This document shows, one piece after another, positions 1 through 64,000 of a stretch of 64,000 bases of DNA. Origin of the DNA: Candidatus Woesebacteria bacterium. Lineage in GTDB: Bacteria; Patescibacteriota; Microgenomatia; UBA1400; PJMF01. The position numbers were made by a program, and so were the translations under genes. The notes beneath the pieces were generated by a model that did not search any database, was not told where the DNA came from, and worked only from the letters and a program-made list of their open reading frames with translations. The number at the start of each line of letters is the position of its first letter. Positions within the stretch are counted from its first letter, which is position 1. The stretch covers positions 75 to 64,074 of the forward strand of contig JASFHL010000007.1 in the NCBI GenBank assembly GCA_050123235.1. Direction: 5' to 3'.

Positions 1-209
1 CTGATTAGTTGTATTAGTAATTAAATGTATTTTTTTATTAAACATTATATTTTTGTAAGTTGCTAAAGCCTTGATTAATAGATATAGTGTTAGATCTATA
101 ATTTGTTTATTTAATTGATTTTGAGCTAAATTGATCTTGCTTTAAGACTCACAAAAATATAATGTTTAATGAAAATAGCAATTACAATACAAGCTAATCA
201 AGGAAACTT

Positions 210-839
210 ATGGCTTTGAAAAAATATAAATACAAAAATATCACCATTTCTGGTTTGCCTGGTTGTGGCTCAACTACTTTATTGAATAAACTACGAGAGG
301 TTCTAAAATTTGATAAATGGACAGGTTTTAGTGGTGGTGAGTTTATGAGAGCATATGCAGTAGAAAAGGGTCTCTTTGATGACAATAGTAAATTCCACCA
401 TCCTGCTACTGCTTACGGGAGTGATTTTGATCGTCAAGTTGATATGGGAATGAGGCAAAAGCTGCAAACTCAGTCTAAATGGATACTTGAGTCATGGTTA
501 TCTGGTTTTTTTGCTCAGGGTGTCCCTGGTGTTTTGAAAATCCTCATGATTTGCAGTGATGATAGTGTTAGAGTAGACAGAATTGTTAACCGTGATAATG
601 TTACTCCCAATCAAGCTAAAAAAAATATTCTTGATAGATATAAAGCTAATTTAGGTAAATGGAGAAACTTGTATCACAAAGAATGGAAAGAATGGGTAGT
701 TAAAACTGGTATAGTAAAAGAACATGATCCAATTGATTTTTGGATCCCAGATCTTTACGATATAGTCATTGATACTTATTCTACTAATCAAGAACAAACT
801 TTAAAAAAGGTTTTAGATGCCATCAAAAAGAAAAAGTAA
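210..839 (+). CDS. P-loop nucleoside/nucleotide kinase-like protein (cytidylate-kinase-like AAA fold)
   Basis: N-terminal Walker A 'ISGLPGCGSTTLLNKL' in a 209-aa soluble ORF. No other family-specific motif recognised. Confidence 0.5.
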   Translation: MALKKYKYKNITISGLPGCGSTTLLNKLREVLKFDKWTGFSGGEFMRAYAVEKGLFDDNSKFHHPATAYGSDFDRQVDMGMRQKLQTQSKWILESWLSGFFAQGVPGVLKILMICSDDSVRVDRIVNRDNVTPNQAKKNILDRYKANLGKWRNLYHKEWKEWVVKTGIVKEHDPIDFWIPDLYDIVIDTYSTNQEQTLKKVLDAIKKKK

Positions 840-1509
840 AAAAAGAAGAATTGCCAAAAAATCTCATTTATTGTTTTTTCCATTGCTTTTTCTAGTTTTG
901 TTATTATGGGTAGTTTATCGCAGTATCTTCTCCTTTCCAGTTTGGTTTGATGAAAGCATTGGCAAGGCTATTTTTTTCGCTATCCCTGTCTGGCTTTATG
1001 TTTTAGTAAGTAATTTCAGGCCGATTGTTAACAGTTTTGCTTTTTTTAAAATGAAAAGAGGTTTAATGTTAGGTCTGGCTGTGGGTGGCATTTTTGGTTT
1101 TGTAACCTCTTTGATTGGAGTGATACAAAAAAATGCCAATATCGAAGCAGCTATGCTCTTCACTTCTGATAAATTTTGGTGGGAATTCTTTTTGGCTTTG
1201 ATGACTGCATTTTGGGAAACTCTATTTTTCTTCAGTTTCATTTATACAGTGATTCAAGATAAATATGCTCACTGGGATTTATTGAAAAGAGTTTTATTAG
1301 CTTCTTTAATTTTTCTTGTTTTCCATTTGCCCAATACATTTTTGAGATTTACTAGTTTAAATCATATTTTGGCTCAAATATTTTTATTATTTCTATTTGC
1401 TATTGGCCAGAGCTTACTGTTTGAAAAGGAAAAAAATGCTTACGCCTTGGTACTTTCTCATAGTATCTGGGGGATGGTGCTCTTGATTCATGTAAATTCT
1501 GGCCTATAA
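817..1509 (+). CDS. CPBP-family (CAAX/Abi-like) intramembrane metalloprotease
   Basis: Polytopic membrane ORF with ordered motifs 'WETLFF' (EExxxR-like), 'FLVFH' (FxxxH) and 'HSIWGMV' (HxxxN/D-like). The true start may lie downstream of the overlap with the preceding ORF. Confidence 0.45.
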   Translation: MPSKRKSKKRRIAKKSHLLFFPLLFLVLLLWVVYRSIFSFPVWFDESIGKAIFFAIPVWLYVLVSNFRPIVNSFAFFKMKRGLMLGLAVGGIFGFVTSLIGVIQKNANIEAAMLFTSDKFWWEFFLALMTAFWETLFFFSFIYTVIQDKYAHWDLLKRVLLASLIFLVFHLPNTFLRFTSLNHILAQIFLLFLFAIGQSLLFEKEKNAYALVLSHSIWGMVLLIHVNSGL

Positions 1510-1634
1510 AGCAAGCCCGATTTTGCAATAGTCCTTTGGCTATCAGAATTAAGGTCAGGATGTTATAATGATTACCCTGTGTTTCGATTATTTTCACAGG
1601 TTCTGCTTGAGCCGACTTGCTGATGTAGTAAAAA

Positions 1635-2189
1635 TTGAGGATTGATAACTTTATGAAAAATTTAAGATTTATAGCTTCTATAGGCGCTTTATTATTTGGT
1701 ATTGCCATTGTAGCAGCCTCCTTGTCTTCAGCAAGTATTGTGCAAGGCCAAGAAGAAACAGTCAGTCAAAAAAAACTTTATTGGTCACAAACCATCTTGC
1801 CTGACCATATTTTTTATCCCTTTGTAGCTGCTGCTGACAGAATTAAATTAGAGATTGCTTCTCCCAGCGAAAAACCTTATTTACAAATAGAATATGCTAA
1901 TAGACGTTTGGCTTATAGCAAAGAACTTTTGGAAAAAGGCAATCAGGGTTTAGCTTTGACTACTCTTACTAAATCTCAAAAATATCTAATTTTTGCTGTT
2001 CAAGAAGCTATTGATAATGATCAAGCTCCTGCTTTGACAAAAAAATACCTAAAAGATGCACTTGAACAACATATGACAGAAGTAAAAAACATGATTAGTA
2101 AATTCTCTGCTTCAGAGAGAGATGTGATTGAAAAATTGTGTGCTGAAACCCAAACATTAAAGGAGCAATTAGAAAGTGAAATTAAATAG
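1635..2189 (+). CDS. secreted hypothetical protein
   Basis: N-terminal signal-peptide-like hydrophobic segment 'LLFGIAIVAASLSSA' followed by a hydrophilic helical body. No recognisable domain. Confidence 0.45.
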   Translation: MRIDNFMKNLRFIASIGALLFGIAIVAASLSSASIVQGQEETVSQKKLYWSQTILPDHIFYPFVAAADRIKLEIASPSEKPYLQIEYANRRLAYSKELLEKGNQGLALTTLTKSQKYLIFAVQEAIDNDQAPALTKKYLKDALEQHMTEVKNMISKFSASERDVIEKLCAETQTLKEQLESEIK

Positions 2190-2327
2190 TTCAAATTCTT
2201 ATTTTTTGATTGTTGTTTAAGGAAAAATAATTTTTAAGTTTTAAAAACTGATAGTTTTTGACCCATTTGATTATAGTTGACAGGTATCCCCTTTGTGTGA
2301 GATTCTTTTATCCCATAAGCTCAATAA

Positions 2328-2343
2328 ACACAAGTTATTGTGG
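2328..2343 (+). promoter_or_regulatory. NrdR box-like palindrome upstream of nrdR-nrdJ
   Basis: ACACAAGTTATTGTGG is a 16-bp palindrome matching the ACACAA...TTGTGT NrdR operator pattern. It lies about 60 bp upstream of the nrdR start. Confidence 0.45.
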
Positions 2344-2402
2344 TTAATCTTTAACAAAGATACAAGAGTTAGTAGTTTTTTAGTTGAGTTTATTTTAATT
2401 AA

Positions 2403-2849
2403 ATGCAATGTCCTTATTGTCAAAACAGCGACACTTTTGTAATTGACTCACGTGAAGCTGACAATGGCTCTACTATTAGAAGAAGAAGAGTGTGCAATAA
2501 ATGCCAGCGTCGTTTTACCACTTATGAAAGAGTGGAAAAAATAGACTTACTAGTGGTGAAAAAAGATGGTTCAAAACAAGAATTTGACAGAGAGAAAATT
2601 AAAAGAGGCCTGATGAAGGCTACTTGGAAAAGGCCTATTTCGATTGCCCAAATCAATGAGTTAATTGAGGAAGTAGAAAAAAAATTAAAATTAAAAGAAA
2701 CAAGAGAAGTTAAAAGTTGGGAGGTAGGGAATCTAGTGATCAATCGTTTAAAGAAAATTGATCCATTATCATATTTATTATTTGCTTGTGTTTATCGAGA
2801 TTTTGAAAGTCTAGAAAATTTTGAACAAGAATTAAAAAAAATAAGATAG
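2403..2849 (+). CDS. nrdR: transcriptional repressor NrdR
   Basis: Zinc ribbon 'CPYCQ...CNKCQRRFTTYERVE' followed by an ATP-cone. Sits immediately upstream of the ribonucleotide reductase gene. Confidence 0.9.
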   Translation: MQCPYCQNSDTFVIDSREADNGSTIRRRRVCNKCQRRFTTYERVEKIDLLVVKKDGSKQEFDREKIKRGLMKATWKRPISIAQINELIEEVEKKLKLKETREVKSWEVGNLVINRLKKIDPLSYLLFACVYRDFESLENFEQELKKIR

Positions 2850-2855
2850 ATTTAT

Positions 2856-5057
2856 ATGGCACAGAAGAAAAAAACAAGATCTAGTCATAAACAGTCATTG
2901 CCAAAAAGAAGAATGAGGTTTGCTGTGCGTAAGTTAGCTAAGGGTTTGGGTGAGGCTGTAGCTAAAAGAACTTATTTGCGTACAGATAAAGATGGCAATT
3001 TAGAGAAATGGGCGGAAGTTGCTCATCGGGTTGCTTTGGGAAATTCTTCTTTGGCTATTGATAGCAATAAAAAACATCGTCAAGAAGAGTATGAGATTTT
3101 GAAAAAGCATATTGCTAATGCTTCTTTGTTGATGAGTGGTCGTCACTTACAACATGGTGATAAAGATCAGATTAAGAAAAACATGGAGGTCTTTACTAAC
3201 TGTGCTACTGCTTCTAGTTCTTTCTTGCTTTTTTATCTTTTGTTGAATGGTTCTGGAGTAGGTAGGGCTTATGATGATGATTTGATGGTTGTTGATTGGG
3301 ACAACATGCCCAATATTCACTGTGTTTTATCTGAAGATCACAAAGATTTTGTTTGGGGTGAGGATGAAAGTACTCAAGAGGCTAGACATAAATATCATAA
3401 GGCACATTGGTATAAAATACCTGATACTCGTGAGGGCTGGGCTCAAGCAGTAGAAAAAATAGAAGTGATGGCTTTTGAAAAGAAATATAAAGATGATTTG
3501 CTAGTAGTTGATTTCTCTGATGTTAGGGGCAAAGGTTCTTTGATTAAAGGAATGCAAAATAGACCTGCGTCAGGTCCTAGACCCTTGATTAAGGCTATTC
3601 AAAAAGTAGCGACTGTACGTAGCGCTGGTATGGAGCGTTGGAAACAAACACTATTTATTGATCATTATTTGTCTGAATGCGTTTTGGTTGGAGGGGCTAG
3701 AAGGGCAGCTAGAATTGCCACTAAAGCTTGGACTGATCCTGGTATTTTAGATTTTATCTCAGTTAAAAAGAATGGTTTCTTGTGGTCAGCTAATAATAGC
3801 GTGGCAGTTGATGATAAGTTTTGGAAGCAGAAAAGTAAGCACTCACAAAAGGTTTTGGATGCTGTTTTGCATGCTTCTTATCATCATAAAACAGGTGAAC
3901 CAGGTTTTGTAAATCAACACAAACTAGTACAGAATGATGAGGATTTTGATGGTTATCTAGATGGAAAATATGCTAGGAGCAAAAAATATAAGTCATTTAA
4001 AAGAACGACCAAGATGATGGCAGCAATTGCTAGGCATGCTAGTAGTAAATACTACACCCAAATTCCTAATCCTTGTGGTGAAATTACTCTCAATATGTTG
4101 GGTGGCTATTGTGTGATTGCTGATGTAGTACCTTATTTTGCTCCTAATACTGAGGCTGCAGAAGAAGCTTTTAGAGCTGCCAGCAGAGCTTTGATTAGAG
4201 TGAATACATATATGGATTGTTTGTACAAACGTGAGGTTAAAAGGACCAATAGAATTGGAGTTAGTATAACTGGGATTCATGAATATGCTTGGAATGCATT
4301 TGGTTTTGGTTTCAGAGATTTGATTGATGAAGAAAAGAGTAAGGATTTTTGGATGACCATTGCAAGATATAAAAGAGCAGTTATGGAAGAGGCAGAGAAA
4401 TACTCCAAACAGCTGAAAGTAACAGTACCTCACACCAATACTACTATCAAACCTTCTGGTACGATTTCTAAGTTATTTGCTTTGAGCGAAGGAGCACATC
4501 TACCGGCTATGCGTGAGTATTTACGCTGGGTGCAGTTTAGAGATGATGAGCCTTTAGTTAAGCGTTATAAACGCTTAGGTTATCCAGTGAAAGTTCTTAA
4601 GAGCTATCGTGGGACTACAGTAGTTGGTTTTCCCACCCAACCAGAAGTTTGTAAATTAGGTATGAATGGTAAGCTAGTGACTGCCAGCGAAGCAACCCCA
4701 GAGGAGCAATATAAATGGTTGATGTTATTAGAAAAGTATTGGATTGTTGGGGTTGATGTAAATGGTCAAGCTTTGTCAGAAGATACGGGTAATCAAGTTT
4801 CTTATACTCTCAAATATGATCCTAAAAAAGTTAGCTACAGACAGTTTTCTAGAATGCTAAGAAAATATCAACCTTTGATTAAAACTTGTAGTGTCATGCC
4901 ACAAGTAGATCGTACTGCTTATGAATATCAACCAGAAGAATCGCTAACGATTAATGAGTTTATGAAAGTGATCCGTGAGATTACTGATGATGAGGATGTT
5001 TTGGAAGATATTGATTTGGAGCACCTCAAGTGCCAAAATGGAGCTTGTCCGATATAG
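2856..5057 (+). CDS. nrdJ: class II (adenosylcobalamin-dependent) ribonucleotide reductase, monomeric RTPR-like
   Basis: 733-aa ORF carrying the active-site thiyl-cysteine motif 'NPCGEITL'. Operon position directly after nrdR. Length is similar to the Lactobacillus RTPR type. Confidence 0.7.
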   Translation: MAQKKKTRSSHKQSLPKRRMRFAVRKLAKGLGEAVAKRTYLRTDKDGNLEKWAEVAHRVALGNSSLAIDSNKKHRQEEYEILKKHIANASLLMSGRHLQHGDKDQIKKNMEVFTNCATASSSFLLFYLLLNGSGVGRAYDDDLMVVDWDNMPNIHCVLSEDHKDFVWGEDESTQEARHKYHKAHWYKIPDTREGWAQAVEKIEVMAFEKKYKDDLLVVDFSDVRGKGSLIKGMQNRPASGPRPLIKAIQKVATVRSAGMERWKQTLFIDHYLSECVLVGGARRAARIATKAWTDPGILDFISVKKNGFLWSANNSVAVDDKFWKQKSKHSQKVLDAVLHASYHHKTGEPGFVNQHKLVQNDEDFDGYLDGKYARSKKYKSFKRTTKMMAAIARHASSKYYTQIPNPCGEITLNMLGGYCVIADVVPYFAPNTEAAEEAFRAASRALIRVNTYMDCLYKREVKRTNRIGVSITGIHEYAWNAFGFGFRDLIDEEKSKDFWMTIARYKRAVMEEAEKYSKQLKVTVPHTNTTIKPSGTISKLFALSEGAHLPAMREYLRWVQFRDDEPLVKRYKRLGYPVKVLKSYRGTTVVGFPTQPEVCKLGMNGKLVTASEATPEEQYKWLMLLEKYWIVGVDVNGQALSEDTGNQVSYTLKYDPKKVSYRQFSRMLRKYQPLIKTCSVMPQVDRTAYEYQPEESLTINEFMKVIREITDDEDVLEDIDLEHLKCQNGACPI

Positions 5058-5141
5058 TCATTTAGCCATCGCTGCCACTACAAATCTTCCGTCCTTTTCA
5101 CCAATCAACTACTTTCATCGTTAGACAGTTTTTTTTATTTT

Positions 5142-6473
5142 TTAATCTGCCAGACCACTTACATCTTCTTGTTTTTTTTCTTGAATTAGAAAATCAGCCT
5201 TTGTTTTTTCAACTATAACTGGCTTAACGTAATCTGTCACCATTTTTTTCGAATCTACCACATTTAGAGCTTTAAAAAAGAAGCTAAAACGTTGAGCCAA
5301 GCTATCACGGATTTTAGCTTTGTTTTCTTCAGGAATATTCCAGATTTCTTGTTTAAATTGTCCCCATCCTTTTTTTCTCATTTTGTAGTGGAATTGAGCA
5401 GTGCTTTGATCAGCTTTTTTTTCATTGATTTGTTCAGTATCTAGCCAATGATAGATTTTATTTAGCAGATCTTGGGGAAAGGCAGGGTGATCCATTTGTA
5501 AATTTTGTATACCAGTAGCTAGATGTACCTCAATAGCCTCAGAAGCAGGGAATTGCTCAAAATATTTATCGTCAAGTGTCGAAGCTCCATGTTGCACAGT
5601 TCCTCCAAGCTGATACTTTTCCCGTCCTAATTTTGAGATTTTATCAAGAATTGAAAAATCGATCTTAATATCAGCCAAAGAACCATCAGTCAAAACTACT
5701 CCTCCATGATGGCTACCTGTTTGCACACTGATTTTACTTAAGCCTGCCATTTTTGAAGGCAAGCCAGCTTTAAAGCCATTCATAAAGGCTTCAAAGTCTG
5801 CTATGGTACTATTTTTACCACCAATGTGTCCGATTTCTCCACCTATAGAAATAGTTATTCCTTTAGGCTCAAGAGATCTAATTAATTTAGTCATTTCCAA
5901 GGAGTATTTAATATTAGCAACTTGTTGTTCTGTTTCTATGTCTTGGCTGAGATCTACCAAAGTAGACATATCAATATCAATGTTGTAAAAACCAGCTTTG
6001 ATTGCTTGTCTAATTAGTTTTTTGATTGTTTCGATTTCTCCTGTTTTTGGCTGCCCGGCTTGATTAGAGACTTTAGCTTGAAAATGATCGCCTTGGATAA
6101 ACAACGGTCCAGACCAATTTTCCCTGAAAGCAGCAGCAGCAATGACAGTCACATATTCTTGAGGAGATTGATTGGTATAAGTTATCTCAGAACGAGCAAG
6201 TTCAAAAATCATTGCTCCTACATTGATTTGTTTAGCAGCCTGGAAAGCCGCTCTAGCAGTATCGTAAGTCAAACCTTTGATATTAAAAGCAGGCACAGTG
6301 AAATCGTGAGCTAATTTATTTTTGGCTCTTGCTAGATAAAGATCATGGATTGAAGCAGGAATAATCTTGTTTTCTGTGGATAGCTGCCAGATTTGGTAGC
6401 GTGCTGCTTGCTTTTGCTCATCAGAGCCAAAAACAGCTTTTTGTACTAAATCATCCATCTTATCTTTTTTCAT
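5142..6473 (-). CDS. class II fructose-bisphosphate aldolase family (long form)
   Basis: Class II aldolase motifs 'PAFN', 'IQGDHF' (zinc His), 'SIGGEIGHIGG' and 'QTGSHHGG'. Lies in the same minus-strand block as pgk. Confidence 0.6.
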   Translation of the reverse strand: MKKDKMDDLVQKAVFGSDEQKQAARYQIWQLSTENKIIPASIHDLYLARAKNKLAHDFTVPAFNIKGLTYDTARAAFQAAKQINVGAMIFELARSEITYTNQSPQEYVTVIAAAAFRENWSGPLFIQGDHFQAKVSNQAGQPKTGEIETIKKLIRQAIKAGFYNIDIDMSTLVDLSQDIETEQQVANIKYSLEMTKLIRSLEPKGITISIGGEIGHIGGKNSTIADFEAFMNGFKAGLPSKMAGLSKISVQTGSHHGGVVLTDGSLADIKIDFSILDKISKLGREKYQLGGTVQHGASTLDDKYFEQFPASEAIEVHLATGIQNLQMDHPAFPQDLLNKIYHWLDTEQINEKKADQSTAQFHYKMRKKGWGQFKQEIWNIPEENKAKIRDSLAQRFSFFFKALNVVDSKKMVTDYVKPVIVEKTKADFLIQEKKQEDVSGLAD

Positions 6474-6475
6474 AA

Positions 6476-7294
6476 TTATTTTTGATTAATATTTTTAATT
6501 ACTTTTTTATAATTACTATCACTGCTTACATCGAACCAAATTCCCTGAAAAGGAAAAGCTAATAAGCGATTGTTTTCTGTTAATTTGGGAAAAACATCTT
6601 GTTCTAGTGTAGTTGGAGTTTTATCAGGAATAGCTTGAAAGATTTCATGCTCAAATATATAAATACCAGTATTGACGATACTGGCGGTTTGCCCAAGTTG
6701 ACGTTTTTTAAAGTCCACGATCCTATGACCCTGCATAAAAACATTGTCATAAGAATCCTGTGACATTCTGGGTTTAACAGCCATTGTGACAAGACTTTTA
6801 TTTTGAATATGAAATTCCAGCATATCTTCTAAGTTGATATTTGTGAGGATATCTCCGGCGATAACATAAAAAGTATCTTTGATTAATTTTTTAGTATTTT
6901 TAATTGCTCCAGCTGTTCCGAGAGGTTTTTTTTCATAAAGATAATCAATTGTAAGATTAAATTGTGAGCCGTCACCCAATAGTTCTTGTATTTTTTTTCC
7001 TCGTGAATTAGTGGCAATGATTACTTTTTCTACTCCATATTTTTTAAGATGATCAATGGTGTAGCTAATGAGAGGTTTTTTATCAATCAAAGTCAGTGCT
7101 TTAATCATAGTTTCATTGGGAAGCTTAACTCCACCAGCTAAAATAACAGCGGTTTTAAGACGATGCTTTAGACTTTGTTCAAGTAAATGCTCAATGGCGT
7201 GAGAACGATTACGGATTTCTTTTTTATCAATCAATTGATCAATTTTTTTAAGAGTAGAGCTGGATAAGCTGATAGTTAATCTGGATTTACTCAT
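6476..7294 (-). CDS. sugar-phosphate nucleotidyltransferase with N-terminal ribbon-helix-helix (CopG-like) domain
   Basis: First ~45 aa 'LTISLSSSTLKKIDQLIDKKEIRNRSHAIEHLLEQSL' has an RHH pattern. This is followed by an NTP-transferase fold with 'VILAGGV...' and 'GTAGAI'. Confidence 0.5.
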   Translation of the reverse strand: MSKSRLTISLSSSTLKKIDQLIDKKEIRNRSHAIEHLLEQSLKHRLKTAVILAGGVKLPNETMIKALTLIDKKPLISYTIDHLKKYGVEKVIIATNSRGKKIQELLGDGSQFNLTIDYLYEKKPLGTAGAIKNTKKLIKDTFYVIAGDILTNINLEDMLEFHIQNKSLVTMAVKPRMSQDSYDNVFMQGHRIVDFKKRQLGQTASIVNTGIYIFEHEIFQAIPDKTPTTLEQDVFPKLTENNRLLAFPFQGIWFDVSSDSNYKKVIKNINQK

Positions 7295-7301
7295 TAGATC
7301 T

Positions 7302-8561
7302 CTATAATTTTTTGATTAGGGGTTTAATTCCTGGCAACATTTTACCAGATAAAAATTCTAAAGCAGAGCCACCGGCTGCTGAAACATAGTCAAAACGATG
7401 TTCCAATTTAAATTTTTTGATAGCAGCGATGGTATCTCCACCTCCAAGGATGGTAGTGGCACTGCTTTTAGCAATCGCTTTAGCGATTTCTCTAGTCCCT
7501 TTTGCAAAAAGTTCATTTTCAAACACTCCCATTGGCCCGTTCCAAAAAATAGTTTGCGCTTGAAGAATTAGTTCTTTGAAAAGGCGGATGGTTTTTTTAC
7601 CAATATCCAAGTACATCAGGTTTTTATGAGGATGATCGTCAACTAGATCTATGCTGACAATTTTTTTACTATTCACTGATCTTGCAGCCAGTACATCTGT
7701 AGGATAGATAATTTTAGGCAGAGGAATATAGTTATCTTTGAGTAGTCTTTCTTGCTTTGTATCTTCGATCAATTCTTCTGCTATTTCAACATAATCCACG
7801 CCTTGTTTTTTAAGATCAGCTGGTGCATCTTGTAAATAGGATTTAGAGATATCAAAACCTTCTGCTTTCAAAAAATTGTTAGCCACTCCACCCCCAACTA
7901 AAACAGCATCAGCAATTTTAGCTAGATGTTCAATAGCTGCAACCTTATCAGAAATTTTGGCACCGCCAATTACAATGATAAAAGGACGTCTGGGTTGAGT
8001 CATTAGAGAAGACAGAGCCTCTACCTCTTTTTTGAGAACGAAACCAGGATAACTAGGTAGATACTTAGTCACTGCTACAAAAGAAGCATGAGATCGGTGA
8101 GAGGTGGAAAAGGCTTCGTTGACATAAATGTCTGCCAGTTTAGCCAGCTGTTTAGCAAACTGTTGATTATTCTTTTTTTCTTCTGGATAGAAACGTAAAT
8201 TTTCCAATAATAATATTTCTCCATTTTGAGCTGCTTTTATTTGGCTTTCAACTTCATCCCCAATGCAGTCATCAATAAATTTGACAGATTTTTTTAATAA
8301 AGAAGCAAGATGTTTAGCAATTGGTTTAAGACTAAGTTCTTTTTTAGCTTTACCAGCAGGTCTGCCCAAGTGAGAAATAATAACTATTTTGGCATTGCTT
8401 TTGAGTAAAAAATTAATTGTTTCCAGAGAATCCTGGATGCGCTTGTCATCACTGATGATGATTTTTCCATTCTTTTCTTTTAAAGGCACATTATAATCAG
8501 CTCTTAAGAGAACAGTTTTATTTTGTATATCTTGTGGAGATAAAATTTTGAGTTTTAACAT
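7302..8561 (-). CDS. pgk: phosphoglycerate kinase
   Basis: Motifs 'RADYNVPL', 'ISHLGRP' and 'IIVIGGAKISDK', with the expected length. Confidence 0.9.
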   Translation of the reverse strand: MLKLKILSPQDIQNKTVLLRADYNVPLKEKNGKIIISDDKRIQDSLETINFLLKSNAKIVIISHLGRPAGKAKKELSLKPIAKHLASLLKKSVKFIDDCIGDEVESQIKAAQNGEILLLENLRFYPEEKKNNQQFAKQLAKLADIYVNEAFSTSHRSHASFVAVTKYLPSYPGFVLKKEVEALSSLMTQPRRPFIIVIGGAKISDKVAAIEHLAKIADAVLVGGGVANNFLKAEGFDISKSYLQDAPADLKKQGVDYVEIAEELIEDTKQERLLKDNYIPLPKIIYPTDVLAARSVNSKKIVSIDLVDDHPHKNLMYLDIGKKTIRLFKELILQAQTIFWNGPMGVFENELFAKGTREIAKAIAKSSATTILGGGDTIAAIKKFKLEHRFDYVSAAGGSALEFLSGKMLPGIKPLIKKL

Positions 8562-8601
8562 ATTTCTGCTTGCCGCGCTTGTATCTTAGTTTAATAAGAT
8601 A

Positions 8602-9075
8602 CTAAGTAAGTTTATTTTTAATCCAATTGCCTGCTATTTTGCTTAAAAAAATTACAATTAGGGCAATTAACAGGTGTTCAGTCACAGCTTTCCAAGCAGC
8701 CTTTTTTTGCTGTTTTGCCATCATGAAACTAAAAATTGTTAACAATGTTATTCCCCAGCTAAGATCAAGCATAAAAGCAGTTTTGAGAGAAAAGAATATG
8801 AAGGGCCAGACAAAACTAAGGGCAAAAATGAATTTGAAAAATAAAGTGGTTATGGTAGCTAGCCAGATTTCTTTATGTTTTTTTTTCTTAATTTCTTCTG
8901 CAATATGAATACCTAGAGCATCTGACATAGAATCAGCAATGGCAATAGTCAAAATTCCAGCAATAATGACATTGTTTGAAGCATCTCCAGAGATTAAACC
9001 TGTAATTAAACCTAAAGTAGTGATTATCCCTGAAGTTAGTCCAAAACTAAAACCAGTTTTAACTGAATTTTTCAT
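8602..9075 (-). CDS. small polytopic membrane protein (VIT/CCC1-like?)
   Basis: Four predicted TM helices with a glycine-rich 'GLITGLISGDASNN' segment. Family assignment is uncertain. Confidence 0.35.
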   Translation of the reverse strand: MKNSVKTGFSFGLTSGIITTLGLITGLISGDASNNVIIAGILTIAIADSMSDALGIHIAEEIKKKKHKEIWLATITTLFFKFIFALSFVWPFIFFSLKTAFMLDLSWGITLLTIFSFMMAKQQKKAAWKAVTEHLLIALIVIFLSKIAGNWIKNKLT

Positions 9076-9216
9076 GATTAAGGTTTATATTAAGCTTAAT
9101 CATGAAATTAGCCAAGAGTCTATTTTTAATTTGAGATTAGATTATTGCTAGATTTTTTAAAATATTAATATCCGTTATATTGATCAATATAGGATCTCAT
9201 GTTAGGATAACACATT

Positions 9217-11772
9217 GTGAAAAAGAAGCATCCTATAAGAAGAGCAAATAAAAGAAAAAATATCAAAAGATATAAAAATATTACCAAAAAAAACAATGGT
9301 ATTAATTTTATTTTAGAGATAAAAAAGATAATCAAAAGATTAATTAATTTATCAGAATATAAAAAAAATATTCAAAAAATCAAAAAAAAGCTATTAAAAC
9401 TTAGAATTGCTATAAAGAAAAAGAATAAGTCTTTAAATAAAAAATATAGGATTGTTTTTAAACAAAAAAGAATTAAATCAAAATTTGAAAAATTTAAGCA
9501 AAAGTTTAATAAATCAAAAAAAGACTTTCAAAAATCTCTAAGAGCATATTTGCAAAATAAAAAGAAAACAATCAAGATTAAAAAAAAATCTGGTGTTATT
9601 TTTTCCCAAGGGATTTCTTTCAAAAGTTTTTATCAAGCTAAAAGAAAGTATTTAAGTAGTTTTTCAAAAAAATCATTAACTAAGCTTCAGCAGAATTTTT
9701 TCCATCCTATTGCCTTCTATTTAAAAAGACATCCCAGAAGAAGCTCTTTATCTTTGGGTATTACGGTATTAATCATTGTTAATAGCATTGCTGTTTATAA
9801 TTGGATTTTCAAGGATTTACCTTCACCAATGGGTTTGAGTGAGAATGAACAAGTGGTGACTACCAGAATATTAGATCGCAATGGTAATTTGCTTTTCAGG
9901 ATCTATAAAGATGAAAATCGCACTCTAATTCCGCTTTCTCAGGTACCAGAGCACATGATACAGGCTACTTTAGCTATAGAGGACCAAGATTTTTATAAGC
10001 ATCATGGTTTTTCTATTAAAGGAATTATCAGGGCTTTGATTGCCAATGTCCAAGGCAAGTCGATTCAAGGAGGTTCTACTATCACCCAACAATTAGTGAA
10101 AAATAGATTGCTTAGTTCAGAAAGAACCATTAGAAGAAAAATAAGAGAGGTGATTTTGTCAATTTTGGTAGAGGGAAGTTATTCCAAAGAAGAGATCTTA
10201 GAAATGTATTTAAATCAAGTTGCTTATGGTGGCTCAACCTATGGCATTGAGGAAGCAGCCTGGAGATACTTCAATAAAAAAGCAAAAAATTTAACTTTAG
10301 CTGAAAGTGCGATGTTGGCAGCTTTACCTGCAGCTCCTAGTGTTTACACGCCATTTGGCTCTAATCCAGAATTAGCCTATACTAGGCAACGTGAGGTACT
10401 AAGGAGGATGGTAGAAGATGATTATATTGAGCAAGAACAAGCAAATGTAGCTAAAAACGAAGAATTGAAATTTAGACAAGATGTAATTGATATAAGAGCT
10501 CCTCACTTTGTGATGTATTTGAAAAGACTATTGGCAGAAAGGTATGGTGAAGAGATTTTATATGAAGGTGGCTTAGAGGTAAGGACCACTCTAGATCTTG
10601 CTTTGCAAGAAGAGGTACAAAAAATTGTTACAGCAGAGGTAGAAAAACTAGCTCCTTTACGAGTGAATAATGGTGCCAGTCTGGTCACTAATCCTCAAAC
10701 TGGAGAAATTCTAGCGATGGTGGGTAGTAAGAATTACTTTGATTTTGCCAATGATGGACAAGTGAATGTTACAATTAGACCAAGACAGCCAGGTAGTTCT
10801 ATTAAACCTTTGACTTATGCCTTAGCTTTTGAGAAAGGTAAAACTCCATCTTCCACTATTGATGACAGCCCAATTACTTATAGTATTCCTGGCAGTCAAC
10901 CTTATAGCCCTAAAAACTATGATGGTAAATATCATGGTAGGGTAACTATTAGAGAAGCCTTAGCTTCTTCTTATAATATTCCTGCAGTGAAAACCTTAGC
11001 CAGTATTGGAGTTGAGCAAATGCTTGATAAGGCGGAAGAAATAGGTATTAGCACTTGGACTGATCGTAAGCGTTTTGGTTTATCTCTGACTTTAGGAGCT
11101 GGTGAAGTATTGATGACTGATATGGCAAAACTCTATGCTACTTTTGCTAATTTGGGGAACACAGTGGATCTAAATCCTTTTTTGGAAATAAAAAATTATA
11201 AAGGAGAAGTTTTATATAAAAACAGCTGTGTCTTAAATAAAAAAGACTGTGTGGTTAGACCTACTTTTGATGCTCAGATAGCTTATCAAATCACTAGTAT
11301 TCTAGCTGATAATCAAGCTCGCACACCTGCTTTTGGCCCCAGAAGCGTTTTACATATTCCTAATCAAGAAGTGGCTGTCAAGACAGGTACAACTAATAAT
11401 TTACGTGATAACTGGACAATTGGTTATACTACTGATCGTTTGGTAGCAGTTTGGGTGGGTAATAACGACAATCAACCTATGAGTTATGTAGCTTCTGGTA
11501 TCACTGGCGCTTCGCCAATTTGGAACAACATTATGCTCTTATTGCTAGATGATGAGCAAGCACATGTTTTTGCTATTCCTGATGGTTTTGTAAAGCTTAA
11601 AGTTTGTAGTCCAACAGGCACTTTGCCATGTAAAGGTTGTCCAGTGATAAGAGAAGAAATTTTTATTATTGGCACTGAACCTAAAAAGGCTTGTAATCCT
11701 GCTTGGTTTAAACCAGAAGATGAGGAAGAAGGGGAGAATAGAGACAAGATTTTAGAAGGAATTAGTATCTAA
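9217..11772 (+). CDS. class A penicillin-binding protein (PBP1A; transglycosylase + transpeptidase) with polylysine N-terminal extension
   Basis: GT51 motifs 'EDQDFYKHHGF' and 'GGSTITQQLVKN'. Transpeptidase motifs 'SSIKP' (SxxK), 'SYN' and 'KTGTT'. A single TM precedes the GT51 module. Confidence 0.85.
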   Translation: MKKKHPIRRANKRKNIKRYKNITKKNNGINFILEIKKIIKRLINLSEYKKNIQKIKKKLLKLRIAIKKKNKSLNKKYRIVFKQKRIKSKFEKFKQKFNKSKKDFQKSLRAYLQNKKKTIKIKKKSGVIFSQGISFKSFYQAKRKYLSSFSKKSLTKLQQNFFHPIAFYLKRHPRRSSLSLGITVLIIVNSIAVYNWIFKDLPSPMGLSENEQVVTTRILDRNGNLLFRIYKDENRTLIPLSQVPEHMIQATLAIEDQDFYKHHGFSIKGIIRALIANVQGKSIQGGSTITQQLVKNRLLSSERTIRRKIREVILSILVEGSYSKEEILEMYLNQVAYGGSTYGIEEAAWRYFNKKAKNLTLAESAMLAALPAAPSVYTPFGSNPELAYTRQREVLRRMVEDDYIEQEQANVAKNEELKFRQDVIDIRAPHFVMYLKRLLAERYGEEILYEGGLEVRTTLDLALQEEVQKIVTAEVEKLAPLRVNNGASLVTNPQTGEILAMVGSKNYFDFANDGQVNVTIRPRQPGSSIKPLTYALAFEKGKTPSSTIDDSPITYSIPGSQPYSPKNYDGKYHGRVTIREALASSYNIPAVKTLASIGVEQMLDKAEEIGISTWTDRKRFGLSLTLGAGEVLMTDMAKLYATFANLGNTVDLNPFLEIKNYKGEVLYKNSCVLNKKDCVVRPTFDAQIAYQITSILADNQARTPAFGPRSVLHIPNQEVAVKTGTTNNLRDNWTIGYTTDRLVAVWVGNNDNQPMSYVASGITGASPIWNNIMLLLLDDEQAHVFAIPDGFVKLKVCSPTGTLPCKGCPVIREEIFIIGTEPKKACNPAWFKPEDEEEGENRDKILEGISI

Positions 11773-11982
11773 AAAGCAAAGCTTTGAATAGCCGTTTGCC
11801 TAATTTTAGTATTTTTGGCAGAGTTTTATTTTCTTGTCTGCATGATAAGATAGGAAATGATCACTGTGACCAGCAAGAGAATTGGAGCTACCAATTTTTC
11901 TGCTAAACTAACTTCTTCTTTTTTGTGATTGGCAGTGAGCTTTTTAGGTTTTTTTCGTCTTTTTTCGTCTTTTAATTTTTTT

Positions 11983-12747
11983 TCAGAAGTTTTTTTTATA
12001 AAATTTTTCATAAAATCCATTTTTTTGATTTTCTTGTTCTTGTTTTAGGAATCTAACTCTTTCTACAATCATATCAACTACTTTATCAATATTTAAATCA
12101 GAGCTTTCTATCACCCAAGCATCAGGCATAATATAGAGTGGGTCTGTTGATCGATTTCTATCTCTCTCATCTCTTTTTTTTATTTCTTCTTGCATTTGGT
12201 CAAAGTTAACATCTATTCCATGAGATTGTCTTTGAAAGTGTCTCCTTCTAGATCTAACTAATTCATTGGCAGTAAGGAAAATTTTTAAACTAGCATTAGG
12301 TAGTACTCTATAAGTAATATCTCTACCTTCCATAATGACGTCTTGTTGTTTGGCAATTTCTTGTTGTTTTTCAACTAAAATATTTCTTACCTTAGGATGA
12401 GTAGAAACGATAGAAGATCCCAAAGCCAATTTCTCTGTCCTAATTTTCCAAGACACATCTTCACCATTAAGCAGCGCTGTAGTTAAGCGACCATCTCGTT
12501 CTTCAGCTCTAGGGTTTCTTAATTCTATACGAGCATTTTTAATAAGCTCAACAATAGCATCTTCATCCTCCCATGAGACATTATGTTGATCACATAGTAG
12601 AGCAACCATCCGATACATAGCACCAGTGTCAACATAAAGTAAGCCTAATCTCTGAGCTACTAATCTGGAAACAGTACCTTTGCCAGCTGCCACTGGGCCA
12701 TCAATTGCAATTTGAAGTGGTTTTTTCATAGCAAGCTTTAATAACAA
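11983..12747 (-). CDS. cmk: cytidylate kinase
   Basis: 'IAIDGPVAAGKGTVSRLVAQRLGLLYVDTGAMYR' is the canonical Cmk N-terminus. Confidence 0.85.
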   Translation of the reverse strand: MLLKLAMKKPLQIAIDGPVAAGKGTVSRLVAQRLGLLYVDTGAMYRMVALLCDQHNVSWEDEDAIVELIKNARIELRNPRAEERDGRLTTALLNGEDVSWKIRTEKLALGSSIVSTHPKVRNILVEKQQEIAKQQDVIMEGRDITYRVLPNASLKIFLTANELVRSRRRHFQRQSHGIDVNFDQMQEEIKKRDERDRNRSTDPLYIMPDAWVIESSDLNIDKVVDMIVERVRFLKQEQENQKNGFYEKFYKKNF

Positions 12748-12816
12748 GATTTTTTATGAAGTAAAAGAACGCTTACTTTCTATTCCGCTACAAGTCTATT
12801 CAGTTTTTAAAATGAC

Positions 12817-13053
12817 TTATTTCTTTCTTCTTCTGGTTCTTTTTGAAGTAGTTTTTCTTTTTTTACGAGTTTTCTTTTTATTATCTACTAGCCAGTCATC
12901 TCTATCAGAAGTTAATAATCCTCCCAGCCCAACTACAATCAATATCACTGGCCAGAGATTCCAGAATGATTTTGGTAACATACCCATATTAGAGGCCAAA
13001 AAGATTAATCCCATCACAACTAAAGTAGCTGGCCAAAATACTTTTTTAGGCAT
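12817..13053 (-). CDS. small membrane protein with polybasic C-terminal tail
   Basis: Two TM helices then 'KKKTRKKRKTTSKRTRRRKK'. Same strand as its neighbours. The overlapping plus-strand ORF looks like a shadow ORF. Confidence 0.35.
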   Translation of the reverse strand: MPKKVFWPATLVVMGLIFLASNMGMLPKSFWNLWPVILIVVGLGGLLTSDRDDWLVDNKKKTRKKRKTTSKRTRRRKK

Positions 13054-13169
13054 AATTCCTCCTTTTATTTATAAATTCTTATTTAAGAATAAGTCTATTA
13101 AAACTTAATTTTTCTATCTAGACAAGAGGAAGAAAGTAAAGTTAGTTTATATCTTTCAATAATCTCTTG

Positions 13170-14651
13170 CTATTTTTTTAGATTTTTAATAAAAATCACA
13201 GCATATTCATCTTGATAAGTTAATTGCCATTCCGGATCTAAATTCCTGGCTTTAAGAAAAGCTTGTCCCCAATCTGTCAGATCTAAATGACTGAAAAATA
13301 TGCTTTGGAAATCATATTGATTCATTAATTCTTGCCATTTTTTTTCACTTATTTGCATCGGAATATATTGTTCTTGAAAAAATATTTTGCCATATGCTTC
13401 AGGACGGTTGTCAGTAAAGACTTGCCAATCAGGATAAAGTGTATAAATTAGATAACTACCAATATCATAGTTATTAAAGATTTTACCTTTGATATTGAGC
13501 TTGATGAAAAATTCAGCAGCAGCAAATTGTTCTTTAGCAGGGGCCAAGGCGCGATTTTTAAAAGAAAAAAGAGGAGAGAATTTGCCAGATACAACTAGGG
13601 CAGAAATAAATAGATAAATAATACTGATAATAACTAGAATATTTTGTTTTTGATTTTGGATCTTGATTTTCTTTTTTAAGCGCTGGCAAATTCTAGATAG
13701 GGAAATGGCCATTATTGGTAAAGTGAAAAAACAAAAAATAGGTAAATTTCTTAAGGCCATAAATCCAAGCAAAATCCCTGATAAGTTAATAATCTTATGA
13801 TCTAATTCACTATGTTTAAAATCGATGATAAAGAAAAGCAATCCCAAACTAGCAAAAATAAGATATAAGTACATTACTGGACTGATAAAAAATTTACTTA
13901 GAAAAAGCAAATCCTGATTTTCTAATACCTGGTAGCCATAATCATTGAAGATAGTGAAAGGTGTCAGTAAGCCTTGGTAAGTGTGAGGATTGATCAAAGA
14001 CAGCAAAGTGAGCGTTACAGTGAGGTAGACTAGCTTTTTTTTCTCAGTTGGGTGAAATTTATCGCTCAATAGGGCAGTAAAAGTAAAAATTAGACTAAGA
14101 TAAATAGCAAAGACAAATGAAATATGCAAGTTGACCCAGAGTAACTGTTGCAAGCTAAGTAAAAAAAATTGCTTTTTTCTAATTTTTTTATTTTTTTTAA
14201 TAATTGTAAATTGCCATAGACTATAGCCCAAAAAAAGATAGCCAAAACTTTCAGGTCTAATATCATAACGATGGGAAACAATTAAAACGGCCACTAGAGT
14301 TAAAATTAAGGCTAAATTAGTGGATGAGTTGGCTTTAATAGTTTTAAATAAAAATAAAAGTGCTATCAGTAAAATGAAAATATGAAAGATAGTTAGAGTT
14401 TGAAAATTAAAAGTTTTGACAATTAGAAAAAAAACTAAGCCAGAAAGCCAATGGTGATTAATGAATTTTTTTTCTGGCAAAGTATAAGAGTAGTGGTTTT
14501 TAAAAAGAACATTGAAATTGCCATTGATAATCTCTCTGCCATTACTTAGATGGCGGCCTAAGTCAATTCTAGTTAAATCATTTGGGGTGGCAAGTATAAA
14601 ACCATAAAGAGCCATGACCGTAATTAAGAGTAAAGTTTGGAATTTAGACAT
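13170..14651 (-). CDS. polytopic membrane protein (possible GT-C/ligase-like)
   Basis: More than ten hydrophobic helices with a large C-terminal soluble domain. No specific motif identified. Confidence 0.45.
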   Translation of the reverse strand: MSKFQTLLLITVMALYGFILATPNDLTRIDLGRHLSNGREIINGNFNVLFKNHYSYTLPEKKFINHHWLSGLVFFLIVKTFNFQTLTIFHIFILLIALLFLFKTIKANSSTNLALILTLVAVLIVSHRYDIRPESFGYLFLGYSLWQFTIIKKNKKIRKKQFFLLSLQQLLWVNLHISFVFAIYLSLIFTFTALLSDKFHPTEKKKLVYLTVTLTLLSLINPHTYQGLLTPFTIFNDYGYQVLENQDLLFLSKFFISPVMYLYLIFASLGLLFFIIDFKHSELDHKIINLSGILLGFMALRNLPIFCFFTLPIMAISLSRICQRLKKKIKIQNQKQNILVIISIIYLFISALVVSGKFSPLFSFKNRALAPAKEQFAAAEFFIKLNIKGKIFNNYDIGSYLIYTLYPDWQVFTDNRPEAYGKIFFQEQYIPMQISEKKWQELMNQYDFQSIFFSHLDLTDWGQAFLKARNLDPEWQLTYQDEYAVIFIKNLKK

Positions 14652-14655
14652 GCTT

Positions 14656-15099
14656 TCAATAGGATGATTTCATTTGTTTGGCAATTTGCCTTTTGATATC
14701 TCGTTTTTTAATTTTTTCCCTTTTTTCGTATTCTTTTTTCCCTTTGCCAACGCCAAAGTTTAATTTAATCACATTGCGTTTCAATTCAAAAGACAAAGGA
14801 ACTATAGTCCAGCCTTTTTGGTCACTAAGACCAATCAATTGCTGGATTTCTTTTTTTTTAAGTAGCAATTTGCGACTCCGTTTTGGATCGTAGTCTGTGT
14901 TGTCAGCAAATTTATAGGGATTGATCTGGGCATTAATTAGAAAGGCCTCTCCATCTAGGATTTTGATAAAACTACCACGCAGGCTAGCATGTTTGTTTCT
15001 CAGACTTTTGACTTCTGGTCCAGTTAAAACAATCCCAGCGTGGTAGGTTTTGGAAATCTGATAGTCAAATTTGGCTCTTTTGTTGATGACCAGTGGCAT
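14656..15099 (-). CDS. smpB: SsrA-binding protein SmpB
   Basis: 'KFDYQISKTYHAGIVLTGPEVKSLR...GSFIKILDGEAFLINAQINPY' is the SmpB core. Confidence 0.85.
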   Translation of the reverse strand: MPLVINKRAKFDYQISKTYHAGIVLTGPEVKSLRNKHASLRGSFIKILDGEAFLINAQINPYKFADNTDYDPKRSRKLLLKKKEIQQLIGLSDQKGWTIVPLSFELKRNVIKLNFGVGKGKKEYEKREKIKKRDIKRQIAKQMKSSY

Positions 15100-15180
15100 A
15101 GTGATAGTATACAGTTGGTGAAGCTCGGTAGTAAATTGTCTGCTAACTCAAGCTTAGCCAGACCTCGCTTCAACGCTCTA
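15100..15180 (-). repeat. family-A hairpin repeat, copy A1 (truncated), abutting the smpB start codon
   Basis: Contains the core GTTGAAGCGAGGTCTGG...TTTACTACCGAGCTTCACC in minus orientation. Ends 1 nt before the smpB ATG. Confidence 0.7.
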
Positions 15181-15243
15181 AGATTCATCATATAGTAAAT
15201 TAAAATCAATAAATCAAAGGAACATTTAGTAAAATATTAGCTG

Positions 15244-17337
15244 TCACAACTCCATCTCATAGAGCAGTGATCCACTGACAGCAAAAATCTTATTTTTTTC
15301 TTTACTAATCACAAAATCAGTTACGCTCTTCAAGGAAAGGCTTTTCTTTTCACTAAAGTATTTACCATCCTTAGTTAAAGCTACCACTCTAAATTGATTT
15401 GCATCCAAAACATAGAGATATTCTAGTTCTTCGCTAGTAAAGATTTTTATTTTTGAATCAAAAGCATCAACTAAACCTTCGATATTAAATTCCACTTCAC
15501 TACCTTTGGAAAATTTTTTTATTTCTCCAGAATTAGTAGTTAGCCAGATAGAACCATCAATAGTCATTGAATCTATTTCTTCAAACTTAATGTCTTTTTT
15601 AGACACAAACCAACCAATTGCCTGACTCAAACCATCTTCACCTTGGCTGTAGCGATAGAGATTTCTTTTTTCTGGGTTAAGAATATAAAGATAGCTGTTG
15701 AATCTGCCAAAAATATTACCAGCCCTATCTGAGTCTCCTTCCTCTTTCAGAACTGTTATCTTTTTACTGCCTAAATCAATTTGGCGAATACCATTGCCAA
15801 GTAAATAAATTTTATTTTCGCCCAAAACTACATCCACTAATTTATCAGCATCTTCTACATTAAAGACCTCATGTTCTTTGTTATCCAAATTGATAACAAT
15901 AATTTGTTTTTTACCAGTATCCAAAAAGGCTAATTTTTCCTTGTTAATCGCGATTTTGGAACTGACAAAATTAGATTCAATATTTCTTAAGTCAACGAAA
16001 ACAGTCAATTCGTCAAATTCTTGTCTGCCTGATATTTCCTGATAAAAATCTTTAGCGGCTGAAAGTTCTTTTTGGATTTCTTTGAGTGATCGTTTTTTTT
16101 GCTCTTTTGCTTTAGCCAAGTTTTCTAAATTTTCAATAGCAAGAGTTAATTTTTCTCTAGCAGTAATCGGATCTTGCTCTGCAATGTCTTTAGCTTCAGC
16201 AATCATTTGCACAAAGGGATTAATTTCTTCTCTGATAGCATTTAGTTCTTTGTTGACCTTCATCCTCCAGACAACAATTAAAGTCGAGCCAACAATGATA
16301 AAAACTAAGATCGAAAACAGCACTTTAGCGATTTTTTTTGATGAATATTTGCTGACATAAGTTTCTTTGGAAGATAGATTCTGTTTCAGGAAATCACTAC
16401 CCTTTTGTAGAATTTTTTGGCTTAATTTAAGACTTTTAAGAACAGTGTTTTTACTGCCACTTAGGCCGCGTTTAATAAGTACGCTGGCAGATTTAAGAAA
16501 TTTTTTAAATTGAAAATTTGGCCTTTTTTTAGAAATATTGCTAGTTGTTTGAGTAGGGGCAAAGTTATCTATTATTTCTAAATCAGGATCTGCAATGCTT
16601 TCTTCTTGCCAGTCAAGTTCATTTTGTTTTTTTACTTTGTTTTTTTGCTTGAAAATATCATCTGCTGCTTGCTCTAGCACGTTATCAGTATTTAAACTTT
16701 GTTCTAATCTTTCTGCTTCAGTATCAATTTCTAAACTAAAATCTAGATTCTTTGTTTTTTCAACTTTTTCTTCACTTAATTTTTGGTAGACAAAGCTCAG
16801 CGCAGACAATGATGAATTTGCTTGAGCATGGATGGCCGGCACAATTGAGGTAATCACAGTTTCCAGCTCAAACCCTTGATTTAGTTTTTGTTTGATTTCT
16901 TCTAAAAATTTAAATACTTGATGAGTAGTGAGGAGAAGCACATCCTCTTTTTTAAATTCACCTTGGATGATTTTAATTCTATTAGTACTGGAAAGTATCT
17001 TGCCAATTTTATCGCCTCTTTTAAGGGTAATACTACCGTTATATGTGAGAAAGAAGGCCTGTCCTTCTTGAGGAAAAAAAGCTGCTGACAATTGTAATTG
17101 GCAGTTATTATCTCTGAGATTTTTGATAGAACTTAAAAGCAGCTGATGAAGAGCGGCCGCACTAGCATTAGCAGGAGTTTGTTTGAGTTGTTGACTGAAA
17201 TCTTTGCCAATGTTTTTTGCATTTTTTCCAGCTATGGAAAAAGCACAGATCAGGTTGCCAGCCTCATTTGCAGTTATTTGAGACCAACCATTAGCAAGTG
17301 GCAGGCCAATCAGGGGTGTTGACTGCACTCTTGGCAT
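15244..17337 (-). CDS. large membrane-anchored protein: N-terminal cytoplasmic domain, coiled-coil, single TM, C-terminal extracytoplasmic beta-rich domain
   Basis: 697-aa ORF. The TM is 'VLFSILVFIIVGSTLIVVW' and there is an E/K-rich helical region. No catalytic motif recognised. Confidence 0.45.
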   Translation of the reverse strand: MPRVQSTPLIGLPLANGWSQITANEAGNLICAFSIAGKNAKNIGKDFSQQLKQTPANASAAALHQLLLSSIKNLRDNNCQLQLSAAFFPQEGQAFFLTYNGSITLKRGDKIGKILSSTNRIKIIQGEFKKEDVLLLTTHQVFKFLEEIKQKLNQGFELETVITSIVPAIHAQANSSLSALSFVYQKLSEEKVEKTKNLDFSLEIDTEAERLEQSLNTDNVLEQAADDIFKQKNKVKKQNELDWQEESIADPDLEIIDNFAPTQTTSNISKKRPNFQFKKFLKSASVLIKRGLSGSKNTVLKSLKLSQKILQKGSDFLKQNLSSKETYVSKYSSKKIAKVLFSILVFIIVGSTLIVVWRMKVNKELNAIREEINPFVQMIAEAKDIAEQDPITAREKLTLAIENLENLAKAKEQKKRSLKEIQKELSAAKDFYQEISGRQEFDELTVFVDLRNIESNFVSSKIAINKEKLAFLDTGKKQIIVINLDNKEHEVFNVEDADKLVDVVLGENKIYLLGNGIRQIDLGSKKITVLKEEGDSDRAGNIFGRFNSYLYILNPEKRNLYRYSQGEDGLSQAIGWFVSKKDIKFEEIDSMTIDGSIWLTTNSGEIKKFSKGSEVEFNIEGLVDAFDSKIKIFTSEELEYLYVLDANQFRVVALTKDGKYFSEKKSLSLKSVTDFVISKEKNKIFAVSGSLLYEMEL

Positions 17338-17452
17338 AGGGCTATTGTATCATAAGCGAGTTTGGAGGATTTTAGTGGAGTTATACCTTAGATCTTAAAA
17401 TAGTGATAATTATAATTTAAATAATCTTAAGTCTGCTAAAATACTATAATTA

Positions 17453-18541
17453 ATGATCATTTTAAATACAAAAGACACCAGTCAAGCAGAAATAATTGAA
17501 CAAGCGGTAGCTGTTTTAAAAAAAGGCGGTTTAGTGATTTATCCTACAGAGACCGTGTATGGGGCCGGGGTAGACGTCAGCAATCAGGCGGCAGTGAATA
17601 AGTTATTGCAGTACAAGTCACGTCGAGAAGGAAAGCCTTTGTCAGTGGCAGTCACTGATCAAAAAATGGCTGAAAAATATGTAGAGATTAATAAGCAAGC
17701 CAAAAAATTATATAAACAATTTTTACCTGGGCCAATGACAATCATTTCTAAAGGCAAAGATACAGTGGCGGCTGGAGTTGAATCTGAATTTGGAACTTTA
17801 GGAATTAGAATTCCTGATTATGATTTGATTTTGAAAATAGTAGCAAAATTAGGCAGAGGGATTACTGCTACTTCTGCTAATGCCTCTGGTAAAAAAAGAC
17901 CCTATACAGTAGCAGATATTTTAAATAATCTTTCAGCAAAGCAGAAAAACTTGATAGATTTAATTATTGATGCTGGCAAATTAGCGCCTAATCCACCCTC
18001 TACAGTGATTGATACCACTTTATCTACTCCTACTATTTTACGAAAAGGCAAGACTAAGCTTGTTGGTTCTGATGAAAAAAGCACTCAACTTAAATCAGAA
18101 TCAGAAAAGATGACTAAAGAAATTGCCGGTCGAATTATGCTCAAATACTGGGATCGAATTAAAAAAACAGCTTTGATTTTAGGCTTAGATGGTCAATTAG
18201 GAGCTGGTAAAACAATTTTTACCAAAGGTGTGGCTGAATTTCTTAAAATCAAAGAAACTATCAGTTCCCCAACTTATACTTATCTCAATGAATATGACTT
18301 TAAAAGATACCAAACAAAAGGGAAACTCTACCACTTTGACATGTGGAAAGTAGATTCAGAAAAGGAGTTGACTTTGTTTGAGATAGATAAGTTAGTTAGA
18401 CCTAATAATGTCTTGGTGATCGAGTGGTGGGATCAGATTGCTGGCTTTTTAGCTAATAAGAGATATGCAATTATTAAAATAAATATTGATGTATTAGATA
18501 AAGAAAATAGGGAGTTGATAATTACTGAAAAATTTTCATAA
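17453..18541 (+). CDS. fused TsaC (YrdC, L-threonylcarbamoyladenylate synthase) and TsaE (P-loop ATPase) t6A biosynthesis protein
   Basis: N-terminus 'VIYPTETVYGAGVDVSNQAAVNKLLQYKSR' is the YrdC fold. C-terminus has the TsaE motifs 'LGLDGQLGAGKTIFTKG', 'SPTYTYLNEY' and 'YHFDMWKV'. Confidence 0.75.
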   Translation: MIILNTKDTSQAEIIEQAVAVLKKGGLVIYPTETVYGAGVDVSNQAAVNKLLQYKSRREGKPLSVAVTDQKMAEKYVEINKQAKKLYKQFLPGPMTIISKGKDTVAAGVESEFGTLGIRIPDYDLILKIVAKLGRGITATSANASGKKRPYTVADILNNLSAKQKNLIDLIIDAGKLAPNPPSTVIDTTLSTPTILRKGKTKLVGSDEKSTQLKSESEKMTKEIAGRIMLKYWDRIKKTALILGLDGQLGAGKTIFTKGVAEFLKIKETISSPTYTYLNEYDFKRYQTKGKLYHFDMWKVDSEKELTLFEIDKLVRPNNVLVIEWWDQIAGFLANKRYAIIKINIDVLDKENRELIITEKFS

Positions 18542-18614
18542 TTCAGAGAAGCTGCTGATAAGGTCAGATTAGATTAATAAAATATCAACTTATTTAAGTG
18601 ATTTTTAGAAAAAA

Positions 18615-18768
18615 CATTAGTATATATAAATCTTGACCGTTGAAGCGAGGTCTGATTAGGATTGACCTAGATCTTTATATACTACCGAGCTTCACCGAGT
18701 GAGCTTTGTATCTTATAAAACAGAAGAAATATTTCTGCGAACGTGTTCAAGATTTATGTATAGTAATG
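18615..18768 (+). repeat. family-A repeat, copy A2 (about 154 bp, 24-bp imperfect TIRs)
   Basis: TIRs are CATTAGTATATATAAATCTTGACC and GTTCAAGATTTATGTATAGTAATG. Carries the conserved core and the GCGAACG...ATTTAT 3' module. Lies between tsaCE and tsaD. Confidence 0.7.
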
Positions 18769-18819
18769 TTTTGGATGCTGAACTTTACATGAACTCGTCT
18801 GATATTTTATTAATTAATT

Positions 18820-20058
18820 ATGACCAATCTACTACCTCTCATCCTCGCCATCGACACTTCTTGTGATGATACTTCAGTCGCTATTACTCAAGGTCAAGTA
18901 GTCTTGGCCAATGTCATTTCCTCTCAAACTCAGCTACACAAACCTTATGGAGGAGTTTTTCCTACTATAGCTAAGCAAGCTCATAAAGAAAATATTGATG
19001 CAGCTATTAAAATAGCTCTTAAGCGTGCTAGTCTTACAATAGGTAAAATTGATGCTTTTGCGGTAACCATAGGTCCAGGTTTGGCACCAGCTCTGGAAGT
19101 TGGCATTGCTAAAGCAAAAGCTTTAGCCAAATTAGATCAAAAACTTTTAATAGCCATCAACCACACAGAAGGGCATATTTTATCGGTTTTGGCTCAAAGG
19201 AAATCCAGAACTGGCAGGCAAGGTTTGGAGCAAAAAGTCAAAACCACAGCTCGAAAGTCAACAACAGGAGTAAGAAAAACAAATTTATCCCAAGCAAAAA
19301 GCATCCACCCTCTTCCGACAGAAAAATTTCCAGCCCTAGCCATTGTAGTTTCAGGGGGTCACAGTCAATTTATTCTGGTCAAAAATATTGGCGATTATCA
19401 GATTTTAGGTTCCACTATCGATGATGCTGCTGGAGAATGTTTAGACAAAGTAGGCCGAATGCTCAATCTAGGTTATCCTGCTGGGCCAGTAATAGAAGAA
19501 TTTGCCAAAAAAGGCAATGCAAAAAAGTTTGAATTTCCTTTACCAATGACTACTATTAAAAATTTTAATTTAAGTTTTTCTGGTCTTAAAACTTATGCTA
19601 GCAATTTGATTAGGCAATTAGAGGCAGCAGGCAAACTAAACAAACAAGCAATTTATGATATTTCTGCCTCTTTTCAAAGAGCTGTATTTAAACATATTGC
19701 TTATAAATTGGACAAGATTCTTAAAGCAGAAACAAGTCTACTCCAAAGCGAAAAATATTTTCAAGAAATCTGGTTGGGTGGAGGGGTCAGTGCCAATATT
19801 AGTTTAAGAAAAATGATTCGTGAGACAATAAAAAACTATCTTAGTTCTACTGATAAGTCACTTTTAAAATTAGAACAAGATAGAGAAAAATTAATGAGTT
19901 CCCAGAAGCGGAAACTCAGGCTCAAAGTTCCTTTCTCAAAAAAATTATGTAGTGATAATGCTGCTATGATTGGCATAGCTGCTTTTTATAAATATCAACA
20001 AGCTGAATTTGTCGACAAAATAGATCAGTTAGAAAGAAAACCAAGATTCTTAGTTTAG
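18820..20058 (+). CDS. tsaD: tRNA N6-adenosine threonylcarbamoyltransferase TsaD (Kae1/YgjD family) with basic insertion
   Basis: 'ILAIDTSCDDTSVAI' and the metal-binding 'NHTEGH', plus 'VSGGHS' and 'SGGVSAN'. An R/K-rich insert of about 40 aa is absent from canonical TsaD. Confidence 0.8.
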   Translation: MTNLLPLILAIDTSCDDTSVAITQGQVVLANVISSQTQLHKPYGGVFPTIAKQAHKENIDAAIKIALKRASLTIGKIDAFAVTIGPGLAPALEVGIAKAKALAKLDQKLLIAINHTEGHILSVLAQRKSRTGRQGLEQKVKTTARKSTTGVRKTNLSQAKSIHPLPTEKFPALAIVVSGGHSQFILVKNIGDYQILGSTIDDAAGECLDKVGRMLNLGYPAGPVIEEFAKKGNAKKFEFPLPMTTIKNFNLSFSGLKTYASNLIRQLEAAGKLNKQAIYDISASFQRAVFKHIAYKLDKILKAETSLLQSEKYFQEIWLGGGVSANISLRKMIRETIKNYLSSTDKSLLKLEQDREKLMSSQKRKLRLKVPFSKKLCSDNAAMIGIAAFYKYQQAEFVDKIDQLERKPRFLV

Positions 20059-20088
20059 CAGTCGGCTTATTTTATAAATTTGATATAA

Positions 20089-20457
20089 TTGCCCTGCTCT
20101 ATGAAATATAGTAAAAGTAAGCATGATCAATCCTTATTATCTCTTACTCAAGAAGTATCTGCTGATGAGGTTAAATTTGATTTATATATTAAAGCTCGAG
20201 AAATTAAACAGATTAATGAGTATTTAGAAAGGATTATGCTCTTTAGTAAAAAAAGAAAGCAAGCATGGCTTGGTGAAAACGAAGAAATGATTAATCAGCT
20301 TTTGGATTCTATAATGGAAGACTCAATGATGGTCATGGATGGTTTGGAAGTAGATAGTGAATCAATGGAGCTAAGTGTTGAATTAATGATTAACCTCAGA
20401 AATGCAGTCTATACTCTTAGAAATTTAATTTATTCAAAACAGAGGATTAAACATTGA
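20089..20457 (+). CDS. hypothetical protein
   Basis: 122-aa acidic helical ORF whose stop overlaps the start of the CHASE2-cyclase gene. Confidence 0.35.
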   Translation: MPCSMKYSKSKHDQSLLSLTQEVSADEVKFDLYIKAREIKQINEYLERIMLFSKKRKQAWLGENEEMINQLLDSIMEDSMMVMDGLEVDSESMELSVELMINLRNAVYTLRNLIYSKQRIKH

Positions 20458-22073
20458 CAATGTCTCGTTATGGTCATTTAAAAATCATTTTCTATTTGCT
20501 AACTACTTTTTTTGTATTTGTTATTTTGCTTCTTTTTTTTCAACCTTTTTATAATTTAAATAATAAAATTAATGATTTATTTTATAGCTCTACAAATCAG
20601 AAATCAGAAATTGTAATTGTAGCTATCGATGATTTATCCTTGCAAACAGTACAAGCTTGGCCATGGTCAGCTGAAAAGCAAGCTGAGTTAATTAATATTA
20701 TCAAAGAGCAGCATCCCAAATTGATTGCCTATGCAGCAAGCTATCCTAGCCCAGATGTAGAAGAACAAGTAGTTTTAAGTAAATTGAATGAAATTGATAA
20801 TCTAGTGATGAGCAAGGTAAATAATTTTTATTTAGGACCAAAGGGTCATCTAGATTTAGAAAAATCCTCAGATGGAAAAGTAAGACAGATTTTAACTGAA
20901 AAAAACCTATTTCCTTCATTTTCACTTGTCAGTGCCGAAGTTTTGAACTATACCATGACTGAAACACATTTAAATATCAATTATCGATTTAAAACTGGCA
21001 GCCTATTACAATTATCTGCTCAAGATATTTTTTCAGGCAGGAATTTAATTAAACTTAAAGATAAAATTGTTTTGATTGATTTAGTGAATGCTGATTCCAG
21101 TATGGATGTAGAAACGCCTTTAGGTTTAATGAAGCCAATTGAGGTTCAGGCAAATGCAATTGATACAGTTTTGAGTTTGAGAGCCTTACGCAAATTACCA
21201 AAAAGTCAAGAAACAATTATTGCTCTTTTTTTAGCAATTTTACCTCTTTTTCTTGCTAAATTTATTCGCATTAAACAATGGCTTGGTTCAGCAATTTTCC
21301 TTTTATTAGGGATTGTTTTAATTGCTTTCCTAGCTTTTAGATTCTTTTATATTATTACACCTGTTTTTTATTGGTTACTGCTAATTTTATTTGGAGTTTT
21401 ATTAGCTATTTTTATTAAGTGGAAATTAAAAAATCTAACTCAAGTTCTTCTGAAAAAAATTTTTGGCAACACTGTTTCTCCAGAAGTGCTAAGCACTTTG
21501 TTAAAGAATCCAGAAAAAGTATCTTTGCAAGGTGAGAAACTTGAGTTAACTGTTTTGTTTGTAAGAATCAAAAATTTCAGTGATTTTGTAGAAAAAAATG
21601 ATGCTAAAACAACAGTGTCTAAATTAAAGAATTTTTTAGAAACTTGCACAGACATTGTTATTAGTCACCAAGGTACAATTGATAAATACTCAAGAAATAC
21701 AATAATAGCTTTTTGGGGAGCGCCACTATCAGATAAGCAACAGGCTAGTAAGGCTTGTGTGACTGCTTTAGAGATTCAAGATCGTATTGGGGAAGAAAGT
21801 CAACTTGAGCTAAGTATTGGCATCAGCTATGGGCTAGCAACTGTTGCTAGTTTGGAACTTGAAGGTTTAGATTATTCAGCCATTGGTGAAACAGTGGATC
21901 AAGCAATTATGCTTGAATCTGCTACTCAGGAACTAAAACAGACAATGCTTGTTTCTGAAAGCGTAGTTAAGAAGAACAAAGAAGAAAATAGTGATTTTAG
22001 ATTTACAAAACTTAAGGCAATTAAAGTGGAAGGAAGTAGAAAGTCTGTTAAAGCTTATGGATTAGAGGGATAG
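20454..22073 (+). CDS. CHASE2 sensor domain - class III nucleotidyl cyclase (degenerate motifs)
   Basis: N-terminal TM, then the CHASE2 signature 'VIVAIDDLSLQ...WPWS', then three TM helices. C-terminal cyclase-like 'LTVLFVRIKNFSDF...IAFWGAPL'. Confidence 0.55.
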   Translation: MTMSRYGHLKIIFYLLTTFFVFVILLLFFQPFYNLNNKINDLFYSSTNQKSEIVIVAIDDLSLQTVQAWPWSAEKQAELINIIKEQHPKLIAYAASYPSPDVEEQVVLSKLNEIDNLVMSKVNNFYLGPKGHLDLEKSSDGKVRQILTEKNLFPSFSLVSAEVLNYTMTETHLNINYRFKTGSLLQLSAQDIFSGRNLIKLKDKIVLIDLVNADSSMDVETPLGLMKPIEVQANAIDTVLSLRALRKLPKSQETIIALFLAILPLFLAKFIRIKQWLGSAIFLLLGIVLIAFLAFRFFYIITPVFYWLLLILFGVLLAIFIKWKLKNLTQVLLKKIFGNTVSPEVLSTLLKNPEKVSLQGEKLELTVLFVRIKNFSDFVEKNDAKTTVSKLKNFLETCTDIVISHQGTIDKYSRNTIIAFWGAPLSDKQQASKACVTALEIQDRIGEESQLELSIGISYGLATVASLELEGLDYSAIGETVDQAIMLESATQELKQTMLVSESVVKKNKEENSDFRFTKLKAIKVEGSRKSVKAYGLEG

Positions 22074-22109
22074 TTGATGGGTTTTTTTGAGAAAATATGA
22101 TTACATAAT

Positions 22110-22263
22110 CTTAATATTTAATTAATTTGAGAGTCGTTCGCGGCAGCATTTCGTTTATTTTTAAGATGCAAGGCTCACTGGTGAAGCTCGGCAGTAAATT
22201 GATTACTTGATCAAGACCGAACCAGACCTCGCTTCAACACTCTCAAATTAATTAAATATTAAG
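22110..22263 (-). repeat. family-A repeat, copy A3 (154 bp, 24-bp perfect TIRs CTTAATATTTAATTAATTTGAGAG)
   Basis: Perfect inverted repeat at 22110-22133 and 22240-22263. The conserved core and the GCGAACGACTC module lie between them. Confidence 0.75.
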
Positions 22264-22325
22264 ATTATTTGATCGACTCTTTCAAAATAAAACCCATCTA
22301 ACATCCTTATAACCGCAATCCGTGG

Positions 22326-22363
22326 TTGACAGATTTTTAGCAGTCTTTTAAGATATCTGCTAG
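22326..22363 (+). promoter_or_regulatory. sigma70-like promoter (TTGACA-N17-TAAGAT) overlapped by a CIRCE-like HrcA operator
   Basis: TTGACA at 22326-22331. TTAGCAGTC-TTTTAAGAT-ATCTGCTAG at 22337-22363. Located upstream of groES. Confidence 0.6.
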
Positions 22364-22415
22364 TAATTAACTATTTTAACTGCCAATTTTTAAAATCAAA
22401 TAGAAAGGATTATTT

Positions 22416-22724
22416 ATGTCAGCTCAAATCAAAGTTTCTCAACTCAAACCCCTGTCAGGGTATATTTTAGTAGAACCAGCTAAATCAGAAACTAAAACCG
22501 CTGCTGGGATTTATTTACCAGAAAATGATAGTGACAAACCCCAACATGGTAAAGTTTTAGCTTGTGGTGCTTCAGTTTGGGAAAGTGGAGTCAAAGAAAT
22601 CAAATGCCCTGTTAAAAAAGGCGATCAGGTGATCTACAAAAAATGGGGTGGTAATGATGTCAAAATTGATGATGTAGAATATCAATTTTTAAAATTTGAC
22701 GATGTCTTAGCAGTTATTAAATAA
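22416..22724 (+). CDS. groES: co-chaperonin GroES
   Basis: 'LKPLSGYILVEP...GKVLACG' with about 100 aa, immediately upstream of groEL. Confidence 0.9.
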   Translation: MSAQIKVSQLKPLSGYILVEPAKSETKTAAGIYLPENDSDKPQHGKVLACGASVWESGVKEIKCPVKKGDQVIYKKWGGNDVKIDDVEYQFLKFDDVLAVIK

Positions 22725-24389
<1,665 letters not shown>

Positions 24390-24423
24390 GTTTAGCCAAA
24401 AATTTAGAATAATATTTGGAAAA

Positions 24424-24453
24424 AAGGGCGAGTGTTTTTACTCGCTCTTTTTA
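24424..24453 (+). terminator. Rho-independent terminator after groEL
   Basis: GGGCGAGTG-ttttt-ACTCGCTC followed by a T-run. Confidence 0.65.
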
Positions 24454-24496
24454 GTTTTGACTTGATTTATTGAGTTAGTCTTGTCATAGTTAATTT

Positions 24497-25054
24497 ATGT
24501 CTTTACAAAAAAAATTTACCAGTATTTTTCCATTTTCTAAATTTTTTGGAAATGAAATTGGGCCTTCAAACGATGAAGAGAATTTGGAAGAAAATTTATT
24601 TTGGGTAAATGCCGCTTTAAACAAGATTAATTATGAATTAACTCAGGCTGGTCTAGAAAGTTACCACGTCTTAGGAACTAAAGAAAATCAAGGTGAACCA
24701 GTAATTCTTACTAATAATTCTCCAAAAGCAGCTTACAATCTTTTATATGAATTGATTTTGTCTGAGCTTGACAAAATTAGTAATCACTATGTAGCTACTA
24801 TTAATCAGGACAAGGCTGTTACTATTTGGCATTTAAATCCAACTGGGGCGTATAAATCTTATTTAGCTTTAGTCAAGGTCAATATTAGGGTTTATGCAAG
24901 ATATTCACCCAGTTTTTCTCAGGAGCCTAGAATTTTTTTAAATTTTAATCCTCCTAATAGATTGAATATCAAAAAAATTCAAGCAATTATGTCACCAGAA
25001 GAATATAGGAGGATTTTTGTTTTACAGGAGTTGCAGCGTGAAGTTGGAGAATAA
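24497..25054 (+). CDS. hypothetical protein
   Basis: 185-aa ORF with no recognisable domain. Confidence 0.4.
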   Translation: MSLQKKFTSIFPFSKFFGNEIGPSNDEENLEENLFWVNAALNKINYELTQAGLESYHVLGTKENQGEPVILTNNSPKAAYNLLYELILSELDKISNHYVATINQDKAVTIWHLNPTGAYKSYLALVKVNIRVYARYSPSFSQEPRIFLNFNPPNRLNIKKIQAIMSPEEYRRIFVLQELQREVGE

Positions 25055-25141
25055 ACAATAAATGTAAGTCTTTAGAGCGCGAAGCTTCACTTCTTAGATT
25101 AGTGGAACTTTACTAGGATTGTTTTAAAATGTAGCAGAGGT

Positions 25142-25215
25142 GGGATTTGAACCCACGACCTTCGGTTTATGAATCCGATGCTCTAACCAACTGAGCTACC
25201 CTGCCAAGTAAAACG
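25142..25215 (-). tRNA. tRNA with CAU anticodon (Met elongator or Ile2-lysidine type)
   Basis: Reverse complement reads GGCAGGGTAGCTCAGTTGGTTAGAGCA-TCGGA-TTCATAA-ACCGA-AGGTC-GTGGGTTCAAATCCCAC-CTCTGC. D and T arms are canonical and the anticodon loop is TT-CAT-AA. G1:C72 means it is not an initiator. CCA is not encoded. Confidence 0.8.
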
Positions 25216-25357
25216 AGTTAGAATTTTTATAAGTCGCTTATTAGCTTAACTGCAAACATGCAGATCGCTTAGATTAAATTCAACGTCCTTGATTATATCA
25301 GACTACTTGGGGTATAATAAACCCCTCTTTATATCTCTTTAGGAAAATATAAAAGAC

Positions 25358-25425
25358 GCGCGGGATAGTGTACGGTGCACGTGAGGCTCATAATCTTACA
25401 GGCTAGGTTCGACTCCTAGTCCCGC
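25358..25425 (+). other. tRNA-like sequence with CAU anticodon loop (possible second tRNA, or an att-site tRNA remnant)
   Basis: CGCGGGA...TCCCGCA acceptor with a C1:A72 mismatch. T arm CTAGG-TTCGACT-CCTAG. Anticodon arm TGAGG-CTCATAA-TCTTA. The D loop is short (5 nt). It abuts or overlaps the 3' end of the serine recombinase gene. Confidence 0.35.
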
Positions 25426-27176
25426 AACAATGAGGGAATGAGAGGTTGTAGATAGGTTAATTTGTCCTCTACATCCATCAATTTTCCAGGTTCGACCGAA
25501 ATACCTAAGTCTTTTGCTTCTTGCTTGCATTTTTCTATCATCCAAAATGGGTTATCCCGATTTATCAACACTTTTTTATTATGTAGCTTTAGGTTCGACC
25601 CAAGCATCTGAAGTATTTGAGTCTTAGTTTTAACATCACCTTGAGCAAACCAATAACGGGCATAGCAGGCAAACTCGAAAGTTTTTTTTGATATTTCAAT
25701 CCAATCATATTGCCTTTGGTCCGTTGTTTGCATATCATTTTTTACTGTCTCAATTTCTTTTTTAAGTTTACTGAGTTCTGCCTCATAAGCTTCTTTCTCT
25801 TCTTCACTGGATTCTTCATATAGATCAGTAAAGCGGTGCTTTGTCATCCTTCTAAGCCTGGATTTGAGCTTCTCGTAGTTGGTAGTATTTCGTTTAGTAG
25901 CATCCTGGTCCTGGTCCACTTCTTTGTCATTTAATTCACTTATGTGATTAATAGCCCAATCTTTGAAGTCAGGATCAATCTCGAATTTTTTTAACTCATT
26001 GTCAATTTGTTCTTCAAGCTTTCCTATTTCTAAATATCCTTGAGAACAATTTTTATTGACCTTTTTGGTGCAGTGATAGTAGATGTAATGGAGAATAGTG
26101 GGGTTTTTCATCAATTCTATTTTCAAACCACACTTAATACACCTATCTCTTTTCCTTGTTTTAGCAAATTTTTTGCTACATTTTGGACAAATTATTTGCC
26201 ATTTTTCCTCAGCAGTGATAAAACCACCACATTCACCACAAGTCATAATCCCTTTATAGGGAAAATCATATTTTTTTTGTATCGAGCGGCTTTTTTTACC
26301 TAGTCTAATCTGGATAATATCCCATTCATCTTTAGTAAACATTTTTGGGTATTTATGTTCACTTTCTTGGGTTACGCCTTCGATCTTTCTACTCATAACT
26401 CCATAATAAAAAGGGTCAGATAAAAGTCTGTAATAAGTTGATCTTGAAAGCGGTCCATCTCCTTGTTTTCTTTGAGGTAGGGTCCTGTATCCCATATCAT
26501 TATTGAGCCAGTTTAAACTTTCTAAAACGGTCATTTCACCGCTAATTATTTTTTTTCCAGCCTGTTGTAGCAAAGAAAATCTTTTTTGATCTACTTTAAC
26601 ATCGCGTTTTTTGGTAAAAGGATGAGTAAAATTAATAAATCCTTGCTTAGCTGGACCACCCCATTCTTTATTCTCAAAAAATTTATACTTATTTCCACTA
26701 TGAACATGGTCCGAAAGCTTAGTTGATTCATACTGTGATTGACTCAAGGCAAACTGGAGCAGCAAAATACCTTCGGCACTGTTATCAAATGTATAAGTGG
26801 CAAACTTAATATCTAGAATCTTTTTATCTGCTATGAGTTGCACGATTTTTCCTGCCTCAGTGGGGTTCCTTGAGAGTCTATTAGGGTGAAATACAATTAA
26901 GCCTGTTACTTTGCCTGCCTCAATTAAGTTAATCAATTTATTAAACTCGGGACGGTTGTCTGGTTTATAAGCACTTTTGCTTTCTGATAGATGATAACTT
27001 CTCTTATATTCTTTTTTTGGGAAACGTTTTGCTAGTTCTTGTCTCTGGCGAGGTATTGAGACATTCTGCTTATTAGATTTTTCATCTGATGAACGCCTGC
27101 TATATTCTGCCCAGATAATTTTATTTGGTGTGATGTTTATTCTTGGCATATAAAAACCCTCTCTGGGTGGACTCAA
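25416..27176 (-). CDS. large serine recombinase (phage-integrase type)
   Basis: N-terminal resolvase catalytic motif 'AEYSRRSSDEKSNKQ' (nucleophile Ser). Followed by a recombinase domain and a zinc ribbon 'CGECGG...CPKCSKKF', then a coiled-coil C-terminus. Confidence 0.8.
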   Translation of the reverse strand: MSPPREGFYMPRINITPNKIIWAEYSRRSSDEKSNKQNVSIPRQRQELAKRFPKKEYKRSYHLSESKSAYKPDNRPEFNKLINLIEAGKVTGLIVFHPNRLSRNPTEAGKIVQLIADKKILDIKFATYTFDNSAEGILLLQFALSQSQYESTKLSDHVHSGNKYKFFENKEWGGPAKQGFINFTHPFTKKRDVKVDQKRFSLLQQAGKKIISGEMTVLESLNWLNNDMGYRTLPQRKQGDGPLSRSTYYRLLSDPFYYGVMSRKIEGVTQESEHKYPKMFTKDEWDIIQIRLGKKSRSIQKKYDFPYKGIMTCGECGGFITAEEKWQIICPKCSKKFAKTRKRDRCIKCGLKIELMKNPTILHYIYYHCTKKVNKNCSQGYLEIGKLEEQIDNELKKFEIDPDFKDWAINHISELNDKEVDQDQDATKRNTTNYEKLKSRLRRMTKHRFTDLYEESSEEEKEAYEAELSKLKKEIETVKNDMQTTDQRQYDWIEISKKTFEFACYARYWFAQGDVKTKTQILQMLGSNLKLHNKKVLINRDNPFWMIEKCKQEAKDLGISVEPGKLMDVEDKLTYLQPLIPSLLRD

Positions 27177-27250
27177 ATCAAACTAATGACTTGTCCCAAA
27201 GAGGGTATTTATAGTCACTAGTTTAAGATTGAGTCCATAATCATTTTATA

Positions 27251-27439
27251 CTAATTTTCATTACTAAGTTGATTTAAAATATCTTGGTCCTCAATTGGGA
27301 TTGGTTTATAAATTAGAGCGAATCGCTTTAATTCCTTTAAAGCCATAACTTGAGCTTCTTCATAATCAAGCCATACACCGCATTTCTTTTGGTAAAGTTT
27401 TTGAAAGCTGGTGATGGCTTCGTGGCTTAGTTGCATCAC
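27251..27439 (-). CDS. hypothetical small protein
   Basis: 62-aa ORF in the same orientation as the recombinase block. Confidence 0.3.
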   Translation of the reverse strand: MMQLSHEAITSFQKLYQKKCGVWLDYEEAQVMALKELKRFALIYKPIPIEDQDILNQLSNEN

Positions 27440-28092
27440 AGAATAGTCCTTTCATCTGCTGTAATGTGTTCATCAAGCCATTTCATGTCTTCTGGTGGTA
27501 AATACTGGAAACCTTCTTCCTTATGAATGCGTTGGTAATCAGCCATAGTTCTTTGGTTTCCAACGGGGAGTGTGGTAACCACAGGGCTATTAACTTTAGA
27601 GTTAACCTTAGAGGAATTTAGAGTTCTAGGAGAATCAATCTCGAGGCAATTACGAACGGTTTGTTCAAAAGATTGAACTTTTGCTTCAGTTATTTGAAAA
27701 TTAGGTGCAATATTTTGAATAATTTGTTCAAACGATTGATTTAGTTCTTTTTGCTGAAATTGACTAGCTTGACCACCCCATTTTTTAGTTGTGGCTATAT
27801 ATCTTTCAGCATTGAAAATCTCATAAGTCTGTGGTTCTTGTGTAGGAATTAAAATACCTAAGGTTGTTAACTTAGTTATTTTTGTCCTAATTGAATTTGT
27901 GGAGCTATACCCTAAACAGGAGGCAAACTGTTTAAAATCTATTTTTACCTTTTTATATTGGCTATTTCTTGAATCAAACCCCATTTGATCAAGGCATAAC
28001 TCAAAAATAATAAATTCCTCTCTAGTTAAAATTTCGTGTTTTACCAGGAGAAAGCGGTTGCGATGAGAGGGGCGATAAGCATTGAAATTCAT
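27436..28092 (-). CDS. hypothetical protein with N-terminal winged-helix-like region (element replication/regulation candidate)
   Basis: 218 aa. No catalytic motif. Overlapping stop/start couplings with its neighbours suggest an operon. Confidence 0.35.
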   Translation of the reverse strand: MNFNAYRPSHRNRFLLVKHEILTREEFIIFELCLDQMGFDSRNSQYKKVKIDFKQFASCLGYSSTNSIRTKITKLTTLGILIPTQEPQTYEIFNAERYIATTKKWGGQASQFQQKELNQSFEQIIQNIAPNFQITEAKVQSFEQTVRNCLEIDSPRTLNSSKVNSKVNSPVVTTLPVGNQRTMADYQRIHKEEGFQYLPPEDMKWLDEHITADERTIL

Positions 28093-28358
28093 TACACCCC
28101 TTCATTAAATGCCTCCCAGGCAATCATGAAGTCAGTTAAGGTTCTATAATTACCTTCATTAATTGCTTGAACTGTTTCACCAAAATTAGTTAAAATTTTT
28201 CCATAATTGATTTTTAGGTAAAAAAAATCGACTTCTGAGATTTTTGCTTGCTTAACTTTATAAAGAATTCGTCTTCTTTTTTTGGAAAAGTAGTGCTTAA
28301 CCCTTCCATCTTTAAAAAAGATTTTTAGTTGATATCTCTTGGGTTTTTGAATTTTCAT
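28092..28358 (-). CDS. hypothetical small basic protein
   Basis: 88 aa, basic, first gene of the leftward block. Confidence 0.3.
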   Translation of the reverse strand: MKIQKPKRYQLKIFFKDGRVKHYFSKKRRRILYKVKQAKISEVDFFYLKINYGKILTNFGETVQAINEGNYRTLTDFMIAWEAFNEGV

Positions 28359-28383
28359 AAAAAAACTCCTTAGTAACTCCAGG

Positions 28384-28465
28384 TACGGAGTGTGACCTAG
28401 AGTTGCTAAAGAGTTTTTATCACTCCGTTTTTAGGCAAAAAAAAACCACGCAAAAAATTGCGTGG
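28384..28465. terminator. divergent-block hairpins
   Basis: CGGAGTG...CACTCCG+TTTTT on the plus strand. On the minus strand, a 9-nt A-run followed by CCACGCA-aaaaat-TGCGTGG gives a hairpin with a downstream T-run. Confidence 0.4.
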
Positions 28466-28482
28466 ATGTATTTTTATCCTAG

Positions 28483-28830
28483 TTGAAAGCGATTATAACA
28501 TATAGTTTTTTTTACAAAAGTAGTATATTCTCTTTAGAGAAAGATAGTTTAGCTATGTATAACAAACCAATGTCCCGTCAAGCTCTTTATTCCAAGGTTA
28601 GTAGTTATACTCCAGAAATCATTGATCGTCTTTTAGAGCTGAGTCGATCTTCCAATGAGAATGTTGCATTAGGAGCTTGCAAAACTTTACTTAGCAAATC
28701 AATTCCAGACTTAAAGGCTTTAAATGCAGCTGGTTTTGAAAATTATCAGCATGTGCGGAATGTTATCTATTTGCCTATAGAAAAAAAATGTTTGATCAAT
28801 AATGGGACGACTAACTTACCAGACTCATAG
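28483..28830 (+). CDS. hypothetical protein
   Basis: 115 aa. A more likely start is the internal Met 'MYNKPMSRQ'. Confidence 0.3.
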   Translation: MKAIITYSFFYKSSIFSLEKDSLAMYNKPMSRQALYSKVSSYTPEIIDRLLELSRSSNENVALGACKTLLSKSIPDLKALNAAGFENYQHVRNVIYLPIEKKCLINNGTTNLPDS

Positions 28831-28883
28831 AGGGGGGAGTGGTATAATGTATAATAGATTAAGTAAAATTAATCTTTGGACTT

Positions 28884-30548
28884 ATGCCTTCAAATAAAAC
28901 CTCTAAAACTAAGGTAAAAACGAAAAAACGTAAAACTTCAACTAAAACTCGCAAAAAAAAGTCTATTTCAAAAGTAAAAAAGGGAACTAAAAAGACTTCT
29001 ATTGCATCATTTTGCCCTGATTGTGGTACAAAACTTACTAAGACTGCTAAATTTTGTTCAGGCTGTGGTGAGAAGATAGCAAGTATCACAAGTAATAGTG
29101 AAAAGAGTAGAAATAAGCAAACTTTTTCATTGTTTAAAACTGTAATTCACTACTTTGAACGGATAAAACAAATTGATCGGAAAGTTGCTATAGCTATCGT
29201 GGTTATGATAGGCATACTATGCATTGGCATAGGCCATAAGTTAGGTGTTACAGATAGAATCATAATTGCAACGAGACAATGTTCAATAACCAATTCATCA
29301 GAAAAAGCACTTAACTCAGTTGTAAAAATAACAACTGATATGAATAGTGGTAGTGGTTTTTTTGTTGACGAGACTCATATTGTTACGAATAACCATGTTA
29401 TGGAGGGTGTTAAAGAAGCTAATATCACGCTTGGAACAGGTAAACTGACGAAAGCTAAGATTATTGGTTCAGATGAAGAAGCCGATATTGCTGTTCTAGA
29501 AATTGATGATGAAATAAAACCAGAATATTTGAAATGGGCTGAAGTAAAAGAAAAAGTTGCATCGGATATTGTAGCTATAGGTTTTCCTTTAAGTGACGAA
29601 GAATCGCTTAAGGGTGATGCTACTGTTACCAAAGGGACTATTTCTGCATATCGTGATGGTCTATATGGTATTCAGTATATACAAACTGATACGAGCATAA
29701 ATCCCGGCAATAGCGGTGGACCATTGCTTAATGAATGTGGTGAAGTGATCGGAGTAAATGATTTATATTTTAATCCCATAGGAAGTGCAGATCCTATTTT
29801 TTATGCCATCAACACAAAGTCAGCTAAGAAGGCAGTTGAAAAAATTCTAAAAGATCCTTCATATTCTGAACCTGTAGGCACATTGCCAAGATTTGAGGAT
29901 AACATAGAGCCTACTGATGTTGTCATGGCTTATTATCAGGGTTTGACAGAGGGCAGCTACATGATGTCGTATCAACTATTTACTATTGGCCGTCAAAAGG
30001 AATGGAAACCTGAGGAATGGCAAAATTTGTTTACAAATGTTCTGTCTATTGAGGTAAAAAATATCCAACAAATATCTACTGATCCAGTAAAAGTAAAAGC
30101 TGAAATGGATTTATATACAACTGATGGAGTTAATCTTTTAGTTAAGACAGCAGATTCGATTTGGACATTAAAGTATTCTCTTGGAAGGCTGGCACTTGAT
30201 GATGTTGAAATAGAATATGGTGAAGAGAAAGCGATATTTAATCAAGATTACGAAGATGCAATTAGGTTTAACAAAAGTTTAGCCGATACAGTTTATCCGG
30301 CTATTTTAAATAAAGACATGTCCTATTATCCTCAGCAACAGGTTGTAATTATTAAAGCTTTGATTGAAGAAAATACTGAAATTATCAACAGGCTTTTTCA
30401 AAAGGTAACCAATGGTGAGCCTTTGGATGAGTCGGAATTTTATGATAATGATCTTTTTGTTTCCAATCATGATCAAATATTAGACATAAACAAGGAATTT
30501 GAAAGCATTGATTTACAGAATTATTATTTAAATTATTACTCTGAGTAG
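28884..30548 (+). CDS. membrane-anchored trypsin-like (S1/HtrA-fold) serine protease with N-terminal zinc ribbon and unknown C-terminal domain
   Basis: Polybasic N-terminus, then 'CPDCGTKLTKTAKFCSGCGEKI', then TM 'VAIAIVVMIGILCIGI'. Catalytic triad contexts 'THIVTNNHV', 'DIAVLEID' and 'GNSGGPLLN'. The C-terminal ~220-aa domain matches nothing I recognise. Confidence 0.65.
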   Translation: MPSNKTSKTKVKTKKRKTSTKTRKKKSISKVKKGTKKTSIASFCPDCGTKLTKTAKFCSGCGEKIASITSNSEKSRNKQTFSLFKTVIHYFERIKQIDRKVAIAIVVMIGILCIGIGHKLGVTDRIIIATRQCSITNSSEKALNSVVKITTDMNSGSGFFVDETHIVTNNHVMEGVKEANITLGTGKLTKAKIIGSDEEADIAVLEIDDEIKPEYLKWAEVKEKVASDIVAIGFPLSDEESLKGDATVTKGTISAYRDGLYGIQYIQTDTSINPGNSGGPLLNECGEVIGVNDLYFNPIGSADPIFYAINTKSAKKAVEKILKDPSYSEPVGTLPRFEDNIEPTDVVMAYYQGLTEGSYMMSYQLFTIGRQKEWKPEEWQNLFTNVLSIEVKNIQQISTDPVKVKAEMDLYTTDGVNLLVKTADSIWTLKYSLGRLALDDVEIEYGEEKAIFNQDYEDAIRFNKSLADTVYPAILNKDMSYYPQQQVVIIKALIEENTEIINRLFQKVTNGEPLDESEFYDNDLFVSNHDQILDINKEFESIDLQNYYLNYYSE

Positions 30549-30673
30549 TTAATATTATTTTGCTGTAGCTGCAAGTAAGTCTTCTTGACTATTTTTATCT
30601 TTTATTTATTTTTATTAGGTTAATAGATGATTATAGATTGTGTATTTTTTTGATGCATTAAGCTATACTAACA

Positions 30674-30889
30674 ATGTGGGAAGAAAAACAAGATTTAAGC
30701 AAATTTGTATTTGAATTACCAGGTAGATATTATGCTCAAGCAGATTGCTTAACTAGAGGTAGGTATAAAATAACTATATCTGTTTATGGTAAAAATGCGA
30801 AAAAAATAACCAGAAATTTTTTTATATCATGGTCGGGTAATTGGAAAGACAATACAAATGATATGTTTAAAGAGTTAGTTATTAAGTGA
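30674..30889 (+). CDS. hypothetical small protein
   Basis: 71-aa ORF. Confidence 0.25.
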   Translation: MWEEKQDLSKFVFELPGRYYAQADCLTRGRYKITISVYGKNAKKITRNFFISWSGNWKDNTNDMFKELVIK

Positions 30890-30930
30890 GAGGATATCTA
30901 TCATGATAATTTGGTATACTCTATTTTAGA

Positions 30931-31437
30931 ATGCTTAGCTTTTTTGGTACCAAATCCCCTCCAAAGTTTACTCCTAAAGATACTAAGGATACAAAAAAAT
31001 TGATGAAGTTTGTTAAGTGGTTTGTTAACAATACCTCTAATGGAAAACTTTTGATTGATGAAGTGTCACGGTCTATTTTTGCTAGTGGTATTAGACCTGT
31101 TTCTGGTACAAGGAATACACCAAATTTGCCTCCTGAATTGGATACTGATCCGTATTATTGGTTTTTAGAGAGAATTAGATTAAGCCTAATAATGATATCT
31201 GAGAGAGAAGAAAACGACGTTAATGGAGTTATTTCCTTGATGGAGGAAGAGCTTGCTAGACATACTGCTGAGCTTAAAAGTTTATGCGAACAATATGGTG
31301 TAGTGTTTGAAGGTACGGATGTTTTAGCTGAAATTGAAAAAATTAGTAATGATATTGATAGGAAATGGTTTAAAAGTAAGTTGTTAGATTTTCGTTTTTC
31401 AATTCTAGAGTTAGATATCATCAAAACACTTTATTAG
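30931..31437 (+). CDS. hypothetical protein
   Basis: 168-aa ORF, helical and acidic. Confidence 0.35.
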   Translation: MLSFFGTKSPPKFTPKDTKDTKKLMKFVKWFVNNTSNGKLLIDEVSRSIFASGIRPVSGTRNTPNLPPELDTDPYYWFLERIRLSLIMISEREENDVNGVISLMEEELARHTAELKSLCEQYGVVFEGTDVLAEIEKISNDIDRKWFKSKLLDFRFSILELDIIKTLY

Positions 31438-31549
31438 TGATGGTTTTATAGCTAGCTTTTACAATTACGATTTAACTTATAGTGACGTAATTTACTGCTT
31501 TTTTTGAGGTAAAATAGGTTCTAACTTTCTCCCACATTGTCAACAATAG

Positions 31550-31575
31550 AAAAAAGACCCACAAGTGGGTCTTTT
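31550..31575. terminator. bidirectional Rho-independent terminator between convergent genes
   Basis: AAAAAGACCCAC-aa-GTGGGTCTTTT, with a perfect 10-bp stem flanked by A and T runs. Confidence 0.65.
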
Positions 31576-31616
31576 AAGTATTCTTCCAAAACACTTTTTT
31601 ATCTAAGAACATTTTC

Positions 31617-32252
31617 TCACTTCCTAGTTATTTTAAAAGATGTACTTTGCTCCTTTTTTAAAATATGATCTCCTCTTTCTCTTAATAAAAGTCTGTGACT
31701 GGCTACATCAACTAATGGAGAACTAATCAGCCAGTCAGTATAAAAATTGGGAATTCTTTCTGATAGTACGCGATAGAGAGCTGTTAGATCATCTTTACTA
31801 ATTGAGCAGGCGATAGCTACAAAACAGCCACTTTTTTCTTTTAAACGTGATGTTGCCGTAACTAGTAAAGAAACAATTTTTTCTAAATCAGGCAAGTTAT
31901 GCAATTCATGAGCTTTCTTTGTTTTGAACTCTTTTTCAGTTAAAAATCTACCCCAGATAGGAGGAGCTTTCATAATAATATAATCAAAATAATGAAGAGG
32001 ATAATACTCTCCCAGCTTATAAGCATCACCAATGATATGATTTGGTCCATTGAATGTTCCTAGATCTACTGAATGATACTCACCACCACGCTCTCTGATA
32101 GGGAGCATCATCGATGATTGAGCATCTCCTGAAAAAAGTTCAAGTATGCATTTACCTCTTAGATCTTCTGGTAATTGAAGCCATTCTTTGACTGCTTTTT
32201 CTGCCACAGGTTCAGGATCTGGATACCACTTTATTCTTGGATCTTCTGACAT
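31617..32252 (-). CDS. SAM-dependent methyltransferase-like protein (amino-MTase motif order I then IV, atypical 'APPIW')
   Basis: 'ILELFSGDAQSS' is an FxGxG-like motif I. About 55 aa later, 'DYIIMKAPPIW' resembles (D/N/S)PP(Y/F/W) with Ala in the first position. Confidence 0.3.
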   Translation of the reverse strand: MSEDPRIKWYPDPEPVAEKAVKEWLQLPEDLRGKCILELFSGDAQSSMMLPIRERGGEYHSVDLGTFNGPNHIIGDAYKLGEYYPLHYFDYIIMKAPPIWGRFLTEKEFKTKKAHELHNLPDLEKIVSLLVTATSRLKEKSGCFVAIACSISKDDLTALYRVLSERIPNFYTDWLISSPLVDVASHRLLLRERGDHILKKEQSTSFKITRK

Positions 32253-32418
32253 AAAGATAGTTTATTACTAAGTCATCGCTTTTATCAAATGATGATTGGG
32301 ATCTTAGTATTGTTCAAAGTTTGGTCTTTGAGATAAGATTATTTAGAAAGATTTTAATCCATTTATCAAGTCAAACTTAGAAATAAACCTTAAGATAATC
32401 ATACTATATTTGGGATTT

Positions 32419-32775
32419 TTAATCTCCAAATAACAACTTTTTCCATTCCTGCCAAGGACTTTCTATCTCTATTGCGATTTTTTTATTCTCGTTTTTTGTC
32501 TCAGTAGGAATTTGGATAATATATTCTCCTGGACGTTGCATCAAAAGATCATTTCTTTGAATTTTTTCTTTTGTTAGAGGATAGTCTGCTTCTGCAATCT
32601 TATTTTCTAATTCTTGGATGTTTTCAGATTGTTTTTTGACTTCGTTTTGTAAAATTTCTACATTTTTCTGTGATTGATGGCTAATATTTTCAGTTTTCTT
32701 GAGGGAAAGAATAAAAGATAAGCTAAGAATGCTAAAAGCAATAAGAATAATTGGTTGTGATAGAAAACGATTCAT
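32419..32775 (-). CDS. membrane-anchored coiled-coil protein
   Basis: N-terminal TM followed by an E/K-rich heptad region. Confidence 0.35.
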   Translation of the reverse strand: MNRFLSQPIILIAFSILSLSFILSLKKTENISHQSQKNVEILQNEVKKQSENIQELENKIAEADYPLTKEKIQRNDLLMQRPGEYIIQIPTETKNENKKIAIEIESPWQEWKKLLFGD

Positions 32776-32919
32776 AATATATAATACTATTTGCTAAAAA
32801 GCCTTATTTATGATACTATAAGATAGTCGAGAAATAGATTTTTCGTTATCTGGTCACGAAATAACTGTTTTTAGACTAATTTTGTATTTAATTGTAATAA
32901 TATCTAAGATAAACAAAAT

Positions 32920-33789
32920 ATGTCAATTACTTTAACTGACGCACAAGTTAAATTTAAGCAACACCTAGAAGAGTCTGGAAAGGCTCATGCCACGGTGATT
33001 GCTTACAGTAAAGATATAGAACAATTAGTAGAGTTCTTAAATAAAGGAGGCAAACTTCAAGCTGAAGAAGTACTTGCCGATAATATTGATGATTTTAAAG
33101 AACTCTTAAAAAAGCAACGCTATACCAGTAAGTCTATTTCAAGAAAAATCAATTCAATCAAAGCCTTTTTTAGATATTTAGTTAATCAAGGTTTGGTAGA
33201 AAGCAATCCTGCTAAGGTAATTTCTCATCCTAAGTTTGAACAAAGCTTACCTAGAGTTTTATCAAAGGTTGAATATCGAGCTTTAAGAGATGCCTGTAGG
33301 GGTGATGTGCGTATTGCTGCAATCGTAGAGTTATTATTGCAAACTGGAATGAGAATTAGTGAATTAGCTAATTTAAAGCTCCAGGAACTTGATTTAGAAA
33401 GAAATGTGATTAATATTGTTGCTCAGAATTCTAGAGATGCTAGAAAAGTGCCTATCAATAAAGCAGCCAAGAATGCTTTGATGGATTATTTGAAAATTAG
33501 GCCAAGAGCTAGAGAAAAGACTATTTTTTTAACCAAAACTTGTCGACCTTTTTTGGTTAGAAATATTCGTACTGCAATTGACAGGTATTTTAGATTAGCT
33601 GGAATCAAAGGTGCTAAAGTTAATGACTTAAGACATACCTTTATTGTTGAACAACTTAAGGCCGGTACTCCATTGGTTTATATTTCCCAATTAGTGGGCC
33701 ACAAAAGAATTACTACTACTGAAAAATACCTTAAATTGGTTGAGCAAAATGATGAGTTGAGTCCAACTGTACAGATAGAGGAATTGTAA
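32920..33789 (+). CDS. tyrosine recombinase, XerC/XerD family
   Basis: N-terminal core-binding domain. Catalytic region 'TGMRISELANL', 'DLRHTF' and 'VGHKRITTTEKY' matches the R...HxxR...Y pattern. Confidence 0.75.
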   Translation: MSITLTDAQVKFKQHLEESGKAHATVIAYSKDIEQLVEFLNKGGKLQAEEVLADNIDDFKELLKKQRYTSKSISRKINSIKAFFRYLVNQGLVESNPAKVISHPKFEQSLPRVLSKVEYRALRDACRGDVRIAAIVELLLQTGMRISELANLKLQELDLERNVINIVAQNSRDARKVPINKAAKNALMDYLKIRPRAREKTIFLTKTCRPFLVRNIRTAIDRYFRLAGIKGAKVNDLRHTFIVEQLKAGTPLVYISQLVGHKRITTTEKYLKLVEQNDELSPTVQIEEL

Positions 33790-33929
33790 ATTGTAATTTG
33801 ACAAAATAATTTTTTGTGTAAAAATATAAAAGATATGAAATATAACAATCAAAGCACTAACAACAGTTGGTGGAGTTCCCTCAGCTAAAAGGGAGTCTGA
33901 TTGTATTGTTTTAAAAATAAATAGAGATT

Positions 33930-33952
33930 GAGCTCCCAAAAGGGAGTTTTTT
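33930..33952 (+). terminator. Rho-independent terminator after the xer-like gene / in the trpS leader
   Basis: GAGCTCCC-aaaa-GGGAG followed by TTTTTT. Confidence 0.55.
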
Positions 33953-34053
33953 AGTGCCTCAATAGCTCACTGCACTAAAAAGTAGAATCTTTAAAGAATT
34001 ACTCAGAGGAGAATCAATTTTATTTTGTTATTATATTAATAAGGAGAAAATTT

Positions 34054-35082
34054 ATGAAAAATAATAAAGTTATTTTAACTGGTATCACCCCTTCAGGCAC
34101 GGGTGAAGTTCATATTGGCAATTATTTCGGAGCCGTAGTTCCTTTTTTTGAATTGCAAAAGAATGCAACTAGAGTTTATTTTTTTATTGCAGATTTACAT
34201 GCTTTAACCACCATTAAAAATAAAAAACAATTACAAAGAAATGTAGAAAATTTATTACTCTCTTACTTATCTTTTGGTATAGATCCTGACAAAGTATTTT
34301 TTTATCGACAGTCAGATATCCCACTTCACACGGAATTGCAAAGTATTCTGAATAATGTCACTCCCATTGGTTTGGTCAAAAGATGTCATGCTTATAAAGA
34401 CAAATTGCAAAAAGGTTTTGATCCTGAAAAAGTAAATATGGGTTTGTTCAGTTATCCAGTCTTAATGGCGGCTGACATTTTGCTCTATGATGCTGATTAT
34501 GTCCCAGTAGGTGAAGACCAAAAACAGCATATTGAGGTTACTAGAGATATTGCAGAGAGTTTTAATAAAACTTTTGGCAAAACCTTTAAGTTGCCAGATA
34601 TTTACAACGTTAAAGAAACTGCACGATTGCTAGGCACTGATGGCAAACGTAAAATGAGTAAGAGTCTAGGTAATTATATTTCTATTTTTGATGATGAGAA
34701 AGTTATTAGGAAGCAAATAATGGCTTGTTTCACAGATCCAGATAGATTGCGCTCAACTGATCCTGGACAGGTGGAAGGAAATCCTGTTTTCATTTACCAT
34801 AATCTGATCAATGAAAATAAAAATGAAGTTACAGATTTAAAAGATCGATATAGACAGGGTAAGGTTGGCGATGTAGAGGTCAAAGAGAAATTGTTTAAAG
34901 CTTTATTAAAGAGATTTAAAAAAGAACGAGAGCTTTACCAAAAATTGAAAAATGATCCCAAAAGAATCAAGGAAATTTTGCAACAAGGAACAAAAAAAGT
35001 CAGAAAACAGGCGGTAAAAAAGATGACTTTGGTAAGAGAAAAAATTGGAATCACTAATCAGTATTCATTTTTTGAGTATTAA
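34054..35082 (+). CDS. trpS: tryptophanyl-tRNA synthetase
   Basis: HIGH-type motif 'GEVHIGNY' and 'KMSKS'. Length 342 aa. Confidence 0.9.
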   Translation: MKNNKVILTGITPSGTGEVHIGNYFGAVVPFFELQKNATRVYFFIADLHALTTIKNKKQLQRNVENLLLSYLSFGIDPDKVFFYRQSDIPLHTELQSILNNVTPIGLVKRCHAYKDKLQKGFDPEKVNMGLFSYPVLMAADILLYDADYVPVGEDQKQHIEVTRDIAESFNKTFGKTFKLPDIYNVKETARLLGTDGKRKMSKSLGNYISIFDDEKVIRKQIMACFTDPDRLRSTDPGQVEGNPVFIYHNLINENKNEVTDLKDRYRQGKVGDVEVKEKLFKALLKRFKKERELYQKLKNDPKRIKEILQQGTKKVRKQAVKKMTLVREKIGITNQYSFFEY

Positions 35083-35094
35083 AGAAAGGTCATC

Positions 35095-35430
35095 ATGAAA
35101 GATATTATCACTTATCAAGATTTTGACAAATTAGATTTGCGTGTCGGTAAGATAATTGCTGCCACTGAGCCGGACTGGAGTGAAAAAATGTTAGAATTCA
35201 AGGTAGATTTTGGATCAGATATTGGTGAGCGTATAATTTTAGCAGGCATGAAAAAGTGGCATCAAGCAACAGAGTTTGTTGGTAAGAATTATCTATTTAT
35301 TGTTAATTTGGCAGAACGGAAAATAGGTCCTGCTGTTAGCCAAGGCATGATGTTGGCGATTGATGATGGAGAAAAACCAGTTTTATTTGAAATTAATCAG
35401 TCAGTTGAACCTGGTTCAATTGTTAGATAG
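35095..35430 (+). CDS. tRNA-binding protein (Trbp111/CsaA/EMAP-like OB-fold domain)
   Basis: 'LDLRVGKIIAA...KMLEFKVDFG...LIVNLAERKIGP...SQGMMLA' is the classic Myf/tRNA-binding domain. Confidence 0.7.
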   Translation: MKDIITYQDFDKLDLRVGKIIAATEPDWSEKMLEFKVDFGSDIGERIILAGMKKWHQATEFVGKNYLFIVNLAERKIGPAVSQGMMLAIDDGEKPVLFEINQSVEPGSIVR

Positions 35431-35538
35431 TTGAAATCATCTCTTTTTTTACACAGCTTGAATAGAGGGTTTAAAACCCGAAGTTGAATGAGAGGCTTAT
35501 TAAAAAAGCCTTTACTACATGATAGAATATAGCTTCAT

Positions 35539-37485
35539 ATGGCAAAAAAGATACAAAAAGATTCCAAAGAGATTGAAAAAAAAGAGCCTCAGATTAATCA
35601 AAAAGCTCAATTAAGTAAAAAGAAACTTCCCAAAAATTTAAAAATTCGTAGAGTTGAAGTGAATGTTAACTTAAATAAGTTCTTAAATAAAGGTTTGATC
35701 TATATTATCATCGCCCTTTTGTTTTTTCCTTTTTTTATTTCTTTATTTAAAAACGGTCGCGATGATCAAATCACTTTAAGTCAACTAGTCAAAGATATTA
35801 GAGAAGAAAAAGTTGAAAAATTGGAAGTAGCTGGCCCAGAATTAAGAGTTGTTTACAAAGATTTTAGCCGTAAGTTTGCTCGTAAAGAGGACGGTCAACA
35901 AGCCTTATTTATTTTAGAATCAGCTGGCATCGATTTAGCTGAGATTGATTTAGAAGTGCAAAACATTAGCTACGGCCAGATGCTTTTCGAGTTAGCGATT
36001 AATGTTTTGCCTATTGTTCTGATGATTATTTTTTTCCTCTTCATTTTTCGTCAAGCTAAAGGAGGTGCTGGTGGTGGCCTATGGGGCATTGGTAAAAGCA
36101 AAGCTAAAGTTTTTATCAAAGGAAAGCAAGATTCTAAATTTAAAGATGTCGGCGGTATGAAGGAAGCTAAACAAGAGCTTGAGGAAGTGGTCGACTTTTT
36201 AAAACACCCTAGGAAATATCGTAAAGTTGGAGCTAGAACACCAAAAGGTGTTTTGTTGGTTGGTCCTTCTGGAACTGGTAAAACTTTACTTGCCAGAGCA
36301 GTGGCTGGTGAAGCCAATGTTCAATTCTTATCAATTGCTGGTAGTGAATTTATGGAAATGTTGGTTGGTGTTGGTGCTTCTAGAGTGAGGGATCTTTTTG
36401 CCACTGCTAAAAAATTAGCACCTTCAATTATTTTTATTGACGAAATTGACGCTATCGGTCGGATGAGAGGTCATGGCCTATCAGGTGGCCATGATGAAAG
36501 AGAACAAACCTTAAATCAGATTCTGGTCGAGATGGATGGTTTTACACCTCATGATAATGTGATTGTGATGGCAGCAACTAATAGGGGTGATATGCTTGAT
36601 CCAGCTTTGATCCGTCCAGGACGTTTTGATCGTAGAGTAGTGCTGCGTTTACCAGATTTAGAAGAAAGAAAATTCATTTTAGAGATTCATGCTAAAGGCA
36701 AACCTTTAGCCACAAAAGTAGATTTAAATAAAGTAGCTAAACGCACTGTTGGTTTTTCTGGTGCAGATATTGAAAATATGTTAAATGAAGCAGCAATTGC
36801 CATTGCCAGGGCTAATAAACTTAAGATTAGCATGGATGACATAGAAGAAGCTTCTTTGAAGGTAAAGCTAGGGCCAAGTAAAAAACGTTTGCAGGATGAT
36901 TACGAAAGAAGTATGACTGCTTATCATGAAGCCGGACATGCTGTGATTGCCCATGTTTTGCCTAATGCTGATCCTGTTCATAGAATTTCTATTGTATCTA
37001 GGGGTCATTCTTTGGGTTATACGCTTACTCCCCCTGAAAAAGATAAACTGCAGACTACCAAGTCAGAATTATTAGATAGAATTGCAGTACTCTTGGGTGG
37101 TCGTGTTGCTGAACAGATGATTTTTAATGAACAAACTGCTGGAGCAAGCAATGATATTGATCGAGCTACTAGGATTGCTAGATCAATGGTGGTTGAGTTT
37201 GGGATGAGTGATTTAGGTCCGATGCACTTTGGCCCACAATATGAAGTTTCTAATTACTCTCGCGCTTTTGGTGAGCCTCACAAGATTTCTGATAATTTAC
37301 AAAATAAAGTTGATGCTGAAATAGCTAAAATTATTAGTAAAGCTAAACAAGAGGCTAGTAAAATTTTGAAAAAGTATAAAAAACAACTTGATAAAGTTTC
37401 TGCTAAACTTCTGGATGTAGAAACTTTAGATGCTGATGAGTTTAAGGAATTAATGGGCATTGAGAAGACTAAAAATAAGAGGTAG
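35539..37485 (+). CDS. ftsH: ATP-dependent zinc metalloprotease FtsH
   Basis: Walker A '[18 protein letters not shown]', second region of homology, and zinc site 'HEAGHAV'. Confidence 0.9.
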
Positions 37486-37509
37486 GTGAGTTAATGTTAA
37501 AATAGTTTT

Positions 37510-38541
37510 ATGAAACGGCAACACAATTTTCTCCTGATTGATGCTCATGCTGTTATCTACCGAGCTTTTTATGCCTTTCCCAAACAATTAACCGATCCTC
37601 AAGGGCAAATGGTCAATGCTGTCTATGGTTTTTCTAGAATTATTCTCACTGCCATCCGCAAATTTGAACCTGAATACATGGCGATTGCCTTTGATCATCC
37701 TAAGCCTACTTTTAGACATAAAGAATTTGATGCGTATAAAGCTCATCGGCCAGAAATGCCTGACGAGCTCAAGCCACAGATTGAGATAATCAAAAAGGTA
37801 GTGGAAGCTCTTAATATTCCTCAATATGAGATAGAAGGTTATGAGGCTGATGATTTAATTGGGACCATCAGTTTGCAGATAGATCAAGCAGTGGCTGCTA
37901 AAAACAAAAAAGCAAATTCAAAGCCAGCAGCTTTAAAAACTCTTTTATCACTTTTGACAATTATTGTGACAGGAGACCATGATACTTTTCAGCTAGTAGA
38001 TCAGAACACTCATGTTTGGTTGCCAGGCAGAGGAAAAAGACAACAGGATACAGAATATGATGCAGAAAAAGTAGAGGAGAAAATTGGGCTTAGACCAGAA
38101 CAAGTAATTGACCTAAAAGCGCTCATGGGAGATCCCTCAGATAACATTCCTGGTATTAAGGGCGTTGGGCCTAAGACTGCTGTAAAATTGATCAAGGAAT
38201 TTGGCAATATAGAAGAAATTTATCAGTTTATTGAAAATATGACTGATTATGGTCAAGTTAAGAAAGCTAAAAAGGCTAAGTCCGATAAAGCTACTCCAGC
38301 TTTCCTTAAAGGTTCCTTACTAAAAAAATTAAAAATAGGTAAAGAAGACGCTTTTTTAAGTAAGAAATTGGCAACAATTGATAGTCATGTCCCTCTGAAA
38401 TTCGATTTAGAAACCTGCAGAGTAAGCAGTTATGATAAAACCAAAGCAGTGGCTATATTTAAAAAATTAGATTTTAAATCTCTGATTCGTCTTTTACCAG
38501 ATGATGCTTTTGAAAGAGATTTACAAGAAGCATTATTTTAA
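37510..38541 (+). CDS. stand-alone 5'-3' exonuclease / flap endonuclease (Pol I N-terminal domain homologue)
   Basis: 'LLIDAHAVIYRAFYAF', acidic clusters, and H3TH 'GIKGVGPKTAVKLIKEFG'. No polymerase domain. Confidence 0.8.
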   Translation: MKRQHNFLLIDAHAVIYRAFYAFPKQLTDPQGQMVNAVYGFSRIILTAIRKFEPEYMAIAFDHPKPTFRHKEFDAYKAHRPEMPDELKPQIEIIKKVVEALNIPQYEIEGYEADDLIGTISLQIDQAVAAKNKKANSKPAALKTLLSLLTIIVTGDHDTFQLVDQNTHVWLPGRGKRQQDTEYDAEKVEEKIGLRPEQVIDLKALMGDPSDNIPGIKGVGPKTAVKLIKEFGNIEEIYQFIENMTDYGQVKKAKKAKSDKATPAFLKGSLLKKLKIGKEDAFLSKKLATIDSHVPLKFDLETCRVSSYDKTKAVAIFKKLDFKSLIRLLPDDAFERDLQEALF

Positions 38542-38547
38542 ATCAAT

Positions 38548-39768
38548 ATGAAAAAGAAATTTAAAAAAACATTGAAAGTTGCCCTAGTTCATGATTTTTT
38601 GCGTGAATATGGCGGAGCAGAGCGTGTCTTAGAAGCTTTACATGAGATTTTTCCTAAAGCACCAGTTTATACTGCTTTTTTTGACAAAAAAGCCCTTGGT
38701 ATCCATTGGCAGGTTTTTAAAGATTGGGATCTACGTCAAACTTGGTTAAGTAAAATTCCTTTAATTAAAAAGATTTATTCTCCATTGCGTTTCTTAGCAC
38801 CTAAAGCTTTTGCTGATTTAGATTTATCTGATTTTGATTTAGTAATTTCCTCTTCTAATGCTTTTGAAGCAAAAGCAGTCTTGAGTAAGAACCGAGCTAT
38901 TTATAATGATGCCAGCACTCATGATCGTAAGCCTGTTCATATCTGTTATTGCCACACTCCGCCGCGAGCACTTTATGGCTATTCAACGATGTCATCTTGG
39001 AAAAAGAATCCAGTAATTCATTTTTTCGGTAATTTGATCAATCATTATATGAGAATAATTGATTATCAGCTGGCGCAAAAAGTTGACTATTTTATTGCTA
39101 ATTCAGAAGAAGTAAAAAAGAGAATTAAAAAGTTTTATCGTCGAGACTCAACAGTGATTAATCCTCCAGTCAATGTAGAAAAAAATTTTGAATTAGTAAA
39201 AAAATTGCGAGCCAATCTCAAACAAAAACAACTAAGTTCAAAAACTGAGAAAAAAATACAAGACTATTATCTTTTTATTTCTCGCCTTGGTTTGCAAAAA
39301 CATCCAGAATTAGCAGTACAGGCTTGTAAGCAACTAGAACTACCATTAAAGCTGGCAGGCACTGGTCAAATGCTAAGAAGTTTGAAAGAAATAGCTGGCC
39401 CTACGATTGAGTTTTTAGGGGCAGTCACTGAGCAGGAATTAGTTGAACTTTATCTTGGAGCTAAAGCCCTTTTGTATCCAGTAGAGGATGAAGATTTTGG
39501 AATTGTACCAGTAGAAGCAATGGCCTATGGATTGCCAGTGATTGCTCATCGATCTGGAGGGCCGCAAGAGACAATTTTAGAAGGCAAAACAGGTTTGTTT
39601 TTTAATGAGTTAAATGTAAAGTCTCTGATTGCATCAATTAAAAAATTTGAAAAATCAGATCATGAAAAATTCAATCCCCAAAGAATTCATCAGCATGCTT
39701 CACAGTTTAATAAAAGAAATTTTCAAAAGAAAATTTTGGCATTTATGAATAGAATTATTGAGAAATAA
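38548..39768 (+). CDS. GT4-family glycosyltransferase
   Basis: C-terminal EX7E region 'EDFGIVPVEAMAYGLPVIAHRSGGPQE'. Confidence 0.7.
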   Translation: MKKKFKKTLKVALVHDFLREYGGAERVLEALHEIFPKAPVYTAFFDKKALGIHWQVFKDWDLRQTWLSKIPLIKKIYSPLRFLAPKAFADLDLSDFDLVISSSNAFEAKAVLSKNRAIYNDASTHDRKPVHICYCHTPPRALYGYSTMSSWKKNPVIHFFGNLINHYMRIIDYQLAQKVDYFIANSEEVKKRIKKFYRRDSTVINPPVNVEKNFELVKKLRANLKQKQLSSKTEKKIQDYYLFISRLGLQKHPELAVQACKQLELPLKLAGTGQMLRSLKEIAGPTIEFLGAVTEQELVELYLGAKALLYPVEDEDFGIVPVEAMAYGLPVIAHRSGGPQETILEGKTGLFFNELNVKSLIASIKKFEKSDHEKFNPQRIHQHASQFNKRNFQKKILAFMNRIIEK

Positions 39769-39840
39769 AAATATGATAAAGTAATCTTGCTTTGGTTTGG
39801 CAGTGATCTTTTTAAAGTTTTTTAATTGCTCAACTAGAGA

Positions 39841-41355
39841 TTAGTTGACTTTCTCTAACTCCAGAAGCAAGACATCATTCACTCTCATATCTACCTGAGT
39901 GCCGATTCTACCATTAGCGCTTAAAATTTGCTGTCTGATTTCTTTTCCGTTAAGGAATTTATATTTTAAATTATAAGTTCCCATGTCTAAGTTAATAAAA
40001 GTGATAGGCACAATTTCTTTATGAGTCACTGCAGGATCAAAGTTAACTACTATCAGCACAATTTTACCTCCCTTATCTTTTGCTGCTATGGCTTTAATGT
40101 ATTGATTTTGGCCACTGAGTTTTAATTCTTCATCACCCAGGGAGTTAAGCATTCTAAGAGCATAAAAGCGAGGCTTGGCTTGATTTTCTGAATCTATTAT
40201 GCCCCAGCGTCCCCATTTGGTTTGGCCGTCAGGATTCTCACCATCCTGAATTTCAAAAATCAAAGCTTCCCTAATATTGTTGACCATTACAATGGATGTA
40301 GCTACTGTATGAGCAGCGCCATAATATGAATCATAGCCAGGATGATTTTCACTATCATGCCCCCATTCAGTGATATGTAATTCCAAACTACTTTGTAAGT
40401 CAGGATATTCTTTGCTCCAAGATTGAGCTTTTTTCATATCTTCTTCAAAATCTTCCAGGGAATGGCTGTAACGGTGCCAAGAAAAGAAATCTAGTCTTAG
40501 ATTGTTAGCTCTGGCGTGTTTTACTAAAGCATCAAACCAGCTTTTATAAAGACCAGTAGTAGCTGGACCTCCAAATTTAAAGTCTTCAACGCCTTTGGCA
40601 TTAGCAGCCCCTTTAGCTGCATGAGTGTAAAGCTCCAGGTAATTTTTATCACCTTGATAATCCCAGTCGCCAAAATGATCAGGTTCATTCCAAACTTCGT
40701 AATAAACATCTTTAATTTTTTTAGTTCCAGAAATATGTTCAATGCTGCGCTGCACTGTATATTGCCAATCTTCCCAGCGTTTTGGTTTATTAACCACATC
40801 TCCATCGGCAATTACAGGTGGCATATATCCAAGAGAAATATACGGCTTGGCACCACTAGCTAAAATATCATCTAGGATGAGATCAAATTTAGTCCAATCA
40901 AATTCCAAATTACCAGGTTCTCCTTTAACTATTTCATAAAAGTCATAAATATGGTCAATTCTGATATATTTTGGTTTTAAGGTTTTAACTTGGCTCAATA
41001 TTGGTTGCAATCGCCATTCTTTATCTTCTCCTCCTTGAGATAGATCTTGCCAAGGGCGTTGTAGAGGCCCGACCACAGAGCCAGTATCAATGACTAAATT
41101 GGCTGGCTGGCTGGCTAAAGCTGAGTCATCGATATCACTTTCACCTAGCACTTGCCTATGAGAACTAAGCCATTGAAAAATGCCAAAAGTGACTAAGAAC
41201 ATGGCTGTTATCACGAAACTAGCCACCATGAATTTTGAAGTAAAAATTTTATCCAAATGTTTATTTTCAATCTTTTTTGTTAAAATTTTACCCAATTTGA
41301 TTTTTTTTGATTGTTTCAGAGCTTTAATTTTTAGCTTTTTATCCATAATATCCAC
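39841..41355 (-). CDS. membrane-anchored glycoside hydrolase, clan GH-A (GH5/GH39-like)
   Basis: N-terminal TM. The 'YYEVWNEPD' acid/base motif is typical of GH-A (beta/alpha)8 hydrolases. Confidence 0.5.
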   Translation of the reverse strand: MDIMDKKLKIKALKQSKKIKLGKILTKKIENKHLDKIFTSKFMVASFVITAMFLVTFGIFQWLSSHRQVLGESDIDDSALASQPANLVIDTGSVVGPLQRPWQDLSQGGEDKEWRLQPILSQVKTLKPKYIRIDHIYDFYEIVKGEPGNLEFDWTKFDLILDDILASGAKPYISLGYMPPVIADGDVVNKPKRWEDWQYTVQRSIEHISGTKKIKDVYYEVWNEPDHFGDWDYQGDKNYLELYTHAAKGAANAKGVEDFKFGGPATTGLYKSWFDALVKHARANNLRLDFFSWHRYSHSLEDFEEDMKKAQSWSKEYPDLQSSLELHITEWGHDSENHPGYDSYYGAAHTVATSIVMVNNIREALIFEIQDGENPDGQTKWGRWGIIDSENQAKPRFYALRMLNSLGDEELKLSGQNQYIKAIAAKDKGGKIVLIVVNFDPAVTHKEIVPITFINLDMGTYNLKYKFLNGKEIRQQILSANGRIGTQVDMRVNDVLLLELEKVN

Positions 41356-41449
41356 GATATCAAAATTTTTTTCTTAAAAGAAGTATTAATTACTAAATTA
41401 TTACTTTTTTAAATTTAAGGAGCTGGAAGTGAGTGGAGAGGACATTATT

Positions 41450-41513
41450 GTACACAAATCTTGATCGTTGAAGCGAGGTTGGGCTTATTTGTATTATAGA
41501 TTAGTATTTTAAT
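41450..41513 (+). repeat. family-A repeat fragment A5 (left TIR and 5' core only)
   Basis: ACAAATCTTGATCGTTGAAGCGAGG matches the left end of A2. It is truncated where B1 begins. Confidence 0.55.
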
Positions 41514-41671
41514 CACTTACATATATTATTAAACTAGGAACCTTGAAGTGAAGTCAAAAAAGATAAGAATAAGATATAAGTAAGGACTGAGCTTCAGAGA
41601 AGGAGCTCTGTAGTGATGATTTAGCAGCTAACTTACTGCGACTGTGTCCTAGTTTAATAATATATTAAGTG
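41514..41671 (+). repeat. family-B repeat, copy B1 (158 bp, ~26-bp TIRs CACTTAcATATATTATTAAACTAGGA)
   Basis: About 92% identical to B2 (50775-50931). TIRs are CACTTA...ACTAGGAAC and GTCCTAGT...TAAGTG. Confidence 0.75.
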
Positions 41672-41696
41672 AAGTATAATACTATTCTTAATCTGC

Positions 41697-41731
41697 TTGA
41701 CTTTTTAGCAGTCTATAAGATATATTGCTAG
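41697..41731 (+). promoter_or_regulatory. promoter (TTGACT -35) overlapped by a CIRCE-like operator upstream of hrcA
   Basis: TTGACT at 41697-41702. TTAGCAGTC-TATAAGATA-TATTGCTAG at 41705-41731. A -10-like ATATAT sits within the spacer. Confidence 0.55.
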
Positions 41732-41734
41732 CAA

Positions 41735-42454
41735 ATGATCGATCTTGTAGCTAGGCAAGTTCAAATTTTACGTGCCATTATTGAAGAATTTATCCAAACC
41801 GCTAAACCAGTTGGTTCTGAAACTATTGATAAAAAATATAACATTGGTGTTTCTCCAGCAACCATTCGCAACGAAATGGTTTATCTAACCAAACAAGGTT
41901 ATTTAAATAAAGCTCATACCAGCTCTGGTAGAGTACCTACGCCTTTGGCTCTAAAACTTTATGTTAATGAACTGATGAAAGAGAAGGAGCTATCAGTGGC
42001 AGATGAAGTTGGTGCTAAAGAGAAAATCTGGGAGAGCAGGAAAGAAGTAGATAGACTTTTGCATGAGTCGGCCAAGGTCCTAGCCAATAAAGCCAAAGCC
42101 TTAGGTTTGGCTATGACTGATGAACGTCGACTTTATCATGCTGGTTATGCCAACTTACTCCACATGCCTGAATTCTATGATATTAAAGTGATGCGCCATG
42201 TTTTGACCCTAATTGAAGAGGCTAGTCTGATGGAAGAAGTTTTTGAACAAGGAGCCAGTGAAAATCCTGTTCAATTAGTTTTTGGCCAGGAGTTAGGCAA
42301 CAAGCATTTGGAACCAATCAGTATTATTTACATTTCAGTTAATGCCGGTGGTCACCCTTGTAAAGTTGGAGTTTTGGGTTCCAACCGTTTTGATTATCCA
42401 TACTTAATTCCAATGATGAAATACTTCAAAGCTCTAATTGAAGAGATGGTGTAA
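41735..42454 (+). CDS. hrcA: heat-inducible transcription repressor HrcA (short form)
   Basis: 'LRAIIEEFIQTAKPVGSETI...VSPATIRNEMVYLTKQGYL...HTSSGRVPT' is the HrcA wHTH. Operon with grpE-dnaK and CIRCE. Confidence 0.8.
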   Translation: MIDLVARQVQILRAIIEEFIQTAKPVGSETIDKKYNIGVSPATIRNEMVYLTKQGYLNKAHTSSGRVPTPLALKLYVNELMKEKELSVADEVGAKEKIWESRKEVDRLLHESAKVLANKAKALGLAMTDERRLYHAGYANLLHMPEFYDIKVMRHVLTLIEEASLMEEVFEQGASENPVQLVFGQELGNKHLEPISIIYISVNAGGHPCKVGVLGSNRFDYPYLIPMMKYFKALIEEMV

Positions 42455-42968
42455 AATATTCCATATGAAAAAAGATCAAAGTAAGCATGCCAAAGTTAAA
42501 GTTACTGCTGCTAAAAATTCAACTTCAAAACAAAAGAAGTCAGAATTAGCTCAACTGAAATCTCTTTGCCAAGAATTACAAACAAAATTAACAGCTGCAG
42601 AAGAAAAAGAAAAGCGAACTTTAGCAGACTATCAAAATTTAATCAGGCGCAATCGTGAAGAAAGAGCAGCTCTGATTAAAATGGCAAACAAAGATTTACT
42701 ATCAGGATTATTACAAGCACTTGATAATCTTAGTCGCGCTAGTCAGGAAATTGATAATCCTGGACTTAATATGGTTATTAAGCAATTTTGGCAAAGCTTA
42801 AAAGAATTTGGTTTGGAAGAGATTGAAGTAATGGATCAAGAATTTGATGTCGATACTATGGAAGTGGTAGATAAAAAAGATAAAGCCAAAAAAGTAATTG
42901 CAGTGGTCAGCAAAGGTTATAAACTTAATGGTGAAGTCATACAACACGCCAAGGTAATTTTAGATTAA
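42438..42968 (+). CDS. grpE: nucleotide exchange factor GrpE
   Basis: Coiled-coil 'TLADYQNLIRRNREE' (the conserved DFxNYRKR region) and a C-terminal beta domain. The start may instead be Met 42465. Confidence 0.8.
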   Translation: MKRWCKIFHMKKDQSKHAKVKVTAAKNSTSKQKKSELAQLKSLCQELQTKLTAAEEKEKRTLADYQNLIRRNREERAALIKMANKDLLSGLLQALDNLSRASQEIDNPGLNMVIKQFWQSLKEFGLEEIEVMDQEFDVDTMEVVDKKDKAKKVIAVVSKGYKLNGEVIQHAKVILD

Positions 42969-43004
42969 TATTTCATGCTTTTTACTAAATTTAAAAATTC
43001 CTAC

Positions 43005-43040
43005 TTGCAAAAATTAGCAGTCTATGATTTACTCTGCTAA
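43005..43040 (+). promoter_or_regulatory. CIRCE-like operator with upstream -35-like TTGCAA, 250 nt upstream of dnaK
   Basis: TTAGCAGTC-TATGATTTA-CTCTGCTAA at 43014-43040. Confidence 0.55.
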
Positions 43041-43084
43041 TAGTCGTGATTGAATATAATAATAATTTATAAATTAGATTTTAA

Positions 43085-43241
43085 CATTTACTACAGATAA
43101 ATTTTGAAGCGTTGAAGTGAGGTCTGGCTAGGCTTGAAGTAGCAAGTAATTTACTACCGAACTTCACCGAGTGAGCCTTATGTTTAGAAAGATAACGAAA
43201 ATGTAGCAGCGAACGACTCCAAAATTTATCTGTAGTAAATG
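43085..43241 (+). repeat. family-A repeat, copy A4 (157 bp, 21-bp perfect TIRs CATTTACTACAGATAAATTTT) in the dnaK leader
   Basis: Perfect TIRs at 43085-43105 and 43221-43241. The core carries the compensatory pair GTTGAAGTGAGG / CCGAACTTCACC. Confidence 0.75.
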
Positions 43242-43292
43242 TGACACAATCTTATTTTTAATAAATGTTAAAACAAAATATAAGGAGAATAT

Positions 43293-45254
43293 ATGGCAAA
43301 CAAAACTACTGCTAAAATCATTGGTATTGATCTTGGAACCACTAATTCTGCTGTGGCTGTCATGGAAGCAGGTACAGCCAAAGTTATTCCAACAGCTGAA
43401 GGTCGCAATACTTTTCCTTCAATTGTTTCTTTCAAAGGAAAAGAAATCAAAGTTGGTGATCCAGCTAAACGCCAAATGGTGATGAATCCCAAGACTACTG
43501 TCCACTCAGTCAAAAGATTTATGGGTAGGCGTTTAAAAGATAAAGAAGTGCAAACTGCTATCAAAAATGTATCTTATGATATTGTGGAAGGTAAAGATGG
43601 CATGGCTGTGGTTGAAGTAGCTGGTAAAAAATATACTCCTCAAGAAATTTCTGCCAAAGTTTTATCTAAAGCTAAAGAGGATGCAGAAAGCTATCTGGGC
43701 TCCAAAGTTGAGCGAGCAGTGATTACTGTGCCAGCATATTTTGATGACTCCCAGCGTCAAGCTACCAAGCAAGCTGGTGAAATTGCTGGGCTGAAAGTAG
43801 AAAGAATTGTTAATGAGCCAACCGCTGCTGCTTTGGCCTATGGTTTGGATAAAAAAGGTAGCCAAACGATTGCTGTTTATGATCTTGGTGGTGGTACTTT
43901 TGATATTTCCATTTTAGAAATTGGAGACGGTGTTTTTGAAGTTAAATCTACCAATGGTGACACTTTTCTTGGTGGGAATGATTTTGATAATAAAATCATG
44001 GATTGGATTGTAGATGAATTTAAAAAAGAAACAGGCAAAGATCTATCCAAAGACCCACAAGCTATGCAGCGCATTAAGGATAGCGCAGAAAAAGCTAAAA
44101 TAGAGTTATCATCTTCTCAACAAACTGAGATCAATCAACCTTTTATTGCTCAAGGTGAAGACGGTCAAGCTTTACATCTTACCATGACACTCAGTCGTTC
44201 TAAGCTTGAAGAACTAGTTGATGATCTGATCAAAAGATCTATTACCCCGGTTAAAAAGGCACTCAAAGATGCCAAGCTAGATCCCAAAGATATTGACGAA
44301 GTGATCTTGGTTGGTGGTCAAACTAGGATGCCTAAAGTTCAAGAGGAAGTTAAAAAATTGTTTGGCAAGGAAGCACACAAAGGGGTTAATCCTGATGAGG
44401 TAGTGGCCATTGGCGCAGCTGTGCAAGCTGGCGTGATTTCTGGCGATGTTTCTGATGTAGTGCTTTTGGATGTCACTCCCTTGACTCTAGGTTTGGAAAC
44501 TTTAGGAGGAATTAGGACTCCTCTGATCGAGCGTAATACCACCATTCCCACCAGCAAGTCTCAGACTTTTTCAACAGCTGCTGATAATCAAACCCAAGTG
44601 GAAATTAATGTACTACAGGGCGAGCGCGAAATGGCTGCTGACAACAAAAGTTTAGGTCGTTTTTTCCTGGATGGTATTCCACCTGCTCCAAGAGGTGTGC
44701 CTCAAGTTGAAGTGGCCTTTGACATTGATTCCAATGGTATTCTGAACGTCACTGCTAAGGATAAAAATACTGGCAAAGAACAAAAAATTACCATTCAAAA
44801 CTCAACTAATTTGTCTGATGAAGAAATTGAAAAAATGAAAACTGACGCAGAAAAGCATGCTGAGGAAGATAAACAAAAGAAAGAGTTGATAGAAAGCAAA
44901 AACAAAGCCAATAGTGTTGCCTTTGAAATAGAAAAACAGCTCAAAGAATACGGTGATAAACTTGATGAAAAAGACAAAACCGCCATTGAAGAGAATGTAA
45001 AACAGCTCAAAGAAATGGCAGCCAAAGAGGACGCTAAAAAAGAAGAGTTGGATAAGGCTGTAGAAGAAACTCTCACTAGCGCTCAAAAAATTGGTGAGGC
45101 CATGCAAAAAGCACAAGCTACTCAGGCACAAGCAGGCGCTGGGGCTAAAGGTGATGATGCTGGTAAAGGCGGCAAAAAAAAGGCCAAAAAATCAGACAAA
45201 AAAGCTGCTGATGAGAAAAAAGATGCTGAAGAAGGGGAGGTAGTTGAAGAATAA
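43293..45254 (+). CDS. dnaK: chaperone DnaK (Hsp70)
   Basis: '[14 protein letters not shown]', 'DLGGGTFD' and a C-terminal 'EEGEVVEE'. Confidence 0.95.
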
Positions 45255-45432
45255 GGGGATGAGTTTGAGTTGATTTTCAAGATCAGCAAATTTAGCTGCA
45301 TATTGATCGTAATATTATTAGTTAAAAACTAACTTTAGCTGTGTCCCAATCAAAAACAGGATCAGCAGTTGCTTCTTAACTTTGCTTCATCCATCTCTGG
45401 TGATGCCTCAGCTATGCCTACTCTGCTTCTAA

Positions 45433-45753
45433 CTAATCTAAAAGTTGTTTTATCTCTGCTAAGGACTGCTCTACTTTGTCTTTATCTACATATTGTACTT
45501 TATTAGGAAAATACATTCTTTTTAACAAACGTTTTACCTTTAGCAAGGTATCAATCGCGGTTATGTCCAGACTAGCTATCTTTCCCTCATCACCATAAGG
45601 ATATAAACGCATAGCTATCGCTATAAAGCTGTCATATAATTCTCCCTAACCTTCCTGCCTATATAAAATGATGTTATTTACATAGTCATAAAAAAGATTT
45701 CTAAAAAAATCTTGAGCAGAATTGATTTCCCTTTGACGATCCATTTCTGACAT
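45433..45753 (-). pseudogene. ORF interrupted by a single in-frame TAG (possible degraded TA-island gene)
   Basis: Minus-strand reading 'MSEMDRQREINSAQDFFRNLFYDYVNNIILYRQEG*GELYDSFIAIAMRLYPYGDEGK...EIKQLLD*'. The stop is at plus 45646-45648. Frame continuity was checked by hand. Confidence 0.3.
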
Positions 45754-45825
45754 AAGTTATCCTTTCGGAGTTAAATTTTAAAAATTATTAATAGCTTGAT
45801 TATACTACAAAAAATTAGATGATTA

Positions 45826-46131
45826 TTGACATATAATTATACATATAATATTATGTTTTATATGAGTCTAATGCCAACCATCGTCTCAGCTAGGGACATT
45901 CAAAGGAATTATCGCAAGATATTTGACCAAGTTAAAAATTCTAATCCTATTTTTGTGTTAAACAACAATCAACCTGAAGTAGCTATTATTGATATTAAAT
46001 TACTTGAAAGGCTATATCAAAAAGCCAAAAGAACCGACTTGCTAGAAGCATTGCAAGCTGTTAATATCTATCAAAAAGAGAAACAACTTAAGAAACTCAA
46101 AAAACTAAATTCACTTCGAGACTTGACTTAA
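45826..46131 (+). CDS. type II antitoxin, Phd/YefM family
   Basis: 'TIVSARDIQRNYRKIFDQVKNSNPIFVLNNNQPEVAIIDIKLLERL' matches the Phd/YefM pattern. The true start is probably an internal Met. Confidence 0.6.
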   Translation: MTYNYTYNIMFYMSLMPTIVSARDIQRNYRKIFDQVKNSNPIFVLNNNQPEVAIIDIKLLERLYQKAKRTDLLEALQAVNIYQKEKQLKKLKKLNSLRDLT

Positions 46132-46189
46132 ATCATTTAGTCTAATTAGCTGCCCAATACTCAGATAATTTTTTAATCACATTCAATTA

Positions 46190-46456
46190 ATGAATATCCA
46201 TACTATCTACTATACAAGCCATTTTGCCAAAAAGTATAAAAAGCTCCCTGTGAGAATCAAAAAATTAGCAGAAAAAAAAGAAAAAGTTTTTAGAAATAAC
46301 CTTGCTGCAAAAATATTGAAAACTCATAAATTAACTGGAAAATTAAAAAATTACTATGCTTTTTCCATTAATCGAGAATACCGCATTTTATTTTGTTTTG
46401 AAAAAGATGGCAGTGTGACTTTTATTAATATCGGGACGCACGCGATTTATCAATAG
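46190..46456 (+). CDS. type II toxin, RelE/ParE superfamily
   Basis: 88 aa. 'FAKKYKKL...KLTGKLKNYYAFSINREYRILFCFEKDGSVTFINIGTH' matches the RelE/YoeB-like pattern. Lies downstream of the antitoxin. Confidence 0.6.
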   Translation: MNIHTIYYTSHFAKKYKKLPVRIKKLAEKKEKVFRNNLAAKILKTHKLTGKLKNYYAFSINREYRILFCFEKDGSVTFINIGTHAIYQ

Positions 46457-46554
46457 GCTGGTCCATTGTTAATACTCTTTCAGAGTAAGCTGTTTATTTC
46501 AGCAACATTTAAACATCCTTTGCCTTGCTCTAAATTAGCTTGTAAACTAAAAGC

Positions 46555-48120
46555 ATGAAGCATAAACAAGCTTTGTTTGGTTTGTTGCTAGTTTTAAAAA
46601 AAGAAAAAAAATTAATTGCTATTTGTTTTGCTCTCTGTGCGCTTTTTCTTTTTCTTAGAATTTATAAACTTACTAGCTCATTTGAGCTGTTTGCTGATAT
46701 CGGACGTGATTTGCATGTCTTGATGTTGATGGTGATTGAAAAAAAACCACCTCTTTTAGGGCCGAGTACTAGCTGGCTGCCCATTAACCAAAGCCCAATA
46801 TATTTTTATATGCTTGTGCCGATTTTCTTACTTAGTGGCTTTTCCGGCTTTACTGTTCAGCTTACAGTTTTTGCCTTGTATTTAGTTTTTTTTGTGCTGG
46901 GAGTTTTATTTTTGCGACAGGATAAATTACTCTTAGCTGTGTTACTGGTAACAGCTTTACTGCTGACTATGCACCCAGAAGTTGTTTTACAAACTAGGTT
47001 ACCATGGAATCCTTCATTTGCTCCGCCTTTTTTACTCATGAGTATTTTTGTTTTAGTTTTGTTGCGGCAGAAATTTAGTCAATTAAAACTTTTTTTCCTA
47101 AGCTTGGGTTTGGTAATAGCAATTGCCTTGAGTTACTCCAATTTTCCAATCTTATCTTTGTTTTTTCTGTATTTGCTTTTCTCGTTTAGAAAAAATAGAC
47201 AGAGAATCTTGTCACTTTTTAGCAGTTTTTTCGTTTCTTTTTTGATTGCTTTTTTGCCAATTCTGATTTTTGAACTCAGAAATAAATTTTTCTTTTTCAA
47301 GCGTCTGACTATGGACGAACCATTTTTGATGAAGCCAAAAATTGATTATTTGCAAAAACTCACTTTATTTTTGAAATATTTAGGAGGTAGTTTTTTACCA
47401 GAGATGAATAGCTTAGTACTGCTAGTCATGTTTTTAGCCTTGTTGATTAATTTAATTTTGATCAAAGGACAATGGTGGCATAATTTTTTAAACAGAAAAA
47501 ACAAAAATGCTAAGGCAGCTAAGAAAGTTAGCAAGAACAAAGCTGTGAAAAAAACTAATTTTTCAGAACAAGATCAGTTATTTCTTTTCTTTTTAAAATT
47601 CTTCTTATTAATCTTTTTCTTTACTCTGCTGATGCCATTTAAGATTATGGCTCATTATATTTTTGCCACTTTGTGCTTGCTGTTTGTCACTTTGGCTTTA
47701 ATCAGGAAAGAACTGCTTTTGCCGTTGCTAGTAATTTTAGCCTTAATTTGGTTGCGACCAAGACAAGTCATTTTTTATACTGCCCCAGCCAAAAGGACAG
47801 TAGCTCAACTAGAAGCTTGTGCTAAAAAAGTTTGTCAAATAGAAAAAGAGCCGCTCTTTGTAACAGTGCAGGCTTGGTATCATTATCATTTTGCACCAGA
47901 TCATATTTTTTTCATGAATAAACATGGTTGCCAAGCTAGAGATATCACACAAAGTCCGGGCTTTGCTAATAAAATGGCCGTAGTCTCTGATCAATCAAAG
48001 TATGAACATGGTAAAACAGCTTTTAATGAGTTGACTTTATTTGGTGAGTCTGAATTGATGTTAGAATATCATTGCGAGGGTAATATTAGTATCTATATAT
48101 TAGAGAGGGTAGCAGAATAG
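46555..48120 (+). CDS. GT-C-like polytopic membrane protein (paralog 1)
   Basis: More than ten TM helices with an N-terminal periplasmic loop. 'LGPSTSWLPINQSPIYFYMLVPIF' is shared with paralogs 2 to 4. Confidence 0.45.
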   Translation: MKHKQALFGLLLVLKKEKKLIAICFALCALFLFLRIYKLTSSFELFADIGRDLHVLMLMVIEKKPPLLGPSTSWLPINQSPIYFYMLVPIFLLSGFSGFTVQLTVFALYLVFFVLGVLFLRQDKLLLAVLLVTALLLTMHPEVVLQTRLPWNPSFAPPFLLMSIFVLVLLRQKFSQLKLFFLSLGLVIAIALSYSNFPILSLFFLYLLFSFRKNRQRILSLFSSFFVSFLIAFLPILIFELRNKFFFFKRLTMDEPFLMKPKIDYLQKLTLFLKYLGGSFLPEMNSLVLLVMFLALLINLILIKGQWWHNFLNRKNKNAKAAKKVSKNKAVKKTNFSEQDQLFLFFLKFFLLIFFFTLLMPFKIMAHYIFATLCLLFVTLALIRKELLLPLLVILALIWLRPRQVIFYTAPAKRTVAQLEACAKKVCQIEKEPLFVTVQAWYHYHFAPDHIFFMNKHGCQARDITQSPGFANKMAVVSDQSKYEHGKTAFNELTLFGESELMLEYHCEGNISIYILERVAE

Positions 48121-48125
48121 AATTT

Positions 48126-48860
48126 ATGTCAGAAATAGAAACCATCCAAGAACCACAAAATTATCAAGAAGCTAAAGAATTCTTGATCAATTCAAGTCAT
48201 CCTAGAACTCATGCTGGTAAAGATACTAGAATTGCTCTCTTGAATAAAGTTTATGAAGGGGAAAGAGAAACTGTTTATGCAAAAATGCTTCAACAATATT
48301 TAAAAAAAGCATTTGAAGATAGAAGACGAGGCACAATTTTTCATTTATTGGAATTTCCAGAAACACGCAGATTAATGCTCATTAAAGCAGATAAAGATCG
48401 TTTCCCTAGAGAAATGTATGCAGAGGAAGTAAAAATTTTTCCCAGTGAATTATTGCCCTTTTTCCGTAATTATCTTGAAAGAATTGAAAGCTACTGCCAG
48501 GATCTCGATCCAAACACAGAGCGAGATGCAGAAGTAAAAACTCGAGTAGAAGAATTATTATTGGCAATTTTAAATAAACAAATTCCTGATACTAATTTTA
48601 CGCTTTATAAATTTTTATTTGATCATTTCAGGAGGAGTGATACTTCTCTAGATGAAACAAAAGGTGTTATTTATGATTATATAAGCTTGCCACTCAGTAA
48701 TTTAATTTTAGAAATAAAAAGTCATGCTGAAGATAGAAAATATCAAATGGCTAAAAGAGCCAGAATTATTTCAGAAGATCAATTTAGAAGAATAAAAACA
48801 TGGGAAGATGCTGATAGACAAAAAGGGTTACTACGAGCTAGACAAGCTAGGCTGCGCTAA
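48126..48860 (+). CDS. hypothetical soluble protein within the glycosyltransferase island
   Basis: 244 aa, R/E-rich and helical. Confidence 0.4.
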   Translation: MSEIETIQEPQNYQEAKEFLINSSHPRTHAGKDTRIALLNKVYEGERETVYAKMLQQYLKKAFEDRRRGTIFHLLEFPETRRLMLIKADKDRFPREMYAEEVKIFPSELLPFFRNYLERIESYCQDLDPNTERDAEVKTRVEELLLAILNKQIPDTNFTLYKFLFDHFRRSDTSLDETKGVIYDYISLPLSNLILEIKSHAEDRKYQMAKRARIISEDQFRRIKTWEDADRQKGLLRARQARLR

Positions 48861-48933
48861 GCCGCTAAGTAAGTATAAAATCTCGCAGTCGCTAGTTGTT
48901 AAGATCTAAGCTCAGGCATTACAATATTGCTAA

Positions 48934-50745
48934 ATGAAAAATAAAAAAGTTTCTCATCTTTTACAAAAAATTTTTCCAAAGAGCAAAAAATTTAAATTTT
49001 TTTTCAAAAAGGGTCTTTCTTGCCCTTTTTTAAAGAGATTTAGCTCATACTTTGCTATCTTTTTTTTGGTCGCGTTTACAGTAGCTCTTCGTTTTTTACC
49101 AATCTCCACAGGCAATTTTTCTTTTATGTATGATAATGCTAAGGATTCCCTGCTGATTCGCAGAATAGGGGTGCAACATAAACCCGCTTTATATGGAGCT
49201 GTCACTAGTATTGATGGAGTTTATAATGGACCACTTTGGTATTACTTAGCTCTACCTCTCAATTGCTTGCTTAATTATCACCCCATGGCTAGTATTTTGA
49301 TGGTGATTGTTTTGGCGGTTCTGTCTGTTTTAATTTTGTATTTTTCACTGGGTTTTTTTGAAGCATTTCTTTATGCCATCTCTTTTGGTCTAATTGCCAG
49401 TCAGCAATCGGCTTGGACGCCATACATGACGCCATTTGTGCTTTTACTAATTCTCTTAATTTTTTTAAGTTTTAAGTCAGAGTCTAAAAACAAACAATCA
49501 AAGTTTAAAAAAATTTCTAGTTTTTCAGGATTGATAAAATCTAAGCTGCTTAGGCTAGCTAGCCCCTTCCGCGCACTAAAAAAATTTAAATATCGATCTT
49601 TATGCCAAGCTTGTTTTGAGCAGCAAACTCTCAAATTAGCTAGTATTTTTTTACTCACATCTTTTGCTTTCCATTTTCAAACAGCCTATGGCATGGTTTT
49701 ATTACCCACGGTTTTAATTTTACTTTTTGTTTTAAAGATCAGACCAAATTCAAAACAAATTTTAATTAGCTTGCTGGCTTTTCTGATACCATTCACTCCT
49801 TTTTTTATTTTTGAACTTAGAAATGACTTTCATCAGAGCAAAGCAATTTTGCATTTTATCAAAGATTATAAAAATCAAGCTCAAGTGATTAATCCTAACC
49901 AAAAGGGTTTAGCCAGATGGGGAGAAATAGCAGGCTATATCTATCAAAGTAGCTGGCAAGCTTTAGCTCCAGCAGAAATTCCAGCTTTGGGTTGCTTGGG
50001 GGTGATGGGGATTTTTATATATTTGCTTGATCGCTGTTTATTGCGAAGATCAGTAGATAGATTTGAAGGGAAAATCTTTGCTGTTTTTATTTTAAGTCCA
50101 CTTATTTTTTATCAAATTTTACCTTGTAAATCATATTACCTAGTTGCCTTAATGCCAGTCTGGATTATTTTTTTTGCTAAATTTATTAGGGCTTATTTTG
50201 CTAAAATTCTACCGTTGCTAATAATTTTATTCACTGGGGTAGCTTTAATTAATTTAAGCCAAAGTCTTGATCATTACCAATTACTTGCTCAAACAGAATC
50301 TTTTCCATTCTCAGCTAAACTAGCTGCAGTTAAAAAAGTTTATCAATTAAGTGAAGGTCAAAAATTTAGTTCCTATCATTTTGTGCCAGAAGTATATGAT
50401 TACACTTACCAGCAAATTTATTTGTATTTGATTGACCAGGATTATCCAGAGCCTTTGGAGTTTAGCTATGCGCCAGGTGAATTTACTTATATGAGACCAC
50501 AGTATTTACCTTTGCAACCGCCTAAATTGCAAAAACAAGATAGTAGCCAAGCGGATGACTCCATGATGGCAGAAAATATCGAAACATCAAACTTAGTATT
50601 TTTAATTGTTGAGAAATATTACAGCCAAGAGGTTTTTAATCAATGGTGGCAACGAGTGAGTGCTGATTTGGAAATTTTGGAAAGTTCTCAAATTAATGAT
50701 GCGATTAGGGTTTATAAAGCGAGGAGGGTACAAATAAATGAGTAG
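48934..50745 (+). CDS. GT-C-like polytopic membrane protein (paralog 2)
   Basis: 'KPALYGAVTSIDGVYNGPLWYYLALPL' aligns with paralogs 3 and 4. Has a large C-terminal soluble domain. Confidence 0.45.
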   Translation: MKNKKVSHLLQKIFPKSKKFKFFFKKGLSCPFLKRFSSYFAIFFLVAFTVALRFLPISTGNFSFMYDNAKDSLLIRRIGVQHKPALYGAVTSIDGVYNGPLWYYLALPLNCLLNYHPMASILMVIVLAVLSVLILYFSLGFFEAFLYAISFGLIASQQSAWTPYMTPFVLLLILLIFLSFKSESKNKQSKFKKISSFSGLIKSKLLRLASPFRALKKFKYRSLCQACFEQQTLKLASIFLLTSFAFHFQTAYGMVLLPTVLILLFVLKIRPNSKQILISLLAFLIPFTPFFIFELRNDFHQSKAILHFIKDYKNQAQVINPNQKGLARWGEIAGYIYQSSWQALAPAEIPALGCLGVMGIFIYLLDRCLLRRSVDRFEGKIFAVFILSPLIFYQILPCKSYYLVALMPVWIIFFAKFIRAYFAKILPLLIILFTGVALINLSQSLDHYQLLAQTESFPFSAKLAAVKKVYQLSEGQKFSSYHFVPEVYDYTYQQIYLYLIDQDYPEPLEFSYAPGEFTYMRPQYLPLQPPKLQKQDSSQADDSMMAENIETSNLVFLIVEKYYSQEVFNQWWQRVSADLEILESSQINDAIRVYKARRVQINE

Positions 50746-50774
50746 TTATAAATATTATAGATAAGTATTTACAT

Positions 50775-50931
50775 CACTTAGTATATTATTAAACTAGGAA
50801 CCTTGAAGCGAAGTCATAAAAGAAAAGAATAAGATATAAGTAAGGACTGAGCTTCAGAGAAAAAGCTTTGTAGTGATGATTAAGCATTTAGCTTACTGCG
50901 ACTGTGTCTTAGTTTAATAATATACTAAGTG
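50775..50931 (+). repeat. family-B repeat, copy B2 (157 bp)
   Basis: Near-identical to B1 and followed by the A-type module GTAGCGAACGACTCTAAGATTTAT. Confidence 0.75.
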
Positions 50932-51002
50932 AAACAGCATACTATTCTGTAGCGAACGACTCTAAGATTTATTGCTATTGAGTTTTCAACAGTTTCCTTA
51001 AT

Positions 51003-52679
51003 ATGAAAAAAAGGATTAAATTACCAACAATTAATCTGTCCCGCAGAGAATTATGCTTATTCTTTTTAATTTTTTTACTGGGTTTAACTTTACGCCTCTA
51101 TCCTGGTCGTGATCACTACATTTGGTTTTACGACCAGGCTCGTGATCGCGCAGTCATTCAGTCTATCATTGAAGATAAAAATTTAGTTTTGTTGGGGCCA
51201 GCTACTTCTAAGTGGGGACTGTTTCATGGGCCATTATTCTATTATTTTTTAGCTCCCTTTTATTTTTTATCTCAAGGAGATACATTTTTAGCAATCTGGG
51301 CAATGATTTTGTTCAATTTATCAGCCATGATTCCTTTGGCACTCTTAACTTTTGCTCTTTTTAAAAATAAGAAAATAGTTTATTTATCTTTGTTTTTCTT
51401 TGCTATTTCTTATGAAATGATCGAATATGCTCGCTGGCTAACTAATGTTTCGATGGCCATTCCTTTTTTACTGTGGGCTTTTTACTTTGCTTATCGAATC
51501 AGACCTGATTTGTCTGAGCGAGAAATAATTAGCTATTTTTTAGGAAAAAGCAAATTACTTCCACAGAGCATTGCTAATCTTGTTCAACAGAAAAAAACAG
51601 TTTTACTGCCTATTTGTTTTGCTATCTCTCTAGGTTTAGCAATTCAAAGTGAGATTTTTTTAATTTATTTGATCCCTTTTTTCTTGCTATATTTTTTCTT
51701 GATTCATTTGTCTTTGCGCAAAATTCTACTATCAGCTTTGACTTTGATCTTAACTTTATCTCCTTTGGTTTTAGCGGAGTTTAAATTTTCCTTTCAGATG
51801 AGTAAAAGTTTTTTTCAGCAACTTTTGCAGACTGGAGCAGAAACTAGATTCTTTGTCAAAGAATCACTCTTAAAATATTTTGAACGGCTAGCTCTGAGTG
51901 CCCAACTTAATTTGTTTGGGCTGCCTTTAACTATGAGTTTTTTCATCTTATTAGTTACTTTTACTGCTGTTGTCTATTTTATGCGGCGAGAATCAGATAG
52001 AAATAAAAAAACTCTCTATTTTCTATTCTTTTTCTTATTTAGCCAAATAGTTTTATTTATTTTTCCCTTTGTTGATAGAATTTATTTAAATTTAACAGTA
52101 GGCATGTTGCTGATTATTTTAGCGGCTTATTTTTTGAACAAACTAATGCAATCTAAATTTGCAGCTTTAGCTAAACTAATACTGCTGTTATTTTTTTTAT
52201 TGCAAATTTTTCAATTGCGCAGCAATACTTTGGGTAAAACTCCTTTTAGTAAATATGAATCAACTTCACCAGCTTATATAATGTCTAGCTATTTTGCAGT
52301 GCTTGATAAAATTTATGAAGAAGCTGAAGGTGAGAAGTTTAGTATTGCAGTTTTGGCTAATCCTTATGGAGTACGTACCACTTGGGCTGGCATTTTTCAG
52401 ATTTATTTTAATAGAAAATCACTAGCAAATGAAGATCCGCCCACTTGGTTTGGCTACCATGCTAATGGTTACTGGGAGGATGATTACTTTCCCACTCTTG
52501 ACTATCCTCAAGACCTGCATTTTTTAATTATTTATCCGCAGTCTGATGGATTTTTGCCAGCACCGATTCTAGAAGAGTTTTTTGAGCAGCAGGATGACGC
52601 AACCTTGAAAATATCTGAGTATAATATTGATGAGATTATGGTGGAAAAGAGAATTAGAAAAGCAGAAATAGATAAATAA
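51003..52679 (+). CDS. GT-C-like polytopic membrane protein (paralog 3; ArnT/PMT-like topology)
   Basis: 'IWFYDQARDRAVIQSIIEDKNLVLLGPATSKWGLFHGPLFYYFLAPFYFLSQGD' near the N-terminus and 'WFGYHANGYWEDDYF' near the C-terminus. Confidence 0.5.
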   Translation: MKKRIKLPTINLSRRELCLFFLIFLLGLTLRLYPGRDHYIWFYDQARDRAVIQSIIEDKNLVLLGPATSKWGLFHGPLFYYFLAPFYFLSQGDTFLAIWAMILFNLSAMIPLALLTFALFKNKKIVYLSLFFFAISYEMIEYARWLTNVSMAIPFLLWAFYFAYRIRPDLSEREIISYFLGKSKLLPQSIANLVQQKKTVLLPICFAISLGLAIQSEIFLIYLIPFFLLYFFLIHLSLRKILLSALTLILTLSPLVLAEFKFSFQMSKSFFQQLLQTGAETRFFVKESLLKYFERLALSAQLNLFGLPLTMSFFILLVTFTAVVYFMRRESDRNKKTLYFLFFFLFSQIVLFIFPFVDRIYLNLTVGMLLIILAAYFLNKLMQSKFAALAKLILLLFFLLQIFQLRSNTLGKTPFSKYESTSPAYIMSSYFAVLDKIYEEAEGEKFSIAVLANPYGVRTTWAGIFQIYFNRKSLANEDPPTWFGYHANGYWEDDYFPTLDYPQDLHFLIIYPQSDGFLPAPILEEFFEQQDDATLKISEYNIDEIMVEKRIRKAEIDK

Positions 52680-52697
52680 TGGTAAATTTAATTAATT

Positions 52698-54269
52698 ATG
52701 CAATCAGTCAAAAATTTAACTAAGATAGAAATATTAATTTTGGTTTTCATTGTTATTCTAGGAATTTTTATAAGATTAATTCCAGGAAAAGGTCATTTCA
52801 TTTGGGATTATGATCAAGCAAGAGATTCTTTTGAAATTAGAAAAATTATTCAAAACAAAGATCTAATTTTAATTGGCCCACAAGCTGAAAAACATGGAAT
52901 GTTTCACGGGCCGTTATATTATTATTATTTGGCTCCTTTTTACTATCTTTCTCATGGTGATCAAAATTTACCTCTGTTAGCTATGATTTTTTTAAATTTA
53001 TCTAGCATTATTCCTCTGGCTTTATTAAGCAAACAATTATTTTCTAAACTTGGTTCAAAACAAAGTAAGTTGATCACGTTCTTAGTTATTTTTTTATTCG
53101 TAATTTCTTATGAACAAGTTGAATACGCTCGCTGGTTATCTAATGTTTCAATTACCATTCCACTTTTAGCATGGAGTTATTATTTTATTTGGAAATTGTT
53201 TAGCAGCAGAAAATATGCTTTTTATTTAGGCTTATCATTGGGTTTGGCAATTCAAGGAGAAATTTTTCTAATCTATTTAATTGCATATTCGTATCTATTA
53301 TTGCTTTTAAATAGACATAAAATAAAGGATTGGATAAAATTTCATTTTGGTCTAGCTGTTGGCCTATTACCTTTAATTCTTGCGGAATTAAAATTTAATT
53401 TTCAAAGCACAAAAACTTTTATCAATTATTTTATTAATCGTCATAGTGTAGAAGATTTATCAGCTGGACAGTCAATTCTAAGTTATTTAGATCATATGGG
53501 TTTTACTGTTAAGAATAATTTATCTGGTTTTTCAAACTCATTTGGTCTTTATTTTTTAATCCTGATATTAATTTTATATTTATTTTGGAAGAGAGATATT
53601 ACAAAACTGAAAATTAAGAAAGAAATTGCTTATATTTTCATTTGGCTTTTTTCTCATTTTATTCTTTTCTCATTTCATTTTGTTGATGCAGTATTTCTGA
53701 ATTTAGGCATAGGCTTAAGTATGATTTTTTTAATGTCATTTTTAATCTATTTATTTTGCTACAAAAAACAAAAAATCATGGCTTCTTTATTTTTGATTTT
53801 TGTAGTATTTATGCAAATCAGATTGTTAATGGTTAATACTCATCATAATCAACCATTTAATAAATTTAAGTTTGTTCAAAAAGATGCAATTCTTTTTAAA
53901 GAAAAGATAGCAATTGTTGATCAGATATATCAGTTAGCCAATAATGAGTCATTTACTTTTGCTGTTTTAGGAACACCTTATGGTGTAAGAACAAAATGGG
54001 CCAGTGTTTTTGAACAATATGCCAGACAAAATGATGTTGAGATACCACATTGGTTTGGCTACTATGCCAACGGCTATCCAGGGGAAAAACTGTTTATAAC
54101 TCAAGATTTTCCAGAACAAAAACATATTGTCTTAATCGAATCAAGTCAACACTTAATTGATCCTTACACCAGAAAAAATTATCTAATAGAGCAGGATAGA
54201 ACAACGAGATTGATAGAGGAAAAGGAATTGTATGGTCATAGAATTCAGTTGCGGGAGAGAAAAGAGTAA
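52698..54269 (+). CDS. GT-C-like polytopic membrane protein (paralog 4; tandem duplicate of paralog 3)
   Basis: 'IWDYDQARDSFEIRKIIQNKDLILIGPQAEKHGMFHGPLYYYYLAPFYYLSHGD' and 'WFGYYANGYPGEKLF' are collinear with paralog 3. Confidence 0.5.
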   Translation: MQSVKNLTKIEILILVFIVILGIFIRLIPGKGHFIWDYDQARDSFEIRKIIQNKDLILIGPQAEKHGMFHGPLYYYYLAPFYYLSHGDQNLPLLAMIFLNLSSIIPLALLSKQLFSKLGSKQSKLITFLVIFLFVISYEQVEYARWLSNVSITIPLLAWSYYFIWKLFSSRKYAFYLGLSLGLAIQGEIFLIYLIAYSYLLLLLNRHKIKDWIKFHFGLAVGLLPLILAELKFNFQSTKTFINYFINRHSVEDLSAGQSILSYLDHMGFTVKNNLSGFSNSFGLYFLILILILYLFWKRDITKLKIKKEIAYIFIWLFSHFILFSFHFVDAVFLNLGIGLSMIFLMSFLIYLFCYKKQKIMASLFLIFVVFMQIRLLMVNTHHNQPFNKFKFVQKDAILFKEKIAIVDQIYQLANNESFTFAVLGTPYGVRTKWASVFEQYARQNDVEIPHWFGYYANGYPGEKLFITQDFPEQKHIVLIESSQHLIDPYTRKNYLIEQDRTTRLIEEKELYGHRIQLRERKE

Positions 54270-54400
54270 GTTTGTTTTTAGAAGCTAGACGTTTGATTAA
54301 ATATGGTCACCAGGTAAAGTAGGCCTTGAATGAGTTCCTGTCTTTCAAACTATAACAGTTGGCAGCTCCATTTATACTGAATTTTGCTATACTAAAACTC

Positions 54401-55090
54401 ATGAAACTATCTGTCATCGTTCCCGTTTATAATGAAGCGGCTACCATTGCGGAAATTCTTAATAAATTAGTCAAAGTCAAGGACGTTTATGAAATTATTA
54501 TTGTTAATGACGGCTCTACTGATCACAGTCTCCAAATTATTGAAAAAACGAAAAAAGAATTAGGCAAGCTTAAAGCTAGAAAGATCAAAGTTTTTGACAA
54601 AGAAAATGGAGGCAAGGGTAGTTCAGTCCGTTTAGCTTTGACTAAGGTCACTGGAGATTATGTTTTAATCCAAGATGCTGATCTGGAATATGACCCTGAT
54701 GATATTGCTGCTTTATTGGAGCCGATCAAAAAAGGCAGAGTTGAGGTGGTTTATGGCTCTCGTTTTTTAGGTCCACATTCCAATCTTTTGTTTTGGCACA
54801 AAGTTGGCAATACTTTTTTAAATTTAGTGGTAAATATACTCTACGACACCACGCTTTCTGATATGGAGACTTGTTATAAAGTTTTACCCACTAAGCTCTT
54901 TAAGGAACTTGATATTAAAGCAGCTAAATTTGATTTAGAACCAGAAATTACTTGTAAAGTTTTAAAAAAAGGTATCAGGATTTTTGAAGTACCAATTACT
55001 TATATAGGGAGAGATTTTTCTGAAGGTAAAAAAATTACTTGGAAAGATGGCTTTTCAGCTTTGTGGACTATTATCAAGTTGAGGTTTTAG
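54401..55090 (+). CDS. GT2 polyprenol-phosphate glycosyltransferase (DPM1/GtrB/ArnC-like)
   Basis: 'MKLSVIVPVYNEAATI', 'IIVNDGSTDHS' and 'LIQDADLEYDP' (DxD). The start is set at the ATG at 54401 rather than the TTG at 54359. Confidence 0.75.
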   Translation: MKLSVIVPVYNEAATIAEILNKLVKVKDVYEIIIVNDGSTDHSLQIIEKTKKELGKLKARKIKVFDKENGGKGSSVRLALTKVTGDYVLIQDADLEYDPDDIAALLEPIKKGRVEVVYGSRFLGPHSNLLFWHKVGNTFLNLVVNILYDTTLSDMETCYKVLPTKLFKELDIKAAKFDLEPEITCKVLKKGIRIFEVPITYIGRDFSEGKKITWKDGFSALWTIIKLRF

Positions 55091-55101
55091 TGCCACTTAA
55101 A

Positions 55102-57216
55102 ATGAAAAATTTGTTAAATTTATATGATTTAATAATACTGAACATGTCCTACCCGTTATTTAGTATTTCATTCATCCTACATTTCTTACTCTTCATCTTA
55201 GCTTTGTTTTTTTCTCTTTATTTACCAGGGTCTTTCTTTATCAATTCTCTTTTTTCTAAAAGCAAAGTTCCTCAATTAAAAAAATATAGCGCCTTACTCA
55301 AACTGGTTTCATCTTTGGTTTTGGGATTAGTGTTATGGACAGCTCAAGGTGTATTTTTTGGCTATTTACGATTGAGAAATCTAAGTTATCTTTATATAAT
55401 TTTTTTCTTTTTAGCTTTTTTGTGGCAAAAAAAACCCAGTTTGAGCAAAATTTTTGTTGCCGCAAAAGCAATTGGCAAAAATTTTAAATCAATCAATCCT
55501 GTTGTTTTAATTTTTCTAACAATTGGCTCTTTTTTGCAACTCTTAGTGATCAGTGGCTCTGGCTTTTTGAGTGAGCAAGGAATTAAGTTTTATTTTGATA
55601 ATGCAGCTGAACCGATCATGCATTTAGCCTATATCCAAGCTTTGATTCGTAATTTTCCAGCAATAGAACCTGGTTTAGCAACAGTGCCTTTGCTTAATTA
55701 TCATTATTGGTCAGATTTTTTTATGGCCGAACTAGCTAGAGTTTGGCAATTACCAGTTATTCATCTCTATTTTCATTTTTTACCCCCGCTACTCGCTATC
55801 TTGAGTAGTTTTTTGATTTATTTGATTGTTAAAGCATGGCGAGGTACTGATTTAGTGGCTTTTTTAGCTTTGTTTTTCTTTTTCTTTGGGGCTGATGCTG
55901 CCTATACTATTTATTTTTTACTTCACCGACAACTTAGTTTTCATGTTGCTGGGATTGATAATGGCATGGAACAGTTTTTCAATTCACCTCATGTTTTTGC
56001 CAAGCTGATTTTTTTGGCAAGTTTACTGGTTTTATTTTTCTGGCAAAAGCTGAGTTCAAAACAAAGAAGCCTAGATAAAAAATGGGGCTTACTTTATTTG
56101 ACTTTAGCAGCTCCTTTAGTTGGTTTTAAGGTTTATTATGGTATTTTTTCAGCTATTGCTTTGTCAGTGCTGGTAGCTGTTAGAGTTTTGAAAGCTATCT
56201 ATAAAAAAGACTGGCGAAACTGGCGTTCAATTTTTCTCCAAGAAAAATTTTCACTGTTTTTATTGTTTTTATTCGCTCTAATTTCGGCGACTATTTATTT
56301 TCCAACTAATAGCAGTGCTGGCGGCCTATTTTTCATTCCATTGGAATGGCCGAAATTGTTATTAGCGCCACACAATTTAGATTTTAATGATTGGTTTCTT
56401 CGTCAACAGGTCTATCACGCTGCTGGAAATATTCGCAATTTACTAATTCTGGACTTTTTGGCAATATTAATTGCTTTGATTAGTATTCATGGCACAAGAT
56501 TAATTGGTTTTTTGCCCACCAAAAAATTGGCTAAAATTCTGGGATTTGAATATTTACTTTACTTATTAATTCCTAGCATTATTTTCACTATTGCTGGTTT
56601 TTTTACCCTGCAACAGTCAGGCGCTTTTAATGTGTTTAATTTTTTTATTGTCAGTTTAATTGTTTTTAGTTTTTTTGCTGCCTTTAGATTGGCAGATTTT
56701 TTAAAGTCAAAAAACTTTTTCCTAAAAATTCTGGCTGTGTTGATTATAATTTTGACAGTCCCCAAATCAACTCATGCTCTTTATTTAGCCGCCACAGAAC
56801 TGAATGATGCAGAAGCACAGATCTTGGTTAGTAAAGTTGAACTAGAAGCTTTTATAAAATTACGCAGTCTTTTGCCAGCAACGGCAGTTGTCCAATCTCA
56901 TCCTAAAAATAGCTTAGACCAAGACACACCTTATTTATCTTTTTTTCTTAATAGACAAAGTTATTCAGCTGGTTTCAATCTATTGGAGAATCTGGGCAAA
57001 GCTAATTTAGAAAGAAAAACTAATTTAGAAAAAATGTTTTTAACTGAAGATGCTACCAGTCTAGCCAGTGAGATGAGGCAGCGTGGTATAGATTACCTTT
57101 ATTTACAAAAAAAGCCAGCTCAAAAGCTGAATTTTGATTTAGCAAAAAGTGATAATATATTTAAAGTGCTTTATGAAGATGAACTAGTGCTGGTAGTGGG
57201 TCTTGCAGAACAGTGA
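55102..57216 (+). CDS. large polytopic membrane protein, YfhO/GT-C-like
   Basis: About 700 aa with more than 12 TM helices. Immediately downstream of the GT2, as in CsbB/YfhO and GtrB/GtrC pairs. The start is set at Met 55102. Confidence 0.4.
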   Translation: MKNLLNLYDLIILNMSYPLFSISFILHFLLFILALFFSLYLPGSFFINSLFSKSKVPQLKKYSALLKLVSSLVLGLVLWTAQGVFFGYLRLRNLSYLYIIFFFLAFLWQKKPSLSKIFVAAKAIGKNFKSINPVVLIFLTIGSFLQLLVISGSGFLSEQGIKFYFDNAAEPIMHLAYIQALIRNFPAIEPGLATVPLLNYHYWSDFFMAELARVWQLPVIHLYFHFLPPLLAILSSFLIYLIVKAWRGTDLVAFLALFFFFFGADAAYTIYFLLHRQLSFHVAGIDNGMEQFFNSPHVFAKLIFLASLLVLFFWQKLSSKQRSLDKKWGLLYLTLAAPLVGFKVYYGIFSAIALSVLVAVRVLKAIYKKDWRNWRSIFLQEKFSLFLLFLFALISATIYFPTNSSAGGLFFIPLEWPKLLLAPHNLDFNDWFLRQQVYHAAGNIRNLLILDFLAILIALISIHGTRLIGFLPTKKLAKILGFEYLLYLLIPSIIFTIAGFFTLQQSGAFNVFNFFIVSLIVFSFFAAFRLADFLKSKNFFLKILAVLIIILTVPKSTHALYLAATELNDAEAQILVSKVELEAFIKLRSLLPATAVVQSHPKNSLDQDTPYLSFFLNRQSYSAGFNLLENLGKANLERKTNLEKMFLTEDATSLASEMRQRGIDYLYLQKKPAQKLNFDLAKSDNIFKVLYEDELVLVVGLAEQ

Positions 57217-57240
57217 ATAATTTAGCTATGTTTCTATTAT

Positions 57241-59712
57241 ATGAATATGTTTAGTAATTTTAAACAAATAAAGTTTAATATGAAACTCCTTCGACAGCCT
57301 TATTTTAAATTTGCTTTGATATTTTTAATTTTATTGGGCATCCGTTTTTACCCAATTTTTTTTCAAAATAAGAGTTTATTTTTTGGCGACAACTATGCTT
57401 TGATGGTGCCTGGAAAAATTTTTACAGCCCGCTGGCTAAGGCATGGCGTTTTGCCTTTATGGAATCCAACGATTTTAGCTGGTATCTCTTGGATTGGGGA
57501 TGTAAATCAATCTATTTTGTATCCTAGCACTTTATTTTTTGTTTTTTTGGAAGCAAGCACTGCATTAACAGTAACTGTTATCAGTCATTTGCTGATTTCA
57601 GTGTTAGGCATGTATTACATCGTATTACAATGTATACAGAATAAGAAAAACACTAAGCAAGTTAATTTAGTTAGCAATAAACAATCAATCTCTTTTTTAT
57701 CCGCCTGTCTGTGGGTTTTTTCCACTCAGCTCACTAACTCAATTAATAATATTTCAATGCTGCAGTCATTAGCTTGGCTGCCATGGCTGGTTTTCTTAGC
57801 TTTTAAAATTAGGAAAAACTTAAAAAATAAGTTTTTATTTGCCATAGTAGTTTTTTTACAATTTGCTGGTGGTTATCCGCAACATGTGATTTATGGCATC
57901 TTGACAGCAGTTTTGATTTCTAGTTTTTATTTTTTTCAGCCTCAACTTACTGCTAAGAAAATAAAAATTTGGCTAAATCATTGGTCTATAACAGCTCTTT
58001 TTACTTTACTATTATCAGCAGTTATTTATTTGCCATTTCTCGAAACTCTGTTAAATTCCACCCGCACTTTACAAACAGAAACACAAGCAGTGTCTGGTTC
58101 ATTGCATCCGATGGAATTAATTAAAATGCTGCTGCCTTATTTTTTTGAAAGCCCACATGATGGGATGCGTTGGGGGCCGATGTGGAACAGCATGCCCAAC
58201 GTAACAATTTATTTCACTGGCTTTGCTTTTTTGATGTTGCTACTTTCTTTGCTTAATAAAAAATTAAGAGACTCGGAAATTAAATTTTTTGCGCTATTCC
58301 TTTTTTTAACTTTAATTTTAGCTTTAGGAAAGTATTTACCTTTTTTTGCTACTTTGCAGCAGATTTTGCCTATCTTTAAAATTACCAGAGGGCCGAGCTT
58401 GATTTTAACTGTCAGTACTTTTGTGGCAATCACTTACTTAGGTTTGGCTTTGACAAAAATTATATCAAAAACTAAAAACTCTAAAACTAAATTTCGATTT
58501 CTTACTAAGATCAATTTTTTAAGTAAATTGCCTGTTTTCAGTAAAAATGCTGGGCGAATTTTTTCTTTTTTTCTTTTTTTAATACTGATCATATTTTTAA
58601 GTTTATCCCTCTTAGCTAAATTCAATTTTAACTTAGTTTGGGATTTAGCTAATAGAATGGGTAACAATTTTTTAATCAACAGTGCTTTTCATAGTTTTGA
58701 AAAAGATCAGATAATTTTGAAGGTGATTAGTCAAAATGTTTTATTTAACTGTATTTTCTTTTTGATCGCAGTTTTAGCTTGGCAAAGAAAAAGGATTTTA
58801 TTACTGACTTTAATTTTGTCTCTAGACATGATTTACAACACTCAAGGCATGCTCTTTTTTGCCCCGCGAGATATTTATCCATCGTGGCAAGAGATAGAGA
58901 CAGCTAATCCGATTTTTAGTCAAACAAATAATTATCGTTATTTGATCCGCAACTACAATTATCCTTATACAGATTTTGGTGCTTATTGGGAGGCTTTGCT
59001 AGTTAGAAAACCATTTTCTGATTCTTATATTGATGAAGAAGAATTAGCTAGTTACAAAAATCTAAAGCGTTTTGCTAAAGGTATGACCCCTGATTGGAAT
59101 ATACCCTTTTTATTGCAGTCAATTAATGGTTACACCACGCTTTTACCCAAAGACAGTCATCAGTTATGGAATCCAGATCAGGAGACAAGAATTAATAATT
59201 TGGCAGAAATTAAATTAGATAATCCATTACTTAAAAAGTGGGCAGTTAAATTTTATTTAGTGGATGATTGGTTTTTTGTAAATGAAGATTTGTCTTCCTT
59301 AGCAGTTATTTATGAAAAAGATTGGTGGCAAGTTTATGAATTGCCAGCTCTACCAAGGTTTAGATATGAAGACGATACAGCTATCAACTTTGACCAAGAC
59401 CATATTGAGAATCCTAATTTTATCTCGCTGAAATTCAATAATGATAGCAGTCATAGTCACTTATTAATTGCTGATCGCTATGATAAAAATTGGCGGGCTT
59501 GGGTGAATGGTCAAGAAGTTGAGATTGAAAATTTTGAAAGGATGAGAAAAGTTAAAATTACAGCTGGTAAGAATCAGGTAGTATTTAAATATCAGCCAAA
59601 GTTGTTTTATTTGGGAGCTGCTATCTCTATTTTAAGTTTTTTAGCAGTCTCCTTATTCATCTGCTTAACATTTTTTATTTTCCCTGTTAAAATTAAACGC
59701 GTTGCCAAATAG
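57241..59712 (+). CDS. large polytopic membrane protein, YfhO-like
   Basis: 823 aa with many TM helices, an extracytoplasmic C-terminal domain and a final TM anchor. Confidence 0.4.
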   Translation: MNMFSNFKQIKFNMKLLRQPYFKFALIFLILLGIRFYPIFFQNKSLFFGDNYALMVPGKIFTARWLRHGVLPLWNPTILAGISWIGDVNQSILYPSTLFFVFLEASTALTVTVISHLLISVLGMYYIVLQCIQNKKNTKQVNLVSNKQSISFLSACLWVFSTQLTNSINNISMLQSLAWLPWLVFLAFKIRKNLKNKFLFAIVVFLQFAGGYPQHVIYGILTAVLISSFYFFQPQLTAKKIKIWLNHWSITALFTLLLSAVIYLPFLETLLNSTRTLQTETQAVSGSLHPMELIKMLLPYFFESPHDGMRWGPMWNSMPNVTIYFTGFAFLMLLLSLLNKKLRDSEIKFFALFLFLTLILALGKYLPFFATLQQILPIFKITRGPSLILTVSTFVAITYLGLALTKIISKTKNSKTKFRFLTKINFLSKLPVFSKNAGRIFSFFLFLILIIFLSLSLLAKFNFNLVWDLANRMGNNFLINSAFHSFEKDQIILKVISQNVLFNCIFFLIAVLAWQRKRILLLTLILSLDMIYNTQGMLFFAPRDIYPSWQEIETANPIFSQTNNYRYLIRNYNYPYTDFGAYWEALLVRKPFSDSYIDEEELASYKNLKRFAKGMTPDWNIPFLLQSINGYTTLLPKDSHQLWNPDQETRINNLAEIKLDNPLLKKWAVKFYLVDDWFFVNEDLSSLAVIYEKDWWQVYELPALPRFRYEDDTAINFDQDHIENPNFISLKFNNDSSHSHLLIADRYDKNWRAWVNGQEVEIENFERMRKVKITAGKNQVVFKYQPKLFYLGAAISILSFLAVSLFICLTFFIFPVKIKRVAK

Positions 59713-59786
59713 AGTGAAATTAGCCAAGGTGCTATTTCGAGATTCAATTTAATAACAAGTCTACTAATCAGCATTGAAATTTACCT

Positions 59787-60641
59787 ATGTCAAATAAAAG
59801 AGACTATTATGAAGTGCTAGGTCTTAAAAAAGACGCTACTGATCAAGCAATTAAATCAGCTTATCGCAAAATGGCTCTGAAATATCATCCCGATAAAAAT
59901 AAAGCTAAAGATGCAGAAGAAAAGTTTAAGGAGATAAACGAAGCTTACCAAGTTTTATCTGATAAAAAAAAGCGTCAAACTTACGACCAGTTTGGTCATA
60001 GTGCCTTTAATGCTGGAGCTGCTGGGGGCGCTAATCCTTTTGGTGGTGGTTTTCAATCTGGGCCATTTACTTGGAGTTATTCCACTACCGGGGCGAATCC
60101 TTTTGATGGCTTTGATTTTGGAGATCCATTTGAGATTTTCGAGTCATTTTTTGGAGGTGCTGGATTTAGACAAGCGCGTCGTCGACCACGTTACACTTTG
60201 AAGATTGATTTTATAGAAGCTGTCAAAGGAACGAACAAAGAGGTGGAGATTGAAGGTAAAAAACAAAAAATTAAAGTTCCTGCTGGTGTTAATGATGGCA
60301 CAAGAATTCGTTTTGATGAATTTGATATTAGTTTTGATGTGGCCGCTCATCCTCAGTTTAAACGAGATGGCTATGATTTATTTATTGATAAAAAAATTAA
60401 TCTTAGTACTGCTTGTCTAGGTGGAAAAATAGAAGTTCCGACAGTAGATAAAAAACTCAAAATGAAAGTCAGGTCAGGTACGCAGTCTCACACTTTGGTG
60501 CGACTCCGCGGTGAAGGTGTGCCACATATCAGAGGCAGGGGCAAGGGTGATTTATATGTCAGATTGATAGTGGAAATTCCTGAGGATCTGACAAGAGAAC
60601 AGAAAAAATTGTTGGAGCAGTTGAAGGAAAACGGATTATAA
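59787..60641 (+). CDS. DnaJ-like co-chaperone lacking the zinc-finger domain (CbpA-like)
   Basis: J-domain '[12 protein letters not shown]...KYHPDKN', a G/F-rich region and C-terminal substrate-binding domains. No CxxCxGxG repeats. Confidence 0.75.
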
Positions 60642-60768
60642 GAATTTTTTGCTTTTTCACTTGCTTTGTTTTATAATGATAGTGTTATAAATATGTTTAG
60701 AAGACGGGCTCAAAAGCGCGTTTTTTTATTTTTTAATTTAAACAAAACAAGCAATAATAAAGGATTTT

Positions 60769-62025
60769 ATGTCAAATCTTAATACTGTGGTCAGAACAGA
60801 GTTTGCTGCTGCTATCTCTCAGATTGCCAGCGAACGTAAAATCAGCGAAGAGTCAATCTATGAGGCAATTAAGCAAGCTCTTATTTCTGCTTATCGTAAG
60901 CAAATCGGTGAATTAGCTACAGATTTCTACTACTTTGTAAAACTTAATAAAGAAACAGGGGTAGCTAGGATTTTCAAAGCCCCAGTCACTAAAAAAGATG
61001 AAGAAACTGAAGAAATTCTAGAATGGGATGAAAATAAAGCTGAAGATGTCACGCCGGCAGGCTTTGGTAGAATTGCTGCTCAAACTGCCAAGCAAGTAAT
61101 TTTGCAAAAAATTAGGCAATCTGAAAAAGATCAAATAATTTCTGATTATCAAGCTAGGATAGGTGAATTAGTCACTGCCCAAGTTCTCAGAATGGATAAA
61201 CGCAGTGTTGTTTTTGACATTGGTAGAGGGCAGGGATATATGCCTCCAGAAGAGCAAATGCGTGGTGAATTCTATCGCACTAATCAGCGTTTGGCAGTTT
61301 TAATAAAAGAAATAAGAGAAGGTTTCAAAGGTAAACAGATCATTTGTTCTCGAGCAGATAGAGATTTAGTACTTAAACTTTTTACTAGAGAAGTACCAGA
61401 AGTTGCATCCGGGGCAGTAGAAATTGTAAGTATTGCTAGAGAAGCAGGTGTGCGTAGCAAAATTACTGTTAGATCTACTCAAGAGGGTGTTGATCCAGTT
61501 GGTGCTTGTGTAGGACAACGTGGTGTCAGAGTTCAAAAGGTGATTGAAGAATTAAATAATGAAAAAATTGACATTATTCCCTTTAGCGAAGATTTAAAAT
61601 TATTATTACAAGGAGCTTTAGCTCCAGCTGAGAGTTTAACAATTGAAATTGATGAAAAGAACAGGAAAGTAATAGTAACAGCGCCAGACGATCAGTTGTC
61701 ACTAGCAATTGGCAAAGGTGGTCAAAATGTAAGATTAGCAGCTAAGCTCACTGGTTTCCAGATTACTGTTAAATCAGCCACTGGTCAAGTTGCATCCAAA
61801 GTTACCGGTGATGAACAATATGAGATTGATACTTTTGAAGATTTAACAGATGAGGCAAGAGAAATTTTAATTCAACATAAACTTACTACTTTGGAAGATT
61901 TATCTAGATTTAAAGATAAATGGTTAGGTCTTAAGGATTTGGCCAAGGATCAACAAGAATTATTGTTGAAAAAAGTAGAAGAATACGAAAAAGAGGAGGA
62001 AACAAAAAAAGATGCTGCAAAATAG
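60769..62025 (+). CDS. nusA: transcription termination/antitermination factor NusA
   Basis: N-terminal domain 'EAIKQALISAYRK', an S1 domain and two KH domains ('GACVGQRGVRVQKV', 'AIGKGGQNVRLAAKL'). Confidence 0.9.
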   Translation: MSNLNTVVRTEFAAAISQIASERKISEESIYEAIKQALISAYRKQIGELATDFYYFVKLNKETGVARIFKAPVTKKDEETEEILEWDENKAEDVTPAGFGRIAAQTAKQVILQKIRQSEKDQIISDYQARIGELVTAQVLRMDKRSVVFDIGRGQGYMPPEEQMRGEFYRTNQRLAVLIKEIREGFKGKQIICSRADRDLVLKLFTREVPEVASGAVEIVSIAREAGVRSKITVRSTQEGVDPVGACVGQRGVRVQKVIEELNNEKIDIIPFSEDLKLLLQGALAPAESLTIEIDEKNRKVIVTAPDDQLSLAIGKGGQNVRLAAKLTGFQITVKSATGQVASKVTGDEQYEIDTFEDLTDEAREILIQHKLTTLEDLSRFKDKWLGLKDLAKDQQELLLKKVEEYEKEEETKKDAAK

Positions 62026-63496
62026 AGCCGCTGTCATTACTATCATGGGCCATGTTGATCATGGTAAAACCACTCTCCTAGACTATATTAGGAAAACTAA
62101 AATTCAGTCTAGAGAAGCTGGTGGTATCACTCAACATATTGGAGCTTATCAAATTGAGTTTAAAAATAGGAAAATTACTTTTATCGATACTCCTGGACAT
62201 GCTGCTTTTAATAAAATGCGACAACGTGGTGCTCAAATTACTGATCTAGTAATTTTAGTTGTAGCTGCCAACGATGGTGTAAAGCCACAAACCATTGAAT
62301 CTATTCGTTATATCAAGGAAAGCAAAGTTCCTTTTATTGTAGCTATTAACAAAATTGATTTAAAAGATATTCATTTAGACAAAGTTAAATCTGAATTAGC
62401 AGAACAAGAGGTCTTGGTGCAGGATTATGGCGGGGATATTGATGTAGTAGAAGTTTCTGCCAAAACTGGCAAGGATGTAGACAAATTATTAGAAACAGTG
62501 GTTACCATGGCAGAATTGCTAGAACTCAAAGCTGATCCGGATCAAGCTTTGGAGGCAGTGGTAATTGAGTCAACCAAAGATAAAAGAAAAGGCCCAGTTG
62601 CTACAGTCATTGTCCAACAAGGAACTTTAAAAGCTCGCCAAGATGTTTTTGTGGACAATATCATAGGCAGAGTGAGATTATTAACTGATGAAAATGGACA
62701 AGCTTTGAGTGAAGTTAAACCAGGTTCACCAGCTGAGATTATCGGTTTAAAAGATGTGCCAGAGGTTGGTGCTATTCTCAAAGAAGAAGGGGCGGATTAT
62801 CAAAAAACGAAACTTAAGACAGGGGCGAGTGCTGAACAAAGTTCCGAGCTTGAGCTAGATCAAAGCCAAGTTTGGGAAAATTTAGACTTTGATGCTTTAC
62901 TTGGAGAAAAGAGAAAACTTAAACTTATTGTTAAAGCAGATGTTAAGGGTACTTTGGAAGCAATTTTACAAACTCTTGATGAAGAAAGTGTTGAGCTGAT
63001 TAGTTCTGGAGTAGGTCAGGTAACTCAGAAGGATCTTGAATTAGCTGAAACAAGCCAGGCTTTATTGGTGGCTTTTGGTATCAAAGTTCCTAAAAAGATA
63101 AAAAATTTAGCCAAGCAATTAGGAGTCAAACTTAAGGAATATGACATTATTTATCATCTTTTAGAGGATTTACAAAAACAAATGTTGAAGATCATGGAGC
63201 CTACTATTGATGAAGTCGTTACTGGTGAGGCTGAGATTTTGCAGGTCTTTGAAATGAAAGGTGAAAAGATCGCTGGGATCAGAGTCAAAACAGGAGAAAT
63301 TAAGAAAAGTGATCTATTACATTTAAAAAGAGGCGATGAGATTATTCTCAATCCGGTCATTAATTCAATGAAACATGGCAAAGATGATATCTTGGTAGTC
63401 AAAAGTAAAAATGAAGCTGGTTTGACTTTCAAAAATAAAAAATTAGATTTCCAAGTAGGTGATATTTTGCTGGCTTATAAAAAGGATGATAGTTAG
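62012..63496 (+). CDS. infB: translation initiation factor IF-2 (short form starting at the G domain)
   Basis: 'VITIMGHVDHGKTTLLD', 'DTPGH' and 'NKID'. Overlaps the end of nusA. Confidence 0.85.
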   Translation: MLQNRAAVITIMGHVDHGKTTLLDYIRKTKIQSREAGGITQHIGAYQIEFKNRKITFIDTPGHAAFNKMRQRGAQITDLVILVVAANDGVKPQTIESIRYIKESKVPFIVAINKIDLKDIHLDKVKSELAEQEVLVQDYGGDIDVVEVSAKTGKDVDKLLETVVTMAELLELKADPDQALEAVVIESTKDKRKGPVATVIVQQGTLKARQDVFVDNIIGRVRLLTDENGQALSEVKPGSPAEIIGLKDVPEVGAILKEEGADYQKTKLKTGASAEQSSELELDQSQVWENLDFDALLGEKRKLKLIVKADVKGTLEAILQTLDEESVELISSGVGQVTQKDLELAETSQALLVAFGIKVPKKIKNLAKQLGVKLKEYDIIYHLLEDLQKQMLKIMEPTIDEVVTGEAEILQVFEMKGEKIAGIRVKTGEIKKSDLLHLKRGDEIILNPVINSMKHGKDDILVVKSKNEAGLTFKNKKLDFQVGDILLAYKKDDS

Positions 63497-63629
63497 CTCT
63501 TATTTTGCTTGATACCCATTAAGAAAAGCATGTTATAATACAAGTTCTTAAAATTAAAACAAATAAAATAAATGACTACTTTACTTGCTGGTTTCAGACT
63601 CGCAAGCTAAGGGCAAAGAAAGGCAAATT

Positions 63630-63899
63630 ATGTCATTAACTAAAAAACAAAAACAGCAAATAATTCAAGATTTTGCTTTAATGAAAGGAGACACAGGATC
63701 TCCAGAGGTACAGATAGCTCTTCTCACTGCTTCTATCCAACATTTGACTGCACATCTTAAAAAACATAAAAAAGATAATCACTCAAGAAGAGGTCTGCTT
63801 AAACAAGTATCTAAAAGAAGGAGATTGTTACGTTTCCTTTTGCAACGCAGTGAAGAGAGATATAGGAAGTTGATTGAAAACTTGGGTTTAAGCAAATAA
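63630..63899 (+). CDS. rpsO: 30S ribosomal protein S15
   Basis: '[37 protein letters not shown]'. The start is set at the ATG at 63630, which has an upstream AAAGG. Confidence 0.85.
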
Positions 63900-64000
63900 G
63901 AATGTTATAATAGTTTTATTAAAAAGTTATATAGAGGAAATTTGGATAATCTTAAAAGGATTTTCGATTGGCAAGTAGTGAATGTGGTAAGAAATTTGCA

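Follow-up and report, generated by a model that had tools for sequence, protein, structure and literature searches.

Among bacterial interspersed repeats, the closest analogues of the one analysed here are the structured palindromic repeats ERIC, Correia and bcr1 (PMC3184786, PMC2649163), in agreement with the earlier note, which had likened it to ERIC/Correia-type elements. The bcr1 repeat of the Bacillus cereus group is about 155 bp long, dispersed over intergenic regions and variably present between relatives; its long cruciform-like fold is kept by compensatory changes, and the repeat is regarded as mobile but non-autonomous (PMC3184786). Our repeat, which comes in two families, A and B, resembles bcr1 in size, intergenic dispersal, variable presence and a fold with compensatory changes. 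In contrast, bcr1 has 5-bp direct repeats on either side and is conserved in sequence along the element, whereas A and B show no duplication and are conserved only in their internal stems, and the two share no sequence similarity.

In Neisseria, the 100-160 bp CREE consist of a core with 26-bp inverted ends, are inserted beside genes, are transcribed as hairpins open to binding or cleavage by RNase III, and can supply promoters (PMC2649163). Families A and B share with them the geometry of inverted ends plus core and the gene-adjacent location of copies. The inverted repeats of CREE are conserved in sequence and their insertion duplicates TA; A and B differ in having variable ends and no TA duplication, and no IHF site was identified in them. 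ERIC, or IRU (RU-1), is an imperfect palindrome of ~127 bp that lies between genes in both orientations, with larger variants formed via internal insertions (PMC3184786, PMC2759123). Such variants recall the nesting of B in A ends described below, but ERIC is highly conserved in sequence across species, whereas A and B are found in one lineage only and their arms are not conserved. A and B keep their fold by compensatory changes, as Correia, ERIC and bcr1 do, and lack sequence similarity to the consensus of any of these. We consider the best reading to be that they resemble bcr1, ERIC and Correia elements yet are not a classical MITE.

Copies of the repeat in the window

The whole stretch of DNA analysed, 64 kb long and referred to as the window, comes from a small Candidatus Woesebacteria genome. 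It carries five full and four partial copies (Table 1), and the repeat has a density of about one per 9 kb. The elements are 154-191 bp long, multicopy and intergenic, without a conserved ORF or transposase gene, and they occur in both orientations, with six copies on the plus and two on the minus strand. Scanning the window with the core pattern GTTGAAGNGAGG-N30-55-CCGANCTTCAC returned four matches, where none is expected by chance, and the 5' arm of the core was additionally found at 41467-41483. A covariance-model search of the window gave no further copies, the remaining matches being generic AT-rich hairpins, and the antisense frame that is open in A4 and in A1, translated to look for copies mis-called as genes, had no match in a protein database.

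Table 1. Copies, parts and palindromic flanks of the repeat in the 64-kb window (P1 to P3, helices of the common fold; score, covariance-model score).
Feature	Coordinates	Strand	Score (bits)	Remarks
A4, full copy	43084..43242	+	162.3	
A4, P1 arms	43084-43109 / 43217-43242			
A4, P2 hairpin	43110-43169			tandem G.A
A4, P3 hairpin	43171-43214			GUGAGC/GCGAAC
A2, full copy	18611..18772	+	162.4	arms 18611-18636 / 18747-18772
A3, full copy	22108..22265	-	152.9	antisense to flanking genes
A1, truncated copy	15117..15202	-	48.7	left arm and P2 only
A 5' fragment	41442..41487	+		left arm and GTTGAAGCGAGGTTGGG; B1 directly abutting
B1, full copy	41498..41688	+	142.4	family B; arms 42 nt
B2, full copy	50758..50948	+	143.5	family B; ~90% identical to B1
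A-type 3' end fragment	50951..50980	+		GTAGCGAACGACTCTAAGATTTATTGCTAT; directly after B2
B 3' fragment	8568..8607	+		P3 3' strand and right arm; fills spacer of two minus-strand genes
Outer inverted repeat of A2, left arm	18562..18587			pairs with 18800-18825; p<0.001
Outer inverted repeat of A2, right arm	18800..18825			tsaD 5' UTR and ATG
Outer inverted repeat of A3, left arm	22062..22107			last codons and stop of cyclase gene; p<0.001
Outer inverted repeat of A3, right arm	22266..22312			diverged inverted copy of left flank
Core-pattern match	15118-15174	-		
Core-pattern match	18639-18695	+		
Core-pattern match	22181-22238	-		
Core-pattern match	43111-43167	+		

The earlier note counted four full A copies and a fragment at 41450-41513. 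A2, A3 and A4 are indeed full, but A1 is truncated: the left arm and first hairpin are present, P3 and the right arm are not, and the copy stops with CTTCACC at a distance of 17 nt from the smpB ATG (15099), upstream of it. A right arm of A1 surviving within smpB (GACTATCAGATT), which the covariance model does pair, was rejected, as this stretch encodes the SmpB N-terminal motif KFDYQI, presumably a conserved region of that protein. The fragment is A-like over ~41442-41487, while its remainder is the left arm of B1, a family B copy whose core (CTTGAAGYGAAGTC...GGACTGAGCTTCAG) is homologous to that of A. Family B, a sister of A, lies outside the repeat described in the earlier note. A composite arrangement, A5'-B-A3', is the same at two loci.

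A common three-helix fold with complementary, diverging arms

Families A and B can be aligned over their full length with 74% column identity and have a common geometry of 26-nt arms and a 107-nt core. A single fold fits all full copies, in which a 26-bp closing stem (P1) surrounds the internal hairpins P2 and P3. These two are imperfect, resemble each other (GYGAGG..CCGARC; GUGAGC..GCGAAC) and face the same way on one strand, with loops of ~32 nt. A tandem G.A/A.G mismatch is kept in P2 of all six copies and in P3 of four out of five. The predicted pairs are formed in 95.3% of cells, compared with 77.1% in shuffles (0/500) and 34-38% with the partners slid. Both sides have changed in 20 of the 39 pairs, 16 of them among the 24 pairs of P1, counts that come from five full copies in one 64-kb window, i.e., from few and related sequences in an alignment fitted to the model. 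Structure-preserving covariation, for which the earlier note had proposed a check, is strong, and the compensatory change that the note singled out in A4 is present: at alignment columns 36/80, C->T in the 5' arm is matched by G->A in the 3' arm. We also considered whether UGA-stem-GAA in P2 resembles a hammerhead and discarded the idea: the nucleotides are paired as part of an unbroken helix, and there is no CUGANGA/GAAA core.

Helices that covary around a conserved junction sequence are the usual pattern of an RNA, and the copies might accordingly belong to a functional, transcribed structured RNA family, cis-regulatory or small RNA, that regulates the adjacent heat-shock and housekeeping genes, with a three-way junction of tandem-GA helices binding a protein and the long P1 acting as a stem for stability or for processing of the RNase III type. 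The tandem G.A motifs, which are formed only on the sense strand, would fit this explanation, as would the folding of the sense strand, which is 3-12 kcal/mol better than that of the antisense strand in five out of five full copies. We nevertheless regard it as unlikely. Wobble pairs are not enriched (G.U 5 vs A.C 4 among 195 pairs) and the covariation in the arms consists mostly of AU<->UA flips, which together make for a DNA-like signature; moreover, the core taken alone does not exceed shuffled sequences in stability (z from -1.4 to 0). The A4 change is real, but reading this single change as selection on an RNA hairpin goes too far, since the evidence does not single out RNA.

Within one copy, the arms are 92-100% complementary (A4, 26 nt and 96%; A2, 26 nt and 92%; A3, 25-30 nt and 100%), whereas in the comparison of A2, A3 and A4 their identity is 46-69%, against 47-73% for the loops. 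Among A copies, conservation reaches 82-93% in P2 and 93-100% in the junction and P3; that these stems are conserved though the loops have diverged by 30-50% requires purifying selection, either per copy or on master lineages. The inner 9-12 nt of the arms (AAATyTTGA) are common to the copies and the outer tips are least conserved. Each full copy does have the long inverted arms described previously, but these are not unrelated between copies, as had been claimed. They group into sub-lineages, A2 with the A 5' fragment (0.71 identity) and A4 with A1 (0.65), and are therefore inherited but fast-evolving.

Such sub-lineages would also be seen in a classical MITE derived from a DDE-type IS, in which AAATyTTGA would be the transposase binding site and the arm versions would be subfamilies of different masters; the size (<400 bp), the lack of an ORF, the terminal inverted repeats, the dispersed intergenic copies and the fragments all fit the definition (PMC3184786). 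Yet this origin appears quite improbable. Conserved termini matching an IS are missing, the internal part being the most conserved and the element boundaries fuzzy, with terminal inverted arms ranging from 26 to 56 nt, and no IS, transposase or recombinase partner was found in the 64-kb window. When the flanks of A2, A3, A4, B1 and B2 were read directly, none of these five full copies showed a direct target-site duplication. Both the absence of such a duplication at any boundary and the conclusion that this is not a classical MITE were anticipated in the earlier note.

Genomic setting and distribution

The elements are found in or near heat-shock and housekeeping loci. A4 has the dnaK CIRCE/promoter (43005-43040) on one side and the dnaK ATG (43293) on the other, and probably lies in the dnaK 5' UTR; A2 occupies the tsaCE-tsaD spacer; A3 follows the stop codon of a CHASE2-cyclase gene, upstream of the groES promoter/CIRCE; and B1, like the adjoining A 5' fragment, lies just upstream of the hrcA promoter/CIRCE. 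The claim that all copies sit in leaders or operon-internal spacers does not hold for A3 and the fragment with B1, which precede the groES and hrcA promoters, A3 being in addition antisense. Four CIRCE-like sites (inverted repeat TTAGCACTC-N9-GAGTGCTAA), all separate from the elements, are present in the window, and three of them have an element within 70 nt (about p=0.005, hypergeometric estimate). In the A-type 3' fragment, an 18-nt stretch 3' of B2 resembles the hrcA CIRCE region (16/18). A derivation of the A 3' end from CIRCE was rejected, with similarity not significant for A2, A3, A4, B1 and B2.

For a regulatory RNA, the proximity to CIRCE, the likely position of A4 in the dnaK leader, the outer stem of A2 covering the tsaD start codon, and the sense orientation of four of the six copies or fragments at transcribed positions are favourable points, while the antisense orientation of A3 and the location of A3 and B1 upstream of promoters are not. 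Mobile DNA fits better than a regulatory RNA because truncated and composite copies occur, both orientations are used, and the repeat is absent from relatives. No copy and no long hairpin was found in ~133 kb from relatives (L023-L030), syntenic sites included, these relatives being distant (82% DnaK identity), and no empty site was observed in a close strain. Their orthologous spacers, a comparison that had been suggested as a check for mobility, are short and without copies: the grpE-dnaK spacer is 325 nt here and 49 or 189 nt in relatives, the spacer upstream of hrcA 380 nt and 41 or 92 nt, and the X-smpB spacer 144 nt and 64 nt.

A Logan assembly made independently from this organism matches the window sequence exactly, and its contigs all lie within the window, except for 74 nt at the left edge. 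Of eight Logan contig ends, four are located within the cores of elements (15159, 18702, 18678, 41574), so that further near-identical copies are to be expected elsewhere in the genome. Searches of Rfam 15 gave no family match at the gathering threshold, which counts against the RNA reading, and only noise at E>0.1 in the E-value searches, the RNAs in the window being two tRNAs; blastn against plasmids and phages returned no matches; and core-pattern scans of genome, metagenome and viral contigs yielded only single chance matches, GC-rich or coding, with the rest of the element absent.

Two imperfect hairpins that are alike and face the same way on a single strand, with strand-specific mismatches and no target duplication, are also what one would expect of a single-strand HUH/Y1-type element akin to the IS200/IS605 palindrome-associated elements or REP/RAYT, with P2 and P3 as its left-end and right-end hairpins. 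This we hold to be very improbable: IS200/IS605-type and REP/RAYT families have no long terminal inverted repeats, whereas the arms here reach 26-56 nt; the loops measure ~32 nt and not 3-6 nt; the ends carry no conserved tetranucleotide (flanks TTTTA, AGAAA, ATTTT, AGAGG); no tnpA, tnpB, RAYT or other Y1 gene is present in the window; and orientation is not tied to one strand.

Origin and consequences of the repeat

Most likely the repeat, of which the sampled relatives have no copy, is a selfish mobile element. We favour, with a probability of roughly 0.55, the reading that A and B represent two branches of a single family of non-autonomous foldback mobile elements, specific to this lineage, 160-190 bp long and kept palindromic at the DNA level, where mobility itself is deduced from comparison with distant relatives. 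One strand folds into the three helices, with the arms forming the closing stem P1 and hairpins P2 and P3 inside. The conserved interior would be the part recognised by sequence, by a protein that moves or binds the element, and the arms would matter solely as a stem. Hairpin-templated copying, through snap-back or template-switch synthesis while the element is transposed or replicated, may keep the arms complementary at the DNA level; selection for a foldable intermediate may do so instead or in addition. Where copies sit in transcribed spacers, e.g., in the dnaK 5' UTR, their transcription as long hairpins would be a by-product.

At A2 and A3, and only at these two copies, the palindrome runs on into unique host flanks. 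These flank palindromes contain the ATG of tsaD and the stop codon of the cyclase gene, and their sequences cannot derive from a master copy. A nesting of A2 and A3 in older A or B copies was likewise rejected, their flanks having no significant similarity to any element. The process that keeps the arms complementary may occasionally extend the palindrome into adjacent host DNA. In E. coli and Salmonella, template-switch correction of quasipalindromes perfects imperfect inverted repeats and can copy flanking DNA inverted. It would explain both the perfect, copy-specific arms and the flank palindromes of A2 and A3; the repeats for which this mechanism has been described are short and have small loops, and here it would have to act across a 107-nt spacer.

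A bolder option, which we consider doubtful, is a new kind of structure-recognised mobile element in bacteria of the candidate phyla radiation (CPR), in which a protein would recognise the three-way junction with its two tandem-GA hairpins on one strand. The closing stem would then be regenerated by snap-back synthesis, giving rise to arm drift, the lack of target duplication and the inverted host copies, possibly with a preference for hairpin-forming sites such as CIRCE promoters.

As a non-autonomous foldback family, the repeat would be of interest in several respects. Lying inside or beside the heat-shock operons (dnaK, hrcA, groES), and with a stem over the tsaD start codon, the elements may alter expression of these genes, and short-read assemblies of this organism break at them. 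Because the arms remain complementary yet diverge in a neutral-like manner, they offer a clean system for telling selection on structure apart from DNA copying templated by a hairpin. CPR genomes are small, and the persistence of selfish palindromic DNA in one of them, with a fold of its own and an unusual pattern of conservation, provides a useful case.

Copies of family A and a second, related family

The core pattern of family A, the dispersed intergenic hairpin repeat, GTTGAAGNGAGG-N30-55-CCGANCTTCAC, occurs four times in the window, with none expected by chance, and its 5' arm is found a fifth time at 41467. The copies are alignable with one another; three of the four that the earlier note had counted as full (A2, A3 and A4) are full length, whereas A1 comprises the left arm and first hairpin only, and the proposed fragment at 41450-41513 is A-like over no more than the extent listed in the table. 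A second repeat, family B, which that note did not contain, aligns with A from end to end at 74% column identity, shares its geometry (26-nt arms with 107 nt between them) and carries a variant of its core (CTTGAAGYGAAGTC ... GGACTGAGCTTCAG). An A 5' end directly precedes B1, while B2 has a degenerate AAGCGAGG.GGG in front of it and an A 3' end (GTAGCGAACGACTCTAAGATTTAT...) behind it, so that the same composite, A5'-B-A3', is found at two loci. Shortened copies, end fragments and composites are all represented, in both orientations, which speaks for mobility.

Three further observations concern sequences near or resembling these elements. A degenerate 5' segment of the A type (AAGCGAGGAGGG) overlaps the last ~10 codons (50715-50745) of the ORF at 48934-50745, whose product may therefore have an element-derived C-terminus. 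To the right of A4 (43233-43274), TAAATGT recurs as a direct repeat 22 nt farther from the element. This distal copy (TAAATGTTAAAA) is the inverted complement of the left junction, made up of TTTTA and the tip of the arm, an observation suggestive of a small duplication or of an arm that was once longer. Immediately upstream of the first gene, a long hairpin at 17-190 (44-nt arms, 80% complementary, with an 86-nt centre) is not recognisably A or B, scoring 12 bits with R1, the covariance model built from the elements, and may represent a third, decayed foldback family.

Elements, operators and associated features in the window
Feature	Position	Strand	Remarks
A1	about 15117-15202	-	left arm and first hairpin; stops 17 nt before smpB start codon
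A2	18611-18772	+	full length
A2 outer inverted repeat	18562-18587 with 18800-18825		latter contains tsaD ATG; p<0.001
A3	22108-22265	-	full length
A3 outer inverted repeat	22062-22094 with 22280-22312		former contains last codons and stop of CHASE2-cyclase gene; p<0.001
A4	43084-43242	+	full length
A fragment	41442-41487		A-like extent
B1	41498-41688		family B
B2	50758-50948		family B
B 3' fragment	8568-8607		family B
CIRCE-like operator, groES	22337-22363
CIRCE-like operator, hrcA	41705-41731
CIRCE-like operator, dnaK	43014-43040
CIRCE-like operator, dnaJ	59641-59667
tRNA-Met	25131-25205	-	71 bits; beside probable integrated element
tRNA-Met, weaker	25359-25428	+	70 nt; 43 bits; beside probable integrated element; overlaps recombinase start
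Large serine recombinase	25416-27176	-	in integrated element
Rep3_N-like protein, weak	27436-28092	-	in integrated element
Palindrome	28361-28418		24-nt arms; in probable integrated element

Fold, covariation and drift of the arms

RNAalifold and R1 agree on three helices: P1, in which the two arms form a closing stem of ~26 bp; P2, a hairpin in which UUGAAGY/RCUUCA is followed by a tandem G.A/A.G mismatch, GGUC/(G/U)ACC and a loop of ~32 nt; and P3, a shorter helix (GUGAGC/GCGAAC) that likewise has a tandem G.A/A.G and a ~32-nt loop. In an alignment of only six related sequences, itself fitted to the model, standard pairs fill 95.3% of cells, as compared to 77.1% in column shuffles (0/500 as high as observed) and 34-38% with slid partners. 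Both sides change in 20 of the 39 pairs, 16 of them among the 24 pairs of P1. Structure prediction and covariation scoring support the folding put forward in the earlier note, and the compensatory change from C-G to U-A that it described in A4 is present as alignment pair 36/80. A comparison of A with B shows pair 39/77 switching from G-C to A-U, along with two-sided changes at pairs 90/181 and 91/180 in P3.

Among A2, A3 and A4, identity reaches 93-100% in the junction and P3 stems and 82-93% in the P2 stems, compared to 47-73% in the two loops and 46-69% in the arms. Within a copy, the left arm is 92-100% identical to the reverse complement of the right over 25-26-nt arms (A2 24/26, A4 25/26, A3 30/30); of the two copies previously described as having perfect arms, only A3 does. 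The arms drift as fast as unconstrained sequence, the two arms of a copy together. They are not unrelated between copies, as had been thought, but share an inner AAATyTTGA and group A2 with the fragment and A4 with A1, and were therefore inherited.

Two features favour a single-strand role for the sense strand: its fold is 3-12 kcal/mol more stable than that of the antisense strand in 5/5 full copies, and it alone carries the tandem G.A motifs. Nevertheless, we consider it unlikely that these elements are a functional RNA family: G.U pairs are scarce and about as frequent as A.C mismatches (5 vs 4 in 195 pairs), arm covariation is mostly between AU and UA rather than by way of G.U, as is typical in RNA helices, the 107-nt cores, taken alone, do not exceed dinucleotide shuffles in stability (z between -1.4 and 0), and around A2 and A3 the palindrome runs on into unique host sequence. 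At both copies the original flank, which is coding, lies 3' of the element, with its inverted copy 5'. Being neither A- nor B-like, these flanks are not part of what the element inherited, and they point to a DNA-level process making inverted copies around these hairpins; inverted complementarity in the flanks of A4, B1 and B2 was not significant.

Placement relative to genes

CIRCE-like HrcA operators (TTAGCAGTC-N9-nTCTGCTAr) are found upstream of groES, hrcA, dnaK and dnaJ, and overlap a sigma-70-like promoter at hrcA and groES. By analogy with these two, the dnaK promoter would be TTGCAA-17-TTTACT at 43005, which would place A4 within the dnaK 5' UTR. The earlier assignment of all copies to leaders or operon-internal spacers would thus suit A4, but not A3, upstream of the groES promoter, or the fragment with B1, upstream of that of hrcA. 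An A or B element lies at most 70 nt from 3/4 CIRCE sites (hypergeometric estimate about p=0.005, confounded by spacer length). In general, the elements do not resemble CIRCE; on the 3' side of B2, a stretch of 18 nt agrees with the hrcA CIRCE region at 16/18 positions (p<0.003).

In the smpB (15106-15135, - strand) and hrcA (41697-41735, + strand) promoter regions, a -10-like hexamer ends 6 and 8 nt before the ATG, respectively, and both genes appear close to leaderless. The smpB -35 (TTTACT) falls inside A1, which may therefore supply part of this promoter. A2 separates two fused t6A ORFs, one encoding TsaC(Sua5)-TsaE (17453-18541) and the other a TsaB-like N-terminal domain fused to TsaD (18820-20058). 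B2 is located in the ~14.5 kb between dnaK and dnaJ (45255-59786), genes that in relatives are adjacent (L024) or have one gene between them (L023). This region encodes a Phd/YafQ-type toxin-antitoxin pair, a GT2 glycosyltransferase, a YfhO-like membrane protein and several large proteins without a Pfam match, including two from adjacent ORFs (51003-52679 and 52698-54269) that share a 105-nt direct repeat (51384-51488 and 53082-53186, 73% identity) and are thus probably tandem paralogues.

Distribution and nature of the elements

The window, with a low GC content of about 34%, derives from a Candidatus Woesebacteria genome (CPR/Patescibacteria) assembled from a metagenome; its DnaK and a 697-aa hypothetical protein have identical NCBI and JGI entries under that name. 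There is no close relative for comparison, since beyond these entries DnaK identity drops to 82%, and homologues of the hypothetical protein adjoining smpB do not exceed 36%. With R1 and filters off, no copy was found in ~133 kb around orthologous dnaK and smpB loci of relatives (L023-L030, among which one dnaK locus is represented more than once and L028 is from the source organism itself). Spacers in relatives are also shorter: 49 (L023) and 189 nt (L024) versus 325 nt in the window for grpE-dnaK, 64 (L029) versus 144 nt for X-smpB, and 41 (L023) and 92 nt (L024) versus 380 nt upstream of hrcA. The comparison of orthologous loci suggested earlier therefore fits mobility. Among the three relative loci scanned for inverted repeats of at least 20 nt, L023 and L029 have none and L024 only two, weak and AT-rich, as against at least eight strong long ones in the window.

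An independently produced Logan assembly (SRR11698124) of this organism agrees with the window base for base. Although the elements make up <2% of the sequence, 4/8 Logan contig ends fall inside their cores, at 15159 (A1), 18702 and 18678 (A2) and 41574 (B1), and at these break points A1 and A2 have no 31-mer in common with any other copy in the window; more closely related copies are therefore probably present elsewhere in the genome. The window encodes no transposase, its sole recombinases being an Xer-like tyrosine recombinase in a position syntenic with that in relatives and the serine recombinase of an unrelated, probable integrated element. The latter (25131-28420) comprises this recombinase, the Rep3_N-like protein and small ORFs, next to two tRNA-Met genes.

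No Rfam family matches the elements, nor do plasmid and phage records, and scans of public genome, metagenome and viral collections returned chance matches only. As the earlier note had it, there is no target-site duplication; we also found no conserved flanking motif. A classical MITE is improbable, also in agreement with that note, as both defining features, conserved termini and a target-site duplication, are missing, and a single-strand element of the HUH type is more improbable still. The best-supported reading, to which we give a probability of about 0.55, is that A and B form a lineage-specific, non-autonomous foldback element family. In their working they resemble bcr1, ERIC and Correia elements, which are likewise structured palindromic repeats, with compensatory changes in bcr1 (PMC3184786, PMC2649163); the likeness to ERIC and Correia drawn before thus stands, but in sequence A and B are related neither to any of these nor to classical MITE families. 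In such a foldback family, the conserved interior would be the recognised part of the element and the arms would be needed solely as a stem, kept complementary through either or both of hairpin-templated copying and selection for a foldable intermediate.

Follow-up and report, generated by a model that had tools for sequence, protein, structure and literature searches.

The closest described systems for the t6A37 tRNA modification are those of E. coli and T. maritima, which consist of TsaC together with TsaB, TsaD and TsaE. [quoted passage not shown] TsaBD binds either TsaE or tRNA but not both, and TsaE causes partial unfolding of the TsaD active site (PMC6009658). The route by which TC-AMP reaches TsaD has been stated to be unknown, with proximity proposed (PMC10484737). 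TsaC itself is told from its paralogue YciO by a KxR...SxN tetrad (PMC4615747). Regarding gene arrangement, the M. tuberculosis operon reads alr-tsaE-tsaB-rimI-tsaD-groES-groEL1 (PMC5335608), and in the Saccharibacterium Southlakia a 130-aa TsaB adjoins tsaE (PMC10633639 supplement), so that CPR bacteria as a group are not devoid of TsaB.

The locus described here, part of a 64-kb stretch of DNA the whole of which is called the window, carries the core genes for t6A37 tRNA modification in a Microgenomates-type CPR bacterium (Table 1). It encodes TsaC and TsaE as one polypeptide, followed by TsaD. The literature searched contained no mention of a TsaC-TsaE fusion or of Microgenomates t6A genes; the pairing is apparently undescribed there, and public records name only the TsaC part.

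Table 1. Features of the t6A locus, with positions counted along the window
Feature	Position	Strand	Description and basis
tsaC-tsaE fusion gene	17453..18541	+	ORF, 362 aa; NCBI MGD9129626.1, sole annotation L-threonylcarbamoyladenylate synthase; database entry 100% identical
TsaC (YrdC-type) domain, residues 1-189	17453..18019	+	PF01300, TIGR00057; K55/R57/S141/N143 tetrad
Flexible linker, residues 190-207	18020..18073	+	AF2 pLDDT < 50
TsaE P-loop ATPase domain, residues 208-362	18074..18538	+	PF02367, TIGR00150
Intergenic repeat copy	18614..18766	.	Inside the 278-bp fusion-tsaD spacer; families D3, D11, I2, I17 and alignment
tsaD	18820..20058	+	412 aa; NCBI MGD9129627.1; TIGR03723
K/R-rich TsaD loop expansion, residues about 126-167	19195..19320	+	Alignment with E. 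coli TsaD; pLDDT
c2, small conserved protein without family match	20089..20457	+	122 aa; syntenic neighbour
groES-groEL	22416..24389	+	ORFs; conserved synteny context

Domains of the TsaC-TsaE Fusion

An earlier note on this DNA had reported TsaC and TsaE signatures in a single 362-aa ORF, and this was borne out, as both domains exceed the NCBIfam equivalog cut-offs. The N-terminal half matches Pfam Sua5_yciO_yrdC (PF01300) over residues 21-199 (E 8.6e-47, 159.3 bits, cut-off 25.1) and TIGR00057 with 184.5 bits (equivalog cut-off 123.2), while the C-terminal half matches Pfam TsaE (PF02367) over residues 217-352 (E 7.3e-27, 94.3 bits, cut-off 26.6) and TIGR00150 with 81.5 bits (equivalog cut-off 60.1). 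Judged by these profile searches, the E-values of both domains are far outside the range of chance. No Pfam match to a SUA5 domain was obtained in the fusion at E up to 0.01.

The TsaC tetrad, formed by K55, R57, S141 and N143, is invariant among the 32 homologues aligned, as are the motifs of the TsaE half, namely Walker A (G247-T254), SPTY (S272 to Y275), H294-x-D-x-W-K and E324-W325. Among 76 distinct fusion loci, which form the set analysed, the KxR pattern occurs in 74 and SAN in all 76; Walker A and SPTY are likewise present in 76/76, and EW in 73/76. The pattern HxDx[WY][KR] is found in 75/76, ending in WK in 38 (H-F-D-M-W-K in the window) and in YR in a single locus. YR is presumably the canonical TsaE form (HxDxYR), which we take to be that of E. 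coli TsaE and of an unfused relative, P0377. Thus, as far as the aligned sequences tell, both halves retain their catalytic and partner-contacting motifs.

In the AF2 single-chain model (pTM 0.59), two confident domains are joined by a disordered linker, with pLDDT mostly above 90 in the TsaC domain and below 50 throughout residues 190-207. Foldseek matches of the TsaC domain are YrdC, YciO and the N-terminal domain of Sua5, whereas the top matches of the whole chain are Sua5/TsaC2; the TsaE domain reaches a target-normalised TM of 0.80 to 1HTW and 0.76 to chain E of 6N9A. By profile, tetrad and fold, the N-terminal half is assigned to single-domain-type TsaC (COG0009), with a predicted function in TC-AMP synthesis from threonine, bicarbonate and ATP, and by profile, motifs and fold the C-terminal half is assigned to TsaE (YjeE P-loop ATPase), with predicted ATPase activity, which in this family is stimulated upon ATP-dependent binding to the TsaB-TsaD heterodimer.

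Both halves are modelled as independently folding domains, with about 20 aa of disordered tether between them. Since pTM is 0.59 and no fixed TsaC-TsaE interface is predicted, any channelling would occur via tethering only. In the 32-sequence alignment, linker lengths span about 10 to about 60 aa, without conserved sequence, and the PSTVID motif and Walker A lie 53-68 aa apart in the 55 distinct fusion loci in which pattern matching located both. Tethers are usually variable and disordered. According to the earlier note, a linker without conserved sequence in relatives would argue against a genuine fusion; the linker is indeed variable and disordered, yet the architecture is conserved, and linker sequence is therefore not a valid guide to the question.

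Conservation of the Fusion

All of the best 120 database relatives (120/120, 55-67% identity) carry both Pfam domains, and they come from NCBI, JGI, ENA and Logan assemblies. In a metagenome scan, at least 584 relatives were encoded among the matches listed (584 of the first 600 pattern matches). A search with the TsaE domain returned about 31 full-length fusions, and several more fusion fragments, among the best 150 representatives of 50%-identity clusters. All long matches among near relatives were TsaC-TsaE proteins with long linkers, and no TsaE fused to other partners, such as TsaB, was retained as a candidate. Separately, one sequence (P0397) joins a TsaD N-terminus to TsaE, an odd chimera that is probably an artefact.

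The possibility that an assembly error or a frameshift merged two adjacent genes, raised in the earlier note, can be dismissed with near certainty. A JGI contig (115,926 bp) and an independent Logan assembly both contain the identical ORF; fusions with a continuous frame occur in hundreds of assemblies from the four sources, including all 120 best relatives, and nothing was found in favour of an artefact. The architecture is retained among relatives of only 44-67% identity in hundreds of independent assemblies, which points to selection against re-splitting. The protein is best read as a genuine Rosetta-stone fusion and, on its distribution among sequenced relatives, it is an old and widely inherited architecture within this part of the CPR.

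Gene Order and Spacer

The tsaD start lies at most 300 bp downstream of the fusion in 46 of the 58 usable, independently assembled loci, and the fusion stop and tsaD start codons often overlap (e.g., L003). As the spacer in relatives is usually -55 to +87 bp, the long 278-bp spacer of the window is taken as an insertion. The repeat that had been proposed between both genes is confirmed as one copy of an intergenic repeat, with further window copies at 15112-15198, 22179-22262, 41442-41688, 43096-43238 and 50782-50948; it matched no family in an Rfam scan. A promoter and terminator scan of the locus returned nothing above chance.

Downstream of tsaD, c2 belongs to a cluster of 40 members that adjoins the fusion/tsaD pair in 36 loci and is always first in a yidC/band7/groES/groEL string; it has no Pfam match and no TsaB-type GPGSFTG-like motif. 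GroES and GroEL are neighbours of the fusion in most loci, and the gene order resembles the M. tuberculosis operon alr-tsaE-tsaB-rimI-tsaD-groES-groEL1 (PMC5335608). A HIT gene flanks the fusion in L071, L077, L085 and L087. In two close relatives, L095 and L099, an unfused tsaE stands beside tsaD without an adjoining tsaB. No separate TsaE gene was seen at the fusion loci in Pfam gene tables or gene clusters, so the fusion domain is the only TsaE found there.

TsaD and Its Variable Loop

The window TsaD scores 317.5 bits with TIGR03723 (cut-off 296.1), the match being broken into stretches by insertions. H115, H119, D379, GGVFP, D201-D202 and FSGLK are invariant among 30 homologues, and the AF2 model (pTM 0.84) has a target-normalised Foldseek TM of 0.90 to E. 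coli/Salmonella TsaD, a heterodimer-type bacterial TsaD, against about 0.72-0.75 to Qri7. By alignment and model, the TsaD core is intact and of bacterial type.

From the HxxxH metal motif to the SGGH strand there are 57 residues, compared to 19 in E. coli TsaD. The earlier note had described an R/K-rich insert of about 40 aa, and an expansion of 38 aa was indeed found relative to E. coli TsaD, with the insert core AQRKSRTGRQGLEQKVKTTARKSTTGVRKTNLSQAKSIHPLPTEKF holding 12 K/R and 2 D/E. Residues 133-163 have AF2 pLDDT below 50, and the insert is thus predicted to be disordered. Among CPR relatives the same loop has 20-61 residues of unconserved sequence, and fusion-bearing relatives with almost no insert exist (20-23 aa). 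CPR TsaDs have three hypervariable expansion sites, one of which is occupied by the K/R-rich insert, indicating a habit of the lineage and not a conserved module. The loop is therefore regarded as a predicted disordered, lineage-variable expansion segment. It leaves the fold about 10 residues past the position equivalent to the T. maritima contact with TsaE-bound ATP, and it may provide extra, non-specific affinity for tRNA. As a further observation, loop expansions are tolerated in many places by both CPR TsaDs and the fusions.

Search for TsaB

The earlier note had seen no TsaB nearby, and the wider search agrees. In the 64-kb window none was found by phmmer using TsaD or E. coli TsaB as query, by Pfam on every ORF of at least 98 aa or by hhalign of four family-less ORFs (168-244 aa). 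A 3-sequence HMM, and a 19-sequence HMM applied to six-frame ORFs of at least 45 aa, also returned none, these HMMs having run without a CPR TsaB as positive control; the sole CPR TsaB of the literature has 130 aa, and its supplement lists no Pfam match. A scan for the TsaB motif GPG[SGAT][FLYWM]T was negative. Beyond the window, the gene table with its precomputed Pfam matches, the only data used for this side, lists no PF00814 gene in some 10 kb on the left, and the roughly 3 kb to the right encode S15, PNPase and a further ORF, none being TsaB.

Some 1 Mb of sequence surrounding the fusion in relatives (76 loci) yielded neither a full-length nor a mini TsaB; every extra match to the TsaB HMM there was a TsaD N-terminus ended by a contig end. 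A synthetic low-GC TsaB query retrieved only TsaBs on large-genome contigs (several of 5-6 Mb) or short fragments; its single short match, P0125, is a frameshifted tsaB beside rimI from a non-CPR organism. Two scans of viral contigs with TsaB alignments gave no match.

Conserved neighbours were also considered as hidden TsaB substitutes and rejected. Cluster c23 corresponds to ribosomal protein L25/Ctc and c19 to a HIT protein, and toxin-antitoxin pairs account for the small ORFs that follow tsaD. Cluster c2 (about 120 aa) tracks the groES operon instead of tsaD, besides lacking a GPGSFTG-like motif.

Proposed Coupling and Alternative Explanations

The preferred reading, with a probability of roughly 0.6, is that TsaC and TsaE act as one polypeptide on a disordered tether, followed by TsaD, and that this tether keeps the source of TC-AMP near TsaD when the latter is reset. 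In known bacteria, ATP-bound TsaE docks at the entrance to the TsaD active site, its SPT(F/Y)T loop reaching inside, and hydrolysis of the ATP then resets TsaD for the next turnover. Because TsaE docks at the TsaD active site, the TsaC fused to it would be held nearby; during the reset, the source of labile TC-AMP would thus be no more than a few nanometres away from TsaD, and TsaD could be reloaded via proximity instead of free diffusion. The fusion would also set the TsaC:TsaE stoichiometry at 1:1. It is plausible that TC-AMP synthesis and the TsaE cycle are functionally coupled. Since TsaE and tRNA exclude each other and the active site is partly unfolded by TsaE, delivery of TC-AMP with TsaE docked is not obviously productive. 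In addition, known TsaE binds only TsaB-TsaD and no tsaB lies near the fusion loci, leaving the docking partner not fully defined. The fusion is not required for the pathway either, given the unfused tsaE of L095 and L099 and the separated tsaC and tsaE of Southlakia.

It is also possible, with a probability well below that of the tether reading, that the fusion has no kinetic role and that neighbouring pathway genes simply merged in a streamlined CPR genome, yielding only co-expression and equal dosage, with each domain operating just like its free-standing counterpart. Such a neutral merger would agree with a disordered, length-variable and unconserved linker without a predicted interdomain interface, with L095 and L099 carrying tsaE unfused beside tsaD in the same synteny, with tsaC and tsaE lying at different Southlakia loci, and with the many loop expansions of CPR TsaDs and fusions, which suggest relaxed constraints. 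Against this explanation stands the maintenance of the architecture at 44-67% identity in hundreds of assemblies. In addition, TC-AMP is labile and its delivery route is an open problem, with which a tether to the TsaD-docking subunit would be expected to help. A quite different role, in which the TsaE-like domain serves its attached TsaC in cis, standing in for the C-terminal SUA5 domain of two-domain Sua5/TsaC2 enzymes and having no TsaD-directed ATPase activity, is very improbable. The length and layout (TsaC, linker and an alpha/beta domain of about 150 aa) do mimic Sua5/TsaC2, the top whole-chain Foldseek matches, and public records call the protein simply threonylcarbamoyl-AMP synthase. 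However, there is no SUA5-domain match, and the C-terminal half is TsaE by equivalog score and fold; it keeps the SPTY loop that in T. maritima touches TsaD, the Walker A of the P-loop that holds the shared ATP, and EW. Moreover, no packing between the two domains is predicted, and no separate TsaE gene is seen at the fusion loci.

The earlier note had further suggested that the fusion may compensate for a missing TsaB, which is unsupported: L095 and L099 are unfused and also without adjacent tsaB, so the fusion does not track local tsaB absence. The same idea, extended to the basic TsaD insert, fares no better, this segment being 20-61 residues long, unconserved and predicted to be disordered; as some fusion-bearing relatives have only 20-23 aa there, it is no general TsaB substitute. 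In its broader form, where TsaB has been lost, TsaD functions as homodimer or monomer and the fusion and/or the insert replace TsaB in TsaD activation and in gripping the tRNA anticodon loop, the explanation is considered unlikely. It accords with the lack of tsaB in the window and its flanks (about 10 kb on the left and about 3 kb on the right), in the roughly 1 Mb surveyed at the 76 loci and beside unfused tsaE-tsaD pairs, as well as with a tsaE-tsaD-...-groES-groEL order that looks like the actinobacterial operon minus tsaB-rimI (PMC5335608). TsaB is already shrunk to 130 aa in a Saccharibacterium, TsaD-only minimal systems are known from mitochondria and two Mycoplasma species (PMC4615747), and the window insert is basic and leaves near the active-site mouth. 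Nevertheless, the scans covered the window, its flanks and the relatives' loci, a part of the genome, and TsaE of every characterised system binds the TsaB-TsaD heterodimer only (PMC9654439, PMC6009658). The only two TsaB-less bacteria of a 2015 survey were also without TsaE (PMC4615747), which is strongly conserved here, and the predicted TsaD is nearer to the heterodimer type than to Qri7.

More tentatively than the tethered hand-over itself, Microgenomates-type CPR bacteria might possess a TsaB-free t6A machine of three domains and two polypeptides, in which TsaE works on a TsaD homodimer or monomer, TC-AMP is handed over by the tether, and basic loops grip the anticodon loop. Under such an arrangement, the disordered basic loops of TsaD would take over only part of the TsaB grip on the anticodon loop. 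To our knowledge, docking on a TsaD homodimer or monomer is done by no known TsaE. If true, this machine would represent a minimal architecture new among bacteria, intermediate between TsaBDE and the Qri7-only system of mitochondria.

Implications and Comparison with Known Systems

The conserved joining of TsaC to the TsaD-docking subunit constitutes Rosetta-stone evidence for TsaC being near the transfer complex. The passage of TC-AMP between TsaC and TsaD is acknowledged to be an open question (PMC10484737); the fusion hints at a route, and it offers a ready-made construct for channelling tests. Because public records name it only as threonylcarbamoyl-AMP synthase, surveys will wrongly score these CPR lineages as TsaE-less. 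Should these genomes prove to lack TsaB, the locus would stand for a minimal t6A system new among bacteria, and the rule that TsaE accepts no partner other than TsaB-TsaD heterodimers would be called into question.

Compared to the TsaC plus TsaB-TsaD-TsaE system of E. coli and T. maritima, the same TsaC, TsaE and TsaD families are present with all signature motifs (KxR/SxN; Walker A, SPTY and EW; HxxxH, D, GGVxP and FSGLK), and tsaE stands upstream of tsaD near groES-groEL, as in Actinobacteria and Firmicutes. The differences are that TsaC and TsaE form one polypeptide, that tsaB and rimI are outside the cluster and not found nearby, that half of the fusions have HxDxWK for HxDxYR, and that TsaD has three hypervariable expansion sites. 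With Sua5/TsaC2, the fusion shares an N-terminal TsaC domain, a flexible linker, a C-terminal alpha/beta domain, a length of about 350 aa and the public name; however, its C-terminal domain is the TsaE P-loop ATPase and not SUA5.

Southlakia epibionticum ML1, a Saccharibacterium of the same radiation (CPR) with similarly reduced accessory machinery, has tsaD adjoining tsaC, and tsaE beside a HIT gene, which also flanks some fusions. There, TsaC (196 aa), TsaE (196 aa) and the 130-aa TsaB are separate genes, whereas here the first two are fused and no TsaB is nearby. A possible absence of TsaB is shared with the TsaD/Qri7-only systems of mitochondria, Mycoplasma haemofelis and M. suis, but those are also without TsaE, which is retained and strongly conserved here, and the TsaD model is closer to the heterodimer type.

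Other fusions of the t6A pathway include the archaeal Kae1-Bud32, TsaD-TsaC-SUA5-TcdA (TsaN), the YrdC-like plus Kae1-like TobZ/HypF, TsaC-HemK of M. genitalium and TsaB-RimI. As in those, proteins of successive steps are joined in a Rosetta-stone manner; Kae1-Bud32 likewise couples a transferase cycle to an ATPase, while TobZ and HypF couple adenylate synthesis to transfer. Unlike all of them, the present fusion joins the adenylate synthase to the regulatory ATPase and not to the transferase.

The fusion gene and its conservation

The window is of low GC content (about 28-38%), and its source is a bacterium of the candidate phyla radiation (CPR; Patescibacteria). The locus carries TsaC, TsaE and TsaD, all complete and intact, as a two-gene unit, and the ORF, Pfam and NCBIfam results agree with its coordinates and description in the earlier note. 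In the fusion, Pfam places Sua5_yciO_yrdC over residues 21-199 (E 8.6e-47) and TsaE over residues 217-352 (E 7.3e-27), while both NCBIfam models score above their curated cut-offs, TIGR00057 with 184.5 (cut-off 123.2) and TIGR00150 with 81.5 (cut-off 60.1). The same ORF is present, 100% identical, in MGD9129626.1 (NCBI, 'Candidatus Woesebacteria bacterium' MAG; 115,926-bp JGI contig); a Logan assembly made independently contains it too.

The fusion is genuine and old. Among 5.8 billion proteins searched, both Pfam domains occur in 120 of the 120 best matches (55-67% identity, 347-402 aa), which come from NCBI, JGI, ENA and Logan. In a metagenome scan, a relative was encoded in at least 584 cases (584 of 600 among the pattern matches listed), and species-representative genomes added eight loci, seven with the fusion and one with a TsaC-only relative. 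After removal of duplicates, 76 distinct fusion loci were analysed, and the TsaC and TsaE signature patterns are found in 73-76 of them. The source names (Woesebacteria, Pacebacteria, Collierbacteria, 'Microgenomates bacterium 39_7' and Paceibacterota) indicate Microgenomates-type lineages, and some MAG titles (such as 'Gammaproteobacteria') are implausible in view of the gene order held in common. When the TsaE half alone was used in an exhaustive HMMER search, 15,146 relatives were retrieved from 1.84 billion cluster representatives, the best 150 comprising about 31 full-length fusions, several fusion fragments and, for the remainder, stand-alone TsaEs. One protein from this search, P0397 (233 aa), joins the first ~70 TsaD residues to a full TsaE domain and probably arose from an assembly error or a frameshift. 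Two loci fetched from relatives, L079 and L081, have a fusion detectable by tblastn with no intact ORF under genetic code 11, which may reflect stop-codon reassignment (code 25) or frameshifted genes.

As seen in an alignment of 32 homologues, the residues K55, R57, S141 and N143 are invariant, forming the K/R/S/N tetrad that distinguishes true TsaC from YciO (PMC4615747). Two relatives' loci (L074, 9243-9851, and L082, 590-1198, both on the minus strand) have, divergent from the fusion gene, another gene of 202 aa for TsaC only, which is a spare TsaC or else a paralogue of the YciO type. The TsaE signatures are likewise invariant in the 32 sequences: Walker A (G247-T254), S272-P-T-Y, H294-x-D-x-W-K and E324-W. 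In canonical form, the third of these motifs reads HxDxYR. At this position (residues 294-299; 18332-18349), HxDxWK is found in 38/76 fusions and YR in 1/76, and YR is kept in the unfused relative P0377; the exchange may be a signature of an altered partner interface.

AlphaFold2, run with a 32-sequence alignment, predicts two confident domains (pLDDT mostly >90), with pLDDT <50 at residues 190-207 and a pTM of only 0.59. The two domains are thus like beads on a flexible string, and no interface between them is predicted. By Foldseek, the N-terminal half matches the Sua5 N-terminal domain as well as YrdC and YciO. The match of the C-terminal half is TsaE: the target-normalised TM is 0.80 for H. 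influenzae HI0065 and 0.76 for the TsaE chain of the T. maritima TsaB2D2E2 complex. The linker varies from ~10 to ~60 aa among relatives and has no conserved sequence. In the earlier note, an unconserved linker was said to speak against a real fusion; the linker is indeed variable, yet with an architecture so well conserved this is no argument against the fusion.

Coordinates of the features in the window
Feature	Position	Strand	Remarks
Repeat copy	15112-15198		opposite strand
c13 protein	15244-17337	-	697 aa; no Pfam match
TsaC-TsaE fusion ORF	17453-18541	+	362 aa; both Pfam domains and both NCBIfam equivalogs
Repeat copy	18614-18766		in the fusion-tsaD spacer
tsaD	18820-20058	+	412 aa; TIGR03723 317.5 (cut-off 296.1)
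c2 small protein	20089-20457	+	~110-140 aa; no Pfam match; cluster of 40 members
CHASE2 sensor fused to adenylate/guanylate cyclase domain	20454-22073	+	between c2 and groES
Repeat copy	22179-22262		opposite orientation
tRNA gene	25132-25205	-
tRNA gene	25359-25427	+
Large serine recombinase	25416-27176		after the two tRNA genes
Rep3 WH1	27436-28092		weak match
Tyrosine integrase	32920-33789
Repeat copy	41442-41688
Repeat copy	43096-43238
Family-less ORF	48126-48860		244 aa; breaks the large-ORF run
Repeat copy	50782-50948
Family-2 glycosyltransferase	54359-55090		breaks the large-ORF run

Gene order around the fusion

Considering the 58 distinct loci that have 600 bp or more of downstream sequence, tsaD starts within 300 bp of the fusion in 46, often overlapping its stop codon, and within 3 kb in 6 further loci. 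No tsaD was called in the other 6 within the 0.7-9.9 kb of downstream sequence, one of which (L060) has a TsaD N-terminus just downstream, cut by the contig end. The 278-bp spacer of the window is atypical because a copy of an intergenic repeat has been inserted. This family has six copies in the window (~90-170 nt) with the conserved boxes CGTTGAAGCGAGGTCTG ... ACTACCGAGCTTCACC ... CTGCGAACGTGT, adjoining tsaD, dnaK, smpB, groES, hrcA and a gene at 51003, and no Rfam family matched it. Its orientation to the downstream gene is inconstant; the family thus has the look of a MITE or REP element and not that of a leader.

The usual neighbours of the fusion/tsaD pair are c2 (a small protein of no family), yidC, a band-7 gene, groES and groEL. 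The c2 gene adjoins the pair in 36 loci, always first in the yidC/band-7/groES/groEL string, and its product could regulate the chaperone operon or serve it as a cofactor. In the window, the c2 stop codon is overlapped by the start of the CHASE2-cyclase gene, which is not found at the c2-groES position in the relatives examined. The c13 gene is syntenic with the pair in 11 loci, lying downstream of tsaD in several relatives. Two loci, L095 (JGI 3300042592) and L099 (JGI 3300037315), have an unfused tsaE of 175 and 180 aa, respectively, directly upstream of tsaD, and the L095 neighbourhood is groEL/groES/c2, as at fusion loci. This arrangement is likely the pre-fusion state, tsaC having likely been fused onto an existing tsaE-tsaD pair. 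The CPR locus resembles the M. tuberculosis alr-tsaE-tsaB-rimI-tsaD-groES-groEL1 operon (PMC5335608), but without tsaB-rimI.

The question of TsaB

The absence of a nearby TsaB, pointed out in the earlier note, was borne out: none was found in the 64-kb window, in ~10 kb to its left (from precomputed Pfam annotations alone) or in ~3 kb to its right, and neither a full-length nor an N-domain-only TsaB was found in ~1 Mb around the relatives' fusion loci or adjoining unfused tsaE genes. The conserved neighbours, considered as a hidden TsaB, were identified as ribosomal protein L25, a HIT protein, toxin-antitoxin pairs and the groES-linked c2.

That the genome truly lacks TsaB is somewhat less likely than that it has one. 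The lack would agree with the clean tsaE-tsaD junction, the expected remnant of a deletion at the place where other phyla have tsaB-rimI. [quoted passage not shown] Moreover, the cultivated CPR bacterium Southlakia epibionticum ML1, with a 196-aa TsaC next to TsaD, possesses at a separate locus a 130-aa TsaB, consisting of the N-terminal domain only, by a 196-aa TsaE and a HIT gene (PMC10633639 supplement), indicating that CPR bacteria can carry a small, easily missed TsaB. Its tsaB, tsaC, tsaD and tsaE are all scored as non-essential by Tn-seq (PMC10633639).

TsaD and its insertion

From the HxxxH metal motif to the SGGH strand, TsaD has 19 residues in E. coli, 57 in the window and 20-61 in the 51 distinct TsaDs of the fetched loci and the window. 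The core of the window insert bears 12 K/R and 2 D/E. Its sequence is unconserved among CPR relatives, and a 30-homologue alignment shows three hypervariable expansion sites in TsaD, this one and two more near residues 304-317 and 341-367, while the catalytic and tRNA-/ATP-contacting motifs are all invariant. The AlphaFold2 model has a confident core (pTM 0.84), with residues 133-163 at pLDDT <50, and a target-normalised TM of 0.90 to heterodimer-type bacterial TsaD versus 0.72-0.75 to Qri7. In T. maritima TsaD, the main chain of Phe116, three positions after the second metal-binding His, touches the TsaE-held ATP (PMC6009658). By this correspondence, the insert would leave the core ~10 residues beyond the Phe116 equivalent, close to the mouth of the active site. 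It may give weak, non-specific help in the binding of tRNA or TsaE; there is no support for its being a conserved functional module.

Proposed function of the fusion

In its ATP state, TsaE sits at the active site of TsaD, which it resets from one turnover to the next (PMC10484737; PMC6009658). Therefore, a TsaC tethered to TsaE by 20-60 aa of flexible linker would free the labile TC-AMP beside TsaD at the reset step, and the fusion would also set a 1:1 dosage. The delivery of TC-AMP to TsaD is held to be unsolved, with transient proximity having been proposed (PMC10484737), and the fusion is natural evidence for that proposal. The main rival of tethered delivery is the neutral merger of adjacent genes in a streamlined genome, which fits both the relatives with unfused tsaE and the lack of a predicted interdomain interface.

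Other features of the window

The region 25132-33789 is possibly an integrated mobile element, having several family-less ORFs between the Rep3 WH1 match and the tyrosine integrase. Further on, 46555-57216 holds a run of five large ORFs, of 521-725 aa and without a Pfam match at E up to 1e-5; a YfhO-like membrane protein is encoded next. The direct repeats D4 and D5 inside the run of large ORFs suggest paralogous genes.

Comparison with known fusions

The t6A-related fusions on record include Kae1-Bud32, TsaC-HemK, TsaB-RimI and the viral TsaN, besides TobZ and HypF, which combine YrdC-like and Kae1-like enzymes. In the t6A literature searched, no mention of a TsaC-TsaE pairing was found, nor any link between t6A genes and Patescibacteria, save the Southlakia gene table. 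The domain pair is already visible in precomputed Pfam annotations, so the fusion is 'known' to databases, though unremarked. The SUA5 domain is absent from it; its layout is like that of Sua5/TsaC2 but the C-terminal module is different, being TsaE, and this likeness is probably why public records say only 'L-threonylcarbamoyladenylate synthase'.

What the first reader, a model, noticed from the sequence alone, without database searches (positions are those of the whole stretch)
25142..32300. Putative integrated element at tRNA-Met: tRNA, divergent tRNA-like CAU sequence, large serine recombinase and cargo
A canonical tRNA(CAU) at 25142-25215 (minus strand) is followed at 25358-25425 (plus strand) by a second tRNA-like sequence. 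That sequence has a CTCATAA anticodon loop, a good T arm, a C1:A72 acceptor and a shortened D arm, and it abuts the stop of a 586-aa large serine recombinase. Downstream lie small element-like ORFs, a winged-helix protein, strong bidirectional terminators, a secreted protease and a methyltransferase-like gene. The right boundary could not be located by eye.
Basis: partly seen in the sequence, partly recalled or inferred. Interest (0 to 1): 0.7.

Follow-up and report, generated by a model that had tools for sequence, protein, structure and literature searches.

The report
Serine-integrase element in initiator-type tRNA
A 6.1-kb mobile element sits at the very 3' end of a conserved initiator-like tRNA gene of a candidate-phyla bacterium; the large serine integrase that put it there has its own reading frame running across the recombination site, an arrangement shared by a whole, apparently undescribed family of tRNA-targeting integrases.

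Summary
Both tRNA(CAU) genes pass ARAGORN and Rfam, and a 577-aa large serine recombinase (LSR) ends inside the second tRNA with a 12-nt convergent overlap.

The "divergent tRNA-like" sequence is a genuine host gene. It occurs in 78 species genomes, shows compensatory changes, and has an initiator-like C1xA72 acceptor stem. Only 4 of 55 assessable genomes carry the LSR next to it. Others have empty or differently filled sites in the same GroEL...DivIC-Xer synteny.

I mapped both junctions:
- attL: crossover CA at 25425-25426, which is tRNA positions 71-72.
- attR: crossover at 31541-31542, followed by the displaced host terminator.

The element is therefore 6116 bp. The methyltransferase-like gene lies outside it.

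The reconstructed attP is a symmetric site. Its T-loop-like motif lies 5 bp further from the crossover than in the tRNA arm, as in the LI-integrase model.

The LSR reading frame crosses the crossover. The integrated copy ends ...LL-RD*. The excised form would carry a tail that is conserved in relatives. Family members target tRNA-iMet, Ser, Asn and Gln with the same geometry.

No excised form of this clade was found, and the function of the tail is inferred. I rate it a new variant of a known kind, interest 0.6.

The parts
25131..25205 (-). Host tRNA-Met(CAU), canonical. It is a neighbour only, neither the target nor part of the element.
   Evidence: ARAGORN and Rfam, 71.2 bits. The same divergent tRNA pair is seen in LSR-free genomes L016, L027 and L066.
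25289..25318 (+). Promoter-like site (TTGATT-18-TATAAT) upstream of the target tRNA. This is host DNA.
   Evidence: Consensus scan, 10 of 12 matches. Consensus match only.
25359..25427 (+). Host tRNA(CAU) with an initiator-like acceptor stem (C1xA72, G2-C71, C3-G70, A73). It carries attB.
   Evidence: Rfam 43.3 bits and ARAGORN. Found in 78 species loci. Six pairs show compensatory changes and 95% of cells are paired.
25405..25451 (.). attL. B arm 25405-25424 (AGGTTC-N8-GTCCCG), crossover CA 25425-25426 (tRNA positions 71-72), P' arm 25427-25451 (ACAATGAGGGAATG...).
   Evidence: Comparison of attL, attR and empty sites in five clade-A elements.
25416..27149 (-). Large serine recombinase, integrated isoform (577 aa). 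Its last codons R-D-stop are encoded by the antisense of the tRNA.
   Evidence: Pfam Resolvase 61 bits, with Recombinase and Zn_ribbon_recom just below their cut-offs. Alignment to the TnpX catalytic domain puts the catalytic Ser at S20. More than 2800 homologues.
27251..27439 (-). p62, a small three-helix protein always found directly upstream of the LSR. Candidate directionality factor or regulator (inferred).
   Evidence: Conserved next to LSRs down to 40% LSR identity. AF2 pLDDT 88 with no PDB fold match.
27436..28092 (-). p218, a winged-helix protein and possible replication initiator.
   Evidence: Rep3_N WH1 scores 21.8 bits against a cut-off of 22.4. Homologues lie in the same position in L002, L008 and L092. 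The L090 counterpart carries HTH_36.
28092..28358 (-). p88, a small core-module protein.
   Evidence: Homologues lie in the same position in L004 and L093. No family hit.
28446..28465 (.). Bidirectional terminator between the core module and the cargo.
   Evidence: Terminator scan.
28483..28830 (+). p115, a cargo ORF of unknown function.
   Evidence: ORF list. No family hit. No homologue in the 78 related loci.
28884..30548 (+). Cargo: a trypsin-like (HtrA-type) protease with an N-terminal zinc ribbon and a hydrophobic segment.
   Evidence: Trypsin_2 at 2.5e-30 and Zn_Ribbon_1. phrog_11383 at 9e-41. The protease domain also hits defence-associated models. Absent from related loci.
30674..30889 (+). 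p71, a cargo ORF of unknown function.
   Evidence: ORF list. No credible family hit.
30931..31437 (+). p168, a cargo ORF of unknown function.
   Evidence: ORF list. No family hit.
31472..31540 (-). Detached 3' 'tail' of the LSR reading frame (TMWEKVRTYFTSKKAVNYVTIS*). It is in frame with the LSR only in the excised (attP) form.
   Evidence: Reconstruction. Homologous tails lie at attR of L002, L008, L093, L095, L010 and L097, and inside the uninterrupted LSR ORF of L090.
31516..31562 (.). attR. P arm 31516-31540 (AGGTTC-N8-TCCCAC-ATTGT), crossover CA 31541-31542, B' arm from 31543 (ACAATAGAAAAAAG...).
   Evidence: A motif derived from the other elements hits the 64-kb window only here, and 0 of 100 shuffles match.
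31552..31575 (.). The tRNA's original host terminator, displaced 6.1 kb by the insertion.
   Evidence: The 24-nt hairpin is identical to the one that directly follows the tRNA in the LSR-free genome L082.
25427..31542 (.). The integrated element as a whole, 6116 bp from crossover to crossover.

Best explanation
**What it is.** The region 25427-31542 is a 6.1-kb integrative, probably plasmid-like element. A large serine recombinase (LSR) inserted it into the 3' end of a conserved host tRNA(CAU) gene that has an initiator-like acceptor stem.

**Shown by comparison.**
- The crossover dinucleotide is CA, which is tRNA positions 71-72.
- Only the discriminator base and the 3' trailer are replaced by element DNA, so the tRNA stays intact and no long direct repeat is made.
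- The reconstructed attP is a two-fold symmetric site, AGGTTC-N8-TCCCAC-N5-CA-N5-G(A/T)GGGA.
- The tRNA arm of attB carries the same outer T-loop motif 5 bp closer to the crossover. This is how the zinc-ribbon-domain motif differs between attP and attB in the LI integrase model.
- attP lies inside the LSR reading frame. In the integrated state the ORF ends ...LL-RD*, and RD-stop is read from the antisense of the tRNA. In the excised state the ORF would continue through the P arm into a tail, which is 22 aa here and 33-41 aa and conserved in relatives.

**Inferred.**
- The two isoforms, or the convergent tRNA transcription, help set when and in which direction the enzyme acts.
- The co-conserved 62-aa protein upstream is the directionality factor or regulator.
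- The winged-helix p218 replicates the excised circle.
- The protease and small ORFs are cargo.
For: **The tRNA is a host gene.**
- 78 species loci carry it. Among them are 73 intron-less full copies in 27 sequence variants.
- Six base pairs show compensatory changes.
- The LSR is present in only 4 of 55 assessable loci.
- The synteny GroES-GroEL...tRNA...DivIC-Xer-TrpRS is conserved, with 0 to more than 6.6 kb between the tRNA and DivIC.

**The LSR stop always lies in the tRNA.**
- This holds in every clade-A locus: L001, L003, L004-6, L008, L031, L047, L051, L053, L092, L093 and L095.

**attR.**
- The P-arm motif followed by a host-type terminator is found in the window, L002, L008, L095 and L093.
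- The motif occurs once in the window, with 0 of 100 shuffles matching.
- The window's B' hairpin is identical to the terminator after the tRNA in the empty site of L082.
- In L008, attL and attR share only CAA, which pins down the crossover.

**Geometry.**
- The T-loop motif lies 10 nt from the crossover in tRNA arms and 15 nt in P arms. This holds for iMet, Ser, Asn and Gln targets and for two uninterrupted attP forms.
- It matches Rutherford et al. 2013 (PMC3783163).

**Tail.**
- The tail is in frame in the window and in five of the six relatives with a mapped attR (L002, L008, L095, L010, L097). The sixth, L093, has a changed junction and a stop.
- Many synonymous codon differences are present.
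- In L090 one uninterrupted ORF contains the tail.

**Family.**
- About 98 of the 120 top homologues end in antisense-tRNA peptides.
- p62 is co-conserved with the LSR.
Against: - No excised or circular form of the iMet-targeting clade was found. Viral contigs gave nothing. The metagenome scan gave one chance hit. The junction-spanning protein search found only integrated forms.
- L090 has an intact attP but is not demonstrably circular.
- The window's tail is shorter than in relatives and lacks their F-x-F-P motif.
- The window's element-supplied hairpin after the tRNA is weak, z -1.0 against -4.3 in relatives.
- Part of the tail's conservation (V-R-T = GTTAGAACC, M-W = AATGTGGGA) is forced by the DNA-binding motifs.
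- GC content is not distinctive.
- The Recombinase and zinc-ribbon Pfam scores are just under their cut-offs.
- Crossover position and activity are inferred from sequence comparison of MAG contigs, not shown experimentally.
Confidence: 0.85

Rival explanations
1. The element is a fixed, no longer mobile remnant. Integration happened as described, but the copy in this genome can no longer excise.
For: - The tail is truncated and divergent relative to L002, L008 and L095.
- The replacement terminator is weak.
- No free form was found in any collection.
- A relative, L093, has a mismatched crossover (TA against CA), which shows that such decay does occur.
Against: - The LSR ORF is intact, with its catalytic serine motif.
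- Both crossovers are CA, and both P arms keep the conserved motifs and spacing.
- p62, p218 and p88 are intact.
Confidence: 0.25
2. The second tRNA(CAU) belongs to the element, either as an element-borne tRNA or as an att-site duplicate of the canonical tRNA-Met, rather than to the host.
For: - It is always physically linked to the LSR stop codon in LSR-bearing loci.
- It scores lower than the neighbouring tRNA.
Against: - 51 of 55 assessable species genomes have it without any LSR, in conserved synteny and followed by their own terminators.
- It is not similar to the neighbouring tRNA-Met.
- Covariation supports a functional cloverleaf.
Confidence: 0.02
3. The LSR is a domesticated host recombinase, for example an invertase that flips the tRNA-plus-island block, not the integrase of a mobile element.
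For: - The block [tRNA + variable region] occurs in both orientations between GroEL and DivIC in different species.
- The family has a very uniform length.
Against: - Both orientations occur with and without the LSR. The variable DNA always lies 3' of the tRNA, as expected if an old inversion of the tRNA was followed by site-specific insertions.
- The LSR is sporadic, 4 of 55.
- The cargo differs completely between elements.
- attL and attR are in direct, not inverted, orientation.
Confidence: 0.04
4. The island is composite, or extends to DivIC at 32419. On this view the 211-aa methyltransferase-like ORF is cargo and 31541 is an internal site.
For: - The 211-aa ORF has no homologue in any of the 78 related loci, so it too is variable DNA.
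- The tRNA-to-DivIC interval is a general hot spot holding other inserts without an LSR.
Against: - The P arm, the crossover and a hairpin identical to a native tRNA terminator all sit at 31516-31575.
- The same order (P arm, crossover, terminator) marks the ends of elements L002, L008 and L095.
- The 211-aa ORF is more simply an older, separate acquisition lying outside the LSR element.
Confidence: 0.08
5. The reading frame across attP is a by-product. On this view the tail is conserved only because it overlaps LSR-binding DNA, and the two isoforms do not differ in function.
For: - The best-conserved tail residues (M-W, V/I-R-T) coincide with the inner and outer DNA motifs of the P arm.
- Tail length varies from 22 to 41 aa.
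- With the CUGGG/CCCAG T-stem variant the integrated ORF simply reads on through the antisense tRNA, so the integrated C-terminus is not under tight control.
Against: - Conservation continues 15-25 codons beyond the roughly 25-bp P arm (L/F-F-x-F-P-D/E...N-N-D/E-E-Y), with synonymous changes, in L002, L008, L093 and L095.
- The frame is kept open in the window and in five of the six relatives with a mapped attR, across three tRNA targets.
Confidence: 0.3

Closest known systems
Large serine integrases of temperate phages and ICEs (phiC31, Bxb1, A118/LI, SPbeta SprA, TnpX, CcrAB, XisF)
   Same: - N-terminal resolvase catalytic domain, followed by recombinase and zinc-ribbon regions.
- Short att sites with a non-palindromic 2-bp crossover.
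- An attP with inverted arms.
- The outer (ZD-type) motif lies 5 bp closer to the crossover in attB than in attP (PMC3783163).
   Different: - The target is a tRNA gene. Mageeney et al. [quoted passage not shown]
- attP lies inside the integrase's own ORF.
- The elements are 5.5-11 kb, with no phage structural or conjugation genes.
- Similarity to named LSR equivalogs is far below their cut-offs.
tRNA-targeting genomic islands with tyrosine integrases (P4-type, Islander-type islands)
   Same: - Insertion at the 3' end of a tRNA gene.
- The element restores the gene.
- The integrase gene sits at the tRNA-proximal end.
- The original downstream sequence is displaced to the far junction.
   Different: - The enzyme is a serine, not a tyrosine, recombinase.
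- The junctions share only 2-3 nt instead of a direct repeat of tens of nt.
- The crossover is at positions 71-72, so only the discriminator base and the trailer are replaced.
SSV-type (and pTN3-type) archaeal integrases
   Same: - attP lies within the integrase ORF, so integration interrupts the int gene. PMC5861418 calls this unique to them.
- From my own knowledge, their targets are also tRNA genes.
   Different: - Those are tyrosine recombinases of archaeal viruses and plasmids, and the gene is split well inside.
- Here a bacterial serine recombinase loses only a 22-41-aa C-terminal tail and keeps all recognisable domains.
Integration-dependent immunity of mycobacteriophage BPs and relatives
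   Same: attP sits inside a coding sequence of the element, so integration changes the C-terminus of the encoded protein (PMC4557955 abstract).
   Different: - There the affected gene is the repressor and the integrase is a tyrosine recombinase.
- From my own knowledge, the removed tail there is a degradation tag. No such function is shown here.
phiRSM-type small serine recombinase integrases
   Same: - Serine-recombinase-driven site-specific integration (PMC7192596).
- From my own knowledge, the phiRSM attB is a tRNA-Ser 3' end.
   Different: Those are resolvase-sized enzymes without the recombinase and zinc-ribbon domains. The protein here is 577 aa with both regions.

Membership tests
Large serine recombinase (serine integrase) | N-terminal resolvase-type catalytic domain with the nucleophilic serine | tested here: met
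   PF00239 scores 61.2 bits against a cut-off of 23.3. Alignment to the TnpX catalytic domain places YSRRS(S20)DE on its YERLSRDD motif.
Large serine recombinase (serine integrase) | Recombinase domain (PF07508) after the catalytic domain | tested here: inconclusive
   20.0 bits against a cut-off of 21.1 in the window protein. Many homologues at 40-50% identity carry a precomputed PF07508 hit.
Large serine recombinase (serine integrase) | Zinc-ribbon domain with an embedded coiled coil | tested here: inconclusive
   PF13408 scores 20.3 bits against a cut-off of 25.3. Cys pairs (CGECGG, CPKC, CIKC, HC) are visible in the sequence. The coiled coil was not tested.
Large serine recombinase (serine integrase) | Short attP/attB sites with a 2-bp non-palindromic crossover, a symmetric attP, and the ZD motif shifted 5 bp in attB | tested here: met
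   By sequence comparison only. TCCCAC-N5-CA-N5-GWGGGA is symmetric. The T-loop motif lies 15 nt from the crossover in P arms and 10 nt in B arms, in 7 elements and 2 uninterrupted attP forms.
Large serine recombinase (serine integrase) | Unidirectional integration, with excision needing a directionality factor | not testable with these tools
   p62 is only a positional and co-conservation candidate.
Integrative genetic element (attL, attR and int identifiable; sporadic among relatives) | attL, attR and a contained integrase gene | tested here: met
   attL at 25405-25451, attR at 31516-31562, LSR at 25416-27149.
Integrative genetic element (attL, attR and int identifiable; sporadic among relatives) | Uninterrupted target site in related genomes | tested here: met
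   51 of 55 assessable species loci lack the LSR. L041 has DivIC 4 nt after the tRNA. In L082 the tRNA is followed by the same terminator as the window's B' arm.
Integrative genetic element (attL, attR and int identifiable; sporadic among relatives) | Excised circular form | tested here: not met
   None was found for this clade. A more distant member, L090, has an intact attP on a 7-kb contig without a terminal overlap.
Bacterial initiator tRNA(fMet) | CAU anticodon, a 1x72 mismatch or weak pair, G2-C71, C3-G70 and A73 | tested here: met
   C1xA72 in 25 sequence variants and U1.G72 in 2. G2-C71, C3-G70, G4-C69 and A73 are invariant. Which features define an initiator is from established knowledge of E. 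coli tRNAfMet.
Bacterial initiator tRNA(fMet) | Three consecutive G-C pairs 29-41, 30-40, 31-39 in the anticodon stem | tested here: not met
   The window has A29-U41, G30-C40 and G31.U39. G31.U39 is invariant in all 27 variants. I therefore call it initiator-like and do not file it as a proven initiator.
Bacterial initiator tRNA(fMet) | A11-U24 in the D stem | tested here: not met
   U11-A24 is invariant. The 5' 21 nt were fixed by the search pattern.
Prophage | Virion structural, packaging or lysis genes | tested here: not met
   No PHROG structural hit among the 7 non-LSR ORFs. Only the protease matches, to a family of unknown function and a protease family. The element is 6.1 kb.
Plasmid-type replicon (Rep3/RepA winged-helix initiator) | Rep initiator domain | tested here: inconclusive
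   p218 scores 21.8 bits on Rep3_N against a cut-off of 22.4, covering only profile positions 5-65. No PDB sequence match.
SSV-type integrase | Tyrosine recombinase catalytic fold | tested here: not met
   The protein is a serine recombinase. Only the 'attP inside int' layout is shared.

The most novel reading that the evidence does not exclude
A Patescibacteria-wide family of large serine integrases has specialised on tRNA genes. It reads the universal T-loop sequence at a fixed distance from acceptor positions 71-72 and crosses over there. Because attP lies inside its own reading frame, the enzyme exists as a full-length episomal isoform and a tail-less (or antisense-tRNA-tailed) integrated isoform. 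This built-in, integration-dependent switch contributes to directionality or expression control. It would be the serine-recombinase counterpart of SSV-type int splitting and of integration-dependent immunity.
Probability: 0.35. Interest if true: 0.8.

Novelty: new variant of a known kind. Interest (0 to 1): 0.6.

Why it matters
- **tRNA targets.** Serine integrases are the workhorses of genome engineering, yet they have been regarded as not using tRNA genes. A 2020 survey found 14 of 297 cases and asked for proof. Here a large, coherent family does so in at least four tRNA species. Its att architecture can be read directly from genomes.
- **Retargeting.** The tRNA arm supplies a universal T-loop motif at the attB spacing. 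This suggests how one enzyme scaffold can be retargeted from tRNA to tRNA. It also offers predicted attP/attB pairs for testing.
- **Natural experiment.** Having attP inside the integrase ORF gives a natural test of whether the extreme C-terminus of an LSR affects directionality.
- **Candidate-phyla biology.** For candidate-phyla bacteria, where mobile elements and genetic tools are barely known, it defines a hot spot (tRNA to DivIC). It also defines a class of small, possibly self-replicating integrative elements carrying variable cargo: a protease here, and restriction-modification, SIR2/DUF87 and toxin-antitoxin genes in relatives.

Tried and rejected
1. **Second tRNA copy or fragment as a direct repeat in the window.** None was found for the 27-nt 3' part, the 30-nt 5' part or the 17-nt end, each with up to 3 mismatches. 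The junctions share only CA(A).
2. **Generic repeat finding over 24.4-34 kb.** Only chance-level pairs.
3. **AACAATGTGGGAA at 30669.** This 13-mer first looked like a junction, but it sits in the promoter and start region of p71 without the flanking motifs. I dropped it.
4. **Free-form searches.**
   - tRNA pattern and LSR in viral contigs: nothing.
   - attP pattern in viral contigs: nothing.
   - attP pattern in metagenome contigs: one hit, L089, an unrelated Bacteroidetes-like contig.
   - Protein search with a reconstructed junction-spanning C-terminus: only two integrated-form fragments.
5. **L090 circularity.** No terminal overlap.
6. **L010's two identical tRNA-Ser(TGA) genes.** At first I read them as an element-borne tRNA copy. 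The canonical P arm directly beside the distal copy shows they are tandem host genes.
7. **p62 fold search.** No PDB match.
8. **p218 in PDB sequences.** Nothing.
9. **PHROGs, NCBIfam and PADLOC on the small ORFs.** Nothing usable.
10. **Composition.** Uninformative.
11. **Literature searches for an LSR-tRNA system in candidate phyla.** No description found.

Full report
**Observation**

ARAGORN finds two tRNA(CAU) genes in the window, at 25131-25205 (-) and 25359-25428 (+). Rfam's tRNA model scores them 71.2 and 43.3 bits against a gathering score of 29.

The second tRNA has these features:
- acceptor stem CGCGGGA/UCCCGCA with a C1xA72 mismatch and discriminator A73;
- anticodon loop CUCAUAA;
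- an intact 4-bp D stem with a 5-nt D loop;
- a weak anticodon stem.

A large serine recombinase (LSR) ORF runs on the minus strand from 27149 (ATG, 577 aa) or 27176 (TTG, 586 aa) down to 25416. The 577-aa form is the deposited one. The ORF's last 12 nt are the reverse complement of the tRNA's acceptor 3' strand and T stem.

Otherwise the description is correct. GC content is flat across the region.

**Setting**

The window is chromosomal DNA of a small-genome candidate-phyla bacterium. It carries GroES/GroEL, a Sua5-TsaE fusion, TsaD, DivIC, a Xer-type recombinase, TrpRS and FtsH. The source record is labelled 'Candidatus Woesebacteria bacterium'.

**The second tRNA is a host gene**

A 21-nt pattern from its unusual D arm was scanned over one genome per species and returned 78 loci. 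By their record titles most are Pacebacteria/Paceibacterota or 'Patescibacteria group' MAGs.

- 73 loci carry full-length intron-less copies, in 27 sequence variants.
- Six base pairs in the anticodon and T stems change on both sides while staying paired. 95% of cells are paired, against 23-59% when partners are slid.
- Position 1:72 is CxA in 25 variants and U.G in 2, so it is never a strong pair.
- Of 55 loci with at least 1.8 kb downstream of the tRNA, only 4 have the LSR.
- The flanks are syntenic: GroES-GroEL, then the tRNA, then a variable stretch of 0 to more than 6.6 kb, then DivIC(-), Xer(+), TrpRS, p111 and FtsH.
- In L041, DivIC ends 4 nt after the tRNA.
- In most LSR-free loci the tRNA is followed directly by a hairpin and T-run terminator.

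The tRNA is therefore the attB-bearing host gene. It is not a pseudo-tRNA made by integration.

Its acceptor-stem features are those known to mark E. coli initiator tRNA. It lacks the three G-C pairs in the anticodon stem and lacks A11-U24. I call it initiator-like and leave its identity open.

**The LSR-tRNA overlap is conserved**

The LSR has more than 2800 homologues, nearly all from candidate-phyla MAGs and nearly all about 575 aa. In every relative at 58-76% identity whose contig I could read, the stop codon lies in the T stem of the same tRNA, or the contig breaks inside the tRNA.

**Mapping the far junction**

No second copy or fragment of the tRNA exists in the window. That fits a serine recombinase, which leaves only its 2-bp crossover duplicated.

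The bidirectional terminator at 31552-31575 is identical over 24 nt to the terminator that directly follows the tRNA in the LSR-free genome L082. Immediately to its left lies AGGTTCTAACTTTCTCCCACATTGT-CA-ACAAT.

The same arrangement lies at the LSR-distal end of the variable DNA in L002/L003, L008/L009, L095 and L093. It consists of a conserved arm AGGTTC-N8-TCCCAC-N5, then CA, then a host-type terminator. L093 has TA in place of CA.

A pattern built from those other elements hits the 64-kb window once, at 31518-31537. None of 100 shuffles match.

Joining the element-side halves gives attP = ...TCCCAC-ATTGT-CA-ACAAT-GAGGGA.... This is a two-fold symmetric site around a non-palindromic CA. In L008 the two junctions share only CAA.

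The crossover is thus tRNA C71-A72, at window 25425-25426 and 31541-31542. The element measures 6116 bp. Relatives measure 5.5 to 11.1 kb. The 211-aa methyltransferase-like ORF (31617-32252) lies outside the element.

**Site geometry**

Read in the LSR's direction, the motif (A/G)TT(C/A)GAAC(C/T) is the reverse complement of the tRNA T loop GGTTCGAA.

It begins 10 nt after the crossover in tRNA arms:
- window (iMet);
- L096 (tRNA-Gln);
- L097 (tRNA-Asn);
- L010 (tRNA-Ser).

It begins 15 nt after the crossover in P arms:
- five iMet-clade attR sites;
- L010 attR;
- L097 attR;
- the uninterrupted sites of L090 and L091.

A 5-bp inward shift of the zinc-ribbon-domain motif in attB relative to attP is exactly what Rutherford et al. 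proposed for LI integrase and other LSRs (PMC3783163). I take this as independent support for the site assignment. It also suggests that the family uses the universal T loop as its attB outer motif. That second point is inference.

**The integrase gene spans attP**

The crossover lies in the second Leu codon of ...P-S-L-L. In the integrated copy the frame continues into tRNA antisense: R-D-stop.

With the T-stem variant CUGGG/CCCAG the stop codon becomes TGG, and the ORF runs through the whole antisense tRNA. An example is P0006, which ends ...LLRDWESNPACEIMSLTCTVHYPAR....

Joining across the crossover continues the frame into the P arm and beyond:

| Element | Tail added in the reconstructed excised form |
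|---|---|
| window | TMWEKVRTYFTSKKAVNYVTIS* (22 aa) |
| L002 | RMWDDIRTWIKSQKLFIFPDIAMAVPNNDDYLMWRNESDWL* (41 aa) |
| L008 | 33 aa |
| L095 | 39 aa |
| L010 | RRTIDAVRTYFINNYSMVPVYSAL* |
| L097 | RIVDDVRTYIQNHKG... |

Codon alignment shows many synonymous differences, and conservation extends well beyond the roughly 25-bp arm.

In L090 there is no tRNA on a 7-kb contig. One uninterrupted ORF there contains the homologous tail (...WL-RRVDEVRTYFIDNN...) with the 15-nt spacing.

About 98 of the 120 best homologues end in peptides typical of antisense tRNA, such as ...W-L-R-G-R-D-S-N-P. At the DNA level the targets include tRNA-Ser(TGA), tRNA-Gln(TTG) and tRNA-Asn(GTT).

**Content of the element**

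- *Core module (minus strand).* It comprises the LSR, p62, p218 and p88. p62 accompanies the LSR across the whole family, down to 40% LSR identity. It is a confident three-helix model with no PDB neighbour. I propose it as a directionality factor or regulator on position alone.
- *Possible replication functions.* p218 has a sub-threshold Rep3_N winged-helix match. Its counterparts are an HTH_36 protein in L090 and a PrimPol/D5 primase-helicase in L091. This suggests the excised circle replicates.
- *Cargo (plus strand, after the terminator at 28446-28465).* It comprises p115, a Zn-ribbon/TM/trypsin-like protease, p71 and p168. None of these is found in any related locus.
- *Cargo in relatives.* It includes type I restriction-modification, SIR2/DUF87, an FtsK-like ATPase, HigB, a tubulin/FtsZ homologue and Bro-N.
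- *No phage structural genes*.

**What is shown and what is inferred**

- *Shown by comparison:* host status of the tRNA, sporadic presence of the element, both junctions, attP symmetry, the 10/15-nt rule, and the open frame across attP.
- *Inferred:* the exact 2-bp crossover, current mobility, any functional difference between the isoforms, and the roles of p62 and p218.
- *Negative results:* no excised form of the iMet clade in viral or metagenome contigs, nor in the protein collection. The window's tail is short, and its element-supplied hairpin after the tRNA is weak compared with relatives.

**Comparison with known systems**

It works like a phage-type serine integrase system. Its catalytic domain meets the family's threshold and its att-site features fit by comparison. 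The recombinase and zinc-ribbon domains score just below threshold, and the coiled coil and directionality could not be tested.

- *tRNA target.* Mageeney et al. 2020 found 14 of 297 S-Int elements at t(m)RNA genes. [quoted passage not shown]
- *attP inside the int ORF.* This layout is described as unique to archaeal SSV-type tyrosine integrases (PMC5861418).
- *Integration changing a protein's C-terminus.* This is known for the repressor of BPs-like mycobacteriophages (PMC4557955).

Four literature searches found no description of this family in candidate phyla.

**Verdict**

The novelty lies in the integrase family rather than in this copy. I rate it a new variant of a known kind, interest 0.6.

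Noticed in passing
L011 4681-4887 (+); L072 6832-7038 (-): In two species the same C1xA72 tRNA(CAU) is interrupted in its anticodon loop by a group I intron (Rfam RF00028, 56-57 bits). This fits recent reports of tRNA introns in Patescibacteria (PMC13011429).
   Followed up: partly
L083 about 1140-1310, compared with L024; also L014, L016, L022, L027, L056, L069, L076, L079 and L086: A conserved insert of about 110-170 nt follows the tRNA's terminator in at least 10 species. It ends with a 14-nt repeat of the tRNA 3' end (CCTAGTCCCGCAAC) and a second terminator. It has no Rfam match and contains a T-loop-like GTTCGAATC. It may be a miniature element or a small RNA gene that uses the same tRNA by a different, repeat-making mechanism. 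L057 has a 17-nt repeat 57 nt downstream of the tRNA.
   Followed up: partly
L001, L015, L017, L043, L047, L050, L057, L069, L087, L092: In these genomes the tRNA, together with whatever is inserted 3' of it, lies in the opposite orientation between GroEL and DivIC-Xer. This occurs with or without an LSR. It looks like an old inversion of the tRNA rather than LSR-driven flipping, but I did not test whether the genomes form one clade.
   Followed up: no
L010 6119-6237 and 11708-11889 (CP066685.1, Levyibacteria): The LSR element is bracketed by two identical full-length tRNA-Ser(TGA) genes. The canonical P arm and tail ORF lie directly beside the distal copy. The host therefore had tRNA-Ser(GCT), tRNA-Ser(TGA) and tRNA-Ser(TGA) packed 1 nt apart, and the element entered the first TGA copy.
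   Followed up: yes
Proteins P0006, P0011, P0014, P0017, P0021 (L047 carries P0011): Where the tRNA T stem is CUGGG/CCCAG, the LSR stop TAG becomes TGG. Annotated LSRs then gain 25-40 residues translated from the antisense of the whole tRNA (..WESNPACEIMSLTCTVHYPAR..).
   Followed up: yes
L093 about 880-900: The attR of this element has TA where all the others have the crossover CA, and the junction frame is closed by a stop codon. A mismatched central dinucleotide should block excision, so this copy is probably locked in.
   Followed up: partly
L031, L047, L051 and L053, the 60 nt after the tRNA; window 25428-25486: In relatives a strong hairpin followed by U6-7 lies on the tRNA strand inside the LSR's C-terminal coding region (z about -4.3, with compensatory changes). 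It would be an element-supplied replacement terminator for the tRNA. The window's version is weak (z -1.0), so tRNA transcription may read antisense into the LSR gene here.
   Followed up: partly
window 31617-32252 (-): The 211-aa ORF between the displaced terminator and DivIC has methyltransferase-like motifs by eye (ELFSGDA, APPIW). It hits no Pfam, NCBIfam, PHROG or PADLOC family and has no homologue in 78 related loci. It is variable DNA outside the LSR element.
   Followed up: partly
window 25416-27149; The window's LSR (MGD9129633.1) was missing from the homologue list. In the protein collection it is clustered under an unrelated 48-aa Microcystis protein. Its neighbours p62, p218 and the protease are also recorded on a 115,926-nt JGI contig where this exact LSR sequence is not.
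   Followed up: no
window 17453-18541 (+): A single ORF fuses Sua5/TsaC with TsaE, both t6A-synthesis proteins. The same fusion is present in relatives L008, L093 and L095.
   Followed up: no
window 28884-30548 (+): The cargo protease's trypsin-like domain matches protease modules of defence proteins (RT-Protease class XI at 1e-22; weaker hits to HamA1 and Avs1b) and the phage family phrog_11383 (9e-41). It may be a defence or counter-defence effector. Relatives carry restriction-modification, SIR2/DUF87 and toxin-antitoxin cargo at the same position.
   Followed up: no
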